A stretch of DNA of 64,000 bases from a virus, in IMG/VR virus record IMGVR_UViG_3300016476_001289. The stretch is one strand, 5' to 3'. Made by a program: the position numbers and the translations under genes. Positions 1 through 64,000 of this stretch are shown piece by piece. How positions within the stretch are numbered: position 1 is the stretch's first letter; the number at the start of each line of letters is the position of its first letter. The notes below the pieces were generated by a model. The model searched no databases. It was not told where the DNA came from and worked only from the letters and a program-made list of their open reading frames with translations.

Positions 1-1
1 A

Positions 2-841
2 CTTAAAGGTGATATTCTAGATAAAATTAAACAAAAATCGAATGAATTAAAATCTTCTTTTAATGAAGGATTTGTAGAAACTTCAAAAGAAGAAAAAGAA
101 CAAAGAAAAGAAATTATTTCTAAAGTTAATCTAATAACTAGAAACTTTGAACTTTCTAGTCAAATGAAAGAATTACCTAAAGAAATAAAAGGCGTAGCAA
201 AATTAATTAATGATAGAGAAAGTTTAACTCGCAATCTTGCAGGTTTAGCTACTTATCTTGTAACTAAACCTGTTTTCATGGTTACCGTTGGAAAAGCATT
301 AGGTGGTTTAACTTTAGCAGGGGGTCTTGCCCCTATCGCACTATCTGCAGCAACTGCAGTTCTAGCAAAACAAGCACTAGATAAAAGAAACAAAAAGAAG
401 ATAGAAGAAAAAGAAAACATCTCAGATATTTCTATGGATATCCTCTTAGGCAAATACACACCTAATAAAATCAATAAAGAATACGCTAAAAAAGTTTCTA
501 ATATTGAAAATTCTACCTCTAAAGGTAATTTACACCCTGAAAAAGCTCTTGAAGAAATTGAAAAAATTGAAAGAGAGTATAAAGAAAAAGTAAAACCTAG
601 TATCGAAAAAGCCCTCACTTCTGCAGGATTCAAAAAAAGCGAGGACGGTAAGTATGAAATGGGACAAATAAACAAATACTTCAAAACATCAGCTACTAAA
701 GATGACGAAGAAGATTCCCAACTCGTTAATATCCGTATGCTAAAAAACCAACTTAAAAACCAAATTGAAGCAGAAAAGATATTCCAATCAGAAGAATTCG
801 TAGAACAATTAATCCTTGAAGCTAAAAAAGCTAAGAAATAA
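2..841 (+). CDS. 5'-truncated hypothetical protein (charged, with hydrophobic Gly/Ala segment; possible virion internal protein)
   Basis: Frame is open from base 2 (LKGDILDKIKQ...) into the track ORF at 164. Contains hydrophobic stretch GKALGGLTLAGGLAPIALSAATAVLA and ends QLILEAKKAKK. Confidence 0.75.
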   Translation, partial: LKGDILDKIKQKSNELKSSFNEGFVETSKEEKEQRKEIISKVNLITRNFELSSQMKELPKEIKGVAKLINDRESLTRNLAGLATYLVTKPVFMVTVGKALGGLTLAGGLAPIALSAATAVLAKQALDKRNKKKIEEKENISDISMDILLGKYTPNKINKEYAKKVSNIENSTSKGNLHPEKALEEIEKIEREYKEKVKPSIEKALTSAGFKKSEDGKYEMGQINKYFKTSATKDDEEDSQLVNIRMLKNQLKNQIEAEKIFQSEEFVEQLILEAKKAKK

Positions 842-1262
842 CTCTCACCACCATATAGCCCTTCCTCCAAGCATCTATCACCCTCTTTTCTAATTCCCCT
901 AAATCACCACCCACCACAAAACAATCAGGACACCCCCTTAATTTAAAATCACACTTACTTTCATCATACGATAAACAATCTTTACTATCACTACATACAC
1001 TATCCTTCTTTATCTTCTTTAAACACCCTTTAGGTTCTCTCACCCCCAATTTCATCACCGCACTAGCATCTCCCCTCATCGCCCTATCGACATCAGATTC
1101 CTTAACCACTCCTATTAAATCACCTATCTCCGTCCCTTCTAATGTTTTATAATCACCCCAACTATCATGCTCATCTCTTTGTAATATCCTCGCTATCTTA
1201 GGATTCCCATAAGACTTGTCTGTTATATGTATAAATATAAACCCATTTTCTCGATACATCAT
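831..1262 (-). CDS. hypothetical protein
   Basis: 143-aa ORF, ATGA-type overlap with the upstream gene, part of the minus-strand operon. Confidence 0.7.
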   Translation of the reverse strand: MMYRENGFIFIHITDKSYGNPKIARILQRDEHDSWGDYKTLEGTEIGDLIGVVKESDVDRAMRGDASAVMKLGVREPKGCLKKIKKDSVCSDSKDCLSYDESKCDFKLRGCPDCFVVGGDLGELEKRVIDAWRKGYMVVRVIS

Positions 1263-1618
1263 GAGTATTTCTTCTTTCTTTCTTCTACACTCTCAGCTAA
1301 CTTCTCCACCACAGACTCATCTATACTCTCTAATAAATTATCTAAGACTTCTTTATTCGTTGTCATTACATAACTCAATATAGGTTTATCCCCTCCTTCA
1401 TCATTCCCTAAGATCACTACTTTATGATAAGGTAAGATATATGGTATGTTTAAAATCTCACCTATTTTTAACCATAAATTAAAAGATTGTGTCTCATTTG
1501 TTAATTCAGAATCACCTGAATAATAAGCAGAACATAATTGAGTCAATATCCATTGAAATATATCTTCCCCTACAACATCTTCTCTTACTGGTGGATTATT
1601 ATCTTCATCGTCTATCAT
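1259..1618 (-). CDS. hypothetical protein
   Basis: 119-aa ORF with 4-nt overlaps to both neighbours. Confidence 0.7.
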   Translation of the reverse strand: MIDDEDNNPPVREDVVGEDIFQWILTQLCSAYYSGDSELTNETQSFNLWLKIGEILNIPYILPYHKVVILGNDEGGDKPILSYVMTTNKEVLDNLLESIDESVVEKLAESVEERKKKYS

Positions 1619-2133
1619 TTCAAACCTTCTATCTTATTAAATAAATTTTTCCACTTGTCCTTATCTTCCTTATTATTTACCATTATTATATCAAACGCTT
1701 CCCAAAATTTTAATAACACTTCCAATTTCACTGTTCTTTCCTTTGTCATTAAACTCAACCTATTCTTTACCCTCTTCTCCCAATCTATCTCTTCTTCTAT
1801 CTCATAAGGCTTATCTTCACTCACCTCATCTTTATATTCTCTCCACGCAGGTAAATCATACTTCTTCTCTAAATACCTACAAGCATCGTTATACTCCAAC
1901 CCCCCTTTTTCCATTGTCGTTGAGATTACATCTCTCACCTTACCACAAGCAAAACAATACCATGTCTGTGTACTATGATAATATCTCGCACTAGGCTTGT
2001 TATCCCTACCACTACCATGTAAATCACACTTAAATTGCTGATCCGAACCATTTAGGTATATATCATACCCATAGTCTTTTAATACCCTATCTAATGGTAC
2101 TGCCTTCTTTATCCTATCTGATCTTATACTCAT
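1615..2133 (-). CDS. stand-alone CHC2 zinc-finger (DnaG primase zinc-binding domain) protein
   Basis: FKCDLHGSGRDNKPSARYYHSTQTWYCFACGKVRDVI matches the C-x2-H...C-x2-C CHC2 pattern, followed by the typical 'A.RYL' helix. No Toprim domain in this ORF. Confidence 0.85.
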   Translation of the reverse strand: MSIRSDRIKKAVPLDRVLKDYGYDIYLNGSDQQFKCDLHGSGRDNKPSARYYHSTQTWYCFACGKVRDVISTTMEKGGLEYNDACRYLEKKYDLPAWREYKDEVSEDKPYEIEEEIDWEKRVKNRLSLMTKERTVKLEVLLKFWEAFDIIMVNNKEDKDKWKNLFNKIEGLK

Positions 2134-2151
2134 TTATAACACTTCCTTATA

Positions 2152-2163
2152 ATACAAACATAC
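2152..2163 (-). promoter_or_regulatory. 12-bp motif GTRTGTTTGTAT, copy 1
   Basis: GTATGTTTGTAT followed by TATAAG, upstream of the primase zinc-finger gene. Near-identical copies at 6844 and 28494. Confidence 0.45.
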
Positions 2164-2168
2164 CTATA

Positions 2169-2429
2169 TTATAGTTTTAAGCTTAAAGGAATATACCTTA
2201 ATCCTTCTTTTTTAAACCATTCTCTGTCATGTAAATAATGACTTAAATGTTTATGGATTTCTTTTTCTCTATATCCTTCACCTTTTAAGACTAATAATAT
2301 AGATAGTCTATAAGGACATCCAGATTGTAAATTAGCTAATCTTAATTTAGGATTATTAGTCCTACCTATCTTTATTAAATTTGTACCTTCACACTCTATT
2401 ATATAAAGGTCTCTTCCTTGTTTATTCAT
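2169..2429 (-). CDS. T5orf172/MUG113 GIY-YIG-like nuclease domain protein
   Basis: LYII...IKIGRTNNPKLRLANLQSGCPYRL...EKEIH...REWF is the characteristic T5orf172 pattern. Confidence 0.85.
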   Translation of the reverse strand: MNKQGRDLYIIECEGTNLIKIGRTNNPKLRLANLQSGCPYRLSILLVLKGEGYREKEIHKHLSHYLHDREWFKKEGLRYIPLSLKL

Positions 2430-2432
2430 TTT

Positions 2433-3956
2433 CTATAACACATCACTTAAGGGGTCGTCTGCTAGTTGATTACCAGTACTCTTATTAATACTCATTATAG
2501 GTAAACTACTAGGACTATAAATCTTCCCTGTCGGAAATGCTATATTTGATTGAAAGGTGGGGAATGGTGCTTGATCTCTACTCTTTAAACACTGATATTG
2601 TATACAATTCTGTGATCTCATATCATCACCAAACCAATTCGCTATTACAACATCTGCACTTCTCTCTGCTTCATTTGCATAAGACAAGTGTGTTAGGTGA
2701 TACTCACCCTTATTCTTTAAGGCATGAGTATAACCTTCACGACTAATTTGAAATAAACACAAGACAGGTATCCCTTGACCACGATTGAAATTCATAGCCA
2801 TTCTCTTCAAATCTCTAATTACTTCATTTAACTTCTCTGTGGTTGAACTATACTTATTACGACTCGCTAATAATAAAGCATGGTCTACTACTATTAAGTC
2901 TATCTTTTCTTTCTGTGCATAAATCTCAGCTTTAGCTTTCAAGTCTTCTACGGTGAAGTCAAAACTATCTGGATTATCACCTTCAAAATGTATAGACCCA
3001 TAAGTCCCTTTATTCTTACCATTCTCTAAATCAGGCAACACATGGTCAAAATAAAAGGTGTATTCTTCAGGTGTTAAACACCCATTTCTCAACTTAACAG
3101 GGTCTATACCAAAATCAACAGGACTTGTAGGGTCTTGTAAGCCTAATGCTATTCTCTGTGGTCTAAATTTAGGGTGCATTGAATGAATTGTATGAATTGC
3201 TCTACGGCATTGGTCATAGTGCATTTCTAAACTGAAATATAAAGTATTTGTATTCACCACACTCATTACAGCTTGGTTATATACAAAATTCAAAGCACTC
3301 TTGGATTTCATATGACCTGTAAACCCTGCTAGTAAATACAATTCTTTCTTTCTAAACCCACCTAAAGCATCATCAATAGGTTTAAGTCCACTAATAGGAA
3401 GAATCTCTTTACCTGATGCTTGTGCTTTTTGATATTGATCTTTCAAATCTGAAATATCAGACATCGCTTCACCACCTATACGAGAACCAAATGTAGGTGT
3501 TAAAATATCTACAAGACTATTAGATAAGAAACGACTAGCATCACGAGGTCCTTTTAAGACTCTCTTTTTACCTTTCTCTTTAATCTCAATACCTGAACGA
3601 ACGATGTCTTTAGCTTCATTCATTACTTGAAGTAATCGCCTTACTCTTACTGCTTCTACTTGTAATTCAAGTTCAGATACAAAATCACCCTTATATACAG
3701 GTTTAACTGCTGTTAATACTCTTACTCTATCTGCTACTTCTAACTCTGTCTTAGCTTCAAAGTTCTTTACTAGAGTATCTTGATCAGGTAAATGCCCATG
3801 ATTTGCCATAAAGGTCTTTACATAATCCCAAATCTCATTATCTTCTTTTGTATCAAAGACATATATACTATCTCTCAATACACTATAATTCACCTGCATT
3901 TGTAAGGGGTCATCACCCACTCTAATATCAGGTATAACACTTCTTAGGATTTTCAT
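2433..3956 (-). CDS. dnaB: DnaB-like replicative helicase (SF4)
   Basis: SF4 motifs: SGLKPIDDALGGF, P-loop AGFTGHMKS, YFSLEM, Walker B LIVVDH, LFQISR, EAERSAD, CLKSR. Confidence 0.85.
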   Translation of the reverse strand: MKILRSVIPDIRVGDDPLQMQVNYSVLRDSIYVFDTKEDNEIWDYVKTFMANHGHLPDQDTLVKNFEAKTELEVADRVRVLTAVKPVYKGDFVSELELQVEAVRVRRLLQVMNEAKDIVRSGIEIKEKGKKRVLKGPRDASRFLSNSLVDILTPTFGSRIGGEAMSDISDLKDQYQKAQASGKEILPISGLKPIDDALGGFRKKELYLLAGFTGHMKSKSALNFVYNQAVMSVVNTNTLYFSLEMHYDQCRRAIHTIHSMHPKFRPQRIALGLQDPTSPVDFGIDPVKLRNGCLTPEEYTFYFDHVLPDLENGKNKGTYGSIHFEGDNPDSFDFTVEDLKAKAEIYAQKEKIDLIVVDHALLLASRNKYSSTTEKLNEVIRDLKRMAMNFNRGQGIPVLCLFQISREGYTHALKNKGEYHLTHLSYANEAERSADVVIANWFGDDMRSQNCIQYQCLKSRDQAPFPTFQSNIAFPTGKIYSPSSLPIMSINKSTGNQLADDPLSDVL

Positions 3957-4651
3957 AATTGAACTTTCTTAAAGTCTTGTGATAGGTTTAAATTAGGTTT
4001 CTTTGGTGTTGATGTAGGAAAAGAATCTAACCCTGTTACATTATAGATTCTCCAACCCTCTAGCATATCTTCTAATGCTGAAGACCATGCTAAATGTCCT
4101 TCTTTCAAAGGTTTATTAGGTTCTTCTATAATCCATGTCGCTTTATTCAAATGTTGTCTTAATTCTATTGTCTCAATTAACACTTCACTTGTAGCTGAAT
4201 TTCTAGCTCTCTTTACACCTAATCTCACTATAAGCAAATCAGGTGATTCTGCTAAATCTTCTAACCCACGAACATTTATATCTCTTACGAGATCAGGGTC
4301 TACCTTATTATCTTCACTTACATTAGATAACCATGCACTTACTAATGTAGCATCCGACACTACCCTAATAGAAAGACTAGGGTTTCTTTCACTTAGGATA
4401 GCTGTTCTAAGGTGAGTAGCTAGGTTAGATTGACTTGCTACCATTCTAAGACTTTCTTTCAATTTACCAATCATCGGACTTTTACGATCTACTGGCACTT
4501 GGGATAAGTCTTTCCATGCTCTTTCACATTGTAGCTTTAATGCTTCTTTAAGCATACAGATACAAGGTTGAGTTAAAGGTGTTCCCATATAGGTTTCTTC
4601 AGTTATAACAAAGCCATAACCTTTACATTTAGGGCAATTCTTATCGGGCAT
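3953..4651 (-). CDS. DnaC/IstB-like helicase loader, apparently ATPase-degenerate
   Basis: N-terminal CPKCKGYG...PCIC zinc finger; PDLLIVRLG and EVLIETIELRQHLNKATWII resemble the DnaC Walker B region and downstream helix; no GxxGxGK. Lies directly upstream of the helicase. Confidence 0.6.
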   Translation of the reverse strand: MPDKNCPKCKGYGFVITEETYMGTPLTQPCICMLKEALKLQCERAWKDLSQVPVDRKSPMIGKLKESLRMVASQSNLATHLRTAILSERNPSLSIRVVSDATLVSAWLSNVSEDNKVDPDLVRDINVRGLEDLAESPDLLIVRLGVKRARNSATSEVLIETIELRQHLNKATWIIEEPNKPLKEGHLAWSSALEDMLEGWRIYNVTGLDSFPTSTPKKPNLNLSQDFKKVQL

Positions 4652-6818
4652 TTTCTTTAGCGTCCTCTACTAAGTCATTGAAAATATCTTTCAATTCGTT
4701 CTCTGATACACCTATTATCTTATCGGATTCTTCATCGTTTTTGAGTCTTTTTCCCAAAACATTTTCAATTAAATCCATTTTATTATGTAAAGCTTTCATA
4801 ACTCTGTCATCTACTGTCTTAGGACAGACTAGGTGATAACAATATACACGATCATGAATACTACCAATACGGATCATACGACCGATAATCTGTAGATAAT
4901 CACCTGCTGACCAGGGACTATCATAGAAAATAGTAGCTTTAGCAAGTTGGAGATTAACACCTTCTGCCGCCGCCATTGTAATCAACACCACTCTAACATC
5001 TGATTTTTCATCTTGAAACGACTCTTGAGATTTCTTTCTCTCATCGTCTTTCTCTCCACCTGTAATTCTTACACACTTAATCCCCTTAGCTGAAAGTTCT
5101 CTATCGAGAATATCAATCATCTTTCTAAACCTTGAGAAGATAATGACTTTCTCACCATCGAGTTCTTCTTCTAGTAATTCCATTAGAATTTCTAATTTAC
5201 CACTATCGCCCTTAACATCTACAAGTTCAGGGTGGTTTACAATTTGTTGACAATACATAACAGCTGTAAGTTTAGTTACTTCTTTTTCTGTCATTTCACC
5301 TGTAGTAGGATCATACTTCTCTAAAATACCACTAAGTGCTTCTTTATACTTAGAGATTTGAACATCCGATAAGGGAGCTTCAATTCTCTTAGTGGTTAAA
5401 GGTGGTAATTCATGAGCTACTTCATGTTTAGGTCTACCGATAAAGAAAGGGTCGATTTTAATTCTAAAGGCTTCAATATCTGATTTTCTATGACCTACAA
5501 CGAATTTAATTCTCTTTCTACCTATTTGTTTATCTACACAAATACAATAGTTAGACATAAAGACATTTTTACTAGGCATAAGACCTGGTACCGTTACTCT
5601 ATAAATAGCCCATGCTTCCATAAGTCTATTTTTAATAATAGTAGCAGAGAGAGACCATACTTTTTGAGCAGCACCACTAAGGTGAGCACAAACTTGGTGG
5701 ACTTGTGTAGTTTCATTCTTAAAGGCAGTAGCTTCATCGAAGACTTGGACATGACCTTTTAAGTTTTGTAGAATATCGAAGTCCATACAAGCAGTTCTAT
5801 AACCCATGATAAGAGCTTTAAGACCTGTATAGGCGAAGAAATCGTCATAGACTTTTTGTCTTTTAGCTTTAGTGCCACTGATAACAAAGCATTTAACACC
5901 TGTGGTGAATTTATCAAATTCACTTGCCCATTGGTTAAGTGCAGATTTAGTAGTCATAATGACAACAGGTGTTTCTGGGTATTTATCCCATAGGTAGCTT
6001 AGGGCAGAAATTGTCTGCAAAGTGTTATGGCTAGTGATACCATTACCTACAAAGGAATGCTCAGGGTGGTCTACTTCAATATCAAAAACTTCTTTTTCAG
6101 AGGATTCTATTTTAACAATAGGGTCATAAAAATAATGATTAGTATCTGTTTCTTGTATACTAAAGACATTTAAACCATCTCTAAAAGAGACTAAACCATG
6201 AGAAAGTAAAATGATTTGTTGTGTCTTAGCTTCTTTTTCTGTTTGTATAGAAGTATAGGGTGTTTCTTTAAAGAAAGGGTTAGGACACTTATCAATACAA
6301 ATGAAATCGCCTTCTTTAACTTCAGATAATTTCACCCATTGTTCAGTGCCGTCTTTTTGACGGACTAAGACGGGGTGAACTTGTGACCCTTCAATTTCAT
6401 AGCCATATCTTGTTTGAATTTTAATAGTAGGTTTTACACCACCATAATAAAAACTCTTTATAGGTCTTTTTTCTCCTCTTACAATCACATCTAAGGGTTC
6501 TTGTAAAGGAGCAAAGGTGTCTGCTTCTGTGATATTAGGGTTGAGACTTGAAATTTCAAGTAAACCCTTACTTGTCTTAATAAGAGTATCGCCTGTCACA
6601 CACTTGCCAAGCCCCGTATCATCGCCAAGAACGAATCTAGGCATAGCTAGAAGGTGCATGATACCTTGAACTTGATAATTTCTGAGAGTTAAAGGTTTAC
6701 CATTGGGCATAGTAGTTCTTAGGATATTACTAGCAGGTGCTTTTAATTCTTCTCTTGTTCTAATTTCTCTTAACTTAGCTATCGTCTGTTGTAGCTTTGG
6801 GTCATCTAAATAACTCAT
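4641..6818 (-). CDS. SNF2-family (SF2) helicase/translocase with an intein
   Basis: LRNYQ, GDDTGLGK|T, VFDEA, SLSATIIKN, IIFSRF, AAAEGVNL, QIIGRMIRIG motifs. Confidence 0.92.
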   Translation of the reverse strand: MSYLDDPKLQQTIAKLREIRTREELKAPASNILRTTMPNGKPLTLRNYQVQGIMHLLAMPRFVLGDDTGLGKCVTGDTLIKTSKGLLEISSLNPNITEADTFAPLQEPLDVIVRGEKRPIKSFYYGGVKPTIKIQTRYGYEIEGSQVHPVLVRQKDGTEQWVKLSEVKEGDFICIDKCPNPFFKETPYTSIQTEKEAKTQQIILLSHGLVSFRDGLNVFSIQETDTNHYFYDPIVKIESSEKEVFDIEVDHPEHSFVGNGITSHNTLQTISALSYLWDKYPETPVVIMTTKSALNQWASEFDKFTTGVKCFVISGTKAKRQKVYDDFFAYTGLKALIMGYRTACMDFDILQNLKGHVQVFDEATAFKNETTQVHQVCAHLSGAAQKVWSLSATIIKNRLMEAWAIYRVTVPGLMPSKNVFMSNYCICVDKQIGRKRIKFVVGHRKSDIEAFRIKIDPFFIGRPKHEVAHELPPLTTKRIEAPLSDVQISKYKEALSGILEKYDPTTGEMTEKEVTKLTAVMYCQQIVNHPELVDVKGDSGKLEILMELLEEELDGEKVIIFSRFRKMIDILDRELSAKGIKCVRITGGEKDDERKKSQESFQDEKSDVRVVLITMAAAEGVNLQLAKATIFYDSPWSAGDYLQIIGRMIRIGSIHDRVYCYHLVCPKTVDDRVMKALHNKMDLIENVLGKRLKNDEESDKIIGVSENELKDIFNDLVEDAKENAR
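6024..6602 (-). mobile_element. mini-intein (193 aa) in Walker A of the SNF2 helicase
   Basis: Starts CVTGDT, has block B GSQVHPVL, block F VFDIEV, ends SHN followed by Thr. Removal restores GLGK-TLQ. No LAGLIDADG motifs. Confidence 0.93.
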
Positions 6819-6843
6819 ACCTATCCTTAGTGATTTATAAATG

Positions 6844-6855
6844 ATACAAACACAC
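6844..6855 (-). promoter_or_regulatory. 12-bp motif GTRTGTTTGTAT, copy 2
   Basis: GTGTGTTTGTAT-CATT-TATAAAT upstream of the SNF2 gene. Confidence 0.45.
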
Positions 6856-6876
6856 TCACAATGAAAGTGTTTATAA

Positions 6877-7332
6877 TTATATTATATGATTTAGTTCAAA
6901 AATAGCATCTAAAATATTAGCATAATTTACAGCACAAGGTAAATTAGAGTGTCGTATGCTGTCCATAACCTTTTGATATTCTAAAACATTATGCTCTACC
7001 ATAGAGAATACTTTTTGGTAGATGACCTTAGACCAAGCGGTATTAAGCCATTTAATAAATTCTGTAATCCCTTTAGTAGCGACATATTCTTCAAAGTCAG
7101 TGATGTCATCTAATCTTTTAGGCATTTTATCAGCATAGTGTAAAGATATAATAGAAACATTCCTATAAAGAGAAATTTTATCTCTATAGGCAAAAGGGTA
7201 TTCTTTTATATACAATTTACGAATAGCGTGTTGTGTGGTTCTAGGTGAATTGAGTTCAAGAAAGCTATCTTCTAATTTATGAAAAGCCATCTTCACAGAT
7301 ATATCAAGAACTCTATGAATGTCATTCATCAT
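6877..7332 (-). CDS. hypothetical protein
   Basis: 151-aa ORF with 4-nt overlap to the upstream gene. Confidence 0.7.
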   Translation of the reverse strand: MMNDIHRVLDISVKMAFHKLEDSFLELNSPRTTQHAIRKLYIKEYPFAYRDKISLYRNVSIISLHYADKMPKRLDDITDFEEYVATKGITEFIKWLNTAWSKVIYQKVFSMVEHNVLEYQKVMDSIRHSNLPCAVNYANILDAIFELNHII

Positions 7333-7832
7333 TTTTCAAGTAGCCTTTTTAGGTTTTTGATTTCTTTTTCGTATTGTTTTTTAACAGAGACGATAATTTC
7401 TTTAACTTGTTCATTATCTGTGCTATTAAAAGCATCATCAAATTTACCTTTATTAAGATAAGCTAAGACAATAGAGTTATTCATAGGGTCATAGAAATGA
7501 ATTTGGTTTTTAATATCTAGGGTGATAAGTTTACAGACAAGTTCATTTTTAGCTAGTCTTAGTTTATTACCATTAGTATTTAATTCTATAGCAGTGGTAA
7601 CAAATTTAATAGTATTTGGGTTTTTAGCTAAGTGTAAAGCTTTTTTAAAATCTTTTTTCATTAAGGCATCTACAATGGCTTCACCTTGTATAAGATCAGA
7701 TTTTTCTATATCTTGGTAAATATCTAAGAGAAAAGATATATTATCGGAAGATTCTAGAGAGGTGTCAGCATTTCTGGTTGGTAGGGTGCTAGTGGAATAA
7801 CCACCCCAAGATTTTTCATTTTTAGTAAGCAT
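7329..7832 (-). CDS. hypothetical protein
   Basis: 167-aa ORF with AGGAG SD upstream. Confidence 0.75.
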   Translation of the reverse strand: MLTKNEKSWGGYSTSTLPTRNADTSLESSDNISFLLDIYQDIEKSDLIQGEAIVDALMKKDFKKALHLAKNPNTIKFVTTAIELNTNGNKLRLAKNELVCKLITLDIKNQIHFYDPMNNSIVLAYLNKGKFDDAFNSTDNEQVKEIIVSVKKQYEKEIKNLKRLLEK

Positions 7833-7866
7833 AATAAGAACTCCTATATACTATATATAGTTTTGA

Positions 7867-7894
7867 TAAAATATCTATAAATTATTAGTGTATA
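7867..7894 (+). promoter_or_regulatory. putative late promoter TAAA-ATAT-CTAT...TATA
   Basis: Instance of the TAAW-N4-YTAT motif recurring upstream of structural genes. Confidence 0.4.
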
Positions 7895-7931
7895 AGAGTA
7901 TATGTGAATTTCTTTTATAGGAGTAGAAAAA

Positions 7932-8708
7932 ATGGCGAATTTAGATCAAAACCCACAAGCCAATAATCCCATGAATGCACAAGGGTCATCTGAGATATAC
8001 AAGTTTGGTATGTCTCCAGATTCTCGTGCGGTATTAAGTCAAAAAGTAAGATTGTTAACACCTACTTATGGTGGCATATCGGGACAAAGATACCAATTAG
8101 GTGTAGTTAGTGAATTTTCACCTTCAGCTGGTGAAAGAGGCACTGAAATTGTGAGAGGTATTGGTTTTGGTGATATTATTGCAGATCGTGTACCTGGTGT
8201 AACAGGTGAATGGTCAGCTTCTATTGGTAGAACATTAATGTATGTAAGTAATCTATTTCAATCATTAGGTTTTGCAGGTGGTGTAGATGGTCCTGTTCGT
8301 TCAGTAATGCACACTCGTTGGCCCTTTGATATGGAAGAACAAATGGTATTTACTTTTATTGCTGATGATTTAGCAAGTGATTCAACAGCATCAGGTTTAG
8401 TAGAAATAGATTTTCAATCTCAAAATGTTTCTACTGTAGAAAAGAAAGATGATGTAGGTAATGCCTATTCCCAAAAGCATAAAGCATTAATTACTTTTTA
8501 TGAAGGTTGTTGGTTACATAATATAGAAGTACCTTCAAGATCAGCAGACGGGGGTATATTAAGTGAAAGTGCTTCTATTGGTATTACCGATGTCCATGAC
8601 TTATTCACCACTTATGGAGAATTCCTTGCTACAGGTGGTCGTGGTAATAGTGTAAGAACTAGATCTGCAGCCGCAGGAGCTAGAGTTGCTACAGGTGTAA
8701 CCAATTAA
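7932..8708 (+). CDS. tail tube protein
   Basis: RGIGFG...RVPG...RTLMY..NLFQSLG...RWPFD pattern of myovirus tube proteins; lies upstream of chaperones and tape measure; GGAG SD. Confidence 0.7.
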   Translation: MANLDQNPQANNPMNAQGSSEIYKFGMSPDSRAVLSQKVRLLTPTYGGISGQRYQLGVVSEFSPSAGERGTEIVRGIGFGDIIADRVPGVTGEWSASIGRTLMYVSNLFQSLGFAGGVDGPVRSVMHTRWPFDMEEQMVFTFIADDLASDSTASGLVEIDFQSQNVSTVEKKDDVGNAYSQKHKALITFYEGCWLHNIEVPSRSADGGILSESASIGITDVHDLFTTYGEFLATGGRGNSVRTRSAAAGARVATGVTN

Positions 8709-8756
8709 GGTTAATAGATAAAACGGGTGACGACCCTTTAACAATAAACGGAGATT

Positions 8757-9380
8757 ATGTATATGTCTATATCATTAAATCAACTTAAATCAGCTATGAA
8801 TAAAATCACTAATGCTGGTTATCAAGAAAAAACAGTAACTCTAGGTGAAAATAGTATTACTATTAAAACTCTCACACCTAGAGAAGAATCTGAATTACAA
8901 AAAGTTATGTCTGAATTATCTAGATCGGAAGATGTCACCACGCTAGAATTTGTAGATGAAGTTAGAAAAGAAACTTTAAGTCGTGCTATTATTCAAATCA
9001 ATGATCTTGATCTAAGAAATATAGATAAAATAGAAACAGGTGAAGTTTTACCTAATGGGACACCTGTCTCTATTCCTAGACAAGAAGCTATTGCTATTAT
9101 GGTAGAAGAACTACCTAGAGTTCTTCTAGGTAAAGTCTTTGAAGAGATGAGTAAATTGACTGAAGAAGTTGAAGAAAAAACAAATAAACTTTTAAAACCT
9201 GATTCTATCAATCTAGATGTGGAAATTGATTCTCTTGAAAAAAGAATACAACAATTAAAATTACAAAAAGAGAGTCAAAAACTAGATGAGAATGTTGCTA
9301 AGAGTACAAATAATATACTCAAAGTAAAGGGAGACGATTCCCTATCAGATCAATTAAAGAAAGTTGAAGAGTCGGTATGA
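8757..9380 (+). CDS. tail assembly chaperone (putative)
   Basis: Position between tube and tape measure; IKTLTPREE...ETLSRAIIQIN pattern typical of such chaperones. Confidence 0.6.
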   Translation: MYMSISLNQLKSAMNKITNAGYQEKTVTLGENSITIKTLTPREESELQKVMSELSRSEDVTTLEFVDEVRKETLSRAIIQINDLDLRNIDKIETGEVLPNGTPVSIPRQEAIAIMVEELPRVLLGKVFEEMSKLTEEVEEKTNKLLKPDSINLDVEIDSLEKRIQQLKLQKESQKLDENVAKSTNNILKVKGDDSLSDQLKKVEESV

Positions 9381-9384
9381 TTTT

Positions 9385-10473
9385 ATGTCTGATTGCTTTC
9401 AACACATTCGAGAAATTATAGAGATAGGTCATTTAACAAAATCCTTTAAATTAAATGATGTTTCTATCAAGATAAAAAACCCCAATCTTCAATTAATAGA
9501 TTGGTCGGAAGAGTTTTCTTCAAATCTAATAGAAAAGAAGCTTATTCTATTATGTAGGTGTATTATATCTATTTCAGGAATAGATACTAGAAATTTACAT
9601 TTTGAATTATATGAAAGTTTTATAAACTCACATTCTTTTAGTATTTTAGATAAATTAAGGGTGTATGCGGACCACACCATGTATATCGCCACCAAAGCGA
9701 ATAAATATCTGGAAGCCTTTTGTTATACCGATGAATCAAGATATATATGGAAAGCTTGGAAAGCAAGAAGCCTTTTCACTTCCTATAAATTAGAAGATAT
9801 TAATAATCTTCAATTATCATGGGTGATATGGAATGAAGCAGAAGATGAAAGATTAGAATCAGATAGAGATTGGGAAAAGGCTTTTTTTATAGCATCAGCA
9901 AGTAATGCTAAAGGTGTCGAGTCAGTACAAAAGAAATGGAAAGCTAAAGATAAATCAGAAATGGATAGAAGAGAAGAAGTTATAGAGATGGCTAAAAAAG
10001 GGGCATTAGAAGACCCATCTAAGAAAAAATATGTACAACAAAAAAATTATAATAGATCAAAATCAGAAGAAGAATTAAAAGAAGAAATGAGAAAATGGGT
10101 AGCAGGTGAAGAAGATGAACATGATAGAGCGGTAAGGGAACATAAAGAAGAAGTACAAAACACAATAAATGAAATGAAAAGACAAGCTGAAGAGATGAAA
10201 AAGAGAAATAGGGAAAAGAGATCGGAATTAGAGAATGTCGTGACGGGTATGAGTTTAATAGGATTAACAGAAGAACAAATCAGAAGTAGAGTTAAGAAAG
10301 ATATATTTGAAGCACCAACTATAAATGAAGGTAATAAATCTGTTATAGAAAACTTCTTTATGAAACCAACAACAACAGGCAATTTAACCATAGAAGATGG
10401 TGAAGTTAAAGGAAACTATACCCAACCTTCTTTAATGGATAAAATATCTAATAGACGACCTTCGATGGAGTAA
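9385..10473 (+). CDS. second tail assembly chaperone-like protein (putative)
   Basis: Immediately before the tape measure gene. Track start 9364 is a TTG; first ATG is 9385. Confidence 0.55.
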   Translation: MSDCFQHIREIIEIGHLTKSFKLNDVSIKIKNPNLQLIDWSEEFSSNLIEKKLILLCRCIISISGIDTRNLHFELYESFINSHSFSILDKLRVYADHTMYIATKANKYLEAFCYTDESRYIWKAWKARSLFTSYKLEDINNLQLSWVIWNEAEDERLESDRDWEKAFFIASASNAKGVESVQKKWKAKDKSEMDRREEVIEMAKKGALEDPSKKKYVQQKNYNRSKSEEELKEEMRKWVAGEEDEHDRAVREHKEEVQNTINEMKRQAEEMKKRNREKRSELENVVTGMSLIGLTEEQIRSRVKKDIFEAPTINEGNKSVIENFFMKPTTTGNLTIEDGEVKGNYTQPSLMDKISNRRPSME

Positions 10474-10479
10474 TAAAAA

Positions 10480-13400
10480 ATGGCAAAAAGTAGAAGTGGT
10501 TTTAGTATGGGTGGAAGTACAGATAGTGCTAAAAAGAATGTCGTTCAATTAAATGAATTAGGTAAAGCAATCAGATACTTGAGTGAAAATATGTCTAATC
10601 TTACTGCAGAAGAAAGAAAAAATGCTGAAGTAGTAAAAAAAGCTAATGAGGTTAATAGTAAAGCTTCTGAAATTATTATTAACGGCTTACAACCTGCCTA
10701 TAAATATATGCAAAAAGAAATTGCAGAACTAGAAGAAATACAAAAAAAGTATAACGCCACCGTAAAAAATACTTCGGAGAATGTATTTAACAGTACCTCA
10801 AAAATAAAAAACTATAAAACTAAAATAGAATCATTAAGAAAAGAAATACAACAATTAGAATTAGAAGAAAAAAGAGTGGCATCAGATGCAGTGGCACTAG
10901 CAGAAGTTAAAGGTAAAAAAGAAGCGCAAGAAGCCTATATAAAATCTCTTGAAGACTCTATAAAAGAAGAAGAAGTTTTAGTAAATGAAGAGATAAAATT
11001 ACAAAAAGAAGCATTAGAAAAATATGAAGCTATTTATGGTAAAAGAACAAAAATATTACAAGATAGTATCAAAGATGAAGAAAAACTTTATAATGAAAGA
11101 ATGTCTAAAGTAGATGAAGCTTTTAAAAAAGAAGGTAAATTAGGTGCTAAATCTTTTAAAGCTATGGAAGAAGTACTAGGTGGAATTGATGCTCATTTAA
11201 CTGAATTGTCTAAAATGAGTTCTCTTGGGGATTTAGGTAGAGGTGCTAAAAGTATAGGTGAAAGTTTTGAAAAAGTTGGTGCTACTGTTGAAGCTATGGG
11301 TGGTGGTCGTATAGGTAGATCTTTAGCAGGTTTTGGTGGCATGATAACAAAAGCACTTGGACCTATAGGTATGCTTATATCTATTGCTGAAACTTTAATG
11401 TCTGCCGAAAAAGAACAAAAAGACTTTAATAAACAAATTCTCGAAGGTGGGGGTGCTTTAGATTATATGTCTAAAGGAACAGATAGCTTACATGAAAATT
11501 TAAATGTCTTAAGAAAAGGTATGTTAGATTACACTAATCTAACTGAAATGGGTTTGGGAGCAGATGAAGTAAGATCGACTTTAAATAGCTTACAAGAAGC
11601 TAATCTTACTTTAAAAAAGATGGCACCCGAAGGAGCTAATATTAAAGAACAATTTGGTGGTGCACTAGTAGTAATGAAAGAATTAAAAACAATATCCACT
11701 GTTTTTGGTCTTGGTATTGATGAAGCTACAAGCCATGTTGAAACTTTACATATGAATTTAGGTAAAACTTTAGATGACGCTGAAGATATGAAAAACATTA
11801 AAAATGCTTTTGATAGTATTAGAGATGCTGCCTCTCAAGCAGGTTATAGTAATAAAAAATTCTTTAGTACTATTATTGGTGTCACAAATGAAGTTAATTC
11901 TATGAATGGTCGTGTAGCTGAAGCAGGGACTTTATTTCTTAGACTTAAAAAACTTATGGGTAAAAAAGGTGAGAAATTATTTGAAGAAGCTAAACAAGGT
12001 TATGAAGGTAAATCTTTCCAAGAAAAAGCTACGGATGTTTATAAAGTAGGTCAAGGGAATACAAAAAAGATATTAGAAAGAGAAGCCCTTACTAAATCTA
12101 TTAGCTTATTTGGTCAAGGAGGGAAAGGTGGTATTTATGGGGGTCAACAAGGTGAAGAAATACAAAAACTATTTAAAGGTGTAGGTGTGGATATTAAATC
12201 TCTCACCGAAGGTAATACAGAACAGGTAGCTAAACTCTCTAAAATGAGCATTGAAGATAGAGCAAAATTCTTAGGAGATGTAAGAAGATCTCAAGGTGCA
12301 GATGTTGCTAATGCACTACAAGACCTATTTAGTTTAGCTAAAGGTGCTAAAGGTGGAACAATAGGTGCTCAAACTCAAGCATTAGATAAAACAAGTATGG
12401 GGGGTAATTTAGCTATGCTCTCAGGTAAACTTAATTTTATAGGTATGACTGCAGATAAAATAGCTAAAATAGATTTTACTTCGGAAGTCAATCAAAAATT
12501 GTTTGAAGATACTTTTGGTGAAAATGCTAATAATATGAGAGACCTCATGGAAAGAAGTAGATCAGATTATCTTAGTACTAATAAATTAGTACAAGAATAT
12601 GCTGGAGCTACAGACAAAAGAAAACTAGAGATTGATAAGGAATTAGGGGAACAAGGCATGGCTATGAAAGAAGGTAAATTAATTGCTAAAGGTACAGGTC
12701 TAGCAATAGGTTCTTTCACTGACTTTATTCAATCCTTCCCTGAAAGATTCCAAAGTCCTGATGAAGTTGAACAACACCAAAAAACACAAGAAGAACTTTT
12801 ACAAGAAAGTATTGATGCTACGGTTTCTTCTAGTGATGTGATTGCTACTATCCTTAAAGAAAAACTAGACTTCTTAGGTGATTATACTTCTTGGATTTTC
12901 TCTTGGTTATCAGGTGGAACAGATAGAGAAAAGAAAATTCAAGAACAAGAAAAATTAAAAGAAGAAATTCGTCAATTAGAAAAACAAAGAGCAGATGATA
13001 AAGACTATGTAAATGATCTTAAAAAACAAATGAAAACTGTAAAAAAAGGAAGCACCGAAGAAAAAGCATTACAAGAGAAAATAGCAGAGGCGGAAGCAGG
13101 TGCAAAAGCAAGACAGACCCTCATAGAAGAAAAACAAGGTGTATCTAGGGCTTTTAGGTCGTCCGAAGTTACGGACAAGGGATCAGCTGAAAATGTCAGA
13201 AGATATGAATTAGCTCAAGCAGCTTTTGATGAAGCTAAAGGTAGCTCCAAAGATAAATATAAAGCTGTAGGAGAAAAATATGGTGACTGGGCTGTTGAAG
13301 AACTTAAAGCAAGAGAAACACTTTCTAAATCAACAGATAAAGATGATAAGAAAACATGGGCCGCTATTCAAAAAGGGGGGGCAGGTGGTTCTGCTTATGA

Positions 13401-14250
13401 GATACTCAAACAAAAACAAATAACAGCCCTAGAAGATAAAAAAACAGACTATACTGCAGAAGAATGGGCGATGATGTCGGTAGGGGGTATAGGAAAAGAC
13501 CCTGAAGAAATTAAAAAAATAGATGCTGAGATAGCAGCTCTTAAAGGGTCTTTCAAAACATTCAATCTTGCTAGTGATACGGATATAGGAAAAATTGAAG
13601 CATTGAAAGAGGGAGACAAAGCTGAAGCAGAGAAGAAAAAAGTAGAAGAAGAAAAAAAGAAAAAAGAAGAAGAAGAAAAAAAGATTGCAGAAGGTGCTCA
13701 AGCATCCATAGACTCTCTTAAACCAGAGATTATTCAAAAAGATGAAGAAGCAAGATTAAAAGCACAAGCTAAAGACCCTAACTATAAATCAATGAAGAAA
13801 GAAGAACGAGAAGTAGCAACTAAACTATTAATTGAAGAACAAGAAAAAGCTAGAAAAAAACAATTTGAAGAAGCCTTTACTAAATTTGCTGAAAGCAAAG
13901 GCACTAATATACAAGACCCCAATTTTAAAAATAAACTAGATAGGGCTTATACCTATTCTTCACTCGGTACAGGTCAAACAGCAGAAGGAATATTAGATTT
14001 TGTAAACCAAAGTACTGCACCTGCCCAACCCGTTCAAGACCTCCTCATTTCTAGTAAAGGAGCTTTCAAACTCGATTCTAAAGATGATGTCGTTGCTATG
14101 AAACCAGGTGGTGCTATTGACCAATATATGAAAGGTAAAGGAGCAGGCAGTGTTACTATCAATATCAATGGTGGTGACGAAGCTCGTATCTTTGAAGTCG
14201 TTAAAAAAGCTATGCAATCAGCAGGTGTTGTTACTCAAGGAGGTAGATAA
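10480..14250 (+). CDS. tape measure protein
   Basis: 1256-aa coiled-coil protein with a Gly/Ala hydrophobic segment; canonical position before baseplate genes. Confidence 0.8.
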   Translation: MAKSRSGFSMGGSTDSAKKNVVQLNELGKAIRYLSENMSNLTAEERKNAEVVKKANEVNSKASEIIINGLQPAYKYMQKEIAELEEIQKKYNATVKNTSENVFNSTSKIKNYKTKIESLRKEIQQLELEEKRVASDAVALAEVKGKKEAQEAYIKSLEDSIKEEEVLVNEEIKLQKEALEKYEAIYGKRTKILQDSIKDEEKLYNERMSKVDEAFKKEGKLGAKSFKAMEEVLGGIDAHLTELSKMSSLGDLGRGAKSIGESFEKVGATVEAMGGGRIGRSLAGFGGMITKALGPIGMLISIAETLMSAEKEQKDFNKQILEGGGALDYMSKGTDSLHENLNVLRKGMLDYTNLTEMGLGADEVRSTLNSLQEANLTLKKMAPEGANIKEQFGGALVVMKELKTISTVFGLGIDEATSHVETLHMNLGKTLDDAEDMKNIKNAFDSIRDAASQAGYSNKKFFSTIIGVTNEVNSMNGRVAEAGTLFLRLKKLMGKKGEKLFEEAKQGYEGKSFQEKATDVYKVGQGNTKKILEREALTKSISLFGQGGKGGIYGGQQGEEIQKLFKGVGVDIKSLTEGNTEQVAKLSKMSIEDRAKFLGDVRRSQGADVANALQDLFSLAKGAKGGTIGAQTQALDKTSMGGNLAMLSGKLNFIGMTADKIAKIDFTSEVNQKLFEDTFGENANNMRDLMERSRSDYLSTNKLVQEYAGATDKRKLEIDKELGEQGMAMKEGKLIAKGTGLAIGSFTDFIQSFPERFQSPDEVEQHQKTQEELLQESIDATVSSSDVIATILKEKLDFLGDYTSWIFSWLSGGTDREKKIQEQEKLKEEIRQLEKQRADDKDYVNDLKKQMKTVKKGSTEEKALQEKIAEAEAGAKARQTLIEEKQGVSRAFRSSEVTDKGSAENVRRYELAQAAFDEAKGSSKDKYKAVGEKYGDWAVEELKARETLSKSTDKDDKKTWAAIQKGGAGGSAYEILKQKQITALEDKKTDYTAEEWAMMSVGGIGKDPEEIKKIDAEIAALKGSFKTFNLASDTDIGKIEALKEGDKAEAEKKKVEEEKKKKEEEEKKIAEGAQASIDSLKPEIIQKDEEARLKAQAKDPNYKSMKKEEREVATKLLIEEQEKARKKQFEEAFTKFAESKGTNIQDPNFKNKLDRAYTYSSLGTGQTAEGILDFVNQSTAPAQPVQDLLISSKGAFKLDSKDDVVAMKPGGAIDQYMKGKGAGSVTININGGDEARIFEVVKKAMQSAGVVTQGGR

Positions 14251-14858
14251 TGGCTTATATCCAACCTATTATTGCTTCCCCTAATGATGATTTTGCGGGA
14301 AGGGGCGTTAAACCTATTGTATTTGATATTATCGCACCCGATGGTCAAACTTCTCTACTATCAGATGGTGTTAATGACTACCGTATGGTTCTCCATGCTA
14401 ATGTCCAAGACATTTCTATATCCTATGAGAAATCCATCGAACGACAACAAACTATGGGTGGATGGATTGAAGAACACTGGGCAGATAAACCTATCACTAT
14501 CACCCTAGCAGCTACCACAGGTGGTTTTATACATAAACAAAGAGGTCTCGTAGGCACTTCAGGCCCCGTCCCTAAAGTCGGGGGTATTGATCAAGGTCAT
14601 ACTAGACGAGATACCATAGGCTACCAACAATACCTAGACTTATTAGCCCTCTTCCATAACAACGGTGCTTTCTATGATCGTAATGGCAATATCGTTGTTA
14701 CAGGTCGTATTAAAATGTCTTTTGATGGTGGTGTTTGGTTTGGATGGTTTCAAAACTTCTCTGTAGCCGATAGTGCTGATGCACCACACTTGTTTAAATG
14801 CTCTCTCGGCTTCCAAGTCGAAAGAGAAGTTCATGGTATTAGAACCCAAACCGTCTAA
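14250..14858 (+). CDS. baseplate/tube initiator-like protein
   Basis: Follows the tape measure; paralogous to the next gene (RRDTIGYQQYLDLLALF vs RRDSASYRQLMNLLALF). Confidence 0.6.
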   Translation: MAYIQPIIASPNDDFAGRGVKPIVFDIIAPDGQTSLLSDGVNDYRMVLHANVQDISISYEKSIERQQTMGGWIEEHWADKPITITLAATTGGFIHKQRGLVGTSGPVPKVGGIDQGHTRRDTIGYQQYLDLLALFHNNGAFYDRNGNIVVTGRIKMSFDGGVWFGWFQNFSVADSADAPHLFKCSLGFQVEREVHGIRTQTV

Positions 14859-14869
14859 GGATTTTATTT

Positions 14870-15871
14870 ATGGCAGCTAAAACACCTGACTACCTACAAA
14901 CACTCCCCTTTGTAGAACTCGCCACAGGCGAACTCTTCCAACTCTACCCTGATGATGAAGTTGGTACTTTCCCTGTCGATACTTCTAATGCTTTATTAAG
15001 GGGTTATGCTCCCTTTGTTATTTATGCTGAACCCCCTAATATTATTCAAGCACTAACTAACACCGAAAAAAATAAACTCATACAAGACAAAGTTGTTAAA
15101 AGTGCACCTTTTGCTTCTCCTGTTAAAAATAGATCCTATCTTAAAACAAATCCTAATAACTTATTTGGTGCTACCATTAGTAGTATAGCGGGACCACCTA
15201 CTTCTAATAGAACTGAAGATGATAGATATATCACTCTACCTACATACTTAAATGATAGATTAGTTGCCCTTGATATTCTTGACCAATACAAACAATTAAA
15301 AGACCTACCACCTATTACCCTTCTCATTAACCCTCAAAATATGAGTATTCAATATAACAGAATACAAGCTTACCAGGACACCACAAGAGTTGGTTATATC
15401 TATCAAGCATGGGGTGAAGATATTCCTACTATGACTTTAAGTTGTAAAGTAGGTCCTTATATCTCTGATAACATAGACCCTAAAAAATCAAGAGGATTAC
15501 ACCATACAAGTAGAAGAGATAGTGCTTCTTATAGACAACTTATGAACTTATTAGCTTTATTTAAAAATGGTGCTACTATTAGAGATAGATTAGGTAGAAC
15601 TGAAATGATACACCAAGTAGGGTATCATGTTATAGAATATGATGGTGTTCGATATACGGGACATATTAACTCTTTTAACTGGAGTATAGCTACAGAACAA
15701 GCTAATGGGGGTATAGATTTTGAAATGGGTTTTGAAATTCTACAAATGGATTATTTTGAAACTACCGATATTAGAACATCTTTATACTCACCTGACGATG
15801 CTAAAGCATATACAGGACAACCTGTAAATATCACACCATTAAACAATCTTATTAAATCTGGAGTAAGCTAA
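14870..15871 (+). CDS. baseplate/tube initiator-like protein (paralog)
   Basis: LLINPQNMSIQY...QAWGE pattern; paralog of 14250..14858. Confidence 0.6.
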   Translation: MAAKTPDYLQTLPFVELATGELFQLYPDDEVGTFPVDTSNALLRGYAPFVIYAEPPNIIQALTNTEKNKLIQDKVVKSAPFASPVKNRSYLKTNPNNLFGATISSIAGPPTSNRTEDDRYITLPTYLNDRLVALDILDQYKQLKDLPPITLLINPQNMSIQYNRIQAYQDTTRVGYIYQAWGEDIPTMTLSCKVGPYISDNIDPKKSRGLHHTSRRDSASYRQLMNLLALFKNGATIRDRLGRTEMIHQVGYHVIEYDGVRYTGHINSFNWSIATEQANGGIDFEMGFEILQMDYFETTDIRTSLYSPDDAKAYTGQPVNITPLNNLIKSGVS

Positions 15872-18800
15872 ATGACTATTAGTGTTAAAGGTGGTAATAG
15901 TGCTACCACAACAGGTAGAATACTAGATAGACCTTATGTTGGTTTATGGAAACCTAATTTTAGAAAAGTCTTATCTTATTCACCTGATGCTCTCGTTTAT
16001 ATAAATGGGGATACTTCTCTTGTAGGTTGTAAAGACTGTAATAATAGAATAGACTTTCAACCTTATATAACATCAGTATCTGCAGGTGCTGGAGTGGATT
16101 CTAGTAGTGGTGATTCTACTATAAGTTTCTCTATACCTAAGCATCATGGTGATAGTATATTTAAAGATGGTGCTTTTCTTATTACACCTGGTCTTGAAGT
16201 AAATGTTTATATTCGTGGTGTATTTGATGTTAAAGAATTAAATGCTAATGAGATAGTAGAATATGAAGATGAGAGTTATAATCTTAAAGACTTAAAAATG
16301 AAACCTTATTACCCTGTCTTTCATGGTGTAGTGACATCTATAAGTTATGCTTATAGTGGTGGGTTTTATAATGGGTCTTTTAGTTGTAATAATTTACTCT
16401 ATTTTTGGCAATATCAGTTTATAGATACCAATACTGCAGCGATGGCTGCAAGACCTAGTGAATCACCAGGTCAAGTTCAAATGCTAGGTCATAAATTTAC
16501 AGGTATGACACCTCACCAAATTATATATCAATTATATAAAGACTCGGGTGGGTCAGCTCAAGGTATTGTCGCAGGTATTAATAAAAAGACAAATGTTAAT
16601 GCTCGTGTAGGTAAACAAGATGCTTTTAGTTTAAGTCTTAGATATTGGGAACGAAGATTTTCTCAAGGTATGTATGGTTTAAGGATGCACGGTACTTCGG
16701 GTAGATTGTTTTCTAGTTTAGAACAAGTCTTTTATGGTAATACTAAGGGTGGTGTTATTAGTAGAGTAATTTCCGACACTTTAGGGGTAGCTAATAAAAC
16801 ACAATCTAAAAAGGGAACTCCTGACCCTACAGGTGGTGAAGCAGATATTTTAAGAAAAAGAAATATAGTAAGACTTAATGGTTCAGGTAATACTAGAATA
16901 GTTGAAAGAGCACCTGATGTTAATACCGTCCAAGCTACATCTGAAAAAGATTCTAAGGGACAACTTACATCTGATATGCAGGCATATATTTTAGATATAG
17001 GTAATTTAGCTAGTATTAACTTATGGGAATCTTCTTATGAGTCTAAGCAACAAATTGCTTCTACTGTTGCCGAAAAAGCCAATTTTGAATTTTATCAAGA
17101 TGTAGACGGTGATTTAGTTTTTAAACCACCTTTATATAATCTTAACACCAAAGCGAGTAGAGTATATGTTCTTAAACCTGAAGATATTATTAGTATGAAC
17201 TTCTCTGTTAAAGAACCTCAATATACTTATGCTGTGGTTAAGGGTGTTAATTTTAAAAACATTAATGGAGTAGTAGAAGATGAGTTCTTAGCACCTAAGT
17301 CAACATATATAGATTATAGACTTGTAGCTAAATATGGGTGGAGACCTTTAGATATAGATAGTAATATTATTACAAATACTACTGCTGCTTTCTATTATGC
17401 CGCCGCTGAATTAGATAGACAAAACCAAGATGCTGAAACCGCTTCTGTTTCTATCACCCTTAGACCTGAAATTAAACCAGGTTATCCTGTATATATAGAA
17501 CATATAGATTGTTTCTATTATGTCACCTCTGTATCTCATGATTTTAGTTATGGATCTTCTTGTAGCACTACAATAGAAATTAAAGCTAGAAGAAAAAGAT
17601 TTATGCCACCAGGTGATATTAATGTTTCTTATAAAGATGATCCTAGTAGGGCAGTAGATCTTATTAATACCTATAAAGGATCTAAATATCTTAAAAAGAA
17701 AGAAGAAGTTGTGGGCACTACGGGTTTAGAAAATGAAACTAAATATAAAGTAACAGGTTTTCCTAATGTTGTTATGGGTCTCGATTTGACTCGTATAGAC
17801 CCTAATTTCTTTTATATGGGTACTGAAACTCTTGAAATAGATAAACCATATTTCAAAAATATGCTTATTGTAGAAGCTATGAATTTAAAGGTTTTAACTT
17901 TAGCACCTGATAGTACAGATGATATATTTAGTGAAAATGCTAAATTTGTAGTGCTTAACCCTATTGATAATGGACCACCTCAACAAATAGGTACAATATC
18001 AGGTAAAGACATAAGTCAAGGGCAAAAAGACATTTCTAGTATAAACACAGATTATCAAAAAGACTTACAATCGGCTGTGGGTAAAAATAATAAAAAATTA
18101 ACCCCTGAGGAAAAGGCAGACGCACAACAAAAAGTAAAAGAAGATATGGAAAAGGCTTATAATACTCTCACTGAGGTAGATAATCGTAATGCTAAAGACC
18201 AATCAGAAAATGTAAGTTTTATATATAATGAAGAATATGAAAGATCTTTATTAAATCCACCTGAAGGACAACTACCTGTTCTAACCTTATTAGATTTAAT
18301 TAACACTGTTAGGATAAATAAACAAAGGGCAAATGAGTCATCTACAGGTATGGGAAGTACTGCTAATATATTAGAACTTCTCTCAAATAAGAAAAATGCT
18401 TTCTCGCCCCATGTCCCAGGATATTTTAGATATTATAGTAGTTCTCACCCTGACCCTAAAATGCAAGGGGCAACAGAAATTGAATTTAGTGTTACAGATG
18501 GTGAAATAAAAAGTGTAGGTGAAAGACTATTAAAAACAACAGATGATCGTTTTAATGGTAATAAGATCAATACGGTAAAACATGATCCTAGTGGTGATGG
18601 TGATACTGTTGTGTTTACTGAAGATTATCCTAAAGCAGGACTTAAAGTAAAAAATCCTTTTACTAAAAATATAGAAGTAATTGCCACTAATGAAATTACT
18701 TCACTGACTTTCCAAGAACATGAAGTTTATAGAAAAGTTGTGAAAGACAAGAAAGCGAAAAAGTCTAAAGAAGAACTTTGGGTTCAATTACCTACAGATT

Positions 18801-20956
18801 TTTATCGATCAGATGTAGGCATCACTAGAGATGAGTTTATTAAAACTTTCATTAAACAATCTCTTACTAGGAATATAAAAAACTCAGAACCTACTGCAGA
18901 ATTAACATCTAACTTATTAGATGTTTCTACTATAAACAGTAACCCTAATATTCCTAGTCAGGTGAAAGATTTAATAAAAGACCCTACAAGTTTATTTAAA
19001 GAAAATAAAGTAGTCCAAGAAGCTACTAATATTTCCACAAATATATCCGATATTGTAGCAAGTCAAGCCGTTGATATTGCTTACCAAGAATTTAACAAAG
19101 GTCTTGCTTTTGAATGGAATCAATACACCAAGTATGCTTGGATGGCTGCTAATGGTGGTGCAGACTCTGTTAATAAACCTGAGTATGCTATCTTAAATGC
19201 AGGTAATGTCTATATAGATGCTAATTACTTTAAAGCGATATTTGGTGCTTTTACCGTTAATAAATCTTGGGATGAGTTAAAAGCATGGAATGATAGTGGT
19301 CGTACAAAACTATTAAATAATGAATGGTGTGGATCTCTACCTGCTTTTTGCTATAAAGACCTAGTTAAAGACCCAAATCTAATTAAGGATAAATTCCCAT
19401 CTACATTGAGACTATTTAATGCTTCTGGAACTACAAAAACGGGAACGGAATTTTTATATCGGATGGAATGGCTTGATGGTAAAAACATAAGTGAAGAAGA
19501 TATCAAGAAAGGGGATATTATTGTAGTATGGGATAATAAAGAAGCTTCTTCAAAAGCTACGGGTAATCATATTACCTTATGTATAGAACCCCCTTCAGGA
19601 GATACTTTTTTAACTATAGAAGGAAACCGAGATAAGAATCCAGGTGGGGAAGAACCACCTATTAAAGGTGAGAATAACACTCTAAGTCGTTTAGGACAAG
19701 GTGTACTTAAACATAAAAGAAACATCAAAGATATTAGATTTGTATATAGAATAAGAGAAGGTTTCTTGAAATCCCCTGTTGCTATACCCCAAGAAGGAGT
19801 ACAAAACCAATCCTTTAAAAATGAACTTGAGAAACAAGTGACTTATGCAGCAGGTAACTTATGGACGGCTATCTTAACAGGACATAAAGCCTATTTTGAT
19901 CTTATATCCAATCCCCCTGAAAAAAGAACAGAGTCTGAACTTGATACTTCTAAGTTAGAATACCAAAAACTAAGTGAGACCTTATTAGCTCTTAATGTTA
20001 AAGCTAACCCCATAAATGTAAAACCTAAGAATATTAATCCTATTACACCAGATAGTTCATATAGTAAAGATACTAAAAAGAGTATGGTATTTCCTGTATC
20101 TGATGAAGAGGGTTATGAAGTTTATGGTTTTCAAGCTTATGGTAGAGGATTAGATTTAAAAGTAAATGGTACTTATATGTCTTTAGTAGAACAAGATTTT
20201 ACTAGATTATTAGGAACTGATGAAATTGAAAGCCTTTACAAGATACTTAAAAGTACAAAAAATAATGATGATTTAAAAAAAGATATAGGTAAACAATTAG
20301 AAGCTTCTGCTAAAAAATTTGCTGAGATGTCCCCTGAAGAAAGAGATGTTATCTATAACAGCACAGGTTTAGAAAGACCGGATGAAAAAGGTTCTATTCA
20401 AGAAGCTTTTATAACAGGCTTAACAAATAGAATTTTAAGTGAAACAGAAACTAATAAATATGTAGTAGCAGGTAATGTTCCCAAAGCACTTAATCAAATA
20501 GCACCTGGAGGTATTAAAAATAGTGGGTCTGTTTGTCTATGTAGAGGCTATGATTCCGATTTAGATTTAGAAAACCTAACTGAATATAACACACCTTATG
20601 TTAAGTTAGATTTTAGTGGATCTGAACCTGATACTTTCTCTCAAAAGCTACATGATGTAATGATAGAAAAAGGTCTTGATTGGAAAGTAGATCAAGATAA
20701 TTATAGGGGGTCAGAAGATATAAGTTCTTCTAATCTAAATATAGGTGCTAGAGTCACATCTAGTATAAATACAATTAAGAATAACTTTAACACAGCTGAT
20801 GATAAGTTAAAAACACTTACTGAGACTTATTCAAATAGTTTAGAATCAATAGACCAAAAAGAAAAGATGGCACTTGAAAAAGCAGCACTTGAATCTTCAG
20901 GTGATGTAATTGCTTCCTCTGGTATTCTATGGACTGAAAAGAAAGGGACTAAATAA
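15872..20956 (+). CDS. baseplate hub protein with inserted CHAP/NlpC-like amidase domain
   Basis: Hub-like motifs (FEFYQDVDGDLVFKPP, LRPEIKPGYPVY, YYVTSVSHDF) plus EWC...KKGDIIV...GNH...TIEGN. Confidence 0.7.
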   Translation: MTISVKGGNSATTTGRILDRPYVGLWKPNFRKVLSYSPDALVYINGDTSLVGCKDCNNRIDFQPYITSVSAGAGVDSSSGDSTISFSIPKHHGDSIFKDGAFLITPGLEVNVYIRGVFDVKELNANEIVEYEDESYNLKDLKMKPYYPVFHGVVTSISYAYSGGFYNGSFSCNNLLYFWQYQFIDTNTAAMAARPSESPGQVQMLGHKFTGMTPHQIIYQLYKDSGGSAQGIVAGINKKTNVNARVGKQDAFSLSLRYWERRFSQGMYGLRMHGTSGRLFSSLEQVFYGNTKGGVISRVISDTLGVANKTQSKKGTPDPTGGEADILRKRNIVRLNGSGNTRIVERAPDVNTVQATSEKDSKGQLTSDMQAYILDIGNLASINLWESSYESKQQIASTVAEKANFEFYQDVDGDLVFKPPLYNLNTKASRVYVLKPEDIISMNFSVKEPQYTYAVVKGVNFKNINGVVEDEFLAPKSTYIDYRLVAKYGWRPLDIDSNIITNTTAAFYYAAAELDRQNQDAETASVSITLRPEIKPGYPVYIEHIDCFYYVTSVSHDFSYGSSCSTTIEIKARRKRFMPPGDINVSYKDDPSRAVDLINTYKGSKYLKKKEEVVGTTGLENETKYKVTGFPNVVMGLDLTRIDPNFFYMGTETLEIDKPYFKNMLIVEAMNLKVLTLAPDSTDDIFSENAKFVVLNPIDNGPPQQIGTISGKDISQGQKDISSINTDYQKDLQSAVGKNNKKLTPEEKADAQQKVKEDMEKAYNTLTEVDNRNAKDQSENVSFIYNEEYERSLLNPPEGQLPVLTLLDLINTVRINKQRANESSTGMGSTANILELLSNKKNAFSPHVPGYFRYYSSSHPDPKMQGATEIEFSVTDGEIKSVGERLLKTTDDRFNGNKINTVKHDPSGDGDTVVFTEDYPKAGLKVKNPFTKNIEVIATNEITSLTFQEHEVYRKVVKDKKAKKSKEELWVQLPTDFYRSDVGITRDEFIKTFIKQSLTRNIKNSEPTAELTSNLLDVSTINSNPNIPSQVKDLIKDPTSLFKENKVVQEATNISTNISDIVASQAVDIAYQEFNKGLAFEWNQYTKYAWMAANGGADSVNKPEYAILNAGNVYIDANYFKAIFGAFTVNKSWDELKAWNDSGRTKLLNNEWCGSLPAFCYKDLVKDPNLIKDKFPSTLRLFNASGTTKTGTEFLYRMEWLDGKNISEEDIKKGDIIVVWDNKEASSKATGNHITLCIEPPSGDTFLTIEGNRDKNPGGEEPPIKGENNTLSRLGQGVLKHKRNIKDIRFVYRIREGFLKSPVAIPQEGVQNQSFKNELEKQVTYAAGNLWTAILTGHKAYFDLISNPPEKRTESELDTSKLEYQKLSETLLALNVKANPINVKPKNINPITPDSSYSKDTKKSMVFPVSDEEGYEVYGFQAYGRGLDLKVNGTYMSLVEQDFTRLLGTDEIESLYKILKSTKNNDDLKKDIGKQLEASAKKFAEMSPEERDVIYNSTGLERPDEKGSIQEAFITGLTNRILSETETNKYVVAGNVPKALNQIAPGGIKNSGSVCLCRGYDSDLDLENLTEYNTPYVKLDFSGSEPDTFSQKLHDVMIEKGLDWKVDQDNYRGSEDISSSNLNIGARVTSSINTIKNNFNTADDKLKTLTETYSNSLESIDQKEKMALEKAALESSGDVIASSGILWTEKKGTK

Positions 20957-20957
20957 A

Positions 20958-23177
20958 ATGGATGCTGGTCAAATGAAATCCGAATTTAAGAGTAGTTTAA
21001 CTAGACCTAATAATCCTAGTACTGGTTGGTCTGCCCTTTCTCTTGGTACTGCTAAAATCCAAATGATTAACTGGGAAGAATTTAGATGTACTATTAAAGT
21101 TCTTGAAGGTGAAAAAGAAGAACCTATCTATGATGGTGTTGAATTACTCTTCCCAGGTATAGGTTCAAGACATTTTCTTGGTGCTATTCCTGAAGTAGGT
21201 GATATGTGTGTTGTCGGTTGGTTTGTTATCGATTCCACAGGTGCAGCAGGTAATAAAAGACCTGCTATCCTCGCTTGGCTTCCTAAAGCACACTATCTCG
21301 GTCAAGAATGGATTCCAACACAATCTTTTAATGAAGAAGAAGGTCTTTTAAATACCCCTAAGGACAGAAAACTCTTAGATGGTACTATTAATCGTATCCG
21401 TCATAAAATAAGACACTATGAACCGGGTAATATCGGTGCTTCTTCTTCTCAAGGTTCTGATCTTGTCCTAGATGAAGGTGTATTATTATCTAATAGAAGA
21501 GCTAATGAAATTAGATTAAGAGACCAAGACCAAGCATTAGTTGTTAGATCACTTCAACAATTCCATGCTATGAGTGGTGCTAGAATTTATGGTGGGATGG
21601 TTCAAAGAGATGCTAGGATTATACCTTATGACCTTATATCTGATGGTCGTGCTTGGGACAGCCCCACCCAACTTGACTTATCTGGTAAACCCATTAGTGA
21701 AACTCAATTAAAACCGGATAACAATAAAGACACCTATCAACCCCACCCATTATTTAGAAAAAGTAGCTTAAATAGTAAATCTGCTTTTGAAAATGATGTC
21801 GGTGAAGACTTGCCTACTTTTATAGACCCCTATAAGTTAATGTACTCAGCTAACCTTATAGATGAAAATCTAAAGACAAGTTCAGAAATTGATTTTAATG
21901 TCTATGGTGGTAAAGCTATTCTTAGATATGATGTTGAAGGTAAAAAGACTTTTACTCAAGCTACTACGGAATATCGTATAGAATTAAACCACACCACAGA
22001 TGGTACTTTACCTGTCACCGAACAAACTGATGGTATGGATATAGATAGGATACCTAATCAAAGAGGTGCTTCAGATAAAGCACCTTATATAGAATGGGTC
22101 TTAGGTACTGTTGTAGGTAATGATGCTTTCACGGATGGTGGTAAAAAGCTATATGGGAAACCCTTATATTCAAATGACTTTGGGTTTATAGACGATGCTA
22201 CTGATTTACCTATAGAAAACCACCTAGCTACTTTATTTAGAATAAAACCTGTTATAGGTGAAGATGCTCCTACATATATGGGTTTCACTAAGGGTGGTGC
22301 TTTTAGAGGATATATAGGAGCAAGAGAACCTGTAGGTGCTAAACTTAAAATGGAAGGGGGTTTGGGATTAGAAGTCTTAGGTAAAACTAATATTCTATAT
22401 GGTACAGGATTAAGTATAAGTGGAGATGGTGGTTTAGATATTAAGAGTAATAGGAATAGTATCTATATGTTTGCTGGTGGAACTTTTAAAGGTGATGGTA
22501 GTAGTATAGTCTTAGAAGGTAAAGGTAATGTAACCTTAAAGTCAAGTGATGCTATTGTTTTAGATGCCCCTTCAGTAAGATTAAAAAATGCGAGTGCTTT
22601 ATCTTTCTCAAGTCAGAGTAATTTTGATATTAATAGTGGTGAGTCTGTAAGTATAAAGACAAATACAATGAAACAGACTGTTATGGGGGGACAAAGTTCT
22701 GCTTTTAGTTCTTTAAATCCTCTTGTACCCGCTAGAGATGTTAAGATTATAGCAGGTCCTGGTATTGTAGATCAGACTACATATACAGCAGGTACAAGAA
22801 GCACCGTAGCTTTAACTAACTTAAATGATATAACGACAATACCTACGGGTGCTATAACACAAACAGTAGGTGTAGGAAGTATAACACAAACAGCTAATGG
22901 TAATATAAGTTCCATATCACCAGCAGGTATATCTCATACCGCAGTAGTAGGGAATGTTAATATAACAGCATTAGCAGGTCTTACAACTATTGTAGGTAAT
23001 GCAGGTGTAAGTATAACAACACCATCAGCCTTAGTATTAAGAGGGACAGCTATAACATTATTAAGCCCGGGTGCGTCAGTGGGTCCTATTATGTGTGGTA
23101 GTGATATAAATCCTGTGACAGGAACACCATTCTTAGCGACTATGATACCTAGAGGTCAAAATTTAGCTATTGGGTAA
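20958..23177 (+). CDS. baseplate central spike (gp5/VgrG-like)
   Basis: N-terminal OB-fold pattern (IPEVGDMCVVGW) and a C-terminal Thr/Gly/Ile-rich beta-repeat. ATG at 20958 preferred over the track's TTG at 20910. Confidence 0.7.
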   Translation: MDAGQMKSEFKSSLTRPNNPSTGWSALSLGTAKIQMINWEEFRCTIKVLEGEKEEPIYDGVELLFPGIGSRHFLGAIPEVGDMCVVGWFVIDSTGAAGNKRPAILAWLPKAHYLGQEWIPTQSFNEEEGLLNTPKDRKLLDGTINRIRHKIRHYEPGNIGASSSQGSDLVLDEGVLLSNRRANEIRLRDQDQALVVRSLQQFHAMSGARIYGGMVQRDARIIPYDLISDGRAWDSPTQLDLSGKPISETQLKPDNNKDTYQPHPLFRKSSLNSKSAFENDVGEDLPTFIDPYKLMYSANLIDENLKTSSEIDFNVYGGKAILRYDVEGKKTFTQATTEYRIELNHTTDGTLPVTEQTDGMDIDRIPNQRGASDKAPYIEWVLGTVVGNDAFTDGGKKLYGKPLYSNDFGFIDDATDLPIENHLATLFRIKPVIGEDAPTYMGFTKGGAFRGYIGAREPVGAKLKMEGGLGLEVLGKTNILYGTGLSISGDGGLDIKSNRNSIYMFAGGTFKGDGSSIVLEGKGNVTLKSSDAIVLDAPSVRLKNASALSFSSQSNFDINSGESVSIKTNTMKQTVMGGQSSAFSSLNPLVPARDVKIIAGPGIVDQTTYTAGTRSTVALTNLNDITTIPTGAITQTVGVGSITQTANGNISSISPAGISHTAVVGNVNITALAGLTTIVGNAGVSITTPSALVLRGTAITLLSPGASVGPIMCGSDINPVTGTPFLATMIPRGQNLAIG

Positions 23178-24012
23178 TAGGTTTTAAGTTCTTAGTAATA
23201 TACCCATTTTTATATAACCAATACATTTGGAATGTTATGGCAGCAGGTAATAGAATATTCCAACCTATTTTTAAAGCTTTTAGAATCATACCACCGGGTA
23301 AGTCAGGTATTAGCAAGGTCAATACATAACCTACACCAGACTCAGGTAAAGACTCAATTAGTTCTTCCCAAGAGATCATACCTAACATACCCCTTACAAT
23401 ATCTACTATATCCCAAGATATTTCAGTAACTGTTGTCCATATCTTCCAATAGATATATGCCTTAATAGGAACAGATAAAGCTTTTAATATATGACTATGA
23501 CTTAGAATATCATCTAAAACTTTAGCAAAAGACTTTGCTTTTTTACCTATCCCCTTTAAAAATTTTTGGATAGGTGTAGGTAATTTTTCTATTAAAGAGT
23601 GCAACATATTTGTTAAAGTGGGTATATCATTATAGACTTGTATAAAGATATGAACAATTTCAAATTCTTTATCTAATTTAGAAAGTATAGATTTAAGTTC
23701 TAATTTACCTTTTTCTAAGAACGCACCAAATTTCTTATCGAATTCTTTAATTTGTTCCCATGTAGATATAGCAGACATACCTATCATCTCTTTAAATCTA
23801 TTCCAGTATTCAGGCATCTTTTGAAAACCCTCATATAATTGTTTAAGTTTAATAGATAAAGACCCAAACCCTGCTGTCTTTACTATATGTCTTCCAAACA
23901 CTTCAAGGGTATTTATATTCAATTCTCTTCTTACAATACTAGCACTCTTAGTTAAAGGTGTGTTCTTTATTGCTATATAACAAGCATATCTTATTTTCAT
24001 TTGTGTATTCAT
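23167..24012 (-). CDS. hypothetical protein with K-x-A motifs and hydrophobic C-terminus
   Basis: 281-aa ORF; TKSA|S and VKTA|G near the N-terminus; TAAA-TATT-TTATG motif upstream (24044-24057, minus). Confidence 0.75.
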   Translation of the reverse strand: MNTQMKIRYACYIAIKNTPLTKSASIVRRELNINTLEVFGRHIVKTAGFGSLSIKLKQLYEGFQKMPEYWNRFKEMIGMSAISTWEQIKEFDKKFGAFLEKGKLELKSILSKLDKEFEIVHIFIQVYNDIPTLTNMLHSLIEKLPTPIQKFLKGIGKKAKSFAKVLDDILSHSHILKALSVPIKAYIYWKIWTTVTEISWDIVDIVRGMLGMISWEELIESLPESGVGYVLTLLIPDLPGGMILKALKIGWNILLPAAITFQMYWLYKNGYITKNLKPITQ

Positions 24013-24038
24013 AACTTAATCTCTCTTCATACTAGAGA

Positions 24039-24725
24039 TTAAAACATAAAATATTTATTTAACCCTTCCATACCCTCTCTTGTCCATAAATCATTAGGAT
24101 CTTTACCTCTATATTTACATTCAAATACTCTCATACCTAATTTACTTAACTTCCTTAATACATCTTGTGATTTAGCTTTACCTGTTTCATCATTATCATA
24201 ACACATATAGATAGATGACATAGGTGTATAAAACCTCTCAAAGAGTTTAATTGTATTTTCATCTATACCTGCTCTCATAGTTGAGCATACTGTATGGTGA
24301 GATGAGACTGCTTTTTGTAAAGCTACTAAATCGAAGATACCTTCAACGATATAAATATCATCACCATTCCATAAAGACTCAACTACTTTGTGAGCATTGA
24401 TAAGGGTAGGTAGCCATTGACTACGATCTAGCATATATTTATGGACTCTCTTATTACCTTCTGAGTCCCAAGTTCTAGCTTCAAATCCTATAATTTTATT
24501 TCTAGGGCAAGACACAGGGATAATAAGGTGGTCTTTTAATCTTTCACCCTTTGTACCAAAGTTGCTAACAAATCTTGGGCAAGGGATATTGATTTTAATT
24601 TTATTAGGGTCAAAGGTATGGAATAAGATACCTGTGTTTTCATCTACACCACGAGATTTTAAGTAAGCATAATGGGCGGGACTTACAAACATGGTAGATA
24701 AAATTTCTTCTAACCAGTCATACAT
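24039..24725 (-). CDS. DNA primase catalytic core (Toprim) lacking a zinc finger
   Basis: YLKSRG, LIIPV...GFEAR, IYIVEGIFD, MCYDNDETG, KDPND are DnaG RNAP-core/Toprim motifs. Confidence 0.88.
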   Translation of the reverse strand: MYDWLEEILSTMFVSPAHYAYLKSRGVDENTGILFHTFDPNKIKINIPCPRFVSNFGTKGERLKDHLIIPVSCPRNKIIGFEARTWDSEGNKRVHKYMLDRSQWLPTLINAHKVVESLWNGDDIYIVEGIFDLVALQKAVSSHHTVCSTMRAGIDENTIKLFERFYTPMSSIYMCYDNDETGKAKSQDVLRKLSKLGMRVFECKYRGKDPNDLWTREGMEGLNKYFMF

Positions 24726-24772
24726 ATAGAATTTATCCTCTCAGCAAATGGATATTACTGAGATATATTATA

Positions 24773-24961
24773 TTATGCCCATGCTGGTGGTTGTGCTTTA
24801 CCTTCTTTTACATCTTTACCTAAGTTATGTCCCTTAGTATAAAATTCTAGTGCTGTTGCTTCTGTAGGTGGTTCATGTTTTCCTGCTAGACCATCTTGAT
24901 AACCCCTAATTGTTTCTGTGTTAATAGCACTAGCAGGTGAACCTGTTCTCATCATAGCCAT
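24773..24961 (-). CDS. small hypothetical protein
   Basis: 62-aa ORF with GGAG SD. Confidence 0.6.
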   Translation of the reverse strand: MAMMRTGSPASAINTETIRGYQDGLAGKHEPPTEATALEFYTKGHNLGKDVKEGKAQPPAWA

Positions 24962-25033
24962 TTTATTACTCCATTTGTATATTTATACTTGTATAGTGTA
25001 TATAAATTCATTATACAATCAATAGGAGCTAAA

Positions 25034-25291
25034 ATGAAATATCTCTTTATACTTTCTCTCTTATGTTTCACCTTATTATATGCTCAAGAAAACAAGTACC
25101 CTTCTCATGAAGAAATTAGAACTTGCTTAGAATATTGTGCTTTACCTGCTGATAAAAAGAAATTAAGAGAAGGTGAAGCATTTAAAGTTTGTGGTGATTG
25201 TTCTAATACTTGTTTTAAAGATAAAGATGCTTGTCTAGGTGAAATAGAAGAAGATTTAGAAGTACATGACAAAAAAGGTAAAAAGAAATGA
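25034..25291 (+). CDS. small secreted Cys-rich protein
   Basis: MKYLFILSLLCFTLLYAQ signal-peptide-like N-terminus; six Cys in the mature part; AGGAG SD before ATG 25034. Confidence 0.65.
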   Translation: MKYLFILSLLCFTLLYAQENKYPSHEEIRTCLEYCALPADKKKLREGEAFKVCGDCSNTCFKDKDACLGEIEEDLEVHDKKGKKK

Positions 25292-25863
25292 GTCAAGATA
25301 CTAATATATTCGGTGGTGGTAATGCCCTATCTTTATATATTCCCCTTACTGAAATTGAAAGAGAGTTTATCAGTCGTCTTGTGGAATCAAATGACTTATA
25401 TATTCTTATTCATGAATGGGGTATTGTAAATCAGTGTAGGGCTACTTTTGGAGATAAGAACTTACACTTATATTTTACTATGGCATTTGATAGACCTGAA
25501 GCACCTATGCCGGTATGGTTTTTTGATCTTGAATTAAAAACAAGGTCAGGAATTAGTCTTTTTAGACAAAAGCTACCTTGTGATTATGATGGTAAACCTT
25601 TAAGTGTCTGTCAAGGTGTTCAATTAGAAATGGTATGGGATATATCTATTAATGCTATTGACCCTAAATTGATTAAATCTCTTATGCCTCAAACAATAGG
25701 TCTTACTTCTCGTAGACAAGATAAAGACACGGGTGATTTAACTGTTGAGGGGAATATGAAGTTAAATGCTTTACAAAAGAATAGAGCTTATGAATTACAC
25801 CAAAGAGAAAATAAGATGAAGAACGATAGGTGGGAGTGGAGAAAGAAATCTCGCAAGGTATAA
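25288..25863 (+). CDS. hypothetical protein
   Basis: 191-aa ORF, ATGA overlap. Confidence 0.75.
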   Translation: MSQDTNIFGGGNALSLYIPLTEIEREFISRLVESNDLYILIHEWGIVNQCRATFGDKNLHLYFTMAFDRPEAPMPVWFFDLELKTRSGISLFRQKLPCDYDGKPLSVCQGVQLEMVWDISINAIDPKLIKSLMPQTIGLTSRRQDKDTGDLTVEGNMKLNALQKNRAYELHQRENKMKNDRWEWRKKSRKV

Positions 25864-25910
25864 TTTGTTTATAGGATAGCTTATAGGTATTACATATATG
25901 AAAGGCTATC
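25861..25910 (+). promoter_or_regulatory. late-promoter motif plus SD-overlapping hairpin
   Basis: TAAT-TTGT-TTATAG; GATAGCTT (25875-82) pairs with AGGCTATC (25903-10), covering the AGG of the SD. Confidence 0.4.
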
Positions 25911-25913
25911 TAA

Positions 25914-26153
25914 ATGTTTACACAAGCTGAAAAGTTAAAGATGATTCGTTTAGCAATGTTGAAAAAACAAGCTAAAAATTTACCTAAAGAAGTAGAAGAA
26001 AAAGCGAAATTACTTATAGATAAAGGCTATGATGTAGGTAAAGCATGGGCAATTTCTTGGAGCATCTGGTGTCGTTACCTCAATCCAAAATCAGAACACT
26101 GTCATATGAGACCTAGTGATTATTTTAAAAGTCGTAAGAAAAAGAAAGTTTAG
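25914..26153 (+). CDS. small basic protein with tag motif
   Basis: MIRLAMLKKQA leader followed by a KAWAISWSIWC core. Confidence 0.7.
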   Translation: MFTQAEKLKMIRLAMLKKQAKNLPKEVEEKAKLLIDKGYDVGKAWAISWSIWCRYLNPKSEHCHMRPSDYFKSRKKKKV

Positions 26154-27496
26154 TATTTAATTAACACATTATATAAGATACCATCTTCTAATTTGTCAAT
26201 GGTAATTTCAAGGTCTTGGGATTGGGTGAGATCAAGTTTATCTGCTTTAACTTGTTTAAGAAGGATTTGAGAACCTTTCTTTAAGGTGATATTTAGATCA
26301 GTAAAGCTAACCATTCTCTCTTCGGAAGTAATAGCTTCTTTAGGTTGTTCTTTTACAACTTTAGGTTGTTCTTTTACAACTTTGGGTTCTTCCTTTACAA
26401 CTTTAGGTTCTTCCTTTACGACTTCTTCAACTACAACGATAGGTTCAATAGTAGGTTCATCTTCAACTACAACGATAGGTTCTTCAATATGAGAAGAACC
26501 TACTACAACAGACACTTGTTCTTCACCATGAATGACATGAAGTAGATCACTCACTTCTTTTCTCAATTCATCAGGTAATCGAGAATTGAAAACACTCTTA
26601 AAACAATTATTCACCCTAGATTGATTCTTAGTATGTTCAACATCTATATGCTTATCATCAAAGAATGAATAAATCCATTTAGATTTTAATTGTAATGAAC
26701 ACTTTTTACGAATTTCTGTTAAATAGGTTTCAGTGTATTCAATAAGTTCATCTACATAGTAAGTATAAGAATCACCTAGATTTTCTCTGACTTTATCAAA
26801 CCAAAAATCTTTATTCTCCTTTTCATCCATAGAATGAAAAGGGAAGTAAGAGTAGATATTATTATCTACTAATGATTTGAAAGTATCATAGTATAGGTAA
26901 GTAGCAGTATCTTTTTTAGGTTCAATCACTTCGATCCCCTTGTCTAATTGCTCTTGTAATTTAAGTGCTTTTGTCTTTTTCATTTCTTGACCAATGTCAT
27001 ACATACGAGTTGACCAATTTTTGAAATCCTCAACAGCATTTAAAATTTTCTGTGTTGTCTCTAACATGGGAATATTTAATCTTTGTGATTCTTTTTTAGC
27101 CCACCCTCTTAAAGCATGACTTGCCATATCTTTCATTAAGAAAACAAATTCAGCAGAATCAGGAATAACACCTGTTGCTCTTCTCGCAGGTAATTTATGT
27201 CCAATTAACACAAATTCTAATCCAATAGCATCAGACATTTGGGGAATCCAATTATCTCTAACTAAAGGATGGTGTCCTCCTACTACATAAGTTTTAACTC
27301 TTCCTTCTTCTTTTCTTAAATTCTCTTCTGCTCCTTTTACTGATTGGAGTGATAGTGCCATCATTTTATGGGGTAGCATTGGCATAGACATTTGCTTAGG
27401 GTCTTTTACATCAACCATTTTTGTTCCTTTTTTTAGGGGGTCCGCATTGTGTTCAATAGTTAGTATGTTTGTATCAAATACAGACATTATAGTCAA
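26150..27496 (-). CDS. DUF2325-like domain protein with Pro/Val/Glu repeat linker
   Basis: YVVGGH...IPDSAEFVFLMKDMASHAL...AKKESQRLNIPML resembles DUF2325; C-terminal domain shared with 27493..28458. Confidence 0.65.
   Translation of the reverse strand: MTIMSVFDTNILTIEHNADPLKKGTKMVDVKDPKQMSMPMLPHKMMALSLQSVKGAEENLRKEEGRVKTYVVGGHHPLVRDNWIPQMSDAIGLEFVLIGHKLPARRATGVIPDSAEFVFLMKDMASHALRGWAKKESQRLNIPMLETTQKILNAVEDFKNWSTRMYDIGQEMKKTKALKLQEQLDKGIEVIEPKKDTATYLYYDTFKSLVDNNIYSYFPFHSMDEKENKDFWFDKVRENLGDSYTYYVDELIEYTETYLTEIRKKCSLQLKSKWIYSFFDDKHIDVEHTKNQSRVNNCFKSVFNSRLPDELRKEVSDLLHVIHGEEQVSVVVGSSHIEEPIVVVEDEPTIEPIVVVEEVVKEEPKVVKEEPKVVKEQPKVVKEQPKEAITSEERMVSFTDLNITLKKGSQILLKQVKADKLDLTQSQDLEITIDKLEDGILYNVLIKY
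26340..26423. repeat. coding tandem repeat, 4 x 21 bp (KEEPKVV/KEQPKVV)
   Basis: Plus-strand unit TTAGGTTGTTCTTTTACAACT and variants; no spacers. Confidence 0.9.
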
Positions 27497-28458
27497 GATA
27501 AAATAGATAAATTTAGTAATTTACCATTTTCAATGGAATCGACTTGGATATTAGCATTAAGGCTAACATTAGTAGCTTTAACTTCTTTAATAGAAAGATT
27601 AACACCTGTATTAAAAACTAAGCTGAAATTATCGAGAGAGATAGATTTCTTTTCTTGTTTAGGAACATAAACAACATTAGGTAAAGATTTTAAAAAGTCT
27701 TTGGTTTCAGGTGATACTTCTTTTTCAAAATAGCTATTAAATAAAGATAGGTAATCATCTAATGATTGATTAGGATTAGCGTCAATATAACCTAGTATCC
27801 ATTGTCTAAAGAATTTTTCATTAAAATCAGGTTCTTCACCTTTAAGGATATAAGCTAAAGAGTCTCTTAGGTATTGAATAAGAGATAAATGAGTAGCAAC
27901 AACACTTTTAGTATTTGAGAGATTCTCTAATTCAATTTCAATGAATTTTTGAACATACTCATGTGCAAGTTTAAATTCTTTTTTCTTATCAAGGTCTTTG
28001 ATATATGGGAATAAAGAATAAAGGACTTTTACATCTTTAAGTAAGATATCTCTAAAATCTTTAAAAGATAAAGGCATGGGACCTACATCTTTTATAAGGT
28101 TTAAAGATTCAATAAACATTGCGAATGGGGGTAAAGCTTCAAAGATAGCTTTCTTTAAATTAGAAGCTTCTCTTTCATCTGAATAAATGAGAGGGCATAC
28201 ATTCTTTTCTTGGAAAGCACTAACAAGCTTAGTAACACTTAAAGGGATTTTATTCATATCACAATAGAATAAAACAGCACCTGTTGATTTAGGAATGTTT
28301 ATAATTTCTCTTTCTTCTAAAGAGATAAACCCATTAATCAAGAATGGGAAGTTCACTTCTTTTGAGAGGTCTTTTAAGAGTTCATCTCTGATAAAGGAGT
28401 AATCAGTTTTTGAACTCACTACAAAAAGCTCGATTGCTTTCTTGTCTATTATCTTCAT
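27493..28458 (-). CDS. hypothetical protein sharing a C-terminal domain with the downstream gene
   Basis: 321-aa ORF, GGAAAAG SD-like site; C-terminal ~50 aa similar to that of 26150..27496. Confidence 0.75.
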   Translation of the reverse strand: MKIIDKKAIELFVVSSKTDYSFIRDELLKDLSKEVNFPFLINGFISLEEREIINIPKSTGAVLFYCDMNKIPLSVTKLVSAFQEKNVCPLIYSDEREASNLKKAIFEALPPFAMFIESLNLIKDVGPMPLSFKDFRDILLKDVKVLYSLFPYIKDLDKKKEFKLAHEYVQKFIEIELENLSNTKSVVATHLSLIQYLRDSLAYILKGEEPDFNEKFFRQWILGYIDANPNQSLDDYLSLFNSYFEKEVSPETKDFLKSLPNVVYVPKQEKKSISLDNFSLVFNTGVNLSIKEVKATNVSLNANIQVDSIENGKLLNLSILS

Positions 28459-28493
28459 ATAGGCTTTTCCTTTTTTTATGAGATAGGGAGTTA

Positions 28494-28505
28494 GTGTGTT
28501 TGTAT
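28494..28505 (+). promoter_or_regulatory. 12-bp motif GTRTGTTTGTAT, copy 3
   Basis: GTGTGTTTGTAT-TATAAG in the divergent intergenic region; overlaps the -10 of the minus-strand sigma70 promoter. Confidence 0.45.
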
Positions 28506-28532
28506 TATAAGCACACAGCCTAATGAAGTCAA
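28504..28532 (-). promoter_or_regulatory. sigma70-type promoter TTGACT-N17-TATAAT
   Basis: Near-consensus -35 and perfect -10 with 17-bp spacer, about 45 nt upstream of ATG 28458. Confidence 0.75.
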
Positions 28533-28590
28533 TAATATTTTAATAATTTTTCTATAAGGTAAAGAACTTGTTGATAAGGAGTATATAAAG

Positions 28591-29151
28591 ATGTATGGGT
28601 TTAATCGTAGAATAGCAAAAGCTAATGTGAATCCTATTAGACAGAGAACACAATTTTCATGTGTTGCTGCGTCAACAGCTATGGCATTAAATGCTTTAGG
28701 TGTTAAGTGTACTGAAGATGAGGTGAATGAAGTAATAGGTGCAAGACCAATGACAGGAGCTTCATGGGAGTCTGTATTGGCTTGTGTACAACATTATGGT
28801 TGTAGAGGGACTTTAGTCACCCCTGCAACATTAAAACAAGTTAAAGAATGGACAGATGCAGGTAAACCTGTTCTTATAGGGTGGAATCCTGAAGGTCGTG
28901 AATGGAGTCATGCTTCTTTGATATTTGATGTGGTGGCTAAAGAAGGTGGTGGGTATGATGTATATGTAGCAGACTCAAATATACCTGATCCTGAAGAAAC
29001 CGTAAGAATAGTAGACGGTAAAGAATTTTATAGTAAATGGTATGAAAAATACAATGGCTATTTAATTCGTAGGTCTGCGCTTATGGTAGATAATGAAATT
29101 ACACCTGAAGGTCGTCAAGTAATGGCATCACTTAGAAAGCGTAGATTTTAA
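28591..29151 (+). CDS. C39-like papain-fold cysteine peptidase
   Basis: RQRTQFSCVAAS (Gln and Cys at 28660), WSHAS (His at 28909), VADSN; C39-type spacing. Confidence 0.8.
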   Translation: MYGFNRRIAKANVNPIRQRTQFSCVAASTAMALNALGVKCTEDEVNEVIGARPMTGASWESVLACVQHYGCRGTLVTPATLKQVKEWTDAGKPVLIGWNPEGREWSHASLIFDVVAKEGGGYDVYVADSNIPDPEETVRIVDGKEFYSKWYEKYNGYLIRRSALMVDNEITPEGRQVMASLRKRRF

Positions 29152-29400
29152 GTGAATATATGTGGTTTATTTGTTAAGCCACATAAGAATAAAATTAACT
29201 TAAATAGTGAATTTTGGTTAGTTTTAGATGCTCGAAGTCCAGGTGATGTGCATAACATCATACATTTTACCTCCTTTATAAAATTTATTTTATTTATGAA
29301 AATAGGTGATATAGGAGTCATACACAAAAGAAACCCTTACATCTTTGAAGACTTTGAATCGGCTCAAAAAGAAGCTGAACAAAGGAGAAAAATAAAATGA
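29152..29400 (+). CDS. hypothetical protein
   Basis: 82-aa ORF (GTG start) filling the gap, ATGA overlap downstream. Confidence 0.5.
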   Translation: MNICGLFVKPHKNKINLNSEFWLVLDARSPGDVHNIIHFTSFIKFILFMKIGDIGVIHKRNPYIFEDFESAQKEAEQRRKIK

Positions 29401-30203
29401 GATACAATCGTAGAAGAGCTAGTTTAACACAACCTTTAATGATGAGACATGATTATGGTTCTTATGAATCAGATTTATATGCAGATGAATTAGAAGCAGA
29501 TGAATTATATGCTCGTTTTGAAACAGGTAAGAAAGTAAATGTTCCAAAGTATTTAGAAGAACATGGTAATCCTGAAGCAGCGGAAGCTTGGAAGGGCAAT
29601 GCAGGTAAGATTAAAGAAATCAATGAAGGTAAAGTAAAACCCGTTAAAACATCTAGTTATGTTAGATTAGCTAAATTAAAACAAAGATATTTAACTGCTA
29701 GTAAAGAAGGTAAATTAGCTGATGATTTATTAGGTAGTCTTGATTATGATATATCTATGGAAGATTTATTAAATCAAGCAGATCAATGTGAAGAAATGGC
29801 ATCTTCTTTAGAATCAGCATTAGAATCACAAGATGTAGATACTTTATTAAGTCATGGTGTTATTAGTAGTGATTTAGCATCTGCTGTAAAGAATGGGATT
29901 AGTGCTTTATATGAAGCAACAAATCTAGTAAAAGATAAGATTACAGCATTACAATCTAAAGCATTAGAATGTCGTTCTAAAGCAAGAGGTTTGAGAAGAT
30001 ATGCTTCTGAACAACAAGCTGATGTAGATGGTAATTATATGAGTGTATCACATATAGGTGAAATGCAAGATATGTTAGGTGTCTTAAGTGAAAGAATACA
30101 AAGTGGAATGCCTATGGAAGATTGGGTAGAGAGTAAGATTGCTCATGCTCATCAAATCTTAGGTGATTTAGCATCATATTTCTATTATGGGGGGAATAAA
30201 TAA
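29397..30203 (+). CDS. hypothetical protein (probable head-associated)
   Basis: 268 aa; several R/K-x-A sites (RRRA|S, YLTA|S, GKLA|D, RRYA|S); C-terminal EDWVESKIAHA module. Confidence 0.75.
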   Translation: MRYNRRRASLTQPLMMRHDYGSYESDLYADELEADELYARFETGKKVNVPKYLEEHGNPEAAEAWKGNAGKIKEINEGKVKPVKTSSYVRLAKLKQRYLTASKEGKLADDLLGSLDYDISMEDLLNQADQCEEMASSLESALESQDVDTLLSHGVISSDLASAVKNGISALYEATNLVKDKITALQSKALECRSKARGLRRYASEQQADVDGNYMSVSHIGEMQDMLGVLSERIQSGMPMEDWVESKIAHAHQILGDLASYFYYGGNK

Positions 30204-30205
30204 TC

Positions 30206-30682
30206 ATGTATAATAGAACAGCAATGTTAAATAGAGTTGCTGCTAGTGGTATGTATGGTTTTACTAAAGCTATACAGAACGATGTTAGCACAGCTACTAA
30301 AAAACTTGAAAGATATATGACCGACATAGCAAGAACTTTAGAATTAAAGCATCCTGAAGCTGGGACTTTTTTTAAACATAAAGCAAAAGTAACAGGTTGT
30401 CCATATTCTCAAGCATTAGTTAGGGGGTGTGTTATGTTTGACAAGCCCACTAAATTATATGATGGGGTTTTAGGATTTAAACCTAATTTGGTGAAAGCTT
30501 GTTTAAAGGCTATAAATGACTTAACCTTGAAATCAGGTGAAGTTGCTTGTAATCTTTATAGTAAGAATAGAGATCACATTCCTTTCTTAGAAACCCACTT
30601 ACAAGAAGTGAATTGTCCTTACTCTAAAATGATACTTGAAAGCTATCCCATAGAACTTGCTAAAGAAGTATTAAAAGGATAA
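30206..30682 (+). CDS. hypothetical protein with an internal two-fold repeat
   Basis: GMYGF...GCPYSQAL and GVLGF...NCPYSKMI halves; leader MYNRTA MLNRVAA. Confidence 0.75.
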   Translation: MYNRTAMLNRVAASGMYGFTKAIQNDVSTATKKLERYMTDIARTLELKHPEAGTFFKHKAKVTGCPYSQALVRGCVMFDKPTKLYDGVLGFKPNLVKACLKAINDLTLKSGEVACNLYSKNRDHIPFLETHLQEVNCPYSKMILESYPIELAKEVLKG

Positions 30683-30687
30683 ATAAA

Positions 30688-32766
30688 ATGACATATAAAG
30701 GCACAATAGACGAAGATAAGCAAATAGTTATATCTCGTCCATTAAATGAGATGGATAAAAAACTCATTAGGGTTGCTTATTTGAATCCTGAGATGAGAGT
30801 AGCTACTTTAAGAATAGTAGCCGATGATGCGACAAATAAATTAAAACAATTTGTAGGGGATAAGAAATGGAAGAATCCTGAGACAAATAATTTAATTGGT
30901 TTTGATCGTGTAATAGAATTAGCTTCAAAAGATAAGATGTGGGCAAAGGCTATTTTAAAAGGAGTATCTGAAAACTATAAAAAACAAGAAGCTAGTAAAG
31001 GTGAAAGTGGTGGAGATAGTGATACAGGGGTACAAAATAAAATAGTCAAGAAATTAAAAGGGGATGTAGAAAACGAGATTAAGAAATTTAAGGGTTCAGG
31101 AAAAGACATAACTAATCCTAAGGATAGGGCTGAATTTGAAGCTTATTTAGATGAAAAGCTAGGGCCTGCACAAGAAGAAGCATATAGGGCAAAAGTTAGA
31201 GAAGCTACGGGTTTGGTAGATGAAGAATTTAAGAAAGCATCTGAAGGTTTAATGGGTAAAGGTATGAGAAAAGCTTTGAGTAAAACCTTTGAAGATTTAG
31301 GTTTGCAAAAATTCTCAGACTTGGTGAAGCCTAGAGAGATTCCTAAAGAATTGGGTGAAAAAGCTACAATAGTTGGTGCTGGGATATTAGGACAATTAGG
31401 TTCAGCTCTTATACCTACAGCAGGTGTAGCTAGTCAGGGTGCATTAGCTACTATAGGTTCTTGGTTAGCTAGTGGTGCATCTGCAGTATTATTATCTCCT
31501 TTTATGTTTGCAGCAGGTGCTGCTCTTTCTTATAAAGTCTATAAGAATTATAAAGAGACTCCTGAAGGTGCTGAAAGAGCTAAAATTAAGGCAACCTTTA
31601 ATAAGAAAAAAGAAGAACTCGTAAAAAAATTAGAGAGAGAAAAAAAATACGAAGATATAGGAATAGAAAAAAGCACTATTGATGGGTTAAAAGAATTTTT
31701 TAAAGAAGATAAGTTTGACGATGAAATCTTAGGTGATGATTTAACCATTAAAGAAGTATTGGAACTTTCTGAAAATGGTGATGTTGAAGAAAAACAAAGA
31801 GCAAAAGTCATACTTGAAGAAAAAAAGAAAGATTATTTAGCAGCTAAATACTCTCGTCAAAAATTCTTAATCCAAGAAACAAAAGGCAAAAAATTCCAAA
31901 CTCCTGATGGTAAGAGAATTAGTGTTAAAGAAATGTTGGATCTTGAAGAAAAAGGGGATAGTTGGGCAATAGATAAACTTAAAGATTTAAGACATACTAT
32001 TGAAGGACCAGAAGAAGAAGAAAAAGAAGAAGATAATGAATCAAGTAGTATGTTAATTTCTAATAACGATGTAGATAGATATAGAAATATGTCTGTTCAA
32101 AATCTTGATCAAGAAATGGCGAATTCAAGTTTTGAAGAGATCGAAAGAATGGAAAGACAATTAGCAGATTTATCTGAACCTGAACCAAAACCTACTAGAA
32201 CCCCTAAAACCACTAAAAAGAAAAGAAGAACAAGAAAGAACATAGATACGGGTATTACATCTGAGGATGCTAAAGTAGTTTTAGAAGCTATGGGTAAAAT
32301 TAGAAAAGACCAAGAAAATATGGAGAATAAATACAAGAATGAGACTTTCACTAATCCTGATGGTAAAAGCATTGCTTTCAATACATTGAAAAAATACTTT
32401 GGAGATAAAGACCACAAGCATCATGATTGGGCTGAAGGAGAATGGAAGAAATTAAAACAGAGCATGAAGAAAATGGGTGCTGAGAAAAAAGACCAAGATA
32501 AAGAAATGGACAAGATAGTTAAAGAGAAATTTGAAAGTGCTTTAACTATTGATCCAAGTGTAATAGAACTTTTTAAAGCAATTAGCACGGATGGTAAATT
32601 TGACCAAAAGAAATTAGATGAAGTTATGAAAGGCATTTCAGAATTATCTAAAGAATTTAATTCTGGAGAAAAGAAAAAAGCAAGTATGGATAGAGCATCT
32701 CTAATTAAACTTGCCTACCATAACCCCGATATGAGAAGCGAAATCCTAAAATTATTGATTAAATAA
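30688..32766 (+). CDS. large charged protein with tag motifs at both ends (probable internal head/ejected protein)
   Basis: LIRVAYLNP at N-terminus, LIKLAYHNP at C-terminus, central hydrophobic Gly/Ala segment. Confidence 0.8.
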   Translation: MTYKGTIDEDKQIVISRPLNEMDKKLIRVAYLNPEMRVATLRIVADDATNKLKQFVGDKKWKNPETNNLIGFDRVIELASKDKMWAKAILKGVSENYKKQEASKGESGGDSDTGVQNKIVKKLKGDVENEIKKFKGSGKDITNPKDRAEFEAYLDEKLGPAQEEAYRAKVREATGLVDEEFKKASEGLMGKGMRKALSKTFEDLGLQKFSDLVKPREIPKELGEKATIVGAGILGQLGSALIPTAGVASQGALATIGSWLASGASAVLLSPFMFAAGAALSYKVYKNYKETPEGAERAKIKATFNKKKEELVKKLEREKKYEDIGIEKSTIDGLKEFFKEDKFDDEILGDDLTIKEVLELSENGDVEEKQRAKVILEEKKKDYLAAKYSRQKFLIQETKGKKFQTPDGKRISVKEMLDLEEKGDSWAIDKLKDLRHTIEGPEEEEKEEDNESSSMLISNNDVDRYRNMSVQNLDQEMANSSFEEIERMERQLADLSEPEPKPTRTPKTTKKKRRTRKNIDTGITSEDAKVVLEAMGKIRKDQENMENKYKNETFTNPDGKSIAFNTLKKYFGDKDHKHHDWAEGEWKKLKQSMKKMGAEKKDQDKEMDKIVKEKFESALTIDPSVIELFKAISTDGKFDQKKLDEVMKGISELSKEFNSGEKKKASMDRASLIKLAYHNPDMRSEILKLLIK

Positions 32767-32812
32767 ACTTTCTATATTCATACTTGTATAAAGATAGTAT
32801 GTATATAGGAAG
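32764..32812 (+). promoter_or_regulatory. late-promoter motif inside a 16-bp hairpin covering the SD
   Basis: CTTTCTATAT-T-CATACT / loop TGTATAAAGAT / AGTATG-T-ATATAGGAAG; TAAA-CTTT-CTAT in the 5' arm, TATAAA in the loop. Confidence 0.6.
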
Positions 32813-32818
32813 GTCTTT

Positions 32819-35800
32819 ATGAACGACATTAAAAAATCACTTATTAAAATTGCTTATACTAACCCTAATTTAAGAAAAGATATTATTGAGATCACTCAAA
32901 AATCAGAAAACAAAGAACAATTTATAAAAGGTATTATTAAACTTGCTTACCATAATCCTGAAATTAGAGAAGATGCTTTAGTTTTCTTAAAAGAAGCAGG
33001 TTCAGGTAAACAAGAAAAAAGACTCAATAAGTCTTTTTCTGAAGGTAATGCAATGGGTGGGAAGTATAATAAAAACAAATCAGAACAAAAGCCTAAATCA
33101 GATATACCTGTTAGTATTTACAACTCAGCTAAAAACAACACATATAGTAATATTAATCTTAAAGACTATGTAGACAAAGAATTAAATGGTAAAACTTTAC
33201 CTAACCCTGCTCTAAAAAAGAATCCTAATGCTAAAAAAGAAGTAGCAATATCGACTATTTTTAACCATATCACTAAAAAAGATGAATTTGCTGAAGATGC
33301 AAAACAAATAATACAACCTTATCTTGAAGCTATTGTGAAACAATACGAATCTGATACAGGTGAAAAAGGTGAAAGTAAAGGAAAAGAACAACAAGTAGAA
33401 CAAGGTCAACCACAACAACCTACTGTTGAAGGTTCACCTAAATCGGTGGTTGAACAAACTAATCAAAAATTAGAAGAAGAACTAGATACTAAAGCAGACA
33501 AGATTGTTGATTTACCCGAAGAACAACAAGAACAAGAAATAGAAGAAGTCGCTTATGGAACATTAGAAAGTACGGTTTCTAATGTGTTTGATAGCTTAGG
33601 TGTTCCTAATGCTAAAGAAGTAGGTGAAAGTGTAATACAAGGTAGAAAAGAAGATAGAGAAGAAGATAAAAGAATAGAAAAAGAGAAACAAGAAATAGAA
33701 AACCAAATAAAAGAAGATCGTAATCATGGAATAAAAGAAACAATAGATGAAGTTGAGCATATAGACTTTGAAACTATGATGCCTGATCTATTTAATAATA
33801 TAGATAAAGACATAAAATGGAATGATGATGAAGATTACTTAAAAGATGATGCTTATCCTCAAAAATTCTTAGATCTCTCTGATGTTATTCTTTCCGACCC
33901 CACAAAAGAGAATATTATAGATGGTATAAATCATCTTCCTGAACCTATACAAAGAGAACTTGTAGAAGACCTAAAAGAAAATGGGGTAGATAAAAAAACT
34001 TTGGGGTTTCTTTCAATTACTTTTAAAGTCCTCTCAGAATCAGTTGGAGAGACTTTTTCTCATATGAAAGGAATATTTCATTCTATTAAAGATGGGTTTT
34101 CTTTTCCTGAGTTAATGTTTGATGATGATAAAATAGCTAAAGCAGATGCTTATTTAAGAGAAAGAGGTCTTCAATATAATGATAGTTATTTATTAGGAGA
34201 GAAAAGAGAAGAAACAATTAAAGCATTAAAAGAATTTCAAAGCTTAGATAAAACAAAAAATATGTTTCAAAAAGATTTACCTAAAGGTACAAGTACTCCT
34301 ATGCTTCCAAGTGTGGTGAAAGAGATAGCTAGTCTCAGAGGTAATATAAAAGATGATGATTTTAAAAAATTAGTGTCTTTAACTTTAGGTGGAGATGGCA
34401 AAAATATAACAGAAGAAATCCAAAATGGGTATACAGGTAACGCAGAAGACTTTAAAAAAGAATTTGAAAAACACAAAGATCTAATGGATAAGGCTAAAAA
34501 ACTAGGTGTTGATTTTGAAGGTCTTTCTAAAGATGAATCAAAGAAAGAAGCTTTAAATAAAGCAAATGACTTCCTAAAAGATAAAAACATCAACAATTCT
34601 TTAAAAAAAGAGATAGCAAAGAATTTTATGGAAGGGAAAATATCGGATAAAGATACAGAATTACTAGATAGGGTGTTAAAGAGAGAATTATCACCCGAAG
34701 ACAAGTTAATTGTAGATAAGCAAGATACGATGCTAGATAGTTTTAAGAAATTAAAACAAAATAGAGATAAGAAAGAACAAATTAAAGAATTTGCTAAGAC
34801 TCAAAATTATAAAGACGAAACTCTATTTAATGCACCATCTATCTCTTATGATGCCATAGTAGAAATGTCTAAGTCTAAAGACCCTGATGATAGCGAGTGG
34901 GCTAAAAAGAAATTAAAACAAATAGAAAAAGACTATGACAAAGATATAGAAGATAAAGCTCGTACGACACAAAAAGAAAGAGAAAATATAGAAGCTTTAT
35001 TTAAACCTGAATCGGAAGGTGGAAAACCACTCAAAATTAAAGATGAACATGGAAATAAATATACCATAGAAGAAATATATGATATGGCAGATGACCCCTC
35101 TGACCCTAAGAAACAATCCTGGGCTTCTAAGCAATTAAGTGATATTAAAAAATCTATGTCTGGAGAATTAGATGCTTCGGAATCTGAAATGAAAGAAGAA
35201 AAGCATAAAGAATTGAAAAAAGACAAAGAAGATTTAATCAAATCACATGAAGATAATAAAAGAAATTTAATAGTAAAGCATACACAAAAGCTACAAGAAG
35301 TACAAAAAGACTATGATGATAAAAGAAAGAATATAGAAGATAGCACAAACAATGATATTAAAATTAAGACCAATGAAATTAATGAAGGTTTAAGAGATAA
35401 GAGAATGGAATCCGACTCTGAGATACATGAGATTCTTAAGAATAATGGATTTGACTATGAAGATAAAAAACAAAAGATAAATGAAGATTATGAAAGTGAG
35501 ATAGCAGGGGCAATTGGAGATGGTGAGAAGCAAAAAGAAATTACAGATAAAAGAGAAAAAGCTTTAAGTGCATTAGATAAAGAGAAAAAAGATAAAATCA
35601 AAGCTATACCTGAAGCTAAGACGATAGAAGATGGGTATGTTGCACATGAAAAAGCTAAAAAAGGTGTTCTTCAAAGAGCAATAAATAAAAAGAATAAAGC
35701 TAAAGAAGATGCACTAAAACAATTAAAAGATGAACATGAATCTACTGTAAAGAACGAAGAAGATAAACATAAAGTAGATATTAATACCGAAGAGCACAAG

Positions 35801-36766
35801 CATAAAAAGAAAGTAAATGAAATAAGCAAAGGATTAGGTGAAAAAGTAGAAGATGATGAAGACTATTCTGATGATGAAAAAAAGATTCTTTCTAATATAC
35901 CTAATAAAAAGAGAACAGAACTACAAAATAATATGCAAAAGCATTTTGAAAATTTAGACTTTGAAGATTTAGACGATGACGAATTAGAAGATGAAACAGA
36001 AAGTTTTGTGAAGAAGAATAAAAAGCTTTTTAAAGGTATGGATTCACCTGAAGCCGTACTTGCTGCTAAGATCTTACTAAGAAACTATAAAGAACCAAGT
36101 AAAGAGAAATCTTCACCTAAGAAGACTAAGGGTAAAGGTACGAGTAATAGTACTAGTAAAGCAGAAACATCTCACGAAGATGAAAGTATGACACAATATT
36201 TTTCAGGTAAGAAATTCCCTGTAACACAGAAATTAAGCAATGGTAAAGAAGTAAAACACGAACTAGAGTTTAAAAGTTTATTAGCTTCCTATAGAAAAGC
36301 AAAATCTAAAGATAATATGTTTAGTAAAGAATATAGTGATCAAGTGATAAAATTATATGAAGATGCTAAAAAAGAATATGAAACATCTAAAAAGAATAAA
36401 AGAGCAAGTATGAATCTTACTTCTAAAGATGATAAGAAAGAAAAAATTAAACAAAAGATAAGAGAAATGAGTAAATTTGAGGAGAAAGACTTTGAAGAAC
36501 TTAAACCTTATTTTGATGATAATTTAAAATTTGATAAAGAGAGATACTTAGAAGATAAGAAAAAACAAAGGAAAGAAAAGAGTAAAGAATTAGAGGAACA
36601 TAGAAACAATTATGAATTGAAAAAGACTAAAGCAGAAGTACAGAAATTGAAAAAACAAATGTTAATGATGTCTTTTGGTAAAAAAGCATATATTAAAAAC
36701 CAATTAGTAAAAATTGCTCTATCTTCAAGAGAAGAAATTAAGAATCTAATTCTCCCACTTATTTAA
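32819..36766 (+). CDS. very large K/E/D-rich protein with tag motifs (probable internal head/ejected protein)
   Basis: 1315 aa; LIKIAYTNP and IIKLAYHNP at N-terminus, LVKIALSS at C-terminus. Confidence 0.8.
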   Translation: MNDIKKSLIKIAYTNPNLRKDIIEITQKSENKEQFIKGIIKLAYHNPEIREDALVFLKEAGSGKQEKRLNKSFSEGNAMGGKYNKNKSEQKPKSDIPVSIYNSAKNNTYSNINLKDYVDKELNGKTLPNPALKKNPNAKKEVAISTIFNHITKKDEFAEDAKQIIQPYLEAIVKQYESDTGEKGESKGKEQQVEQGQPQQPTVEGSPKSVVEQTNQKLEEELDTKADKIVDLPEEQQEQEIEEVAYGTLESTVSNVFDSLGVPNAKEVGESVIQGRKEDREEDKRIEKEKQEIENQIKEDRNHGIKETIDEVEHIDFETMMPDLFNNIDKDIKWNDDEDYLKDDAYPQKFLDLSDVILSDPTKENIIDGINHLPEPIQRELVEDLKENGVDKKTLGFLSITFKVLSESVGETFSHMKGIFHSIKDGFSFPELMFDDDKIAKADAYLRERGLQYNDSYLLGEKREETIKALKEFQSLDKTKNMFQKDLPKGTSTPMLPSVVKEIASLRGNIKDDDFKKLVSLTLGGDGKNITEEIQNGYTGNAEDFKKEFEKHKDLMDKAKKLGVDFEGLSKDESKKEALNKANDFLKDKNINNSLKKEIAKNFMEGKISDKDTELLDRVLKRELSPEDKLIVDKQDTMLDSFKKLKQNRDKKEQIKEFAKTQNYKDETLFNAPSISYDAIVEMSKSKDPDDSEWAKKKLKQIEKDYDKDIEDKARTTQKERENIEALFKPESEGGKPLKIKDEHGNKYTIEEIYDMADDPSDPKKQSWASKQLSDIKKSMSGELDASESEMKEEKHKELKKDKEDLIKSHEDNKRNLIVKHTQKLQEVQKDYDDKRKNIEDSTNNDIKIKTNEINEGLRDKRMESDSEIHEILKNNGFDYEDKKQKINEDYESEIAGAIGDGEKQKEITDKREKALSALDKEKKDKIKAIPEAKTIEDGYVAHEKAKKGVLQRAINKKNKAKEDALKQLKDEHESTVKNEEDKHKVDINTEEHKHKKKVNEISKGLGEKVEDDEDYSDDEKKILSNIPNKKRTELQNNMQKHFENLDFEDLDDDELEDETESFVKKNKKLFKGMDSPEAVLAAKILLRNYKEPSKEKSSPKKTKGKGTSNSTSKAETSHEDESMTQYFSGKKFPVTQKLSNGKEVKHELEFKSLLASYRKAKSKDNMFSKEYSDQVIKLYEDAKKEYETSKKNKRASMNLTSKDDKKEKIKQKIREMSKFEEKDFEELKPYFDDNLKFDKERYLEDKKKQRKEKSKELEEHRNNYELKKTKAEVQKLKKQMLMMSFGKKAYIKNQLVKIALSSREEIKNLILPLI

Positions 36767-36804
36767 TTTTTCATTTATAGGATTCTTATTTATGTATTCA
36801 AAAA

Positions 36805-38223
36805 ATGAGGATTATGATGAGAGTAATAGCTAAAGAACGATCAGATGATGAAAAAAAAGAGATTTATGACAAATGGCATGATCTTATTAATATGTCTGAG
36901 AAAGAATTAGTCGAATGGGGTAAGAACCCCGACCATCTTGAAGCTTCTTTGAATAGAGAAGAAGCTAAAGACAATGGGAAAATACAATCAGGATATGACT
37001 CATTCCATAGAATTAAAAGAAGAAAAGATAAACCCTTTGAAGATTGGACAGCTCAAGATTTTGACAATGCTAGTCAAGAGAATGGGTTTAATGGTCGTAT
37101 GCTTGGTGGCAATCCTGGTAAAACTGTAGGTTCAACTGGCATGAGTAAATGGGAAATCTCATTAAGAAATTGGGGACATGATCCTAGTAAACCTAATAGT
37201 CCTTCATATAAAAAATGGAAAAAATGGAAGAAAGAAAACGAGGAAGAAATTAAAATGAGTCTAGCTAAGAAAAAGAAAGCAAATCTAATATCCGATTTGT
37301 ATCAAATGAGTTTTAAAGTTAAAGGTGGTGAGAAACTAAGACAAGCTTGTTTAATGTGTTTAAACACTAAAAAAGCTAATGCTATGGTTATTACACCCGA
37401 GTTAATTGACTCATTACCTGAAGATAAACAAGAAAAATTAAAATTTGATGTTTTAGTTGCTCACTTAGATCAAGTAAAGAAAGACATAAATTCTCAAATA
37501 GGTATGAGTATAGATATTATTAAGTCTTACTTACAAGATAAAGGTCTTTTTAATGGTAAAAATCTTTTAAGTATGGGGCTTAAAAAGCCTATTAATATTC
37601 TAGAACAAAAAACTATTCAAATCTTAAATTCTTTTGCAGATAAAAAAGACCCTTATTCTTTATTGAAATTTACAAGTGCTTTAATTGCAGCAGACACACC
37701 TGAAGAAGTAGCTACCTTAATCAAATTGCCTGTTTCTGAAATACAAAAAGAAATACCACTAAACAACTTAGGTGAGAAAAGTGAAAAAGGGGTTTCTATT
37801 ATTATGGGTATGGATGAACTAAAATTTTTTGCTGTTAATTGCTCTCTAAGTTTACTTAAAGTAGTCTTAATACAAGTAGTGTTTTTAGGTGCTACTATAG
37901 GTGGTGCTTTAATGCACCTAGTTCCTGTCCTTGTTGTTATTCTATTAATGGCTATCTTAACCGATTCTAAAACAACAGCTAATTTCTTAAAAAAAATGAG
38001 TATTGCTAGTACTGTTATTCCTTCGGTTCTTATTGCTAGATTAATCCCACACCTTAAACTAGCTTACAATAAAATATCCGATGTCTTAGGTGAAGCTTAT
38101 ACATGGGCTAAAGATAAAACTAAGTCTTTGTTTAATAGTAAACAAGCTGTTCTTAGAGAAGCTATTAAACTAGCTTCTTCTAATCCTATATTTTATAGAA
38201 TGCTTGAAGAAAGACTATGCTAA
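36805..38223 (+). CDS. DUF3140-like domain fused to a membrane segment, with tag motif
   Basis: WHDLINMS.KEL..W and WEISLRNWGHDP match DUF3140; C-terminal hydrophobic helices; AIKLASSNP tail. Start may be 36814. Confidence 0.75.
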   Translation: MRIMMRVIAKERSDDEKKEIYDKWHDLINMSEKELVEWGKNPDHLEASLNREEAKDNGKIQSGYDSFHRIKRRKDKPFEDWTAQDFDNASQENGFNGRMLGGNPGKTVGSTGMSKWEISLRNWGHDPSKPNSPSYKKWKKWKKENEEEIKMSLAKKKKANLISDLYQMSFKVKGGEKLRQACLMCLNTKKANAMVITPELIDSLPEDKQEKLKFDVLVAHLDQVKKDINSQIGMSIDIIKSYLQDKGLFNGKNLLSMGLKKPINILEQKTIQILNSFADKKDPYSLLKFTSALIAADTPEEVATLIKLPVSEIQKEIPLNNLGEKSEKGVSIIMGMDELKFFAVNCSLSLLKVVLIQVVFLGATIGGALMHLVPVLVVILLMAILTDSKTTANFLKKMSIASTVIPSVLIARLIPHLKLAYNKISDVLGEAYTWAKDKTKSLFNSKQAVLREAIKLASSNPIFYRMLEERLC

Positions 38224-38322
38224 ATTAAGGATAGAAACCACTTATAATTTAATAGAGGTGAACCTAAAATTTTATTTTCTCTATTATTAAACCTATACTA
38301 AGATACATAGGAGTTAATAATA

Positions 38323-39318
38323 ATGAGCAAGATACTGAAATCACTTATTAGGCAATCTTACAACCTACCTAATGGAGATAAGTTAAGACAAGCTAGTTTA
38401 GAATATGGGTATATTCACAATAGTTTTAAAAAATCTTCTCTTGACACAGCAAATGAAATGTTTTGGGTATCTGAAATTGGAAAAGACTATAGTAATAAAT
38501 TTGCTTCCGAATTTGTTATGTCAGAATCTCTTAAGATAAATGTTTCCGAAGTACAACATATAATTGATGTAAATATAAGTCCTAGTGAAATGGCAAAATT
38601 GACTCAAGAAGGAAATGAAAAAATAGTCAAGAAGCTAATAGACAATCTCCCACCAGAATTACAAAAGACCCTTATTCAACACTTTCAAAAAAATGCCCAC
38701 CAAACTCCTTTTATTGCTACTCTAACCGCTTATGCACCCTGGATGGTAGGTTTTATTGTAGCTGCTATTATTACTTACCTTATCTATAAAAACCCTAAAA
38801 AAGCTAAAAAAATACTTGATTTTGGACTAAAACAAGTAAAAAATTTAGGAGTGATACTAGGAAAAGTATTAGCTACTAGTTATAAATGGCTTGTTATAGG
38901 TATAAACAAAACAATAGAAGTAGGAACACCTATTTTAATAGAAGGTGGAAAAATGCTTCTTAAAGGTCTAGGTCAAGCAGGTGAAATTCTCTTGAAAGGT
39001 CTTCAATTTGGTGGTAAATTACTATTAGAAGCTATTAAATACACAGGCACAACTATCCTACCTAAAGTTTTATCTACATTACTAGGTATCTCAATAGAAG
39101 CAATAGAAATATCTAGATGGCTTATAGATAGAGAAAGATATGGAGAAAGAACAGCAAATTATTTACAAAGACTAAGATCTGAAGATAAAGAAAAAGAAAA
39201 ATTACTTATGTATGTGAAACAAAATCTTAATAAAAGTAGAACTGCAAGATTGCATTTAATTAAAACCGCTTTTGAATGTGATTATAACTTAGGTAACTAT
39301 CTCCAAAAAAGAATATAA
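38323..39318 (+). CDS. membrane-segment protein, partial paralog of 36805..38223, with tag motif
   Basis: NGDKLRQASL vs GGEKLRQACL; TM-like APWMVGFIVAAIITYLIY; tail HLIKTAFEC. Confidence 0.75.
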   Translation: MSKILKSLIRQSYNLPNGDKLRQASLEYGYIHNSFKKSSLDTANEMFWVSEIGKDYSNKFASEFVMSESLKINVSEVQHIIDVNISPSEMAKLTQEGNEKIVKKLIDNLPPELQKTLIQHFQKNAHQTPFIATLTAYAPWMVGFIVAAIITYLIYKNPKKAKKILDFGLKQVKNLGVILGKVLATSYKWLVIGINKTIEVGTPILIEGGKMLLKGLGQAGEILLKGLQFGGKLLLEAIKYTGTTILPKVLSTLLGISIEAIEISRWLIDRERYGERTANYLQRLRSEDKEKEKLLMYVKQNLNKSRTARLHLIKTAFECDYNLGNYLQKRI

Positions 39319-39320
39319 AA

Positions 39321-39743
39321 ATGTTGTACTTCGCATATGGTGCTAATATAGATCAAAATAAGTTTTTAAAGAGATGCCCTCTTGCTAAAAACAAAGGTGT
39401 TTTTAAACTTAATAATTATCATATCTGTTTTATAGGAGTATCTTCTTTACATAATGGTAAAGGCGCTTCTACTATTGTCCCCAATAAAAACTACTATGTT
39501 GAAGGCATCCTTTGGAATATCCCCTATATAGATATACACAAATTAGATAGAATGGAAGGCTATCCACATAGATATAAAAAAATTAAATTTAAAACTCCTT
39601 ATGGTGAAGCTTTCACCTATGTTACTATAAGTCAAATCCAAAATGAACCCGATTGTAAATACTTTGAAGACATCTTGTTCTGGTATGAAATCTATGGTTT
39701 TAACAAAAAAAACCTTATTGATGCTTATATAAATTCTTTATAA
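39321..39743 (+). CDS. gamma-glutamylcyclotransferase (AIG2-like) family protein
   Basis: YFAYGANI, VEGILW, LDRMEGYP..Y motifs. Confidence 0.88.
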   Translation: MLYFAYGANIDQNKFLKRCPLAKNKGVFKLNNYHICFIGVSSLHNGKGASTIVPNKNYYVEGILWNIPYIDIHKLDRMEGYPHRYKKIKFKTPYGEAFTYVTISQIQNEPDCKYFEDILFWYEIYGFNKKNLIDAYINSL

Positions 39744-39777
39744 ATACCTATAACTTTAGATATAGTATTTAAAAGAG
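39730..39777 (+). promoter_or_regulatory. late-promoter motif inside a bulged 17-bp hairpin reaching the SD
   Basis: TTCTTT-A-TAAATA-C-CTATA / ACTTTAGA / TATAG-TATTTA-AAAGAG; TAAA-TTCT-TTAT in the 5' arm. Confidence 0.55.
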
Positions 39778-39789
39778 AGTAGAAATAAA

Positions 39790-40782
39790 ATGATGAATAA
39801 AGAAGCTTGTATTATTGCTACGGGTGAATGGGGTGGAAGTCGTGTCTTATTTAAAAATAGAGATAGAAATTACTTACCCCCAGTAAAAGTATATCACGAA
39901 GTTATTAATGGTGTTGAAATTTTATATTATAAAGATGAACTCACAGGGTGGGTTGAAGGTATGAATGAATATGGTATAGGTCTCGTAAATGCAGCTTTGT
40001 CTGTTACTGATGATGAAAAAGAAAAAAATAGGGTCACTAATCCTAAAATAGTTGTCCTAAACAAAGACCCTAAAAAAGTTCTCAAAGCACTCCAACAAAA
40101 AACTTTAGATGAAGCAGTAGAAACCATTTGTAGCTATCTTGGTGGTTTAACAGGTCACACTTTCGTATCTGATGGTGTTGTTACTAAATCTATTGAACTC
40201 ACTAAAGAACATGGATGTATTGTAAAAACCCTTAGAAATGGTGGCATCCATGTAAGAACTAATCATGGTATTAATCACGAAGAAGCAGGTTATCAAGAGG
40301 GGGTTAAAAGAGATAGTTCTGTTATGAGAAGAAATAGAGCTATCCGTAAATTAAAAGAAGTTCAATATGTTGAAGATGTAGCACCTACCGTATATGGCTA
40401 TCGTGTAGGTAAAGACCCCTTTAATCCTCTAAATATGGTAAGAGATAGTAAAGAAAAAATAGATATGAAATCCACTTCCCAAGTCGTTATGGATTTAAGT
40501 AATAAAAAAATGTATCTCTATCTCATTCCTAGAAAAGTTAAATTCTTAGGATACTACAAAAACAATAATGTTAAAAAACCTAAGTGTGAATTGTCTGTTA
40601 TTAAATATACAGGTATTAAAGAAGATGGCACTTTTGATATGGATATCGTAGATACTCTTGATTATGGGATTAAAGACTATATACCACCTTCTAAAAGATT
40701 AGCTTCTCAAATGATTAGAACAGCTATGCTTAAAAAAGATATTTTGTCGGGTCTTAATCCTGAAGTAAAAAAAAAAGCCTAG
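39790..40782 (+). CDS. Ntn-hydrolase (C45/C59-like) with a 6-aa leader
   Basis: MMNKEA|CIIA...KNRD...EGMNEYG...RTNH match the CBAH/C45-type Ntn fold; nucleophile Cys codon at 39808. Confidence 0.75.
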   Translation: MMNKEACIIATGEWGGSRVLFKNRDRNYLPPVKVYHEVINGVEILYYKDELTGWVEGMNEYGIGLVNAALSVTDDEKEKNRVTNPKIVVLNKDPKKVLKALQQKTLDEAVETICSYLGGLTGHTFVSDGVVTKSIELTKEHGCIVKTLRNGGIHVRTNHGINHEEAGYQEGVKRDSSVMRRNRAIRKLKEVQYVEDVAPTVYGYRVGKDPFNPLNMVRDSKEKIDMKSTSQVVMDLSNKKMYLYLIPRKVKFLGYYKNNNVKKPKCELSVIKYTGIKEDGTFDMDIVDTLDYGIKDYIPPSKRLASQMIRTAMLKKDILSGLNPEVKKKA

Positions 40783-41060
40783 ATTTAGAAGTTGAAGGTG
40801 AATATAAAGGTATTGGCACTAAGAGTAAATTTACCATAGGTGATGAAATTGTTAATTTAGAAGTGGATCAAGATAAGAATATCTTTATAAATTGTACTTG
40901 TGGGTTTTGGATATATCAAGGTTGTGAGTATCATGCTAAAACGGATGGGTATTTATTAGGTTCACCTCAAGGAACGGCTAATAAACCTAAAAAGAAAGAC
41001 CCTGAAGGTGAAAATAGAGTATGTAAACATACTTATGCTGTGTTAAATAAGATTAAATAG
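40764..41060 (+). CDS. SWIM zinc-finger domain, in the -1 frame relative to the Ntn-hydrolase end
   Basis: NCTCGFW...CKH SWIM signature; frame is open from 40764 across the A10 run with no ATG (track uses GTG 40863). Confidence 0.7.
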   Translation, partial: SKKKSLDLEVEGEYKGIGTKSKFTIGDEIVNLEVDQDKNIFINCTCGFWIYQGCEYHAKTDGYLLGSPQGTANKPKKKDPEGENRVCKHTYAVLNKIK

Positions 41061-41067
41061 GTATAGT

Positions 41068-41090
41068 AGATAAACAAAAGGAGTTTATCT
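41068..41090 (+). promoter_or_regulatory. perfect 8-bp hairpin clamping the SD
   Basis: AGATAAAC-AAAAGGA-GTTTATCT, ending 1 nt before ATG 41092. Confidence 0.5.
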
Positions 41091-41091
41091 T

Positions 41092-41475
41092 ATGCCTACT
41101 TATGTATATCAATGTCCTAAGTGTACTTTAGAGTTTGAAGTCACTAAAAAAATGTCCGAGTCATCTACACCTGAAGCGTGTTTAGATTGTGGTCCTGATA
41201 CTATATGTAATAAAATACCTGCTATGCCTCAAGTCATGTTTAAAGGTGATGATTGGGGGGATAAAAATAGCCGTATTAAAAAACAAATGGAAGCTCGTAG
41301 AAGCAAGGCTACTATTAAACAAGATGAAATGAAAAGAGAAGCACCTGGTGTTACCCTAGTACCTAATGTTGATGGTGAAAGAGTAGATTCTTGGTCAGAT
41401 GCTCAAAAATTAGCTAAATCTAAAGGTAAAAATACAGATAGCTATAATGACCTAGTTAAAAAAGAAAGCAAATAA
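41092..41475 (+). CDS. FmdB-like zinc-ribbon protein
   Basis: MPTYVYQCPKC..EFEV...CLDCG. Confidence 0.85.
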   Translation: MPTYVYQCPKCTLEFEVTKKMSESSTPEACLDCGPDTICNKIPAMPQVMFKGDDWGDKNSRIKKQMEARRSKATIKQDEMKREAPGVTLVPNVDGERVDSWSDAQKLAKSKGKNTDSYNDLVKKESK

Positions 41476-41539
41476 GAGCTTAATTGATTTATATAATACA
41501 CCCTATATATATGATATTATTTTTAAGGAGAATTTTTTT

Positions 41540-42277
41540 ATGTCCAGAGGTAGATTAGCCGCTAGTTTTAATTATAGATCTAAAGGTCTTATTGATATGA
41601 GTATTCGTAATGAACTACTCAGAGGTTTTGATATTGTTCAAGTTTCAGGTGCTAGTAATGTTAACACTGCTTACAATGCTCCTAGATTAATGTTTGAAGT
41701 TAGAGTCGGGGGTTCTTTTCAATCTCCTGCTATTGAAACTACTAGAGTGCAACCTGAAGAATCTAAAAGAAACAATACTCGTTTTGTTTTTGATCTAGGT
41801 GATTATGCCACTACTTATGTCGCAGGTGAAACTAGAATCCCTTCAGATGGTGAATCTTTATTCGTTCGCCTAAGAGGTAGATATAAACATAATCCTGCTA
41901 CCTATTCCGATTGGGGTCCGATTATTGCTGTCCCCCCTTACGATTTCTTCACCACTGCTCATCCTGTATTTACATTTACAGGTAATGCTCCTATCCTAGA
42001 TGCTGAACCTGATACTATGGGTGCAGGTTGTATGAATGTTATGCTTCCTTATTTCTCTCATACTATTAACATCACTAATCTTGACCCTGACCAAGAATTA
42101 TATGTTACTTTCCACCCAGGTCTAAATCCTACTATTATTAGACCTTATAGTGAAGTTAGTTTAACAGGTGGTGGTGCTCCTGAAATTATCGTAGGTTGTA
42201 GCCCTACTGATATTGATGGTGGAGATCCAGGGGAAGTTAGGTTCTCTGTAAGAATGGCTATGGTTAATCACTCTTAA
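41540..42277 (+). CDS. putative virion structural protein
   Basis: 245-aa beta-rich ORF with AAGGAG SD and late motif upstream. Confidence 0.65.
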   Translation: MSRGRLAASFNYRSKGLIDMSIRNELLRGFDIVQVSGASNVNTAYNAPRLMFEVRVGGSFQSPAIETTRVQPEESKRNNTRFVFDLGDYATTYVAGETRIPSDGESLFVRLRGRYKHNPATYSDWGPIIAVPPYDFFTTAHPVFTFTGNAPILDAEPDTMGAGCMNVMLPYFSHTINITNLDPDQELYVTFHPGLNPTIIRPYSEVSLTGGGAPEIIVGCSPTDIDGGDPGEVRFSVRMAMVNHS

Positions 42278-42340
42278 TAAAGAGTTTATTTTATTTATAT
42301 ATTTTAGTGTATTAGTAATAAGTATAATAGGAGTTCTCAA

Positions 42341-43075
42341 ATGCCTTATATTGTTGTCCGTAGAGATGATATTCAAGCAGGTTCTGTCCAAATTACTGAC
42401 TTATACTTCAATAAATCTAAAGCTAGAAGCCATAATGAGCCTTATCCACAAGGACCTATCTATCTTAGACCTATTGATGTAAACAGTACTGGAAGACTTG
42501 CTCCCAAATTAAAAACTGTTGGTGGAGATATTTTAATATCTCTCCAAACCACAGGTCTTACTGCTTATGTTCTTACACAAGTTGATAATGATGGTGCATC
42601 TTTAACTTTACCTCAAGCTGTTGAAGTTGCTGAATATATTGTAGCTAAAGCATATGCTGCCGAAGATCTCGATAACCTAGAAGCAGATTTACAAGCAGAT
42701 ATTGAACCAAATTATAATTATGGTGATGATATAGAAAATCTCATCAAGATTTTATCTGGTGAGAAATTCGTTGTTTCTGCTAATACTACCATTGAAGATG
42801 GTGGTGTCCATGTCCCCCTACTTATAGGTTCTTCTAATTTCCCTATTCCAGGTGATAGAAGACTTGTAACAGGAGATACTGCTTGGATTTCTAGTCTTGC
42901 TTCAGGTCAATTATATCAATACACCAATGTGGTTAATTCCTATGGTGCTGATAGAACTCCTTCTCTTCAAGAAGTTAATCCAAATGGTGTTGTTCATTTA
43001 CCTAATGGTAATGGTAACCCTTTATGTGTCATCTATCTTAACGATGGCACTGTTTTCACTAGTGCTGATATTTAA
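42341..43075 (+). CDS. putative virion structural/decoration protein
   Basis: Paralog of the next gene (RDDI...QITDL, QGPIYL, IY..DGTVF). Confidence 0.7.
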   Translation: MPYIVVRRDDIQAGSVQITDLYFNKSKARSHNEPYPQGPIYLRPIDVNSTGRLAPKLKTVGGDILISLQTTGLTAYVLTQVDNDGASLTLPQAVEVAEYIVAKAYAAEDLDNLEADLQADIEPNYNYGDDIENLIKILSGEKFVVSANTTIEDGGVHVPLLIGSSNFPIPGDRRLVTGDTAWISSLASGQLYQYTNVVNSYGADRTPSLQEVNPNGVVHLPNGNGNPLCVIYLNDGTVFTSADI

Positions 43076-43093
43076 TCATAGGAGATATAGAAA

Positions 43094-43801
43094 ATGGCTA
43101 TCGTTTATATTACTGTTACAAGAGATGACATCCCTAATGCGACACTTCAAATTAGAGATTTATTCCCTAACCCTTCTCAATACAATCCTGTTATTGACCC
43201 TATTCCACAAGGACCTTTCTATTTGAGTCAACCATCTAATAGTACTGTTTATACAACAGCTAATGTAGATGCTAGAACTATTAGAAATAATGTTAGTGGT
43301 CTTGCTGCTTATCTTATTGCTACCGTTGGTGGTGCTTTTGATGGTGGCGATGATATTGCTTTAACTGCTAGTGAAGCTAATGCTATCGCTCTCGCTATTA
43401 TTGCTCGTATGCAATCAAGTAATACCCTTACTACTGCTGCTCTTAATGCTATCATTCAAGCAAATACTGCTGGTGCTGATGCTAATGGTATCGGTCTTAG
43501 AACTTCTACTGCTAGACTTGGTGATATTCTCGCTATTCTAACAGGTGCTGTTTTCTCTCTACCTGCAGGTCATCAAGTTCAAGATACTGATGGTGTATTT
43601 ACACCTATCGCTGTTATTGATATTGATAATTACTTCTCAGGTGAAAAGAATGACCGAGTATTAGATAGTGATGTCGCTGTATCTGCTGCTAAAGGTGCTT
43701 TGTCTGTAATGTTATCCGATAACTTCACCTATAAGGGTGTTGCTAACAACTGTGTTGCTATTTATAATAGTGATGGTACTGTTTTTAATCCCAATGCCTA
43801 A
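43094..43801 (+). CDS. putative virion structural/decoration protein (paralog)
   Basis: RDDI...QIRDL, QGPFYL, IYNSDGTVF; strong T-ending codon bias. Confidence 0.7.
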   Translation: MAIVYITVTRDDIPNATLQIRDLFPNPSQYNPVIDPIPQGPFYLSQPSNSTVYTTANVDARTIRNNVSGLAAYLIATVGGAFDGGDDIALTASEANAIALAIIARMQSSNTLTTAALNAIIQANTAGADANGIGLRTSTARLGDILAILTGAVFSLPAGHQVQDTDGVFTPIAVIDIDNYFSGEKNDRVLDSDVAVSAAKGALSVMLSDNFTYKGVANNCVAIYNSDGTVFNPNA

Positions 43802-43816
43802 TAAGGATTTACTTAC

Positions 43817-44026
43817 ATGAAATTGAATCTCGCTGATAAAAAGGTTATCCAAGCATTTTTCAATAAAACAAAATCTGAATCTAGATGTTTTGTTTCTGAT
43901 GGTCTTAAACTCCTCGCTACATGGGGAGAACAAGTTGCTGAATGGAAAGATAATCAAATTGTCTATAACACCGAAAGCAAAAAGACTAAACAAATTATAG
44001 ACCAAGTTAAGAGTATTCAAAAATGA
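43817..44026 (+). CDS. hypothetical protein
   Basis: 69-aa ORF with AAGGA SD. Confidence 0.65.
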   Translation: MKLNLADKKVIQAFFNKTKSESRCFVSDGLKLLATWGEQVAEWKDNQIVYNTESKKTKQIIDQVKSIQK

Positions 44027-44268
44027 ACACTGAAAAATATAAAACCTCCGACTTATATTTCGCCTCTTTCTTAAAGACGGTTGGTGTTCCTCTTATAGGT
44101 ACTGAAGTCGAAGGTAAAAAAATATTTTTCATTTTCAATGACTCAGGTACTATTAAAGAACTTAAAAAAGAATACTTCAATAGAAGTGCTCTCGTTCCTG
44201 CTCTCACTTTCGTTGATGAAATCAGATCTATGAAAGCATTAACACATATGTGTAAAGACGGAGAATAA
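44023..44268 (+). CDS. DUF5659-like small protein
   Basis: YKTSDLYFASFL...FFIF pattern. Confidence 0.65.
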   Translation: MNTEKYKTSDLYFASFLKTVGVPLIGTEVEGKKIFFIFNDSGTIKELKKEYFNRSALVPALTFVDEIRSMKALTHMCKDGE

Positions 44269-44269
44269 T

Positions 44270-44599
44270 ATGGCTATTTACGAAGGTGATGTCTATTCAC
44301 ATAATGTTTTCTTCACCACTGCTGAAGGTATTCCTATCCTCGTTCAAGATGCTATTTATACCTTATATAAATTTAATGATGATGGCTCTATTAACAATCT
44401 CCTTGTTAATCAAGCTATGGAAGTTCTTGATGAAGATGAACCTTCTTCTTGGACAGCTTCTATTACCATTCCCGAAAATACAGCAGGGTATACTTTATAT
44501 ATAAGAGTTAGTGCTACTAATATGGCTGATGAAAGACTTGTAAGAGAATATACAATTAATATAGATTCTATTAAGGGAATGAAGATAAGTTTTGTATAA
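44270..44599 (+). CDS. Ig-like/BppU-like beta-sandwich protein (putative)
   Basis: 109 aa; strand pattern resembling 45118..45432 and the N-terminus of 51530..52417. Confidence 0.55.
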   Translation: MAIYEGDVYSHNVFFTTAEGIPILVQDAIYTLYKFNDDGSINNLLVNQAMEVLDEDEPSSWTASITIPENTAGYTLYIRVSATNMADERLVREYTINIDSIKGMKISFV

Positions 44600-44630
44600 T
44601 AGTATATACCTACTATCAAAGGATATACAC

Positions 44631-44939
44631 ATGGAACTTAATCCTAAAATGCAACCTATATTTGACTGTCTTAATAAATATCTACCTTGCACCGAAGACG
44701 CTATTCCGGACTTAAAAGAAAAAGGAAAATTGAATTTCTTAAACCAAGTCTATGTTAAATACTACTTTAATAAAAAGGGTCAAACAGTATTTAAAATTAA
44801 AAGAATTTATACTGACGATGGTATTGTCTATAAAAATAAGCAACTATGCTTCATGCCTGATGAAGTCAATGATGAAAATGTAAAAGCATTTAAAAAAGAA
44901 CTTTCTAAGTTTCTTAAAAAACATGGTTTAGAAGATTAA
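44631..44939 (+). CDS. hypothetical protein
   Basis: AAAGGA SD before ATG 44631 (track starts at 44592). Confidence 0.65.
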   Translation: MELNPKMQPIFDCLNKYLPCTEDAIPDLKEKGKLNFLNQVYVKYYFNKKGQTVFKIKRIYTDDGIVYKNKQLCFMPDEVNDENVKAFKKELSKFLKKHGLED

Positions 44940-44940
44940 T

Positions 44941-45090
44941 ATGTTCTTACTCGCTATTAAAGAACTTATGGAAAACAAGACTATTGTTAAACAAGGTCTT
45001 ACAACAGATGAACTACTACTATTATGGGATATTGCTTTTGCTTTAGGTTATACTAAAGAAACAAAAGAAGAATTTCTAAAAGGTTTATAA
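44941..45090 (+). CDS. small hypothetical protein (49 aa, not in the track)
   Basis: MFLLAIKELMENKT...EFLKGL read directly from the sequence; fills the gap exactly. Confidence 0.5.
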   Translation: MFLLAIKELMENKTIVKQGLTTDELLLLWDIAFALGYTKETKEEFLKGL

Positions 45091-45115
45091 TCTATCTCAA
45101 TATAGAGGAGATAGA
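45091..45115 (+). promoter_or_regulatory. 8-bp hairpin covering the SD
   Basis: TCTATCTC-AATATAGAG-GAGATAGA, ending 2 nt before ATG 45118. Confidence 0.5.
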
Positions 45116-45117
45116 AA

Positions 45118-45432
45118 ATGGCTGTGATATTTAAACAAGGTGATACACCTAATAAATGGGACTTAAAGATTATCATTACTGATGATAAAAATAGACCTTT
45201 TGACCCTTATAGTATTACTTATAGCTTTTATGCTGATGATAAGAATAGAGGTAAATATCGTATAGGTATGGCTGAAAGAGTCCCTATTAAAGATAGTGTA
45301 GGTTATTATTATGTAGGTGAGAAATTTAGTACAGGATTTATTATAGGAGACCATTTTGTAGAATGGGCAATTAGAAGAAGTTCTAATAGTCCTATTGAAG
45401 TATTTAGACAGCAATTTGCTATTATTAAATAG
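45118..45432 (+). CDS. stand-alone paralog of the N-terminal domain of the neck protein at 51530
   Basis: MAVIFKQG...DL...ITY...RVP...VGYYY...WAIRR..NSPI aligns by eye with MSVVFKRG...DL...ITY...RIP...VGEYY...WAIRE..NSPI. Confidence 0.7.
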   Translation: MAVIFKQGDTPNKWDLKIIITDDKNRPFDPYSITYSFYADDKNRGKYRIGMAERVPIKDSVGYYYVGEKFSTGFIIGDHFVEWAIRRSSNSPIEVFRQQFAIIK

Positions 45433-45468
45433 TTTATATCTCTCTATATGGATATAAGGAGAGTTATT

Positions 45469-45747
45469 ATGAATAAACAGTATTTTATCAAGGAAGCTAT
45501 GCTTAAAAAAGCTAAGACTAAAGATGTTAAAGAAGCTATTGCTAAAGTATATCAAATGAAATTAAGCATTATGCAAATTAGAAATTCTTTAGGTTATAGT
45601 GGACCAGGTAGCTTACTACAAACAGGAACAGGTGGAATAAATATTTCACAAGAAGACTCTAGTGGGCATATTAAGACTGCACTTAGAAATCTTGATAATG
45701 CTGCTCTCCTTATTGATGAAGCATATAAACACTTACTTGAAAGTTGA
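45469..45747 (+). CDS. hypothetical protein with tag-like leader
   Basis: AAGGAG SD before ATG 45469; leader YFIKEAMLKKA. Confidence 0.7.
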   Translation: MNKQYFIKEAMLKKAKTKDVKEAIAKVYQMKLSIMQIRNSLGYSGPGSLLQTGTGGINISQEDSSGHIKTALRNLDNAALLIDEAYKHLLES

Positions 45748-45756
45748 GAATATATC

Positions 45757-46188
45757 ATGGCTAAAAAGAAAGCTACCTTACCTCCTTCACCTTATACTTA
45801 CTATGCTGATGTTTTAGAAGTTTATGATGGTGATACTTTAACTGTTACTATTGATCTTGGTTTTAGTTTAACAGTAAAAACAAAAGTTCGTCTTATGGGT
45901 ATTGATACTGCTGAAATGAAATCAGAAGACCCAGAAGTTAAGAAACTCGCTATTGCTAGTAGAGATTTTATCAGAGAACAAGCTCTTGATAAGAAAGTTC
46001 TCTTAAAGAGTCATAAACCTGATAAATATGGTCGTGCTTTGGCTGATATTTGGACATTAGATGACCAATGGCAACCTGCACCTAAGACTTTAAGTGAAAT
46101 GATGATTGAAAAAGGTTTTGCCAAGTCATATGATGGTGGCACTAAAGATCAATTTACAGCAGACGATGCTATTAATGGTGTTAAATAA
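45757..46188 (+). CDS. thermonuclease (SNase-like) family nuclease
   Basis: EVYDGDTL, VRLMGIDTAE, DKYGRALA motifs. Confidence 0.92.
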   Translation: MAKKKATLPPSPYTYYADVLEVYDGDTLTVTIDLGFSLTVKTKVRLMGIDTAEMKSEDPEVKKLAIASRDFIREQALDKKVLLKSHKPDKYGRALADIWTLDDQWQPAPKTLSEMMIEKGFAKSYDGGTKDQFTADDAINGVK

Positions 46189-46335
46189 AGATATACTTAC
46201 GGATAAGTATCTATTTCATTTTAAAAAGAATCTAGGTTAGGAAAAAATCTTATTTGATCTAAGAATATTTAATATAATGTTATAGCATCTCCCATAAGGG
46301 AAGACTCAACACATACTTCGTAAAAGGAAAAGTAT

Positions 46336-47532
46336 ATGAGTGAAAAAATTAAAAATGTTTTGGATCAAGTCAAAACTAGAATGGCATCCTTAAAAGGTAG
46401 AGGTGAAGAAGCTACTAAACAAGCTATTATCCTCCCCATCCTTGATGCTCTTGGTTATGACATCTGGAATCCTAGTGAAGTCTGTCCTGAATATGAAGCT
46501 GATTTTGCTATTAAAAAATCAGGGCAAAAAGAAAAAGTAGACCTCGCTATTCTTGTTGGAGGGATGCCCAGAATCTTTATTGAAATCAAGTCTATTGATG
46601 TTAATCTAGATGGTCATGAAGGTCAACTCGCTAGATATTTCAATTCAGTACCTATGGTTAAACTTGGTATCTTAACTAATGGTTTAGAATGGAAATTCTT
46701 TACAGATATCCAAGATGTTAATATCATGGATGCACAACCTTTCAATCAAACTAATATTAATTCTTTTGATGCTGTAGAAATCCTCGCTAAGTTCAGTAAA
46801 GGTGTTTTCACTGCCGAATCTATTAGAGATTATGCTACCGAAAATATCTACACCGAAAAAATCGCCAAGTTCCTTAAAACGGAAATTGACCTAAGAGATA
46901 AAGACCCTTCAGAATACTTTGTCCGATGGGTTCTCAAGTCCGAAAATATGTACGAAGGTGTTGTCAATTCTAATGTTATTGATCGATTTAAAGGACTTGT
47001 TAAAAAAGCATATTCCCAAGTCCTTAGAGATATTGTTAGAAGATCTTTAGCTTCTATTGATAATGCTGTCATTTCTGAAGTTGAAATTGATAAATCCCCC
47101 TCTTCTCCTATTATCGAAGAAAAAAGTAAATCTCGTATTTATACTTCTGATAATGAATTGAAATGCTATGAAGTATTAAGAGCTTTATTTGAAAGTTCTT
47201 TATATTCCACTAAAACAATCTACGATAATACATTGAAAAAAGATGTGTCCCTAGAATTAGGTTATAGAGACACTACTGCTTATTTTGGGGTATATATCAA
47301 CAAACCTAGTAATTGGATTGCTAGAATTGCTATTGATACTAAAACAACATGGATCGCTTTTAATTTAGACCCTATTAGATTTAATGAACTTTTACCTAGT
47401 TCATTTCAAAAACTAGAACCTATTGCTTTTGGGGAATGTAGATGTGCTATTTCTAATCCTGAAGATCTAAATGCTCTTACTAGAGTCTTCTATGCTACTC
47501 TAGATCAATTAATTACGGATAAGAATACTTAA
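46336..47532 (+). CDS. HsdR N-terminal (HSDR_N) PD-(D/E)xK nuclease-domain protein
   Basis: EEATKQAIILPILDALGYD, PEY, VDLAI, FIEIK, GILTNGLEW.FFTD; no helicase motifs. Confidence 0.85.
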   Translation: MSEKIKNVLDQVKTRMASLKGRGEEATKQAIILPILDALGYDIWNPSEVCPEYEADFAIKKSGQKEKVDLAILVGGMPRIFIEIKSIDVNLDGHEGQLARYFNSVPMVKLGILTNGLEWKFFTDIQDVNIMDAQPFNQTNINSFDAVEILAKFSKGVFTAESIRDYATENIYTEKIAKFLKTEIDLRDKDPSEYFVRWVLKSENMYEGVVNSNVIDRFKGLVKKAYSQVLRDIVRRSLASIDNAVISEVEIDKSPSSPIIEEKSKSRIYTSDNELKCYEVLRALFESSLYSTKTIYDNTLKKDVSLELGYRDTTAYFGVYINKPSNWIARIAIDTKTTWIAFNLDPIRFNELLPSSFQKLEPIAFGECRCAISNPEDLNALTRVFYATLDQLITDKNT

Positions 47533-48773
47533 GCACCTAATACCATCCAATTTAAATAAACAGTAACTTCTGCACCACTACCATTAAATAAGTCTAATTC
47601 TACATTCGCATGAACACCTAATACTCTTGAGGTAATATGTGCAGGTCTATTTAAAACTAAACCTACTTCATTTGGATACTCTAAAGTAACAATAATTACT
47701 TGTGTTAATGTTATAAATGCACCAGGTATAGAAAAGCCTGTAAGAGTATCACCTGGTAAAAGAGATGTTTCTATTCTACCATAAGGATTTGATATAATAG
47801 TCCCATCTCCACCATATACAGAAAGAACTCCATCTATTTCATACTCATTTAATGTAACATTTGCTCCCTTAATGACTACTTTACCTGCACTTGCACCATT
47901 TGCTCCTGCAACAGGTTCTAATATAACATTACCTGAACTATGACCTGCACCATTACCTAATCCTGATTTAAGTGTTACATCCCCACCATTATTTATCCAC
48001 CCAGGACCAGGAATTGATACTCCACCACCTTCTATTAATACACTACCACTATCACAATCTTCACCTGTATTGATAGCACCACCACCATGTATACTAACAC
48101 CACCTGCTTCAAAACCACCTGACCATACTGGCCCTCCATATATATTCACATTACCACCATCACCTGAAGGTTTATCTCCTGCCCATAAAGTAATATTTCC
48201 TGCATTTCCTGTACCACCACGACCACCATATACAAATACCCCACCACCATTAACACCACCATCTCTTCCTCTTAATTCAAGACTACCTCCACTACCATTA
48301 TCTGAAATACCTGTTTCTAATGAGATACTACCACCAGCTCCATTAATAGAATTACCTGCATTGATTTGAATACCTCCACCTGTTTCATCAACAGCATTAC
48401 CTGCACTAACTTGGATACTTGTACCTACATCACTATTAGTATCATCTACCAAATAAAAAGTATTATCTACATAAGACACATTAATTTTATAATTAACACC
48501 ATCTTCATCTGTACTTAAGAGATTTATATCTCCCATCAAGAAAAAGGTTTCTATTAAACCTTGATTTATAAATGTTCTGATAGCACCATTCTCATAGCTA
48601 TATTGTACTTGTTCTGTAAATAAGACAACAACTGAACCATTAGCAGGAATGTATTGATAGGGTTTACGATTATTTACACGACCATTTTGGTCTTTACCAT
48701 CATGTATATCATTTATGTAAATTGAAGAAGAAGAACCTATGTTAGTGATTCTTAAAGATAATGAATTTGCCAT
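47529..48773 (-). CDS. fibre/decoration protein with shared N-terminal anchor and Gly-rich beta repeats
   Basis: N-terminal ~70 aa paralogous to 49625..50341; repeats GGxxxI/LxxG. Confidence 0.7.
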   Translation of the reverse strand: MANSLSLRITNIGSSSSIYINDIHDGKDQNGRVNNRKPYQYIPANGSVVVLFTEQVQYSYENGAIRTFINQGLIETFFLMGDINLLSTDEDGVNYKINVSYVDNTFYLVDDTNSDVGTSIQVSAGNAVDETGGGIQINAGNSINGAGGSISLETGISDNGSGGSLELRGRDGGVNGGGVFVYGGRGGTGNAGNITLWAGDKPSGDGGNVNIYGGPVWSGGFEAGGVSIHGGGAINTGEDCDSGSVLIEGGGVSIPGPGWINNGGDVTLKSGLGNGAGHSSGNVILEPVAGANGASAGKVVIKGANVTLNEYEIDGVLSVYGGDGTIISNPYGRIETSLLPGDTLTGFSIPGAFITLTQVIIVTLEYPNEVGLVLNRPAHITSRVLGVHANVELDLFNGSGAEVTVYLNWMVLGA

Positions 48774-48779
48774 TTTTAA

Positions 48780-48803
48780 AACTCCTTGTGTTTATAAGGA
48801 GTT
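48780..48803 (-). promoter_or_regulatory. 8-bp hairpin covering the SD
   Basis: Minus strand AACTCCTT-ATAAACAC-AAGGAGTT; AAGGAG lies 8 nt before ATG 48773. Confidence 0.55.
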
Positions 48804-48819
48804 AGCTATTTAACTAATA

Positions 48820-49563
48820 TTAAACCTTGATAGCTGTGAAATATGTACCATTACTAGCCCCACTACCTTGTACCACATGAGAAGTAGGATTAGAACTATA
48901 TGCTGTAAATTGAATATAGTCAGTAGAACCATTTAAATAGGTGATGCTTGATGCAAATAAAGACCCACCTGTAGATGTTGGAATAGGTGATTGATTTATA
49001 GCAACAGAATCTAGTCCTTTTCTTATTTGTATATTCATTTGGTTTAAAGAAGAAGCACCTGCTACAAACCATGCACTAACACAAATATTGTAATACCCTG
49101 GTAATGTAGGCTGATATTTATAAGTACTATTATTCCACCAGCTCAAAGGATCTAGTGATAATGTTTGATTATTTTGAAATTGAATAATGTTATCTTCACT
49201 ACTTGTAATTGTTTGATCACCTGATAACCTACCTGTGCAAATATAAGAAGCACTGTTACTGACTCTCACCCAACCAATACTTGTAGCTACTACTTCTAAA
49301 GTATCATTCTTATCATACATGAGATAAGAATTTAAACCATCAATAGTAGAACTATTAGTGGAAGCATTAACAGTAATAGTAGATGAAATATTACTAGGTG
49401 CTTTAATTACATACCTAGACCCTAAAACAGATGATGGTGAAGGTAAGTTAATAGTCTGACCACTATAACCTACATAAATACTATCAAATTTTGTTAAATT
49501 ATAGGTAGTGGCATTACTTGCTACTTTAACAGGTACTTTATTATTTTGATAATGGATGGTCAT
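48820..49563 (-). CDS. fibre-type protein with C1q/TNF-like C-terminal domain (putative)
   Basis: TINLPSPS...YVIK...TIDG...LEVV..SIGW fibre module, then YQPTLPGYYNI...DYIQF beta-sandwich. Confidence 0.6.
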   Translation of the reverse strand: MTIHYQNNKVPVKVASNATTYNLTKFDSIYVGYSGQTINLPSPSSVLGSRYVIKAPSNISSTITVNASTNSSTIDGLNSYLMYDKNDTLEVVATSIGWVRVSNSASYICTGRLSGDQTITSSEDNIIQFQNNQTLSLDPLSWWNNSTYKYQPTLPGYYNICVSAWFVAGASSLNQMNIQIRKGLDSVAINQSPIPTSTGGSLFASSITYLNGSTDYIQFTAYSSNPTSHVVQGSGASNGTYFTAIKV

Positions 49564-49624
49564 TTGAAAAACCCTATCTAAGACTATACTATTAAATAAG
49601 GTTTTATTTAAAAAATATTAAATA

Positions 49625-50341
49625 TTAAGCAAAAGCACAACCGTTGTTACTAATAACATACCATTTACCACTAATGTATTGAAGCATACAACTATCACGA
49701 ACATCCGCTAAAGTAACAGTAGTAGCGCCACCCCAAGCAGCATTAGTTACAGTAACTACCATATCACCACCACCATCAGTCTTCATTACAAGAATCTTAA
49801 TTTGACCTTCTACACCATCTGCGAGTGTAGAAGTCTCACCATCACCACCTGTAACATAATATGTAGTAGTGGTGTTAATAGGAGTAGCAACAGCATTTGC
49901 ACCTTGATTAACATTTACTACAATAGACTTACCAATAACAACAGCTTCTGCATTGTTAGTGGTTGTAAACTTTAAATAAGAATTAGCACCTTGAGCAATA
50001 TTTAATGCGGTTGCTAAATTGTCAGTTAAAGAAACAGAAGTTAAACCACCTAAAGAAGTAATCGCATCAGAAACATCAGTGTTTACAATGAAAGATGTAG
50101 TGATATAACCTTCAGTAATCAAACCACGAATACCACCTTGTTGATAGCTAAAAGCAATCTGATCGGTGAAAACGAGATCAATATAACCAGGTTCTTCTTC
50201 TGTTCCTACAGGTACATATTGTGGTGATTTTTGATTTTGTACACGACCATTGGAATCTTTACCATCATGGGTGTCAGGCAAATAAATAGAAGAATCTATA
50301 GTGCGTAAATGAGTAACTCTTAAAATAATACCATATGACAT
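49625..50341 (-). CDS. decoration/fibre protein with shared N-terminal anchor
   Basis: SIYLPDTHDGKDSNGRV...QYVP...FTDQIAFSYQQGGIRG matches the 48773 N-terminus. Confidence 0.7.
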   Translation of the reverse strand: MSYGIILRVTHLRTIDSSIYLPDTHDGKDSNGRVQNQKSPQYVPVGTEEEPGYIDLVFTDQIAFSYQQGGIRGLITEGYITTSFIVNTDVSDAITSLGGLTSVSLTDNLATALNIAQGANSYLKFTTTNNAEAVVIGKSIVVNVNQGANAVATPINTTTTYYVTGGDGETSTLADGVEGQIKILVMKTDGGGDMVVTVTNAAWGGATTVTLADVRDSCMLQYISGKWYVISNNGCAFA

Positions 50342-50408
50342 AGTATATCTCCTTGAATGTTTTTTTTATCTATATCTTTATATAAAGAGATAATAGATAA
50401 ATTATTTA

Positions 50409-51512
50409 TTGAAAGAGGTAATCGTGTTACAAAAACAATTTATAAAAGACTACACTCACTACTATAATGCTTTCTTTCTTTATAAAACAAGATACCCTGA
50501 AATCCAAGATGCTATCCTTGTTAATAAATTCCTGACATCTGAAAAGTCTGACTTATTACATACAATAAGTATTATGAAAGAAATCCTATCCTATTTAGAT
50601 TATGGATATGATGATAATATAATCGAAGACCGAGTTGTCGTAGAGAAGATGGAAAGGGCGATTCTCCAAGATTCTTTTAACATAAACCCTAAAGATGTAG
50701 TCATACTAAGTAATATAGAAGAAGATGACACCCCAAATGCTAAAAATAGAAAGAAACAAAAATTTAAAATTAAAGGATTTGATGTTATTACTTATGACTT
50801 ACAAAATAATGATGACTATGAACTCATATCTACAATCATAAGTGAATATGAAAAAAGAGCTAGACATCACTTACCTGAATTACTAAAACATAAAATCCCC
50901 TTAGTATTTACCTTTAGTGATTTTCACATCTCTGATGCTTATGCTAGTTTTTTCTTAGGTAGTAAAGAAATAAATATCAATATAGCTAGAAGTAAAGAAG
51001 ACTATGGCACTAAAAATATTTCTATTTATGTTAAAACACTAGCACATGAAATGGCACATTATATCTATTTTGAGATTTTCAATGAGAAAGCTAGAAAATA
51101 TTGGGAAGGTGAATTTAAAAAAGGTATTGATGGCGATGTGGTACAAGAATTACTATATGATATGGATGATTATGAGACATTATCTTCTTTCTTAAAAAGA
51201 ATAAAACAAGAAGACCCTAGAAGATATGTACAAATAATTTCTATTCAAGATTTATATTCCCCTACACTTTTGACTAGAACAAAAGGACAACTGAGTAAAT
51301 ATAAATATCATAAATCACCTGTATCTGAATATGGCAACCAAAACGCATTTGAAAACTTTGCTGAAGTTATAGGTTTCATATTAGGTTTTGGAACAAGGTC
51401 CGTCCTACCCGAATTACTCGGTAAAGCTAAGGTTTTATTTCCAAATTTAAGGGTTTCTAGTCTTAGAAAAAGAAGTAATCTATTTATGAATAGAGATATA
51501 TATAAATCATAA
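50409..51512 (+). CDS. zincin metallopeptidase-like protein
   Basis: LAHEMAH (51045-51059) plus EYG...ENFAE third-ligand motif. Start may be GTG 50424. Confidence 0.7.
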   Translation: MKEVIVLQKQFIKDYTHYYNAFFLYKTRYPEIQDAILVNKFLTSEKSDLLHTISIMKEILSYLDYGYDDNIIEDRVVVEKMERAILQDSFNINPKDVVILSNIEEDDTPNAKNRKKQKFKIKGFDVITYDLQNNDDYELISTIISEYEKRARHHLPELLKHKIPLVFTFSDFHISDAYASFFLGSKEININIARSKEDYGTKNISIYVKTLAHEMAHYIYFEIFNEKARKYWEGEFKKGIDGDVVQELLYDMDDYETLSSFLKRIKQEDPRRYVQIISIQDLYSPTLLTRTKGQLSKYKYHKSPVSEYGNQNAFENFAEVIGFILGFGTRSVLPELLGKAKVLFPNLRVSSLRKRSNLFMNRDIYKS

Positions 51513-51516
51513 ATAG
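51476..51516 (+). promoter_or_regulatory. late-promoter motif within a perfect 10-bp inverted repeat
   Basis: CTATTTATGA (51480-89) / TCATAAATAG (51507-16); loop contains TATATATAAA. Confidence 0.55.
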
Positions 51517-51529
51517 CGAGTGTATAAAA

Positions 51530-52417
51530 ATGAGTGTAGTTTTTAAAAGAGGACAAACCCTTAGTCGTGGAGATTTAGACCTCTTCTTGACTAATAGTAG
51601 TGGTAATGTCGCTAATGCTGCAGATATAACCTATGCTATCTATTTCTCCGATAATCAAGTAGATGTTCTCATAGGTGACCCAGCTAGAATACCCGAAAAT
51701 CCTGCTGTCGGGGAATATTATGCTTCTCTTAGAATACCTGCCACTGCTTCCTTTGGTACTTATAGAATAAAATGGGCAATTAGGGAACTTGTTAATAGTC
51801 CTATTCAAAATGTAGTTCAAGAATTTGGTGTTGTAACAGAGGACTCTATTGTAAGCTACGGTATGTCTGAATCTATGAAGTCAATGGTAGATAAACTCAG
51901 AATATTACTTAGGGACAACAACCCTGATAAATTTTACCATTTCAGACCACCTGAAGCTGAAGCTGTTGTAGGTCAATATAATAGAGTCTTCGGTCAAGTA
52001 TGGGAAGATTATGAATTAATGGAATATATAGAAAGAGCTTTAGACTGGTGGAATATGATGCCACCTGAAACTGAGAATTACCGTACCGTAGAAGTTCTAG
52101 TTACTCAAAAACCTGCTTGGAGAACACCTATATTGCAAGGTGCTATTGTATTCGCCGCTATGGCACTACAAGCTAACTGGATTGTTGATGAGTTTGATTA
52201 TTCTATTGGGGGTATATCTCTAAATATAGATAAATCATCTAAATACGAGGGTTTAAAGAGTAGTGCTGAAAGTCAATGGCAAACTGCTACTGAAATGAAA
52301 GCTAGAACTACTAAAATCATCAGAGGTCTTGTCCAACCTAAATATGGTATTGGTGTAAGATCAGCATTCGGTCCTGCTGTTGGTCGTGGTGTCCTATCCC
52401 CTAGAAACTTTATATAA
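51530..52417 (+). CDS. putative neck/head-tail adaptor protein with N-terminal Ig-like domain
   Basis: LRILLRD...EDYEL..YIERAL...DYSIGGISL resembles head-tail adaptors; family assignment is inferred. Confidence 0.55.
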   Translation: MSVVFKRGQTLSRGDLDLFLTNSSGNVANAADITYAIYFSDNQVDVLIGDPARIPENPAVGEYYASLRIPATASFGTYRIKWAIRELVNSPIQNVVQEFGVVTEDSIVSYGMSESMKSMVDKLRILLRDNNPDKFYHFRPPEAEAVVGQYNRVFGQVWEDYELMEYIERALDWWNMMPPETENYRTVEVLVTQKPAWRTPILQGAIVFAAMALQANWIVDEFDYSIGGISLNIDKSSKYEGLKSSAESQWQTATEMKARTTKIIRGLVQPKYGIGVRSAFGPAVGRGVLSPRNFI

Positions 52418-52435
52418 TAAGAAAGAACAATAAAA

Positions 52436-52750
52436 ATGCAATTTTCATCAGAACAAATAGAAAAGATAATGTCTTGGATTTATAAGGGTCTATCAGCTAC
52501 TGTTATACCACTATTATATTGGCTTAATAGTATCTCTGTTGAAAATGCTGTTATTAATACAAAACTCTATACCCTACAAAATCAAATACAGAGAATCGAC
52601 TACCAAGTCTATGAAATAAAAAAAGAAATAAATAACGATTCAATACTAGACGCACAATCAAGACAAAGTATTAAAGACATAGAAAAGAATATAGACAATG
52701 TTCAAAAAAATCTCGTAGAAATACAAGGTATTCTCATTAAGGGAGAATGA
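52436..52750 (+). CDS. membrane-anchored coiled-coil protein (holin-like?)
   Basis: One hydrophobic segment followed by a heptad coiled coil. Confidence 0.55.
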   Translation: MQFSSEQIEKIMSWIYKGLSATVIPLLYWLNSISVENAVINTKLYTLQNQIQRIDYQVYEIKKEINNDSILDAQSRQSIKDIEKNIDNVQKNLVEIQGILIKGE

Positions 52751-52754
52751 TTAA

Positions 52755-52988
52755 ATGATAATCAATGACTTAACTATCATATCTGTTTCTTTTGTTGTTG
52801 TTTTAGTCAGTACATCTATTTCTCCCCCAAAAGAAATAAATGTCCCTAAACTTAAAATGGAAGAAATAGAATTATATGACCAAAAAAAACCTTTAACTAG
52901 TAATGAATTTTTACTCAAATCTAAAGATGTAGAAATTCTATCTGATGATATATTAAGTCTAGTAAAGGTGAAGTATCATGTTAAGTGA
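52755..52988 (+). CDS. small N-terminally membrane-anchored protein
   Basis: TM segment followed by PKEINVPKLKMEE. Confidence 0.6.
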   Translation: MIINDLTIISVSFVVVLVSTSISPPKEINVPKLKMEEIELYDQKKPLTSNEFLLKSKDVEILSDDILSLVKVKYHVK

Positions 52989-53376
52989 ATCTCATACTTC
53001 TTTTGTCTATACAATGCTCAGTTTTGTTTTATACCTAAGTCTATTTATCGCTTCTCTATTTGAAAAACCTAAACAAATAGAAATTAACATTCCTTCTAAA
53101 TTAAAATTAGAAGAAGTTAAACTCAATTTTGAAAAAAAGACTCTCTTTGAAGAACAAAAAATTACTTTTGATAATAGGATCTTCAAGAATCCAAAAAATT
53201 TAATGTGTACCAAAATAAAACCTAAAGACATAAAAACTCAATATTTACTTTTAGATAAACTTAAAAGAGATTCTTTAGATTTAAATAATAAAACAAGGGA
53301 CATTAAATCTAGGGTGAGAATTAAAAAAGCTAGTGAAAAAGCTTTACATGAAATTGATAGTAAAAAGAAACTATAA
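52978..53376 (+). CDS. N-terminally membrane-anchored protein (paralog of the previous gene)
   Basis: TM segment followed by PKQIEINIPSKLKLEE. Confidence 0.6.
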   Translation: MLSESHTSFVYTMLSFVLYLSLFIASLFEKPKQIEINIPSKLKLEEVKLNFEKKTLFEEQKITFDNRIFKNPKNLMCTKIKPKDIKTQYLLLDKLKRDSLDLNNKTRDIKSRVRIKKASEKALHEIDSKKKL

Positions 53377-53378
53377 TT

Positions 53379-53397
53379 TGGTATAATGCCTTTATAT
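53379..53397 (+). promoter_or_regulatory. extended -10 (TGGTATAAT) overlapping late motif TAAT-GCCT-TTATAT
   Basis: Both patterns read directly upstream of ATG 53417. Confidence 0.45.
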
Positions 53398-53416
53398 CAT
53401 CAAAGGAGTTTATATC

Positions 53417-53683
53417 ATGTCTGAACAACCGAATCTCAATATCGTTGGCACTCTATCTGAAAAGCAACTTGCACAATTCAATGAATTAAAGCAAACTGCT
53501 GTTCAACTTGTTAATCAAATTGGTGCTCTTGAAGTTAAAAAATCAAGACTTCTCGCTGAAGTCGATGCTAATGAAGAAAAAGCTCAAAACCTACTCAAAT
53601 TGGTTAAAATGCAATTTGATCTATCCGAAGATTCACCCTTCCAAATCTTAGAAGATGGGCGTATCGTTACACCTAACTCTTAA
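53417..53683 (+). CDS. small coiled-coil hypothetical protein
   Basis: 88 aa with AAAGGAG SD. Confidence 0.75.
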   Translation: MSEQPNLNIVGTLSEKQLAQFNELKQTAVQLVNQIGALEVKKSRLLAEVDANEEKAQNLLKLVKMQFDLSEDSPFQILEDGRIVTPNS

Positions 53684-55301
53684 TCTCATATAAATAATCA
53701 GTATTATCTAAATCCTTATTTAAAACTACACCATAATCTACACTATTTAACTTTTTACCTAGAATTATAGGAATATAAGTATTCTCATATAAACTATCGA
53801 GTTCCTTATTATACTCTTTTTGAATATTGTTTAAAACTACAAGATCTCTCTTTAACAAAGCATCTTTTAAACGATCTTCTATATATTCACCTAAGATACC
53901 TTTATCTTCACTCAAATTGAAAAGATACTTATATACACCTATAACAAGAGATTCTGCACTATCTACTTTAAACTTAGCACCTAATACCTTCTCTGTTAAC
54001 GAATACATATTGAAATTACTCTCTAATAACATAGGTAAAGATAACTTCTCAACACCATCTACTTTAAATCTACGATCTAAATAGAAATTCCCTGATTTGA
54101 AATTACCTGTTAAGACATTCAATTCTTTTGATCCAAAGTCTATCTTTGTACTATTAGGTGTTGTAATACTCTTATCTGTTATAGATGGAGGACTAAAATT
54201 CATTGAAGGGGTAATGTAATATTTAGCTAATTCATCTAATTGTTCTTGTGTATATACACTAGGTTTATTCTCTTTTAATAATCCCCTTAAAAAATCAGTG
54301 GTTATTGTTAATGCTATAAGTCTTTTAGGGTCAGTGTCCGCATAGACTATATCTGATATAATAGGTGTGTCTTCAATGTTGATTTCAAACATGAAATGGT
54401 CAGTATGCGGACCCTCTTCAAAAAAGTCTGAATTTAGTCCAGTTTTCAATTCAAATTCATCTAAATACTTGTTATCCACCCTTACTAATAAGGTCTTAAT
54501 CCTACACCCTTCTTTATCATATAAGTTATAACTCTTATAGGAGTTAAGATTAAGTGTTATCCCACCTACTACTAACACTTCTTGATTAAGAATCTTGTCA
54601 AAAAGACTTACATTCTCTTTAAGAGAAATATTAAATTCACCATTACGAGTAAATTCATGATTGATAAAATCTGCCCATTCTCTTGTCACACTTCTTGTTT
54701 CAAAAGAACAAGGGATAAAATTACCTTCAGGATCTAAAGACCCGTATTTTTTACTTGGTGATTTTCTCAAATAAATCTTATTTAATTGTACAATATCTAC
54801 CTTAGCACAAGCTTTTTTCATCTCTTTAAAGAGAGTATTTAAATCACATGAAGGAACTTGACCAGGGTTTTTAACAAAAGGCATATTAGGTCTTCTCTTT
54901 AAGAGAAAAGCGTCTATATGATCGATAGCTACTATAATCTCTTTAGTAGTTGAAGCATCTTTAAATCTTGACATTAAGACACGATCACCACATCTATTTA
55001 AAGTGTCTCTTGCTAAATATAACTCACCTAAAGAATATAACACCCTTGAGAAAGCTAAAATTAAAGTACGACTTAATTCTTCTTCATCGGTAAGAGAATC
55101 AAAAGTTGTTTTATTGATCTCTTTAAAAGAGTAAATTTTAGGATTGGTGGCAGTGAGATAGTAAAAGTCTTTATTACTACCTAATACGGTATTGTCGGAT
55201 AAACAGATTTTATATTCTCTTTCACCAACAACAGCTAATTTATTGTCTTGGGGCAATTCTTCTTTAATGAGAAAGAATTGATTGTTAGTAACTAACTTCA
55301 T
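53673..55301 (-). CDS. hypothetical protein
   Basis: 542-aa ORF, AAAGGA SD; no motif I can name. Confidence 0.8.
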   Translation of the reverse strand: MKLVTNNQFFLIKEELPQDNKLAVVGEREYKICLSDNTVLGSNKDFYYLTATNPKIYSFKEINKTTFDSLTDEEELSRTLILAFSRVLYSLGELYLARDTLNRCGDRVLMSRFKDASTTKEIIVAIDHIDAFLLKRRPNMPFVKNPGQVPSCDLNTLFKEMKKACAKVDIVQLNKIYLRKSPSKKYGSLDPEGNFIPCSFETRSVTREWADFINHEFTRNGEFNISLKENVSLFDKILNQEVLVVGGITLNLNSYKSYNLYDKEGCRIKTLLVRVDNKYLDEFELKTGLNSDFFEEGPHTDHFMFEINIEDTPIISDIVYADTDPKRLIALTITTDFLRGLLKENKPSVYTQEQLDELAKYYITPSMNFSPPSITDKSITTPNSTKIDFGSKELNVLTGNFKSGNFYLDRRFKVDGVEKLSLPMLLESNFNMYSLTEKVLGAKFKVDSAESLVIGVYKYLFNLSEDKGILGEYIEDRLKDALLKRDLVVLNNIQKEYNKELDSLYENTYIPIILGKKLNSVDYGVVLNKDLDNTDYLYEIKS

Positions 55302-55357
55302 AATGAAATCCTTTGTAAGAAGTTTATATGTATTATATTATTTCAAGGAGTCTTATC

Positions 55358-56509
55358 ATGTTGAAAATATCTAAATCTACTCTAAATGAATTTTGGAAAT
55401 CCGTTGAGAATGAAACCGTTATAAACCCTGAAACTAAGAATAAGGTGAAACTCAAGTCTTTAAGACCTGAGAAATTTGATAGTCACAAACAAATTTTAAA
55501 ACAATATTGGGATCAATGGGAGAAATCTAATAAGTCAGAGACTGAGAAAAAACCTAAAAAGAAAAAGATAGACTTAAAAGACATCAAAGCTGACTATAAA
55601 AATGTACTCTCTAATGAAGAAGCCGAAGAGTCTTTTAAAAATCCTGAAGTATATAAAAAGAACTATATGGCTAAGACACCACAAGGTAGTCAATTACTAG
55701 GTACTAAACACTTAGATGATGATTCTAAAGAATGGATAGAGAAGAGTCTATTACCTAATGTTAAAGACTTTATAGAACAAGCTAAAAAAGATGGTAAAGA
55801 AATTGTTTTCTTAGGTGAAGGTGGGGGTGGTGATGGTGAGAATTATCCAGAAGGCACTGAGCAAGAACTTGTAGGGAATCTAATATTAGAAGCTGGAGGT
55901 AAAGCAGATACTTGGGATGGTAAAGATAACCAATTAGGTGATTATAACTCAGCGGTTTCTAAAGCTATGAAAAAAGATTTAGGCGCTACTGAAGGACAAA
56001 GAATGACTTTACAATTTGCTTTAAATGTAGGTCATGGGAATAACATTAAAGACGAGATGGAATGGTTTAATGAATTACCTAAAGAGATGCAAGAAGAAGG
56101 TGAGAAATTTTTAAGGGATAATGGATATGATGGTAAGTTCCCACCTAAAGGTAAAAAAGATGCTCAAAAATTATATGACTTAACTTTTCCTAGAGATAAC
56201 AATAAACCTGAACAGAAGATATCTCAACTTATGGATTATGCTAATGACTTTAGGGGTAAGACTATGATTAAGAAAATTAAAGAATATGAAGATCAAGGTA
56301 AAAGAGTTTTAGTTACCCCTGGTGCTTCCCATGTATATGCTTTAAGAGATAATTTTAAGAGTCCTTCACCTACAAATAAATCACCTATAAAATCACCACC
56401 TAAGAAACCTATAAATAAGAAAGCTCACCTTATAAGTTATGCTATTAAGGTGGCATATAAGAATATAGAACTTAGATCTAAGATTCTCTCTCTCTTAAAG
56501 AGACTATAA
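55358..56509 (+). CDS. tag-bearing protein with a possible TraB/TIKI/EreA-ChaN-like domain
   Basis: AAGGAG SD before ATG 55358; VFLGE...FRGKTMIKKI...VLVTPGASHV; tail AIKVAYKN. Confidence 0.7.
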   Translation: MLKISKSTLNEFWKSVENETVINPETKNKVKLKSLRPEKFDSHKQILKQYWDQWEKSNKSETEKKPKKKKIDLKDIKADYKNVLSNEEAEESFKNPEVYKKNYMAKTPQGSQLLGTKHLDDDSKEWIEKSLLPNVKDFIEQAKKDGKEIVFLGEGGGGDGENYPEGTEQELVGNLILEAGGKADTWDGKDNQLGDYNSAVSKAMKKDLGATEGQRMTLQFALNVGHGNNIKDEMEWFNELPKEMQEEGEKFLRDNGYDGKFPPKGKKDAQKLYDLTFPRDNNKPEQKISQLMDYANDFRGKTMIKKIKEYEDQGKRVLVTPGASHVYALRDNFKSPSPTNKSPIKSPPKKPINKKAHLISYAIKVAYKNIELRSKILSLLKRL

Positions 56510-56680
56510 CTCTATTATAGTCTATATAACATATTATATATTATATAAGAACATAACTCTATTATAGACTATAGTCCATTATAGTCAGTATTATATAATG
56601 TTTTCTAGAAAAACATAATTCTATTATAGTCAGTACTATATTTTTATATAAGACAGTATTTGATTATGACTGACATAATA
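56506..56680. repeat. AT-rich non-coding cluster of direct and inverted repeats (candidate origin)
   Basis: ATAAYTCTATTATAG at 56506, 56553 and 56615; ATTATAGTCAGTA at 56578 and 56623; palindrome GACTATAGTC at 56567-76. Confidence 0.65.
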
Positions 56681-56767
56681 TAGATACCCTATAAAAACTA
56701 GGTTGTCAAGTTTATTTTTATCCTTTATAAAATCACCTTATATATCATATACTTTAGGAGATTAAAT

Positions 56768-58129
56768 ATGACTGCAGGTTGGGAACTATCTAGATCACCT
56801 TATCCACTTCCACCTAAAAACACTTCAGCTTTATCACCCTTTATCAAAGGTGTTATAGACTTAAGGTGGGAAAGTCCTTCTTTTATACACGATAATGAAG
56901 GGTGGGTTCTTCGTGGGGTGAATATTTATAGATCTAATACCTCAGATAGAGGCCCCTATAAAAGAATAAACCAAACACCCATAGGTGGTGAATATTATAG
57001 AGATGTTAGCCTCACCGAAATGCAATATGATGAAGTTATCACCCATTGGATATCTAGATACCAAGAAAATGGTACTTATACATTCCAAACTAAATACCCC
57101 ATTGCTCGTATAGGTAGTGCTATCGAACCTACAAGTTCAGGTCGTGATGTTATTGTTAAAGTAGATGGTCGTATTACACCTGTAGCTTATATAGTAGGTC
57201 AAACAGGTGAAGTCACCCTTAGCCAAAGCTATAAACTAGACCCTATAAATAGCACCACCACACCCGATCTTATTATAAATGAGAATAGTGTCGTCACCAT
57301 TACCTATCTTGCTTATAGTCATTCAGATAGATTAGGCTACTTCCTAGATAAAAATACCTATTACAGAATAACAACAGTGGCAGAAGACCCTATATCTGGT
57401 AATTTACAAGAAACACCTATAAACTATGCTGTGCCTTTTAGTGATATAGAAATAGAAAAAATGGATTGGATGTGGCGAGAAGGTGTAAGAAGAAACCAAT
57501 GGGCTTTAGAACAAGGTGGTGAAAGAGTTAGATTATTCTTAAAAAAGATTGTAGGTATCCCTTGTGCTTGTAGAGACTTTAATAGAAGAACTCTTATATA
57601 TGCTAAACAACCTGATTCTAGGTGTATTATTTGTTTTGGCACAGGTATAGAAGGTGGTTATGATGGCCCCTATGATATAATTATAGCACCTGATGATGCA
57701 GAAAGACGAATTAGTCAATCTGTTCAAGGTCGTAGAAAAGAACACTCTTATGAAACCTATATTGGCCCAAGTCCTATTGTTCAACAAAGGGATTTTCTAG
57801 TTAAACAAAATAATGACAGATATAGTATAGGTCCTGTAAGAAGACCTAATGCTAGAGGTAATGTTTTACAACAACACTTTAACTTAGGTTATCTTGATAT
57901 AACAGATATAAGGTATCAAGTTCCTATGGATGGTGTACCTATAACATGGCAAAAGACTAAATACACATATCAACCTATTAGAGATACTTATAATCCTAGA
58001 GGTGATGCTCCATATCAAACAGAACCAGATTCAGCTATTCCTATGGAAACTAATAGACCAGATATATCTAAGAATCATCAACTTAGAGGTAGAACAGCTG
58101 TATGGGAAAACCATAATAGTGGAGGTTAA
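56768..58129 (+). CDS. putative neck/head-completion protein
   Basis: FN3-like N-terminus (LRWE...GVNIYRS) and C.C...C..CFGTG..GGY module; first gene of the neck-terminator-sheath run. Confidence 0.55.
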   Translation: MTAGWELSRSPYPLPPKNTSALSPFIKGVIDLRWESPSFIHDNEGWVLRGVNIYRSNTSDRGPYKRINQTPIGGEYYRDVSLTEMQYDEVITHWISRYQENGTYTFQTKYPIARIGSAIEPTSSGRDVIVKVDGRITPVAYIVGQTGEVTLSQSYKLDPINSTTTPDLIINENSVVTITYLAYSHSDRLGYFLDKNTYYRITTVAEDPISGNLQETPINYAVPFSDIEIEKMDWMWREGVRRNQWALEQGGERVRLFLKKIVGIPCACRDFNRRTLIYAKQPDSRCIICFGTGIEGGYDGPYDIIIAPDDAERRISQSVQGRRKEHSYETYIGPSPIVQQRDFLVKQNNDRYSIGPVRRPNARGNVLQQHFNLGYLDITDIRYQVPMDGVPITWQKTKYTYQPIRDTYNPRGDAPYQTEPDSAIPMETNRPDISKNHQLRGRTAVWENHNSGG

Positions 58130-58131
58130 TC

Positions 58132-58686
58132 ATGGCTATAAATATACAACCTGATATGACAGGATCTAGTTTTAGTCCTAAAAACAAGAAATTTGTACTT
58201 AGGACTAAAGGTATGAGTCAAAGAGCTTTAGAGAGAGGCATAGATAAGACTCAATTACTTAGTTATATCGATGTATTTGGTGAAGAGATAATAGATGGTA
58301 TAGAATACCATGCTAGAGAAGCATCAAGAAAATTTGATGCTGTTCCTAGAGATGAGAGATTTTTTAAATCTTTCTATTATGAGATTGAAGGTGAAGGTAT
58401 TGCCATATATAGTAAATGGGAATGGATAACTAAGTATTTAAACAACCATGAACCTGAGAGAATGGATTGGTTAACAAAACAAGGGAATAGTACATTATCG
58501 GTAATCCCTTTAAAAGATAGTAAGGGGCAGATGATATTTAGGACAGTTCCATTGATGAAAAATGATGCTTGGGTGCATCCTGCAATAAAAAAATGGACAT
58601 GGATAGAAAAAGGGGTTGCAAGAGGAATAAATAAAGCTATAAATAGAGTATTGCAACTAATAATGATGAAGGAGAATTTACCTTGA
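58132..58686 (+). CDS. putative neck protein
   Basis: FRTVP...WVHPAI..WTWIEKG tail; position in the neck operon. Confidence 0.5.
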   Translation: MAINIQPDMTGSSFSPKNKKFVLRTKGMSQRALERGIDKTQLLSYIDVFGEEIIDGIEYHAREASRKFDAVPRDERFFKSFYYEIEGEGIAIYSKWEWITKYLNNHEPERMDWLTKQGNSTLSVIPLKDSKGQMIFRTVPLMKNDAWVHPAIKKWTWIEKGVARGINKAINRVLQLIMMKENLP

Positions 58687-58865
58687 ATACAGACAAATTT
58701 ATAGATGACATTATAAAAGAGATTTTAGAATATTCATCATCTCAAGACACCCCTAATTTTGTATATACTGTAAAAGTACAAGATAAAGAAGGAAATGAGA
58801 AATCCTTAAATGGTTTATATTATATGGATATAGAGAATAATACACTTATCCTTAAAGAAAAATAA
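58683..58865 (+). CDS. small hypothetical protein
   Basis: 60 aa, TTG start preceded by AAGGAG. Confidence 0.55.
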   Translation: MNTDKFIDDIIKEILEYSSSQDTPNFVYTVKVQDKEGNEKSLNGLYYMDIENNTLILKEK

Positions 58866-58868
58866 GCT

Positions 58869-59972
58869 ATGTACCATAATCTGACACTTCAAGTAAGAAG
58901 TCTTATAATCGAAGAATTAAAAGCACACTGGGCAGATCACCCTAGATACCCTGAAATGTCCCATAACATACAAGGTAAATATAGTTTTGAACAAAGACCA
59001 TTATTTGGAATGGTTGTTAAAACAAGTGGTATGAGTAATGTTCCTTTAAATGCTCAAAACTATATAGGTGAAGTTCAAGGTTATTGTCTTGTTGCTCAAA
59101 CAGGTGGAAGTAATAAAACATCTTCTATTGAATGGGTTAGAGAACACCCTTTGCCTAGTAGACAAGGTGAAGAAGGTATTTATATATTAGATATAACTGA
59201 AACAAACCCTACGGCTAGAACATTTATTGTTAATATGGTTCAATATAAGAAGAGAAAAGAGACATCACTTGTTTTTACTTCTCCTACAACGATTGAACTA
59301 TTAGGTACACCTGTAGAGAATACTGTTAAAATCATAGAATATCCATCTCGTATGAGTTTTACGGATTATACTATAACTGGTGAAACTATAACTTTAAATG
59401 AGCCTTTACCTAAAGGGATAACAATAGAGATAAATTATGTGGAATACATAACGGATTTTGAGCCTTATGAAGTAAGACCCGATTATACATATAGTGAATT
59501 GATACCAGGTGTCTTAATACATTTTGGTAGGAATTTAAATGATGGCGACCAACAAGCGGTAATTGTATATGAAGAGAGAAAACCGGTATATAAAGAATAT
59601 GGTGGTCGTTTTGATGTTTCAGTAGATATAGATATTATAGCTCGTGATGTACATTCACAAGCTGATATATCAGATCACATGATGGTATGGATATGGGGTG
59701 TATTAAGAGATAAATTAACATCATGGGGATTACATATGAATGAAGTGAGTTATGGTGGAGAATCAGAAGAAGCCTATGATGAAAATGGGGATGATTATTT
59801 TTATAATTCGAGTGTGAGTTTTACACTACAAACAGATTGGTTTATTCATGTGCCAATTATAGAAACCTTTAAGACAATAAAGAGTATCAATTTAATACCT
59901 GTGGAAGTGTTGCCTACGACAGATCCTTTATTAACAGTGGGAAATGATTATTTGAAGCAAAGAATAAGATAA
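58869..59972 (+). CDS. putative tail terminator/completion protein
   Basis: DIDIIARD...QADISD...YNSSVSFTLQTDW is typical of terminators; lies upstream of the sheath. Confidence 0.6.
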   Translation: MYHNLTLQVRSLIIEELKAHWADHPRYPEMSHNIQGKYSFEQRPLFGMVVKTSGMSNVPLNAQNYIGEVQGYCLVAQTGGSNKTSSIEWVREHPLPSRQGEEGIYILDITETNPTARTFIVNMVQYKKRKETSLVFTSPTTIELLGTPVENTVKIIEYPSRMSFTDYTITGETITLNEPLPKGITIEINYVEYITDFEPYEVRPDYTYSELIPGVLIHFGRNLNDGDQQAVIVYEERKPVYKEYGGRFDVSVDIDIIARDVHSQADISDHMMVWIWGVLRDKLTSWGLHMNEVSYGGESEEAYDENGDDYFYNSSVSFTLQTDWFIHVPIIETFKTIKSINLIPVEVLPTTDPLLTVGNDYLKQRIR

Positions 59973-60003
59973 TTTATTTATTTACTCTATATAAGTAAAT
60001 AAG
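59970..60003 (+). promoter_or_regulatory. late-motif variant plus 9-10-bp hairpin touching the SD
   Basis: TTATTTACT-CTATATA-AGTAAATAA(G); TATATA in the loop. Confidence 0.45.
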
Positions 60004-60012
60004 GAGTCTTAA

Positions 60013-60441
60013 ATGCCTATTGTTAAATTCCAATGTCATAATTGTGGTCTTCGTTTTTCTAAGAGAGTGAATCTTGGAATGAATGATACTACTTGTCAAA
60101 GTTGTAATAAAACAGCGTTGTCTTTAGAAGCTAAAGTGTCTATTGGATATGACGCTAATATAGACGGTGTAGTTCGTCCCCAATCTTCAGGTATCGAGTC
60201 TTTAGATACTGATATAGAAAGAGTAGTAGCTAAAGACTCAGCTGATAAATGGAAACTCATTTCTCAACGAAGAAATGATAAACTAGACATTATAAATGAG
60301 ACAAATGAACATGGTAGACACATAATAGTAGCACCTGATGGTGAATACTTTATGAGTAGACCTGATAGTGTTAATTTAAAGACCATTAAAAATGATGCTC
60401 GTACACATATGGGAATAGATTTTAAACAAGAAACAACTTAA
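60013..60441 (+). CDS. zinc-ribbon protein (FmdB-like)
   Basis: MPIVKFQCHNCG.RF...CQSC. Confidence 0.75.
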   Translation: MPIVKFQCHNCGLRFSKRVNLGMNDTTCQSCNKTALSLEAKVSIGYDANIDGVVRPQSSGIESLDTDIERVVAKDSADKWKLISQRRNDKLDIINETNEHGRHIIVAPDGEYFMSRPDSVNLKTIKNDARTHMGIDFKQETT

Positions 60442-60456
60442 TTAAGGAGTTATATT

Positions 60457-63400
60457 ATGGCTATTAGAGGCGGTTATGCACCACCAGGTGTCTATACAGA
60501 AAGTATATTTCAAACCACTAATCCTACTACTGTAGTATCAGGTAGAGTTCCTCTACTTATTGGTACTGGTAAAGAAGTGGTTAATACAATTTCTTCAACT
60601 ATCGTTAGAGGTTCTTCTTCTACTATTGATCAACAATCTGTTGATGAAAATATGTCAGGTCGTGGTGTTTTAAGCTACGATCCTAGTGGAAATCCTATTA
60701 TTGGTGAATTTGATGGTAATACCACACAAGTTCAAGTTCAACATTTCCCTATCGTAGATGGTACAGGGACAGGTGTTCTTGCTACTAATGGTAATAGTAT
60801 CCTTGCTACCGTTAATGGCACTGTTACTGTTGTTATTGGAGTTAATTCTTCTAAAGGTGTTATTACACTTGCTCAAACCCTCCAACCCACTGATGTTGTT
60901 CTTGTTAGCTATTACTTCAAAAGAACAGATACCCTAGTTGAAGAAGAAAATGTTTCTAGCCAAGTTACAACAGATAGTGCTGAATTACTCGGTTCTCAAG
61001 GTACTTTCGCTTTCAATAATGCCACCACTAGCTTTATTGTCACCGTAGATGGTACTAAATACACTATCGCTACACCTACTGTTACCACTACTAGAGCAGA
61101 TGATCTTGCAACTATGGTTGCCCTTATCAATGCTGGCAGTGCTGGTTCTCTCGTAGCTGATACTTACACAGATAATAACAATGAAGACCAAATCATTCTT
61201 ACTGCTGATGTTTCTATTAAAATAGGTAATGGTAGTGCTAATTCTGTTCTTGGTTTTACTGTTGATCAAAGTACTACTCGTAATGTAAACTTCTATACCA
61301 ACTTCTTCCCCATCGTTGATGGTTCTAATGGCGGTATTCCTACTACTGATGTAACAGATATTACTGTTACTGTAGATGGTACAGAAGTTGTCCCCACGGC
61401 TGTTGATGGCGTTAATGGTTATTTTACATTATCTAACCCACCCGCTACAGGTGCTGAAGTTTTAGTCACCTACTATTACAATAGCTTTAGAAACCAATTC
61501 GATTACTTACCAGGTTCAGGTATTACAAGTGTAGATAGTGTTTCTCTTGTTGCTGATGGATCAGGCGGTGCTTCTTCTAATTATATCGAAGGTATCGATT
61601 GGGTATTAAAAGATGATAAGATTTATTGGGGGACTGTTGCTGTTGTTTCTGAAGGTACTACTGCTGATGGCACTATCCCTTTCAACCAAAGTCAAGTTAC
61701 TGCTAACCTTAAAGATGAAAAAGTATATCTCGCTGAATGTACTAGAGTTGTAGATACTTCTGTAGTTCCAGCTCGTTCTTTACCTAGCACCTTTAAATTA
61801 CCTTACCAACCTGTTGATGGTACTGGTACAGGAACTCCTACTTCAAGAACTGACCTTGTTCAAGTTAAAGTAGGTTGGAATATTTCTGATGCCCTAGAGA
61901 AAGCTAATGCTACTGTTGTTAGAGTTAATCCTAATGATTCTACTATAACACTCTCTTCTGTTGTTGAAGAAGGTCAACAAGTATTTGCTACTTTCTACCA
62001 TAGCAACTTAACAGATCAAACTGTTGATGGTAATAACCAATATGTAATTACAAACACCCTAGCTGGTGCTAGTAATGTAGGTAAATACACCGTTTCTGTT
62101 AAAGGTGCTACTAAATATGGTGTTTCTTTAGGTCAAAAAGGTGCTTCTCTTGATGGTATCGACCTTGTATTTCCTTCAGGTAGTGAATTATACCCAGATG
62201 CTCATTTAATTGGTGGAGCACCCGTTAATGAAACTGTTACCGTGACATTCGCGGAGTCTGATTCTAATAGTGCTTTATATGTATCTCCTGGTGCTGAACC
62301 TTACTTCCCTATCGCTACTAAGAGTGATGAAATTGCATTAAAGGTAGATGATACTGCTCTTGTAGGTAATGTAAGTTTATCTAATTGTACTACTGCTGTG
62401 GGTGCTACAGGTGGTCTTGCTCAACTCGTAAGTCAACATCTTGTTTACACTAATGACAGCAATAATACTACTTTAGATTTTACAAGTGGCAATAATGGGT
62501 TAAATCTAAAAATTGACAACCAAGAAATGAATGTAAATTTCACAGTTGCCAATAACAAAGATGTCACTGATATTGTAGCTGCTTTAAATTCTTGGTCTTT
62601 AGATACAAATACTTTAGCAGCACCTAAATATATCGCCATGACTAAAATGAGTGGTGGTATGGCTATTGTTGTTAATTCCTATGATACCTTATCATTCCAA
62701 TATGTAGGTGATGTTAATGGTGCAACAGGTGCTCTTAGTATTACTATTCCTCCAGCAGCATATGCTACTGCTTCTGCTCTTGCTAGTGCTATTAAGACTA
62801 GAATTGATAATGCTATTGCTGCTTTTGTAGGTGGTAATGCTGATTTTACTGGTTTAGAACTTAATGTTTCCGAAACTTCAGGTCATCTAGTGTTTACCCT
62901 CTTAACATTACCTAATGTTGGTGATGGTGGTACTGATGATAATTATGGGTATCTCGAATTTATTAGTCAAGGTGTAGCTACTGATGATTTTGCTACCATC
63001 GCAGGTATTGATACAGATACCATTGATGGTACTCAAACTAAATTTGGTTTCTTACCTATCGCTTCTTATAGTAGTGCCACACTGAACTCAGGTGCTCTAG
63101 TAGATCACTTAATCCTAAGAAATAGATTAATCCCAGGTAATAGCTATTATCTACCCACAGGTGAAATTGGTGTTCGTGTTATTAGTGGTACTGCTATGGC
63201 TAATCTTGGTCTTGAACCAAGTTTCAGTCCTGCCTTATATCAAGGTGCTGTTCTTGAAGCCCCAAGTATCAAATTGACTATCGGTTGGTCTGAAGGTCAA
63301 GAAGTTGGGGAATCTCAAGCAGCTATTACTTTCTATGATGGTTCTAACACAAGTCTTTCTGCTGCTAACAATGTATTTATCATTGATGTTAGTGGTACTA

Positions 63401-64000
63401 CTGTGGTTACTACATTTAGTGCTAGTGGTGCAGGTACTTTAACTTCTGTTTCTACTATCCAAAGTCAAATTGACTCAGCATTTATTGATGCTGGTGTTGA
63501 TGCTTCAATTAACATTGAAGGTGCTGGTATTAGAATTGTATTAAATAATGCTGTTGTTGGAAGCTACTTAAAAGTCCTTAGTGGTAGTGCTAATGATATT
63601 CTTGGTACAGCTAATAATACTACTTCTACATCTAAATCAGTTACTGCTTCTCAAATTGTTAGTGCCTTGATGAATCACCAATCAGCTACTTTAAGTGATT
63701 TGTTATTTGGTGTTTCTCCAAGTGCTAATTACTTTGCTAGTGGTGCTGTTGCTTATGTACATACTTCACCAACCAATAAAAAGTATGTAGCATTTGAATC
63801 TTTAGGTGAAGGGGTTGCTTCTAGTCTTGAATTTACAGGTGGTAATGCTATTACTACTAAAGGTAATGGTTTAAAGATTGTAGTTGGTGATGGTGCTGTT
63901 GGTGAAGATGGTATTAATGGTTTCTATGTTACTTCTAACCACCCTAAAGGTTCAGGTACTGCTAATACATCTAAGTTTAATGATGGCATTGGTCAAGATG
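60457..64000 (+). CDS. tail sheath protein, 3'-truncated (>1180 aa)
   Basis: MAIRGGYAPPGVYTE...VPLLIGTG is the sheath N-terminal signature; AAGGAG SD; I saw no in-frame stop before the window end, which would explain its absence from the ORF track. Confidence 0.88.
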   Translation, partial: MAIRGGYAPPGVYTESIFQTTNPTTVVSGRVPLLIGTGKEVVNTISSTIVRGSSSTIDQQSVDENMSGRGVLSYDPSGNPIIGEFDGNTTQVQVQHFPIVDGTGTGVLATNGNSILATVNGTVTVVIGVNSSKGVITLAQTLQPTDVVLVSYYFKRTDTLVEEENVSSQVTTDSAELLGSQGTFAFNNATTSFIVTVDGTKYTIATPTVTTTRADDLATMVALINAGSAGSLVADTYTDNNNEDQIILTADVSIKIGNGSANSVLGFTVDQSTTRNVNFYTNFFPIVDGSNGGIPTTDVTDITVTVDGTEVVPTAVDGVNGYFTLSNPPATGAEVLVTYYYNSFRNQFDYLPGSGITSVDSVSLVADGSGGASSNYIEGIDWVLKDDKIYWGTVAVVSEGTTADGTIPFNQSQVTANLKDEKVYLAECTRVVDTSVVPARSLPSTFKLPYQPVDGTGTGTPTSRTDLVQVKVGWNISDALEKANATVVRVNPNDSTITLSSVVEEGQQVFATFYHSNLTDQTVDGNNQYVITNTLAGASNVGKYTVSVKGATKYGVSLGQKGASLDGIDLVFPSGSELYPDAHLIGGAPVNETVTVTFAESDSNSALYVSPGAEPYFPIATKSDEIALKVDDTALVGNVSLSNCTTAVGATGGLAQLVSQHLVYTNDSNNTTLDFTSGNNGLNLKIDNQEMNVNFTVANNKDVTDIVAALNSWSLDTNTLAAPKYIAMTKMSGGMAIVVNSYDTLSFQYVGDVNGATGALSITIPPAAYATASALASAIKTRIDNAIAAFVGGNADFTGLELNVSETSGHLVFTLLTLPNVGDGGTDDNYGYLEFISQGVATDDFATIAGIDTDTIDGTQTKFGFLPIASYSSATLNSGALVDHLILRNRLIPGNSYYLPTGEIGVRVISGTAMANLGLEPSFSPALYQGAVLEAPSIKLTIGWSEGQEVGESQAAITFYDGSNTSLSAANNVFIIDVSGTTVVTTFSASGAGTLTSVSTIQSQIDSAFIDAGVDASINIEGAGIRIVLNNAVVGSYLKVLSGSANDILGTANNTTSTSKSVTASQIVSALMNHQSATLSDLLFGVSPSANYFASGAVAYVHTSPTNKKYVAFESLGEGVASSLEFTGGNAITTKGNGLKIVVGDGAVGEDGINGFYVTSNHPKGSGTANTSKFNDGIGQD

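Follow-up and report, generated by a model that had tools for sequence, protein, structure and literature searches.

Tag copies in the window

The 64,000-nt stretch of DNA analysed here (the window) carries nine solid copies of a tag of about 25 residues on five unrelated proteins, with the core L-I-K-x-A-Y-x-N-P followed by a second helix. Five of the nine copies begin 20-22 residues before a stop codon and the other four are N-terminal or nearly so. The tagged genes, the copies and one doubtful site are as follows.

30688..39318, + strand: four tagged genes in succession (692, 1315, 472 and 331 residues), from the ORF list and homologue comparison
30751..30822, + strand: near-N-terminal tag of ORF 30688-32766, core LIRVAYLNP; 8.9 bits with its own protein left out of the profile
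32689..32760, + strand: C-terminal tag of ORF 30688-32766, core LIKLAYHNP; 19.3 bits with its own protein left out
32828..32899, + strand: first N-terminal tag of ORF 32819-36766, core LIKIAYTNP; 17.4 bits with its own protein left out, helical hairpin predicted
32921..32992, + strand: second N-terminal tag (tandem) of ORF 32819-36766, core IIKLAYHNP; 12.8 bits with its own protein left out
36692..36763, + strand: C-terminal diverged tag of ORF 32819-36766, core LVKIALSS; profile and position test
38149..38220, + strand: C-terminal tag-like end of ORF 36805-38223, core AIKLASSNP; profile
38332..38403, + strand: N-terminal diverged tag of ORF 38323-39318, core LIRQSYNLP (LIRQSY at 38344); absent from the initial annotation
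39244..39315, + strand: C-terminal diverged tag of ORF 38323-39318, core LIKTAFEC; profile
55328..56509, + strand: tagged gene with a Tiki/ChaN/TraB-like body, from body match and predicted fold
56429..56500, + strand: C-terminal tag of ORF 55328-56509, core AIKVAYKN; 8.9 bits with its own protein left out
40711..40779, + strand: C-terminal MIRTAMLKK of the Ntn-hydrolase-like ORF 39790-40782, doubtful as a tag; 23 residues from the stop codon

The copy at 30751..30822 begins at residue 26 of its ORF, which becomes residue 5 with Met22 as the start. The five C-terminal copies, taken in order along the window, begin 21, 20, 20, 20 and 22 residues before the stop codon and have K-K-A (at 32674-32682), K-K-A, K-Q-A, R-T-A and K-K-A ahead of them, respectively; the last of them also stands behind a Pro/Ser/Lys-rich disordered linker. 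The tandem copy at 32921..32992 terminates in K-E-A at 32990-32998.

A profile built from the nine copies scored its own members at 19-31 bits, and the next six-frame match in the window reached 6.5 bits. Furthermore, a loose regular expression for the core matched 12 times in the called genes of the window against 1.6 +/- 1.2 times in residue-shuffled proteins, and half of these 12 matches begin 19-23 residues before the stop codon (binomial p = 2e-8). With one protein at a time left out, recovery was good in ORFs 30688-32766 and 32819-36766, except for the C-terminal copy at 36692, and marginal in ORF 55328-56509; the copies in ORFs 36805-38223 and 38323-39318 were not recovered by this profile. 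These two ORFs carry diverged versions of the tag, which are supported by their position and, in ORF 38323-39318, also by more canonical termini in distant homologues (LIRVAYQAD at the place of the C-terminal copy). ORF 36805-38223 has distant full-length homologues with a more diverged terminus.

The initial annotation had listed eleven sites on about ten proteins. Eight of them (30763, 32701, 32840, 32933, 36704, 38161, 39256 and 56441) proved to be true copies and the shared tag is real, but the count becomes nine copies on five proteins, and MIRLAM at 25941, MIRTAM at 40711 and FIKEAM at 45484 matched none of the tag profiles. An Ntn hydrolase thus drops out of the tagged bodies proposed earlier, since site 40711 is not a profile-level copy, while the labels DUF3140 and 'TraB-like' were judged reasonable. 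A different motif of 24 residues is common to sites 25941 and 40711 (54% identity, E = 0.034 against a tiny database); it is found at the N-terminus of ORF 25914-26153 and at the end of the Ntn-hydrolase-like protein, and may be a variant of the tag consisting of the first helix only. In the Ntn-hydrolase-like gene, the presumed nucleophile Cys stands immediately behind K-E-A.

Distribution of the tag

The copies of the window are the low-GC form of a strongly conserved tag with the consensus LRSKLIRLAHxNPELRxxLLPLLK, which was found in distant huge phages with GC contents of 32-67%. Its profile matched 3,648 protein clusters at E <= 0.001, and 48 tag loci were found in IMG/VR. By position, 90 non-redundant copies divide into 64 at the N-terminus, 11 at the C-terminus and 15 internal ones. 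The 485-kb genome LR745208.1 holds 11 copies, 10 of them immediately behind the start codon, and an 84.9-kb relative contig gave 13 matches, with two further tagged proteins beyond the extent of the window.

All five tag-bearing huge genomes tested (222-536 kb) share one capsid protein of the phage G type at 75-93% identity, which belongs to the lineage of phage G, Tunturi_5 and the cluster C mycobacteriophages. As far as the searched sequences reach, the tag is restricted to a clade of huge phages with this capsid protein. The tag profile had no hits in phage G and Tunturi_5, both cultured relatives, and a tblastn search with the tag against 50,697 GenBank phage records matched only LR745208.1. 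In phage G, several head-module proteins begin with a short leader, M-K-R-L-I-K-K-A, which may be a distant analogue of the tag.

The motif had been noted as not previously described, and our searches agree. No Pfam or PHROGs family covers the tag in the window proteins, in 20 tagged proteins of relatives or in 119 representatives; the best match of the tag profile among PDB sequences had E = 0.44, with no similar DNA- or membrane-binding motif among those solved; and the tag strings had no match in the searchable literature.

Selection, predicted fold and modularity

Identity among the tags of LR745208.1 is 84% at codon positions 1 and 2 and 44% at position 3, and the tag is under selection at the protein level. 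A DNA or RNA element in place of a peptide was ruled out by this codon-position comparison and by the C-terminal copies, and recent duplication or gene conversion was rejected because synonymous sites are saturated. Across the GC range of 32-67%, the Ala, the N-P turn, the Arg and the L-L-P-L-L run are retained in >90% of copies, and such retention of single residues indicates a specific protein partner.

In the predicted structure of the 393-residue protein of ORF 55328-56509, the tag forms two helices (364-378 and 380-392) on a disordered linker. The tandem pair of ORF 32819-36766 was predicted as two hairpins (helices 2-14/16-28 and 32-45/47-59) that pack as one helical bundle, with good confidence (pTM) for a single-sequence prediction. 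The hairpins break at an N-P or N-I turn, and the consensus holds 5-6 basic residues.

The tag had also been proposed to be modular, terminal and attached to otherwise unrelated bodies, which is borne out by the 3,648 clusters and by the bodies themselves. The five bodies of the window, with tags masked, showed no significant similarity to one another. Homologues of the body of ORF 55328-56509 exist both with and without the tag, and two other proteins have its N-terminal domain and the tag but another middle part. Similarly, a tagged 134-residue protein of the 485-kb relative has a body that matches an 88-residue PHROG family lacking the tag region. Proteins with 2-5 tags and Lys/Glu/Asp-rich linkers between them are numerous, several proteins are tagged at both ends, and some mini-proteins consist of two tags only.

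The boundary between tag and body is marked by [KR]-x-A, which follows the tag in 54 of 64 N-terminal copies against a background of 10% and precedes it in 10 of 11 C-terminal copies against a background of 17%. The junction consensus is K-[EQTS]-A behind N-terminal tags and K-[KEQ]-A ahead of C-terminal tags. The [KR]-x-A might serve to cap the tag structurally and not as a cleavage site; to our knowledge, no prohead protease cuts after K-x-A.

Gene neighbourhood and link to virion genes

All tags of the window lie within the tail, connector and sheath gene block and on its strand. ORF 55328-56509 sits between a homologue of a head-tail connector (51530-52417) and a 'minor tail' homologue (56768-58129), and in a complete relative the equivalent slot is filled by four tagged genes. 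In a complete 437-kb genome, 12 of 16 tags fall into a 31-kb stretch together with the protease, capsid, connector and minor tail/neck genes (p = 2e-11). Tagged genes are scattered across the 485-kb genome and across four of the five relatives that are complete or large. Across the five tag-bearing huge genomes, 46 of 47 tags are on the strand of the capsid gene, an agreement that may reflect only a general strand bias.

The prohead protease of the clade (PHROG 18299) ends in a conserved T-L-[IV]-R-L-A-K-L-L-S in 60 loci, and this end aligns with the first helix of the tag (hhalign P = 0.008 over 7 columns), a short and only nominally significant similarity. A tagged gene within 2.5 kb upstream of the capsid gene occurred at only 2 of 69 capsid loci, both in the same genome, and the idea that a small tagged gene always stands between protease and capsid gene as the scaffold was rejected as generally valid. 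When the 485-kb relative's capsid protein and residues 1-45 of the tagged 134-residue protein neighbouring it were co-folded, the score was nil, below the mark, which is neutral on binding.

Bodies of the tagged proteins

Within the four-gene block 30688-39318, three proteins have hydrophobic, membrane-like segments and one is extremely rich in Lys and Glu. Tagged bodies diverge fast, with 51-86% identity against 97% in a neighbouring structural protein, and in three window proteins the tag is conserved no better than the body. Searches of the bodies in Pfam and PHROGs gave almost no functional matches, and the two bodies tested had no direct homologues in the 485-kb relative. Elsewhere, tagged bodies include WGR domains, pentapeptide repeats, a RelA/SpoT-like protein and a ParB-like nuclease. 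With their membrane-like segments, highly charged giant protein, enzyme folds and fast divergence, the tagged bodies resemble internal or ejection proteins.

Discussion

The tag lies at protein termini, is modular and is linked to the virion gene module. The principle of a targeting tag is already known from T4, phiKZ-like phages and P22 and from encapsulin analogues, and the surprise lies in the form, spread and multivalent architecture of the present one. In T4, the internal proteins IPI-III and Alt carry a capsid-targeting sequence (Mullaney and Black 1996; reviewed in PMC9026906). Like the tag, it is a short transferable peptide on otherwise unrelated proteins; it is thought to target them to the prohead core and to be removed at an adjacent protease motif, and the T4 bodies are fast-evolving injected proteins. 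The T4 sequence, however, has about 10 residues and is strictly N-terminal, whereas the huge-phage tag has about 25 residues, is predicted to form a hairpin and occurs at either or both termini and in tandem, with 26 of the 90 non-redundant copies C-terminal or internal. Its junction is [KR]-x-A and not the gp21 motif L/I-x-E, the two peptides have no sequence similarity, and the capsid proteins are of the T4 and phage G types, respectively. Giant phages related to phiKZ likewise pack many head proteins with removable extensions, among them paralogous families near head genes, and propeptides have been described on their head and ejection proteins (phiKZ gp175, SPN3US gp245; PMC5694885, PMC10052503, PMC7411985). 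These extensions form a heterogeneous set whose defining feature is the cleavage motif S/A/G-x-E and not a single conserved docking module, with no common 25-residue tag described, while the clade examined here combines the [KR]-x-A junction with a PHROG 18299 protease, in place of one of the gp175/gp245 type, and the phage G capsid lineage.

A likeness in shape exists to the P22 scaffolding protein, whose basic C-terminal helix-turn-helix binds the inner face of an HK97-fold capsid; foreign fusions to it load procapsids, and multivalency drives assembly. The tag is likewise predicted to be a small, basic, terminal helical hairpin; homology to P22 gp8 was not detected in the profile search of PDB sequences. 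The P22 hairpin belongs to one protein, the scaffold, which exits intact without proteolysis, whereas the tag is on many proteins and is probably cleaved. Encapsulin cargo-loading peptides, found at the C- or N-terminus of unrelated enzymes, dock inside an HK97-fold shell via a flexible linker, but they are extended peptides of about 10 residues that remain uncleaved, serve cellular nanocompartments and share no sequence similarity with the tag. The HK97 prohead protease is reportedly targeted into the prohead by its C-terminal part, and the C-terminus of the clade's protease is related to the first helix of the tag. The HK97 region is specific to the protease and not shared with cargo, and the similarity between tag and protease spans only seven residues.

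We consider it somewhat probable that the tag serves head loading and may be cleaved off, with the T4 capsid-targeting sequence and the P22 scaffold hairpin as comparable cases; head binding, packaging, cleavage and injection of the tagged proteins are what we infer. The tag would be a self-contained hairpin with a first helix (core L-I-[KR]-h-A-[HY]), an N-P turn and a second helix (core L-R-x-x-L-L-x-L-L), joined by flexible linkers to unrelated proteins, at either terminus or at both. It would most likely dock on a conserved component of the assembling head (for instance the scaffolding core, or the capsid protein on its inner face), by which tagged proteins would be built into the procapsid and later exit with the DNA, and the prohead protease would probably remove the tag at the [KR]-x-A between tag and body. 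Judged from sequence, the earlier idea of a zip code that brings cargo into the head is consistent with the virion-gene block, the clustering in the 437-kb genome, the [KR]-x-A junction and the protease half-motif. Mini-proteins made of two tags make no sense as cargo, so an additional scaffold idea is needed, and proteins with several tags and charged linkers may be part of the scaffold itself. In a doubtful though possible extension of head loading, contacts between tags, or between tag and capsid, would let multi-tag proteins with charged linkers polymerise into the internal core of these very large heads, one-tag clients would be packed and injected, and the protease would dissolve the network at [KR]-x-A.

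The same multi-tag proteins with charged linkers, the two-tag mini-proteins, the tagging at both ends and the bundle predicted for tandem tags also suit a rather unlikely alternative, in which tags bind each other or a hub, multi-tag proteins being multivalent scaffolds and single-tag proteins clients, and in which the assembly need not be a capsid: it could be a hub for assembly or replication in the cytoplasm, or a condensate formed during infection. The scatter of tagged genes across most genomes and bodies untypical of virions (WGR, pentapeptide repeats, RelA/SpoT-like, ParB-like nuclease) point the same way, but self-association outside the head leaves unexplained the boundary motif, the head-neck concentration in the 437-kb genome, the terminal half-motif of the prohead protease and the strict co-occurrence with one capsid lineage, and within the procapsid it becomes a version of head loading.

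Less probable still is a role in processing or unfolding only, with the tag as a docking site for the prohead protease or a phage AAA+ chaperone/protease that marks proteins for cleavage, activation or turnover without targeting them. Tags are indeed terminal, exposed and on flexible linkers, [KR]-x-A adjoins them, the presumed nucleophile Cys of the Ntn-hydrolase-like gene follows K-E-A, and a ClpXP-like pair, a possible partner of this type, is reported from phage G, with ClpP and ClpX in its virions (PMC12484599). Known degrons and protease exosite motifs, however, fall far short of a 25-residue hairpin in length and conservation, proteins with several tags or with nothing else are difficult to account for in this way, no Clp-type gene was seen in the window, and a half-motif on the protease itself suits co-localisation better than substrate recognition. 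A tether to phage DNA or the host membrane, in the form of an amphipathic hairpin, would fit the basic and amphipathic character of the tag and the membrane-like hydrophobic segments in three of the five window proteins, but such tethers tolerate drift, while the retention of tag residues speaks for a specific protein partner, and the PDB profile search found no resemblance to a solved DNA- or membrane-binding motif; we regard this role as very improbable.

Hardly any huge phages in the 200-700 kb range have been cultured, and for the majority of their genes no function is known. The tag is a protein module missing from Pfam and PHROGs and a candidate peptide for loading foreign proteins into capsids of the phage G type. 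If head loading is true, the tag on 3,648 clusters would sort much of the dark matter of huge phages into one class, probably head-internal or injected, in which anti-defence and host-takeover functions are expected, and would give a testable model of how very large HK97-type heads recruit their contents. If multi-tag scaffolds and one-tag clients do build an internal core, the whole injected proteome of the clade, comprising thousands of families, could be deduced from sequence data, and very large capsids could be loaded with foreign proteins by using the tag as a ready-made handle.

Tag Copies in the Window

Nine copies of one tag family, a two-helix module of about 25 residues with the core L-I-K-x-A-Y-x-N-P, were confirmed on five proteins of the window, and the tag is a real and conserved feature. 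Translation bore out the motif at the positions where the initial annotation had placed it; its count of about ten copies comes to these nine, and the three sites of M-I-R-x-A-M type (MIRLAM at 25941, MIRTAM at 40711 and FIKEAM at 45484) were detected by no tag profile.

Tagged proteins of the window
ORF 30688-32766: one near-N-terminal and one C-terminal tag
ORF 32819-36766 (1315 residues): two tandem N-terminal tags and one C-terminal tag
ORF 36805-38223: one C-terminal tag
ORF 38323-39318: one N-terminal tag, missed by the initial annotation, and one C-terminal tag
ORF 55328-56509 (393 residues): one C-terminal tag

With the nine-copy profile, the copies themselves scored 19-31 bits, and no other six-frame match in the window exceeded 6.5 bits. 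A loose regular expression had 12 matches in window genes where 1.6 were expected, and six of the 12 began 19-23 residues upstream of a stop codon (p = 2e-8). When one protein at a time was left out, recovery was good for ORFs 30688-32766 and 32819-36766 and marginal for 55328-56509, and the diverged tags of ORFs 36805-38223 and 38323-39318 were not recovered. As a separate observation, the N-terminus of ORF 25914-26153 (79 residues) and the C-terminus of the Ntn-hydrolase-like ORF (40711-40779) have in common a 24-residue motif with 54% identity, M-I-R-x-A-M-L-K-K ... N-P/L-P ... E-V, which is kept in an 84.9-kb related IMG/VR contig (the relative contig) and is closer to the half-tag of the prohead protease, described below, than to the full tag.

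Anatomy and Predicted Fold

Among 90 non-redundant copies, 64 were N-terminal, 11 C-terminal and 15 internal, and several proteins, including three of the five in the window, were tagged at both ends. The best-kept positions were the Leu/Ile/Arg/Leu/Ala run of the first helix, the N-P turn, one Arg and L-L-P-L-L in the second half, the second-half prolines being missing in the low-GC lineage of the window. In AlphaFold2 models, the 393-residue protein ends in a tag of two helices (364-378 and 380-392), separated from a confident body by a disordered Pro/Ser/Lys linker (345-361); for the tandem tags of the 1315-residue protein, a pair of hairpins packed into a single bundle was predicted (single sequence, pLDDT 82, pTM 0.71).

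Every one of the best 150 representatives, a sample skewed to multi-copy proteins, held 2-5 copies, joined in multi-tag proteins by linkers with a high content of Lys, Glu and Asp. Some proteins, 63-86 residues long, were two tags and nothing more. P0153 (63 residues) and P0131 (86 residues) had two tags and little besides; in the set formed by these two with P0015, P0018 and P0026, tag-rich proteins use recurring short motifs between tags (G-C-E-K-L-P-E-G-P-M-R-D-N-C, D-E-P-Y-M-K-G-x-F-T and E-V-P-E-A-F-K-x-Q-W).

The motif [KR]-x-A spanned the tag end in 54 of 64 N-terminal tags (background 10%) and preceded 10 of 11 C-terminal tags (background 17%); in all five C-terminal copies of the window it lay 3-6 residues upstream of the core. 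Without exception it lay on the side of the tag that faces the body, and this mirror symmetry is the pattern that would be expected, judging from sequence, if the tag were cut from the body, or hinged to it, at this site.

Modularity and Tagged Bodies

The tag is a protein-level, modular element. Codon positions 1 and 2 were 84% identical among the tags of the 485-kb phage LR745208.1, an uncultured relative, against only 44% at position 3; the difference between the two excludes a nucleic-acid element, and the low third-position identity excludes recent copying. Homologues of the 55328-56509 body that bear the tag were 88-92% identical, those lacking it were 35-37% identical and terminated precisely at the body end, and a third group kept the N-terminal domain and the tag around a different middle. 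Likewise, the body of a tagged 134-residue protein matched a family of 88 residues in PHROGs that lacks the first 50 residues. The tagged bodies had been described as unrelated, and they remained so after the tags were masked; those of 119 tagged representatives matched just 21 Pfam families, each in at most two proteins.

Several further features of tagged proteins were observed. Residues 86-343 of 55328-56509 resembled the Tiki/ChaN/TraB/GumN-like fold (Foldseek against AlphaFold clusters, E = 3.5e-6 to 1e-3), with no solved structure matching at E <= 0.001 in Foldseek. The N-terminal approximately 145 residues of ORF 36805-38223 (36805-37250) make up a further module of very high conservation (60-87% identity). 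About 70 other huge-phage proteins carry it fused to C-terminal parts that differ widely and that, by precomputed Pfam annotation, include AAT-type Ntn hydrolase, GGACT/ChaC, Cupin_8/JmjC, acetyltransferase, NIF phosphatase, SWIM, DUF3140 and DUF5661; this module may be another carrier or adaptor domain. The same enzyme types are free-standing just downstream in the window:

39321-39743: gamma-glutamyl cyclotransferase
39790-40782: Ntn hydrolase
40863-41060: SWIM-like protein

An extra 336-residue gene adjoins the orthologue of ORF 36805-38223 in the relative contig (G001, 40519-41526, minus strand) and ends in the same C-terminal tag-like sequence; the window has no such paralogue. One tagged family (L087:732-1796, minus strand, with L053, L064, L065, L066 and L071) is kept across the low-GC relative and high-GC phages; K-[ST]-A-M-E-F-P-S-x-E-A comes after the tag, as does Y-L-K-D-H-P-x-A-D-P in the relative, and the 355-residue member lies just beyond the left end of the window.

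Distribution of the Tag

The alignment of window copies found 13 matches in the relative contig and 11 in the 485-kb phage (GC 55%), where the tag reads (M)-T-T-L-R-S-K-L-I-R-L-A-H-E-N-P-A-L-R-P-Q-L-L-P-L-L-K-E-A and directly follows the initiator Met in 10 of 11 copies. The alignment of these latter copies reached 48 IMG/VR loci on about 30 contigs, many of 140-536 kb, and among 185,579 prokaryote genomes matched only three short metagenome-bin contigs. A joint profile (A4), run on 1.84 billion representative proteins, detected 3,648 clusters at E <= 0.001, of which 257 reached E <= 1e-10. No family for the tag exists in Pfam, PHROGs or PDB sequences, six tag strings were absent from the 8.4 million papers open to search, and two recent huge-phage reviews or genome papers do not mention it; as far as could be searched, the tag is undescribed.

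Association With Head Genes

The window (GC about 32%) starts with minus-strand replication genes, those of a DnaB-like helicase and an intein-bearing SNF2 helicase, followed by a long plus-strand run of virion genes, four of which were named by comparing them locally with Tunturi_5, an annotated jumbo phage. In the SNF2-family helicase (4641-6818, minus strand), the intein splicing domain (residues 120-265; Pfam Intein_splicing, E = 3e-10) is inserted ahead of the helicase core.

Virion genes named by comparison with Tunturi_5
7971-8678: virion structural protein
51530-52417: head-tail connector
56768-58129: 'minor tail' protein
from 60457: tail sheath

Among GenBank entries, the minor tail protein is closest to that of the 485-kb phage (48.5% identity). 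Since proteins identical to the window's own occur on a 371.7-kb contig, its source is a huge phage.

Conservation of the capsid protein found in the 485-kb phage is very strong: it is present in at least 491 IMG/VR loci, of which the best 80 are 89-100% identical, and its lineage includes phage G (37%), Tunturi_5 (48%) and cluster C mycobacteriophages (27%). It has 291 residues (L090:6001-6873; 80 loci L089-L168), and other genes of the clade have diverged much further, the protease, for one, to 34-57% identity. The same capsid protein was present (75-93% identity) in each of the five further large tag-bearing genomes tested, which have 7-16 tags each, with 46 of 47 tags on the capsid-gene strand. 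In a complete 437-kb tag-bearing relative, a single 31-kb region accounted for 12 of 16 tags (p = 2e-11), interspersed among the genes for prohead protease, capsid protein, connector and minor tail; its slot between connector and minor tail holds four tagged genes, and 55328-56509 occupies the same slot in the window. At its C-terminal end, the clade's prohead protease (PHROG 18299) has T-L-[IV]-R-L-A-K-L-L-S, conserved in 60 loci, and this motif aligns with the first helix of the tag (hhalign P = 0.008, seven columns). Two observations count against a link with the head, however: only 2 of 69 capsid loci had a tag in the 2.5 kb upstream of the capsid gene, and tagged genes are dispersed in most genomes.

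In phage G (L171, Bacillus phage G 9000-30000), several proteins of the head module start alike: gp13 and gp38 with M-K-R-L-I-[SK]-K-[TA], and gp17, at its annotated start, with a near-identical L-K-R-L-I-K-K-S. The sequence V-L-L-K-I-A-S lies close to the C-terminus of the protease gp19.

Possible Function of the Tag

The tag had been proposed as a zip code for loading proteins into the head, an interpretation that is partly supported, the function itself being unproven. Best supported is the reading of the tag as a docking hairpin, by which proteins would be brought into the assembling head: the tag would dock its carriers onto that structure and might be removed at [KR]-x-A, and multi-tag proteins would perhaps belong to the scaffold. 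Both the multi-tag architecture and the predicted packing of tag against tag support the main rival, a self-associating sticker that would gather proteins into some other assembly, but the junction motif, the clustering of tags in the head module and the half-motif on the prohead protease argue against it.

Functionally, the systems nearest to a docking hairpin are the T4 capsid-targeting sequence, the phiKZ/SPN3US propeptides, the coat-binding hairpin of the P22 scaffold and encapsulin loading peptides. The tag differs from them in length, position, junction motif, capsid lineage and sequence and belongs to none of the four; it is best classed with capsid-targeting or scaffold-type tags, as a variant form. 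The phage G sequences given above are possibly a short analogue of its first helix in a cultured phage, and, as a lead, the long hairpin may represent an elaboration of a leader shared across the phage-G capsid lineage.

What the first reader, a model, noticed from the sequence alone, without database searches (positions are those of the whole stretch)
39790..39830. Ntn-hydrolase zymogen: catalytic Cys sits directly behind the K-E-A site
Ntn hydrolases need the nucleophile as the free N-terminal residue (established). This one reads MMNKEA|CIIATG, so Met removal cannot expose Cys7, but cleavage after KEA, the same motif seen at FLKEA|GSG and across the cargo proteins, would. This is the best internal evidence that K/R-x-A is a real cut site, and suggests an enzyme armed only during capsid maturation. 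Autoprocessing, as in C45 enzymes, is the alternative.
Basis: partly seen in the sequence, partly recalled or inferred. Interest (0 to 1): 0.75.

Follow-up and report, generated by a model that had tools for sequence, protein, structure and literature searches.

The report
Phage amidase unlocked by head protease
A jumbo phage related to Bacillus phage G encodes an amide-cutting enzyme whose essential first residue is hidden behind six residues that end in the likely cut site of the phage's own head-maturation protease; the same gene in unrelated T4-like phages carries their protease's known cut site instead, so the enzyme is probably switched on during head assembly, although no cleavage has been measured.

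Summary
Observation confirmed. ORF 39790-40782 (330 aa) has an Ntn-hydrolase fold; Cys7 superposes on the nucleophile of IAT, NAAA and bile-salt hydrolase. Of 245 homologues, 174 have [KR]-x-[A/S/G] directly before the Cys (leaders 5-1557 aa), 52 have aliphatic-x-E and 17 start Met-Cys. The class follows the phage's head protease: K-x-A records carry a phage-G-type protease (11/19; gp21 0/19), x-x-E records carry T4 gp21 (8/18; G-type 0/18), whose measured site is L/I-x-E. Head proteins and neighbouring gene starts show the same double dissociation, and no active-site position differs between classes. Phage G's published mature capsid length implies a cut after Ala, at a position that reads K-L-A in this lineage. 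Trans-cleavage is therefore likely (about 0.8). Packaging and delivery are inferred (about 0.55). The substrate is unknown. Limits: only 1-2 independent motif switches; leaderless variants exist; bare K/R-x-A counts in the window's cargo genes are not enriched; this genome's own protease was not seen. The scan reached this reading before on other genomes (six reports). Added here: a conserved A-run at the gene's end whose -1 frame joins a SWIM finger.

The parts
39790..40782 (+). Gene for a 330-aa Cys-type Ntn hydrolase precursor
39790..39807 (+). Six-residue leader (five from the second ATG); no signal peptide, no in-frame start next to the Cys
39799..39807 (+). K-E-A: predicted P3-P2-P1 of the head-protease site; cut predicted between 39807 and 39808
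   Evidence: inference from covariation
39808..39810 (+). Cys7, predicted N-terminal nucleophile of the mature enzyme
   Evidence: invariant; aligned to known nucleophiles
39808..40640 (+). Catalytic domain (about residues 7-283). Arg24 (39859), Asp25 (39862), Asn67 (39988), Asn158 (40261) and Arg180 (40327) are kept in all three leader classes; their roles are inferred from the BSH/IAT pattern (own knowledge)
40696..40782 (+). C-terminal tail with R-L-A-S (40696) and R-T-A-M (40717) in a predicted helix: candidate packaging tag and further cut sites (inferred)
   Evidence: 103 of 115 K-class homologues with a tail have K/R-x-A/S just after the domain (no chance control run)
40767..40776 (+). 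Run of 10 A, the only run of 9 or more A in the window; a -1 slip here bypasses the stop codon
40776..41060 (+). -1 frame open from the A-run to 41060, encoding a SWIM zinc finger; would give a fusion of about 423 aa
   Evidence: same arrangement in five relatives, in-frame fusion in P0006
39321..39743 (+). Gamma-glutamyl cyclotransferase (AIG2-like) gene directly upstream; recurrent neighbour or fusion partner; has no K/R-x-A leader or tail
32984..33007 (+).

Best explanation
The protein is made as an inactive precursor. The phage's own head-maturation serine protease (phage G gp19 type, His/Ser, HK97/assemblin-like motifs) cuts after K-E-A and frees the alpha-amino group of Cys7, which makes the Ntn active site. 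Shown: fold, nucleophile position, the three-class leader rule and its match to the protease family of each genome. Inferred: the cut itself (about 0.8); that it happens in the prohead on a packaged protein that is later ejected into the next host (about 0.55); that the tail tag does the packaging. My best guess at the chemistry (about 0.3) is hydrolysis of an amide or isopeptide bond, working with the gamma-glutamyl cyclotransferase on gamma-glutamyl compounds or tags, as part of a counter-defence cargo.
For: Leader rule in 245 homologues, including domains buried up to 1557 residues deep in polyproteins. G-type protease in 11/19 K-x-A records and 0/25 others; gp21 (PF03420) in 0/19 K-x-A records, three of them at least 95% complete, in 7/17 E-class records plus MA9V-1, and 4/7 Met-Cys records; a second E clade also lies 6 kb from gp21. 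T4 gp21 cuts after L/I-x-E (PMC9026906). Head proteins: K-x-A 2.6x in G013, 2.4x in phage G, 2.1x in Tunturi_5, 1.7x in Bxz1, with L-x-E not significantly enriched; the reverse in T4-like G023. Starts of neighbouring genes show the same split. The window shares 36 of 61 ORFs with G013 but only this gene with two T4-like records, so the gene moved between lineages and its leader matches each. 34 positions are at least 90% conserved in all three classes and none is class-specific. Phage G capsid protein is 282 aa and 255 aa mature by N-terminal sequencing (PMC5646251); that puts the cut after Ala27, aligned to K-L-A in ten Ntn-bearing records and Tunturi_5 and R-L-G in Bxz1. Phage G, Tunturi_5 and Bxz1 have the motif-rich heads but no Ntn hit, so the Ntn enzyme is not the source of the code.
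Against: No cleavage, activity or virion data for any family member. The tree needs only two K/E changes and its backbone is open, so one switch cannot be excluded; many records are near-duplicates. The protease of this very genome was not seen (no genome held; the 95% relative is a fragment). In phage G itself P3 of the inferred capsid cut is Ala, the site is deduced from a table length, and PDB 6wkk lists the chain as 280 aa. Met-Cys variants show that masking is dispensable. Short self-removed propeptides exist in Ntn enzymes such as penicillin V acylase (PMC4756867). The protease model was too poor to confirm its fold (pLDDT 43); that call rests on PHROG 18299, E 1e-16, and 34% identity to phage G gp19.
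Confidence: 0.78

Rival explanations
1. Autoprocessing: Cys7 attacks the preceding peptide bond, as in C45, C59 and C69 enzymes, and the leader motif is the enzyme's own preference or only a packaging tag.
For: Closest folds are self-activating proenzymes, including ones with 3- and 8-residue leaders (2iwm, 5img; PMC4756867). Best family hit is named autoproteolytic (NF040521).
Against: The P1/P3 residues switch from small/basic to Glu/aliphatic with the phage's protease family while no position of the catalytic domain differs between the classes. The alpha-chain of C45 proenzymes is missing (match covers profile 135-313 only).
Confidence: 0.1
2. The head protease does make the cut, but the enzyme is not delivered cargo: it works late in the producing cell or inside the prohead (a timer, or clean-up of core peptides).
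For: Expressed gp21 activates a cytoplasmic host enzyme by cleavage (PMC12991175). Many leaders are only 4-5 residues, little more than the site. The GGCT neighbour here has no tag. In G023 the gene lies between gp21 and the scaffold and capsid genes.
Against: Fusion partners are RNA-repair enzymes, topoisomerase IB, superoxide dismutase and an ADP-ribosyltransferase, which fit action in a newly infected cell. T4 Alt has a 7-residue propeptide and is packaged and ejected (PMC9026906). The gene is patchy: absent from phage G, Tunturi_5 and cluster C phages.
Confidence: 0.25
3. The cut is real but masking is a by-product: any N-terminal head tag on an Ntn enzyme must be removed exactly at the Cys, so exact placement reflects packaging, not selection for a switch.
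For: Met-Cys versions arose about four times and persist, one at the same locus as a four-residue E-leader (L048 versus L078).
Against: Minimal leaders (Met, one residue, motif) are the commonest K-class form (44% have Met at P5) even where a separate C-terminal tag exists, which suggests the short site is kept for its own sake.
Confidence: 0.3
4. A host protease or aminopeptidase removes the leader.
For: Hosts are unknown; phage lineage and host group are confounded. Signal peptidase exposes the Cys of some periplasmic Ntn enzymes (own knowledge).
Against: No signal peptide; the same motif is concentrated in scaffold and protease proteins of the same phages; sites also lie deep within polyproteins.
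Confidence: 0.04

Closest known systems
T4 internal proteins IPI-III and Alt, processed by prohead protease gp21 (PMC9026906)
   Same: Short N-terminal propeptide ending in the head protease's motif; non-essential enzyme cargo; L/I-x-E is exactly the motif of the E-class homologues.
   Different: Here the protease is the phage G gp19 type with a predicted K/R-x-A site. In T4 the propeptide is described as a targeting sequence; here its removal is chemically required for catalysis. Packaging is not shown.
Peptidase family C45 / isopenicillin-N acyltransferase (PF03417, NF040521), with NAAA and acid ceramidase
   Same: Fold and Cys nucleophile position (Z 17-19); best Pfam and NCBIfam hits.
   Different: Below both curated cut-offs; 11-15% identity; no alpha-chain; leader looks like a foreign protease site; found in viruses (three nearest Atlas clusters 95-100% viral).
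Penicillin V acylase / bile-salt hydrolase (C59) and C69 dipeptidases
   Same: Single-chain Cys-Ntn enzymes that start Met-Cys or remove a few residues.
   Different: Their short propeptides are self-removed; none is known to me to depend on a phage protease.
CBASS CD-NTases activated by prohead protease cleavage (preprint PMC12991175)
   Same: An enzyme switched on by a prohead-protease cut at the protease's motif.
   Different: That is a host sensor cut in an internal loop; this is the phage's own enzyme, unmasked at its N-terminal nucleophile.
Bacillus phage G, Tunturi_5 and cluster C mycobacteriophage head modules
   Same: Capsid protein (38-47% and 28% identity) and head protease family of the window's lineage; K-x-A-rich scaffolds.
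   Different: They lack this Ntn gene; I found no paper giving their protease's specificity.
PPH and AAH phage proteasome-like Ntn proteins (PMC8665760)
   Same: Phage-borne Ntn enzymes of unknown function.
   Different: Thr-type proteasome fold, no propeptide; a different Ntn branch.

Membership tests
Ntn-hydrolase superfamily, Cys type | Four-layer alpha-beta-beta-alpha fold | tested here: met
   AF2 pLDDT 86.5; Foldseek E 8.5e-9 to IAT; Z up to 19
Ntn-hydrolase superfamily, Cys type | Nucleophile at the start of the first strand, N-terminal in the mature chain | tested here: met
   Cys7 invariant and aligned to IAT 103, NAAA 126, BSH 2, PVA 1; it is residue 2 in 17 homologues
Ntn-hydrolase superfamily, Cys type | Amide-hydrolysing activity | not testable with these tools
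   no assay
Peptidase C45 (PF03417 / NF040521) | Score above the curated family cut-off | tested here: not met
   Pfam 19.4 bits against 23.2; NCBIfam 31.7 against 85; a few homologues pass the Pfam cut-off
Peptidase C45 (PF03417 / NF040521) | About 100-residue alpha-chain before the nucleophile | tested here: not met
   six-residue leader; match covers profile 135-313 only
Peptidase C45 (PF03417 / NF040521) | Autocatalytic processing | not testable with these tools
   comparative evidence points away from it
T4-type internal protein with capsid targeting sequence | gp21 (S77) protease with L/I-x-E site | tested here: not met
   0 of 19 records of this leader class carry PF03420; met for the E-class homologues
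T4-type internal protein with capsid targeting sequence | Propeptide ending in the motif that is enriched in the phage's own core proteins | tested here: met
   K/R-x-A 2.6x in protease and scaffold of relative G013; 2.0x at ORF ends in the window
T4-type internal protein with capsid targeting sequence | Present in processed form in virions and ejected | not testable with these tools
   no proteomics found; MA9V-1 paper has SDS-PAGE only
Substrate of a phage G gp19-type head protease | The genome encodes that protease | tested here: inconclusive
   own genome not held; 11 of 19 related records have it; window shares 36/61 ORFs with one of them
Substrate of a phage G gp19-type head protease | Measured specificity K/R-x-A | tested here: inconclusive
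   one published length implies P1 = Ala in phage G gp27, P3 = Ala there but Lys/Arg in relatives

The most novel reading that the evidence does not exclude
A mobile phage enzyme family whose catalytic switch is outsourced to the head-maturation protease: the gene moves between unrelated jumbo-phage lineages and rewrites three residues to fit the local protease, is loaded inactive, armed in the prohead and injected to strip gamma-glutamyl or other amide-linked tags in the next host. The family thereby reads out the unknown specificity of the phage G / cluster C head protease (K/R-x-A/S/G, cut after the small residue), and a programmed -1 slip adds a SWIM finger to a fraction of the molecules.
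Probability: 0.4. Interest if true: 0.8.

Novelty: new variant of a known kind. Interest (0 to 1): 0.63.

Why it matters
It fixes the register of the cut for a head-protease family with no specificity that I could find in print (phage G, Tunturi_5, some 200 cluster C mycobacteriophage records), so cargo and mature ends can be predicted across that lineage and tested in cultivable phages. It would be a clear case of a virion enzyme whose activity depends chemically on head maturation, and an Ntn enzyme gives a simple activity reporter for any prohead protease. An isolated phage with the gene exists (Chryseobacterium phage MA9V-1, gp182), so the central claim is directly testable.

Tried and rejected
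Own genome and sequencing runs were not available. Sequence searches of PDB gave nothing for the enzyme or the protease; PHROGs has no family for the enzyme. Pfam S78 does not detect the lineage's protease. Folding the protease from nine sequences failed (pLDDT 43), so no fold search was run on it. Whole-protein K/R-x-A counts in window cargo genes were uninformative. Small contigs of the second E clade held no head genes; a longer one did. The phage G cryo-EM/proteomics paper is not held. Literature searches found no description of this phage Ntn family or of its activation; subscription papers are mostly not searched. Rejected: a hidden start codon next to the Cys (none in frame); a signal peptide (leader too short); the Ntn enzyme as the maker of the K-x-A code (phages without it have the code). 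No complex prediction was run, as enzyme-substrate pairs are not informative in that tool.

Full report
The observation. ORF 39790-40782 encodes 330 aa and begins with six residues ending K-E-A, then Cys7. Both in-frame ATGs leave a leader of 6 or 5 residues. Pfam gives only a weak AAT/C45 hit (19.4 bits), but the AlphaFold model (pLDDT 86.5) matches isopenicillin-N acyltransferase, NAAA, bile-salt hydrolases and penicillin V acylase, and structural alignment starts at model residue 7 against the known nucleophile in each mature chain. Cys7, Arg24, Asp25, Asn67, Asn158 and Arg180 are invariant. That Ntn enzymes need a free alpha-amine on this residue is established knowledge. So the protein must be cut at exactly this bond to work.

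Where it comes from. The window is part of a jumbo myophage. It shares 36 of 61 ORFs with a complete 312-kb IMG/VR genome (G013). G013's head module has a capsid protein 38% identical to Bacillus phage G gp27 and related to Tunturi_5 and cluster C mycobacteriophages, preceded by a scaffold and a protease-like gene (PHROG 18299 head maturation protease, E 1e-16; 34% to phage G gp19; conserved His130 and Ser181). The window's own head genes lie outside the window and were not seen; a first-stage note (e1-5682942, unchecked) reports a K/R-x-A-rich scaffold in this genome.

The leader rule. Two searches gave 245 homologues with a recognisable Cys. 174 have Lys or Arg at P3 and Ala (82%), Ser or Gly at P1, with leaders of 5 to 1557 residues; 52 have Glu at P1 and Leu, Ile, Val or Met at P3 in 98%; 17 start Met-Cys; two are exceptions. 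P2 and everything upstream of P3 vary. Chance levels for the two triplets are 3.7% and 1.1%. Many K-class copies are domains inside polyproteins with RNA ligase, 2H phosphoesterase, poly(A) polymerase, topoisomerase IB, superoxide dismutase or ADP-ribosyltransferase domains, and they keep the triplet directly before the Cys.

The leader follows the head protease. Among viral records holding the gene, the T4 gp21 family was found in 0 of 19 K-class records, in 7 of 17 E-class records plus isolated phage MA9V-1, and in 4 of 7 Met-Cys records. The phage-G-type protease was found in 11 of 19 K-class records and 0 of 25 others. Most records are fragments, but the three K-class and three other records at 90% completeness or more split cleanly. 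gp21 cuts after L/I-x-E by experiment (PMC9026906), the motif of the E class. Head proteins show a double dissociation: K/R-x-A is 2.6-fold enriched in G013 head proteins and not in the T4-like G023, L/I-x-E 1.9-fold in G023 and not significantly in G013; phage G, Tunturi_5 and Bxz1 follow G013. The first 30 residues of neighbouring ORFs do the same (2.3x in 16 K loci, 1.4x in 21 E loci, no cross-enrichment). This gene is the only window ORF with a match in the two T4-like records tested. Both K clades and both E clades of the tree have a member beside the expected protease (G013 and G019; G023 and L164).

One measured cut. Hua et al. 2017 list phage G gp27 as 282 residues, 255 mature, from N-terminal sequencing (PMC5646251). 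That places the cut after Ala27, and the computed mass (28.17 kDa) matches their 28.2. The aligned position reads K-L-A in G013, nine further Ntn-bearing records and Tunturi_5, and R-L-G in Bxz1. In phage G itself P3 is Ala, and PDB 6wkk lists 280 residues, so this supports P1 = Ala but not the basic P3.

Against autoprocessing. Short self-removed propeptides exist (2iwm and 5img). But 34 positions are conserved in all three classes and none separates the K from the E class at 80%, while P1 changes from Ala to Glu. The C45 alpha-chain is absent. Phages with K-x-A-rich heads and no Ntn gene exist. Slow self-processing on top of the protease cut is not excluded.

Limits. The trees need two K/E changes and have an open backbone: the correlation rests on one or two events, and its weight comes from the match to a motif known beforehand and from the within-genome enrichments. 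Met-Cys forms arose about four times; L048 has one at the same locus where L078 has a four-residue E-leader, and L149 is a Met-Cys form among genes resembling the window's lineage. So masking is not essential to the family. Bare motif counts do not identify sites in other cargo proteins. Packaging is inferred from the T4 precedent, the tail tag and the fusion partners. gp21 can also activate a cytoplasmic enzyme (PMC12991175), so activation outside the head is possible.

Function. The substrate is unknown. A gamma-glutamyl cyclotransferase lies directly upstream here and in L002 and L165, and two different GGCT types are fused at either end in both classes. This recurrence suggests joint action on gamma-glutamyl amides or isopeptide tags; I put that at about 0.3.

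A second feature of the gene. Its last codons contain the only run of nine or more A in the window (40767-40776). One base back, the frame is open to 41060 and encodes a SWIM finger. Five relatives at 49-95% identity keep a run of 9-10 A and the same -1 relation, and P0006 is fused in frame. A programmed -1 frameshift or transcriptional slippage is likely; it is untested, and no strong downstream RNA structure was found.

Prior notes and literature. I reached the leader and protease comparison before reading the scan's follow-up reports; searches then showed six reports with the same reading on other genomes. They are not independent evidence. Ten paper searches found no description of this family or of the G-type protease's site.

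Verdict. Real, well supported by comparison, unmeasured. A new variant of a known kind (protease-processed head cargo), in which processing is chemically required for catalysis. Interest 0.63.

Noticed in passing
window 40767-41060: Conserved A-run at the end of the Ntn gene with a -1 frame open into a SWIM zinc finger; same in L002, L147, L165, L167, L168; in-frame fusion in P0006. Candidate programmed frameshift or slippage.
   Followed up: partly
L145:15290-16138 (phage G gp27): Published mature length (255 aa) implies cleavage after Ala27; the aligned site is K-L-A in 11 relatives and R-L-G in Bxz1.
   Followed up: partly
window 28591-29151: C39-like cysteine peptidase (Pfam E 2e-7) with a short basic leader containing R-I-A; homologue in G013 (67%) begins with R-K-A. 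Possibly another processed cargo enzyme.
   Followed up: no
L147:10001-11988: Two tandem paralogues of the Ntn gene, both with K-E-A before the Cys; only the second has the A-run and SWIM frame.
   Followed up: partly
L149:9290-10307: Met-Cys variant next to a phage-borne translation initiation factor IF-1-like gene, among genes resembling the window's lineage.
   Followed up: no
G013 (L094-L109), many ORFs e.g. 151847-157091: Dozens of unrelated ORFs share a coiled-coil-like N-terminal leader ending in K/R-E-A or K-Q-A/S, a different tag from the helical L-I-K-x-A-Y tag of the window.
   Followed up: no
P0146, P0128, P0122-P0171: Polyproteins up to 2792 aa joining this domain to RNA-repair enzymes, topoisomerase IB (9 of 66 scanned), poly(A) polymerase and superoxide dismutase, with K/R-x-A-rich linkers.
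   Followed up: partly
window 36805-38223: N-terminal DUF3140-like domain; a similar domain precedes the Ntn domain in several homologues (P0021, P0067, P0076, P0077).
   Followed up: no
L114-L127 (G023) 249260-255786: In this T4-like genome the Ntn gene lies inside the gp21 - core - scaffold - gp23 gene run.
   Followed up: yes
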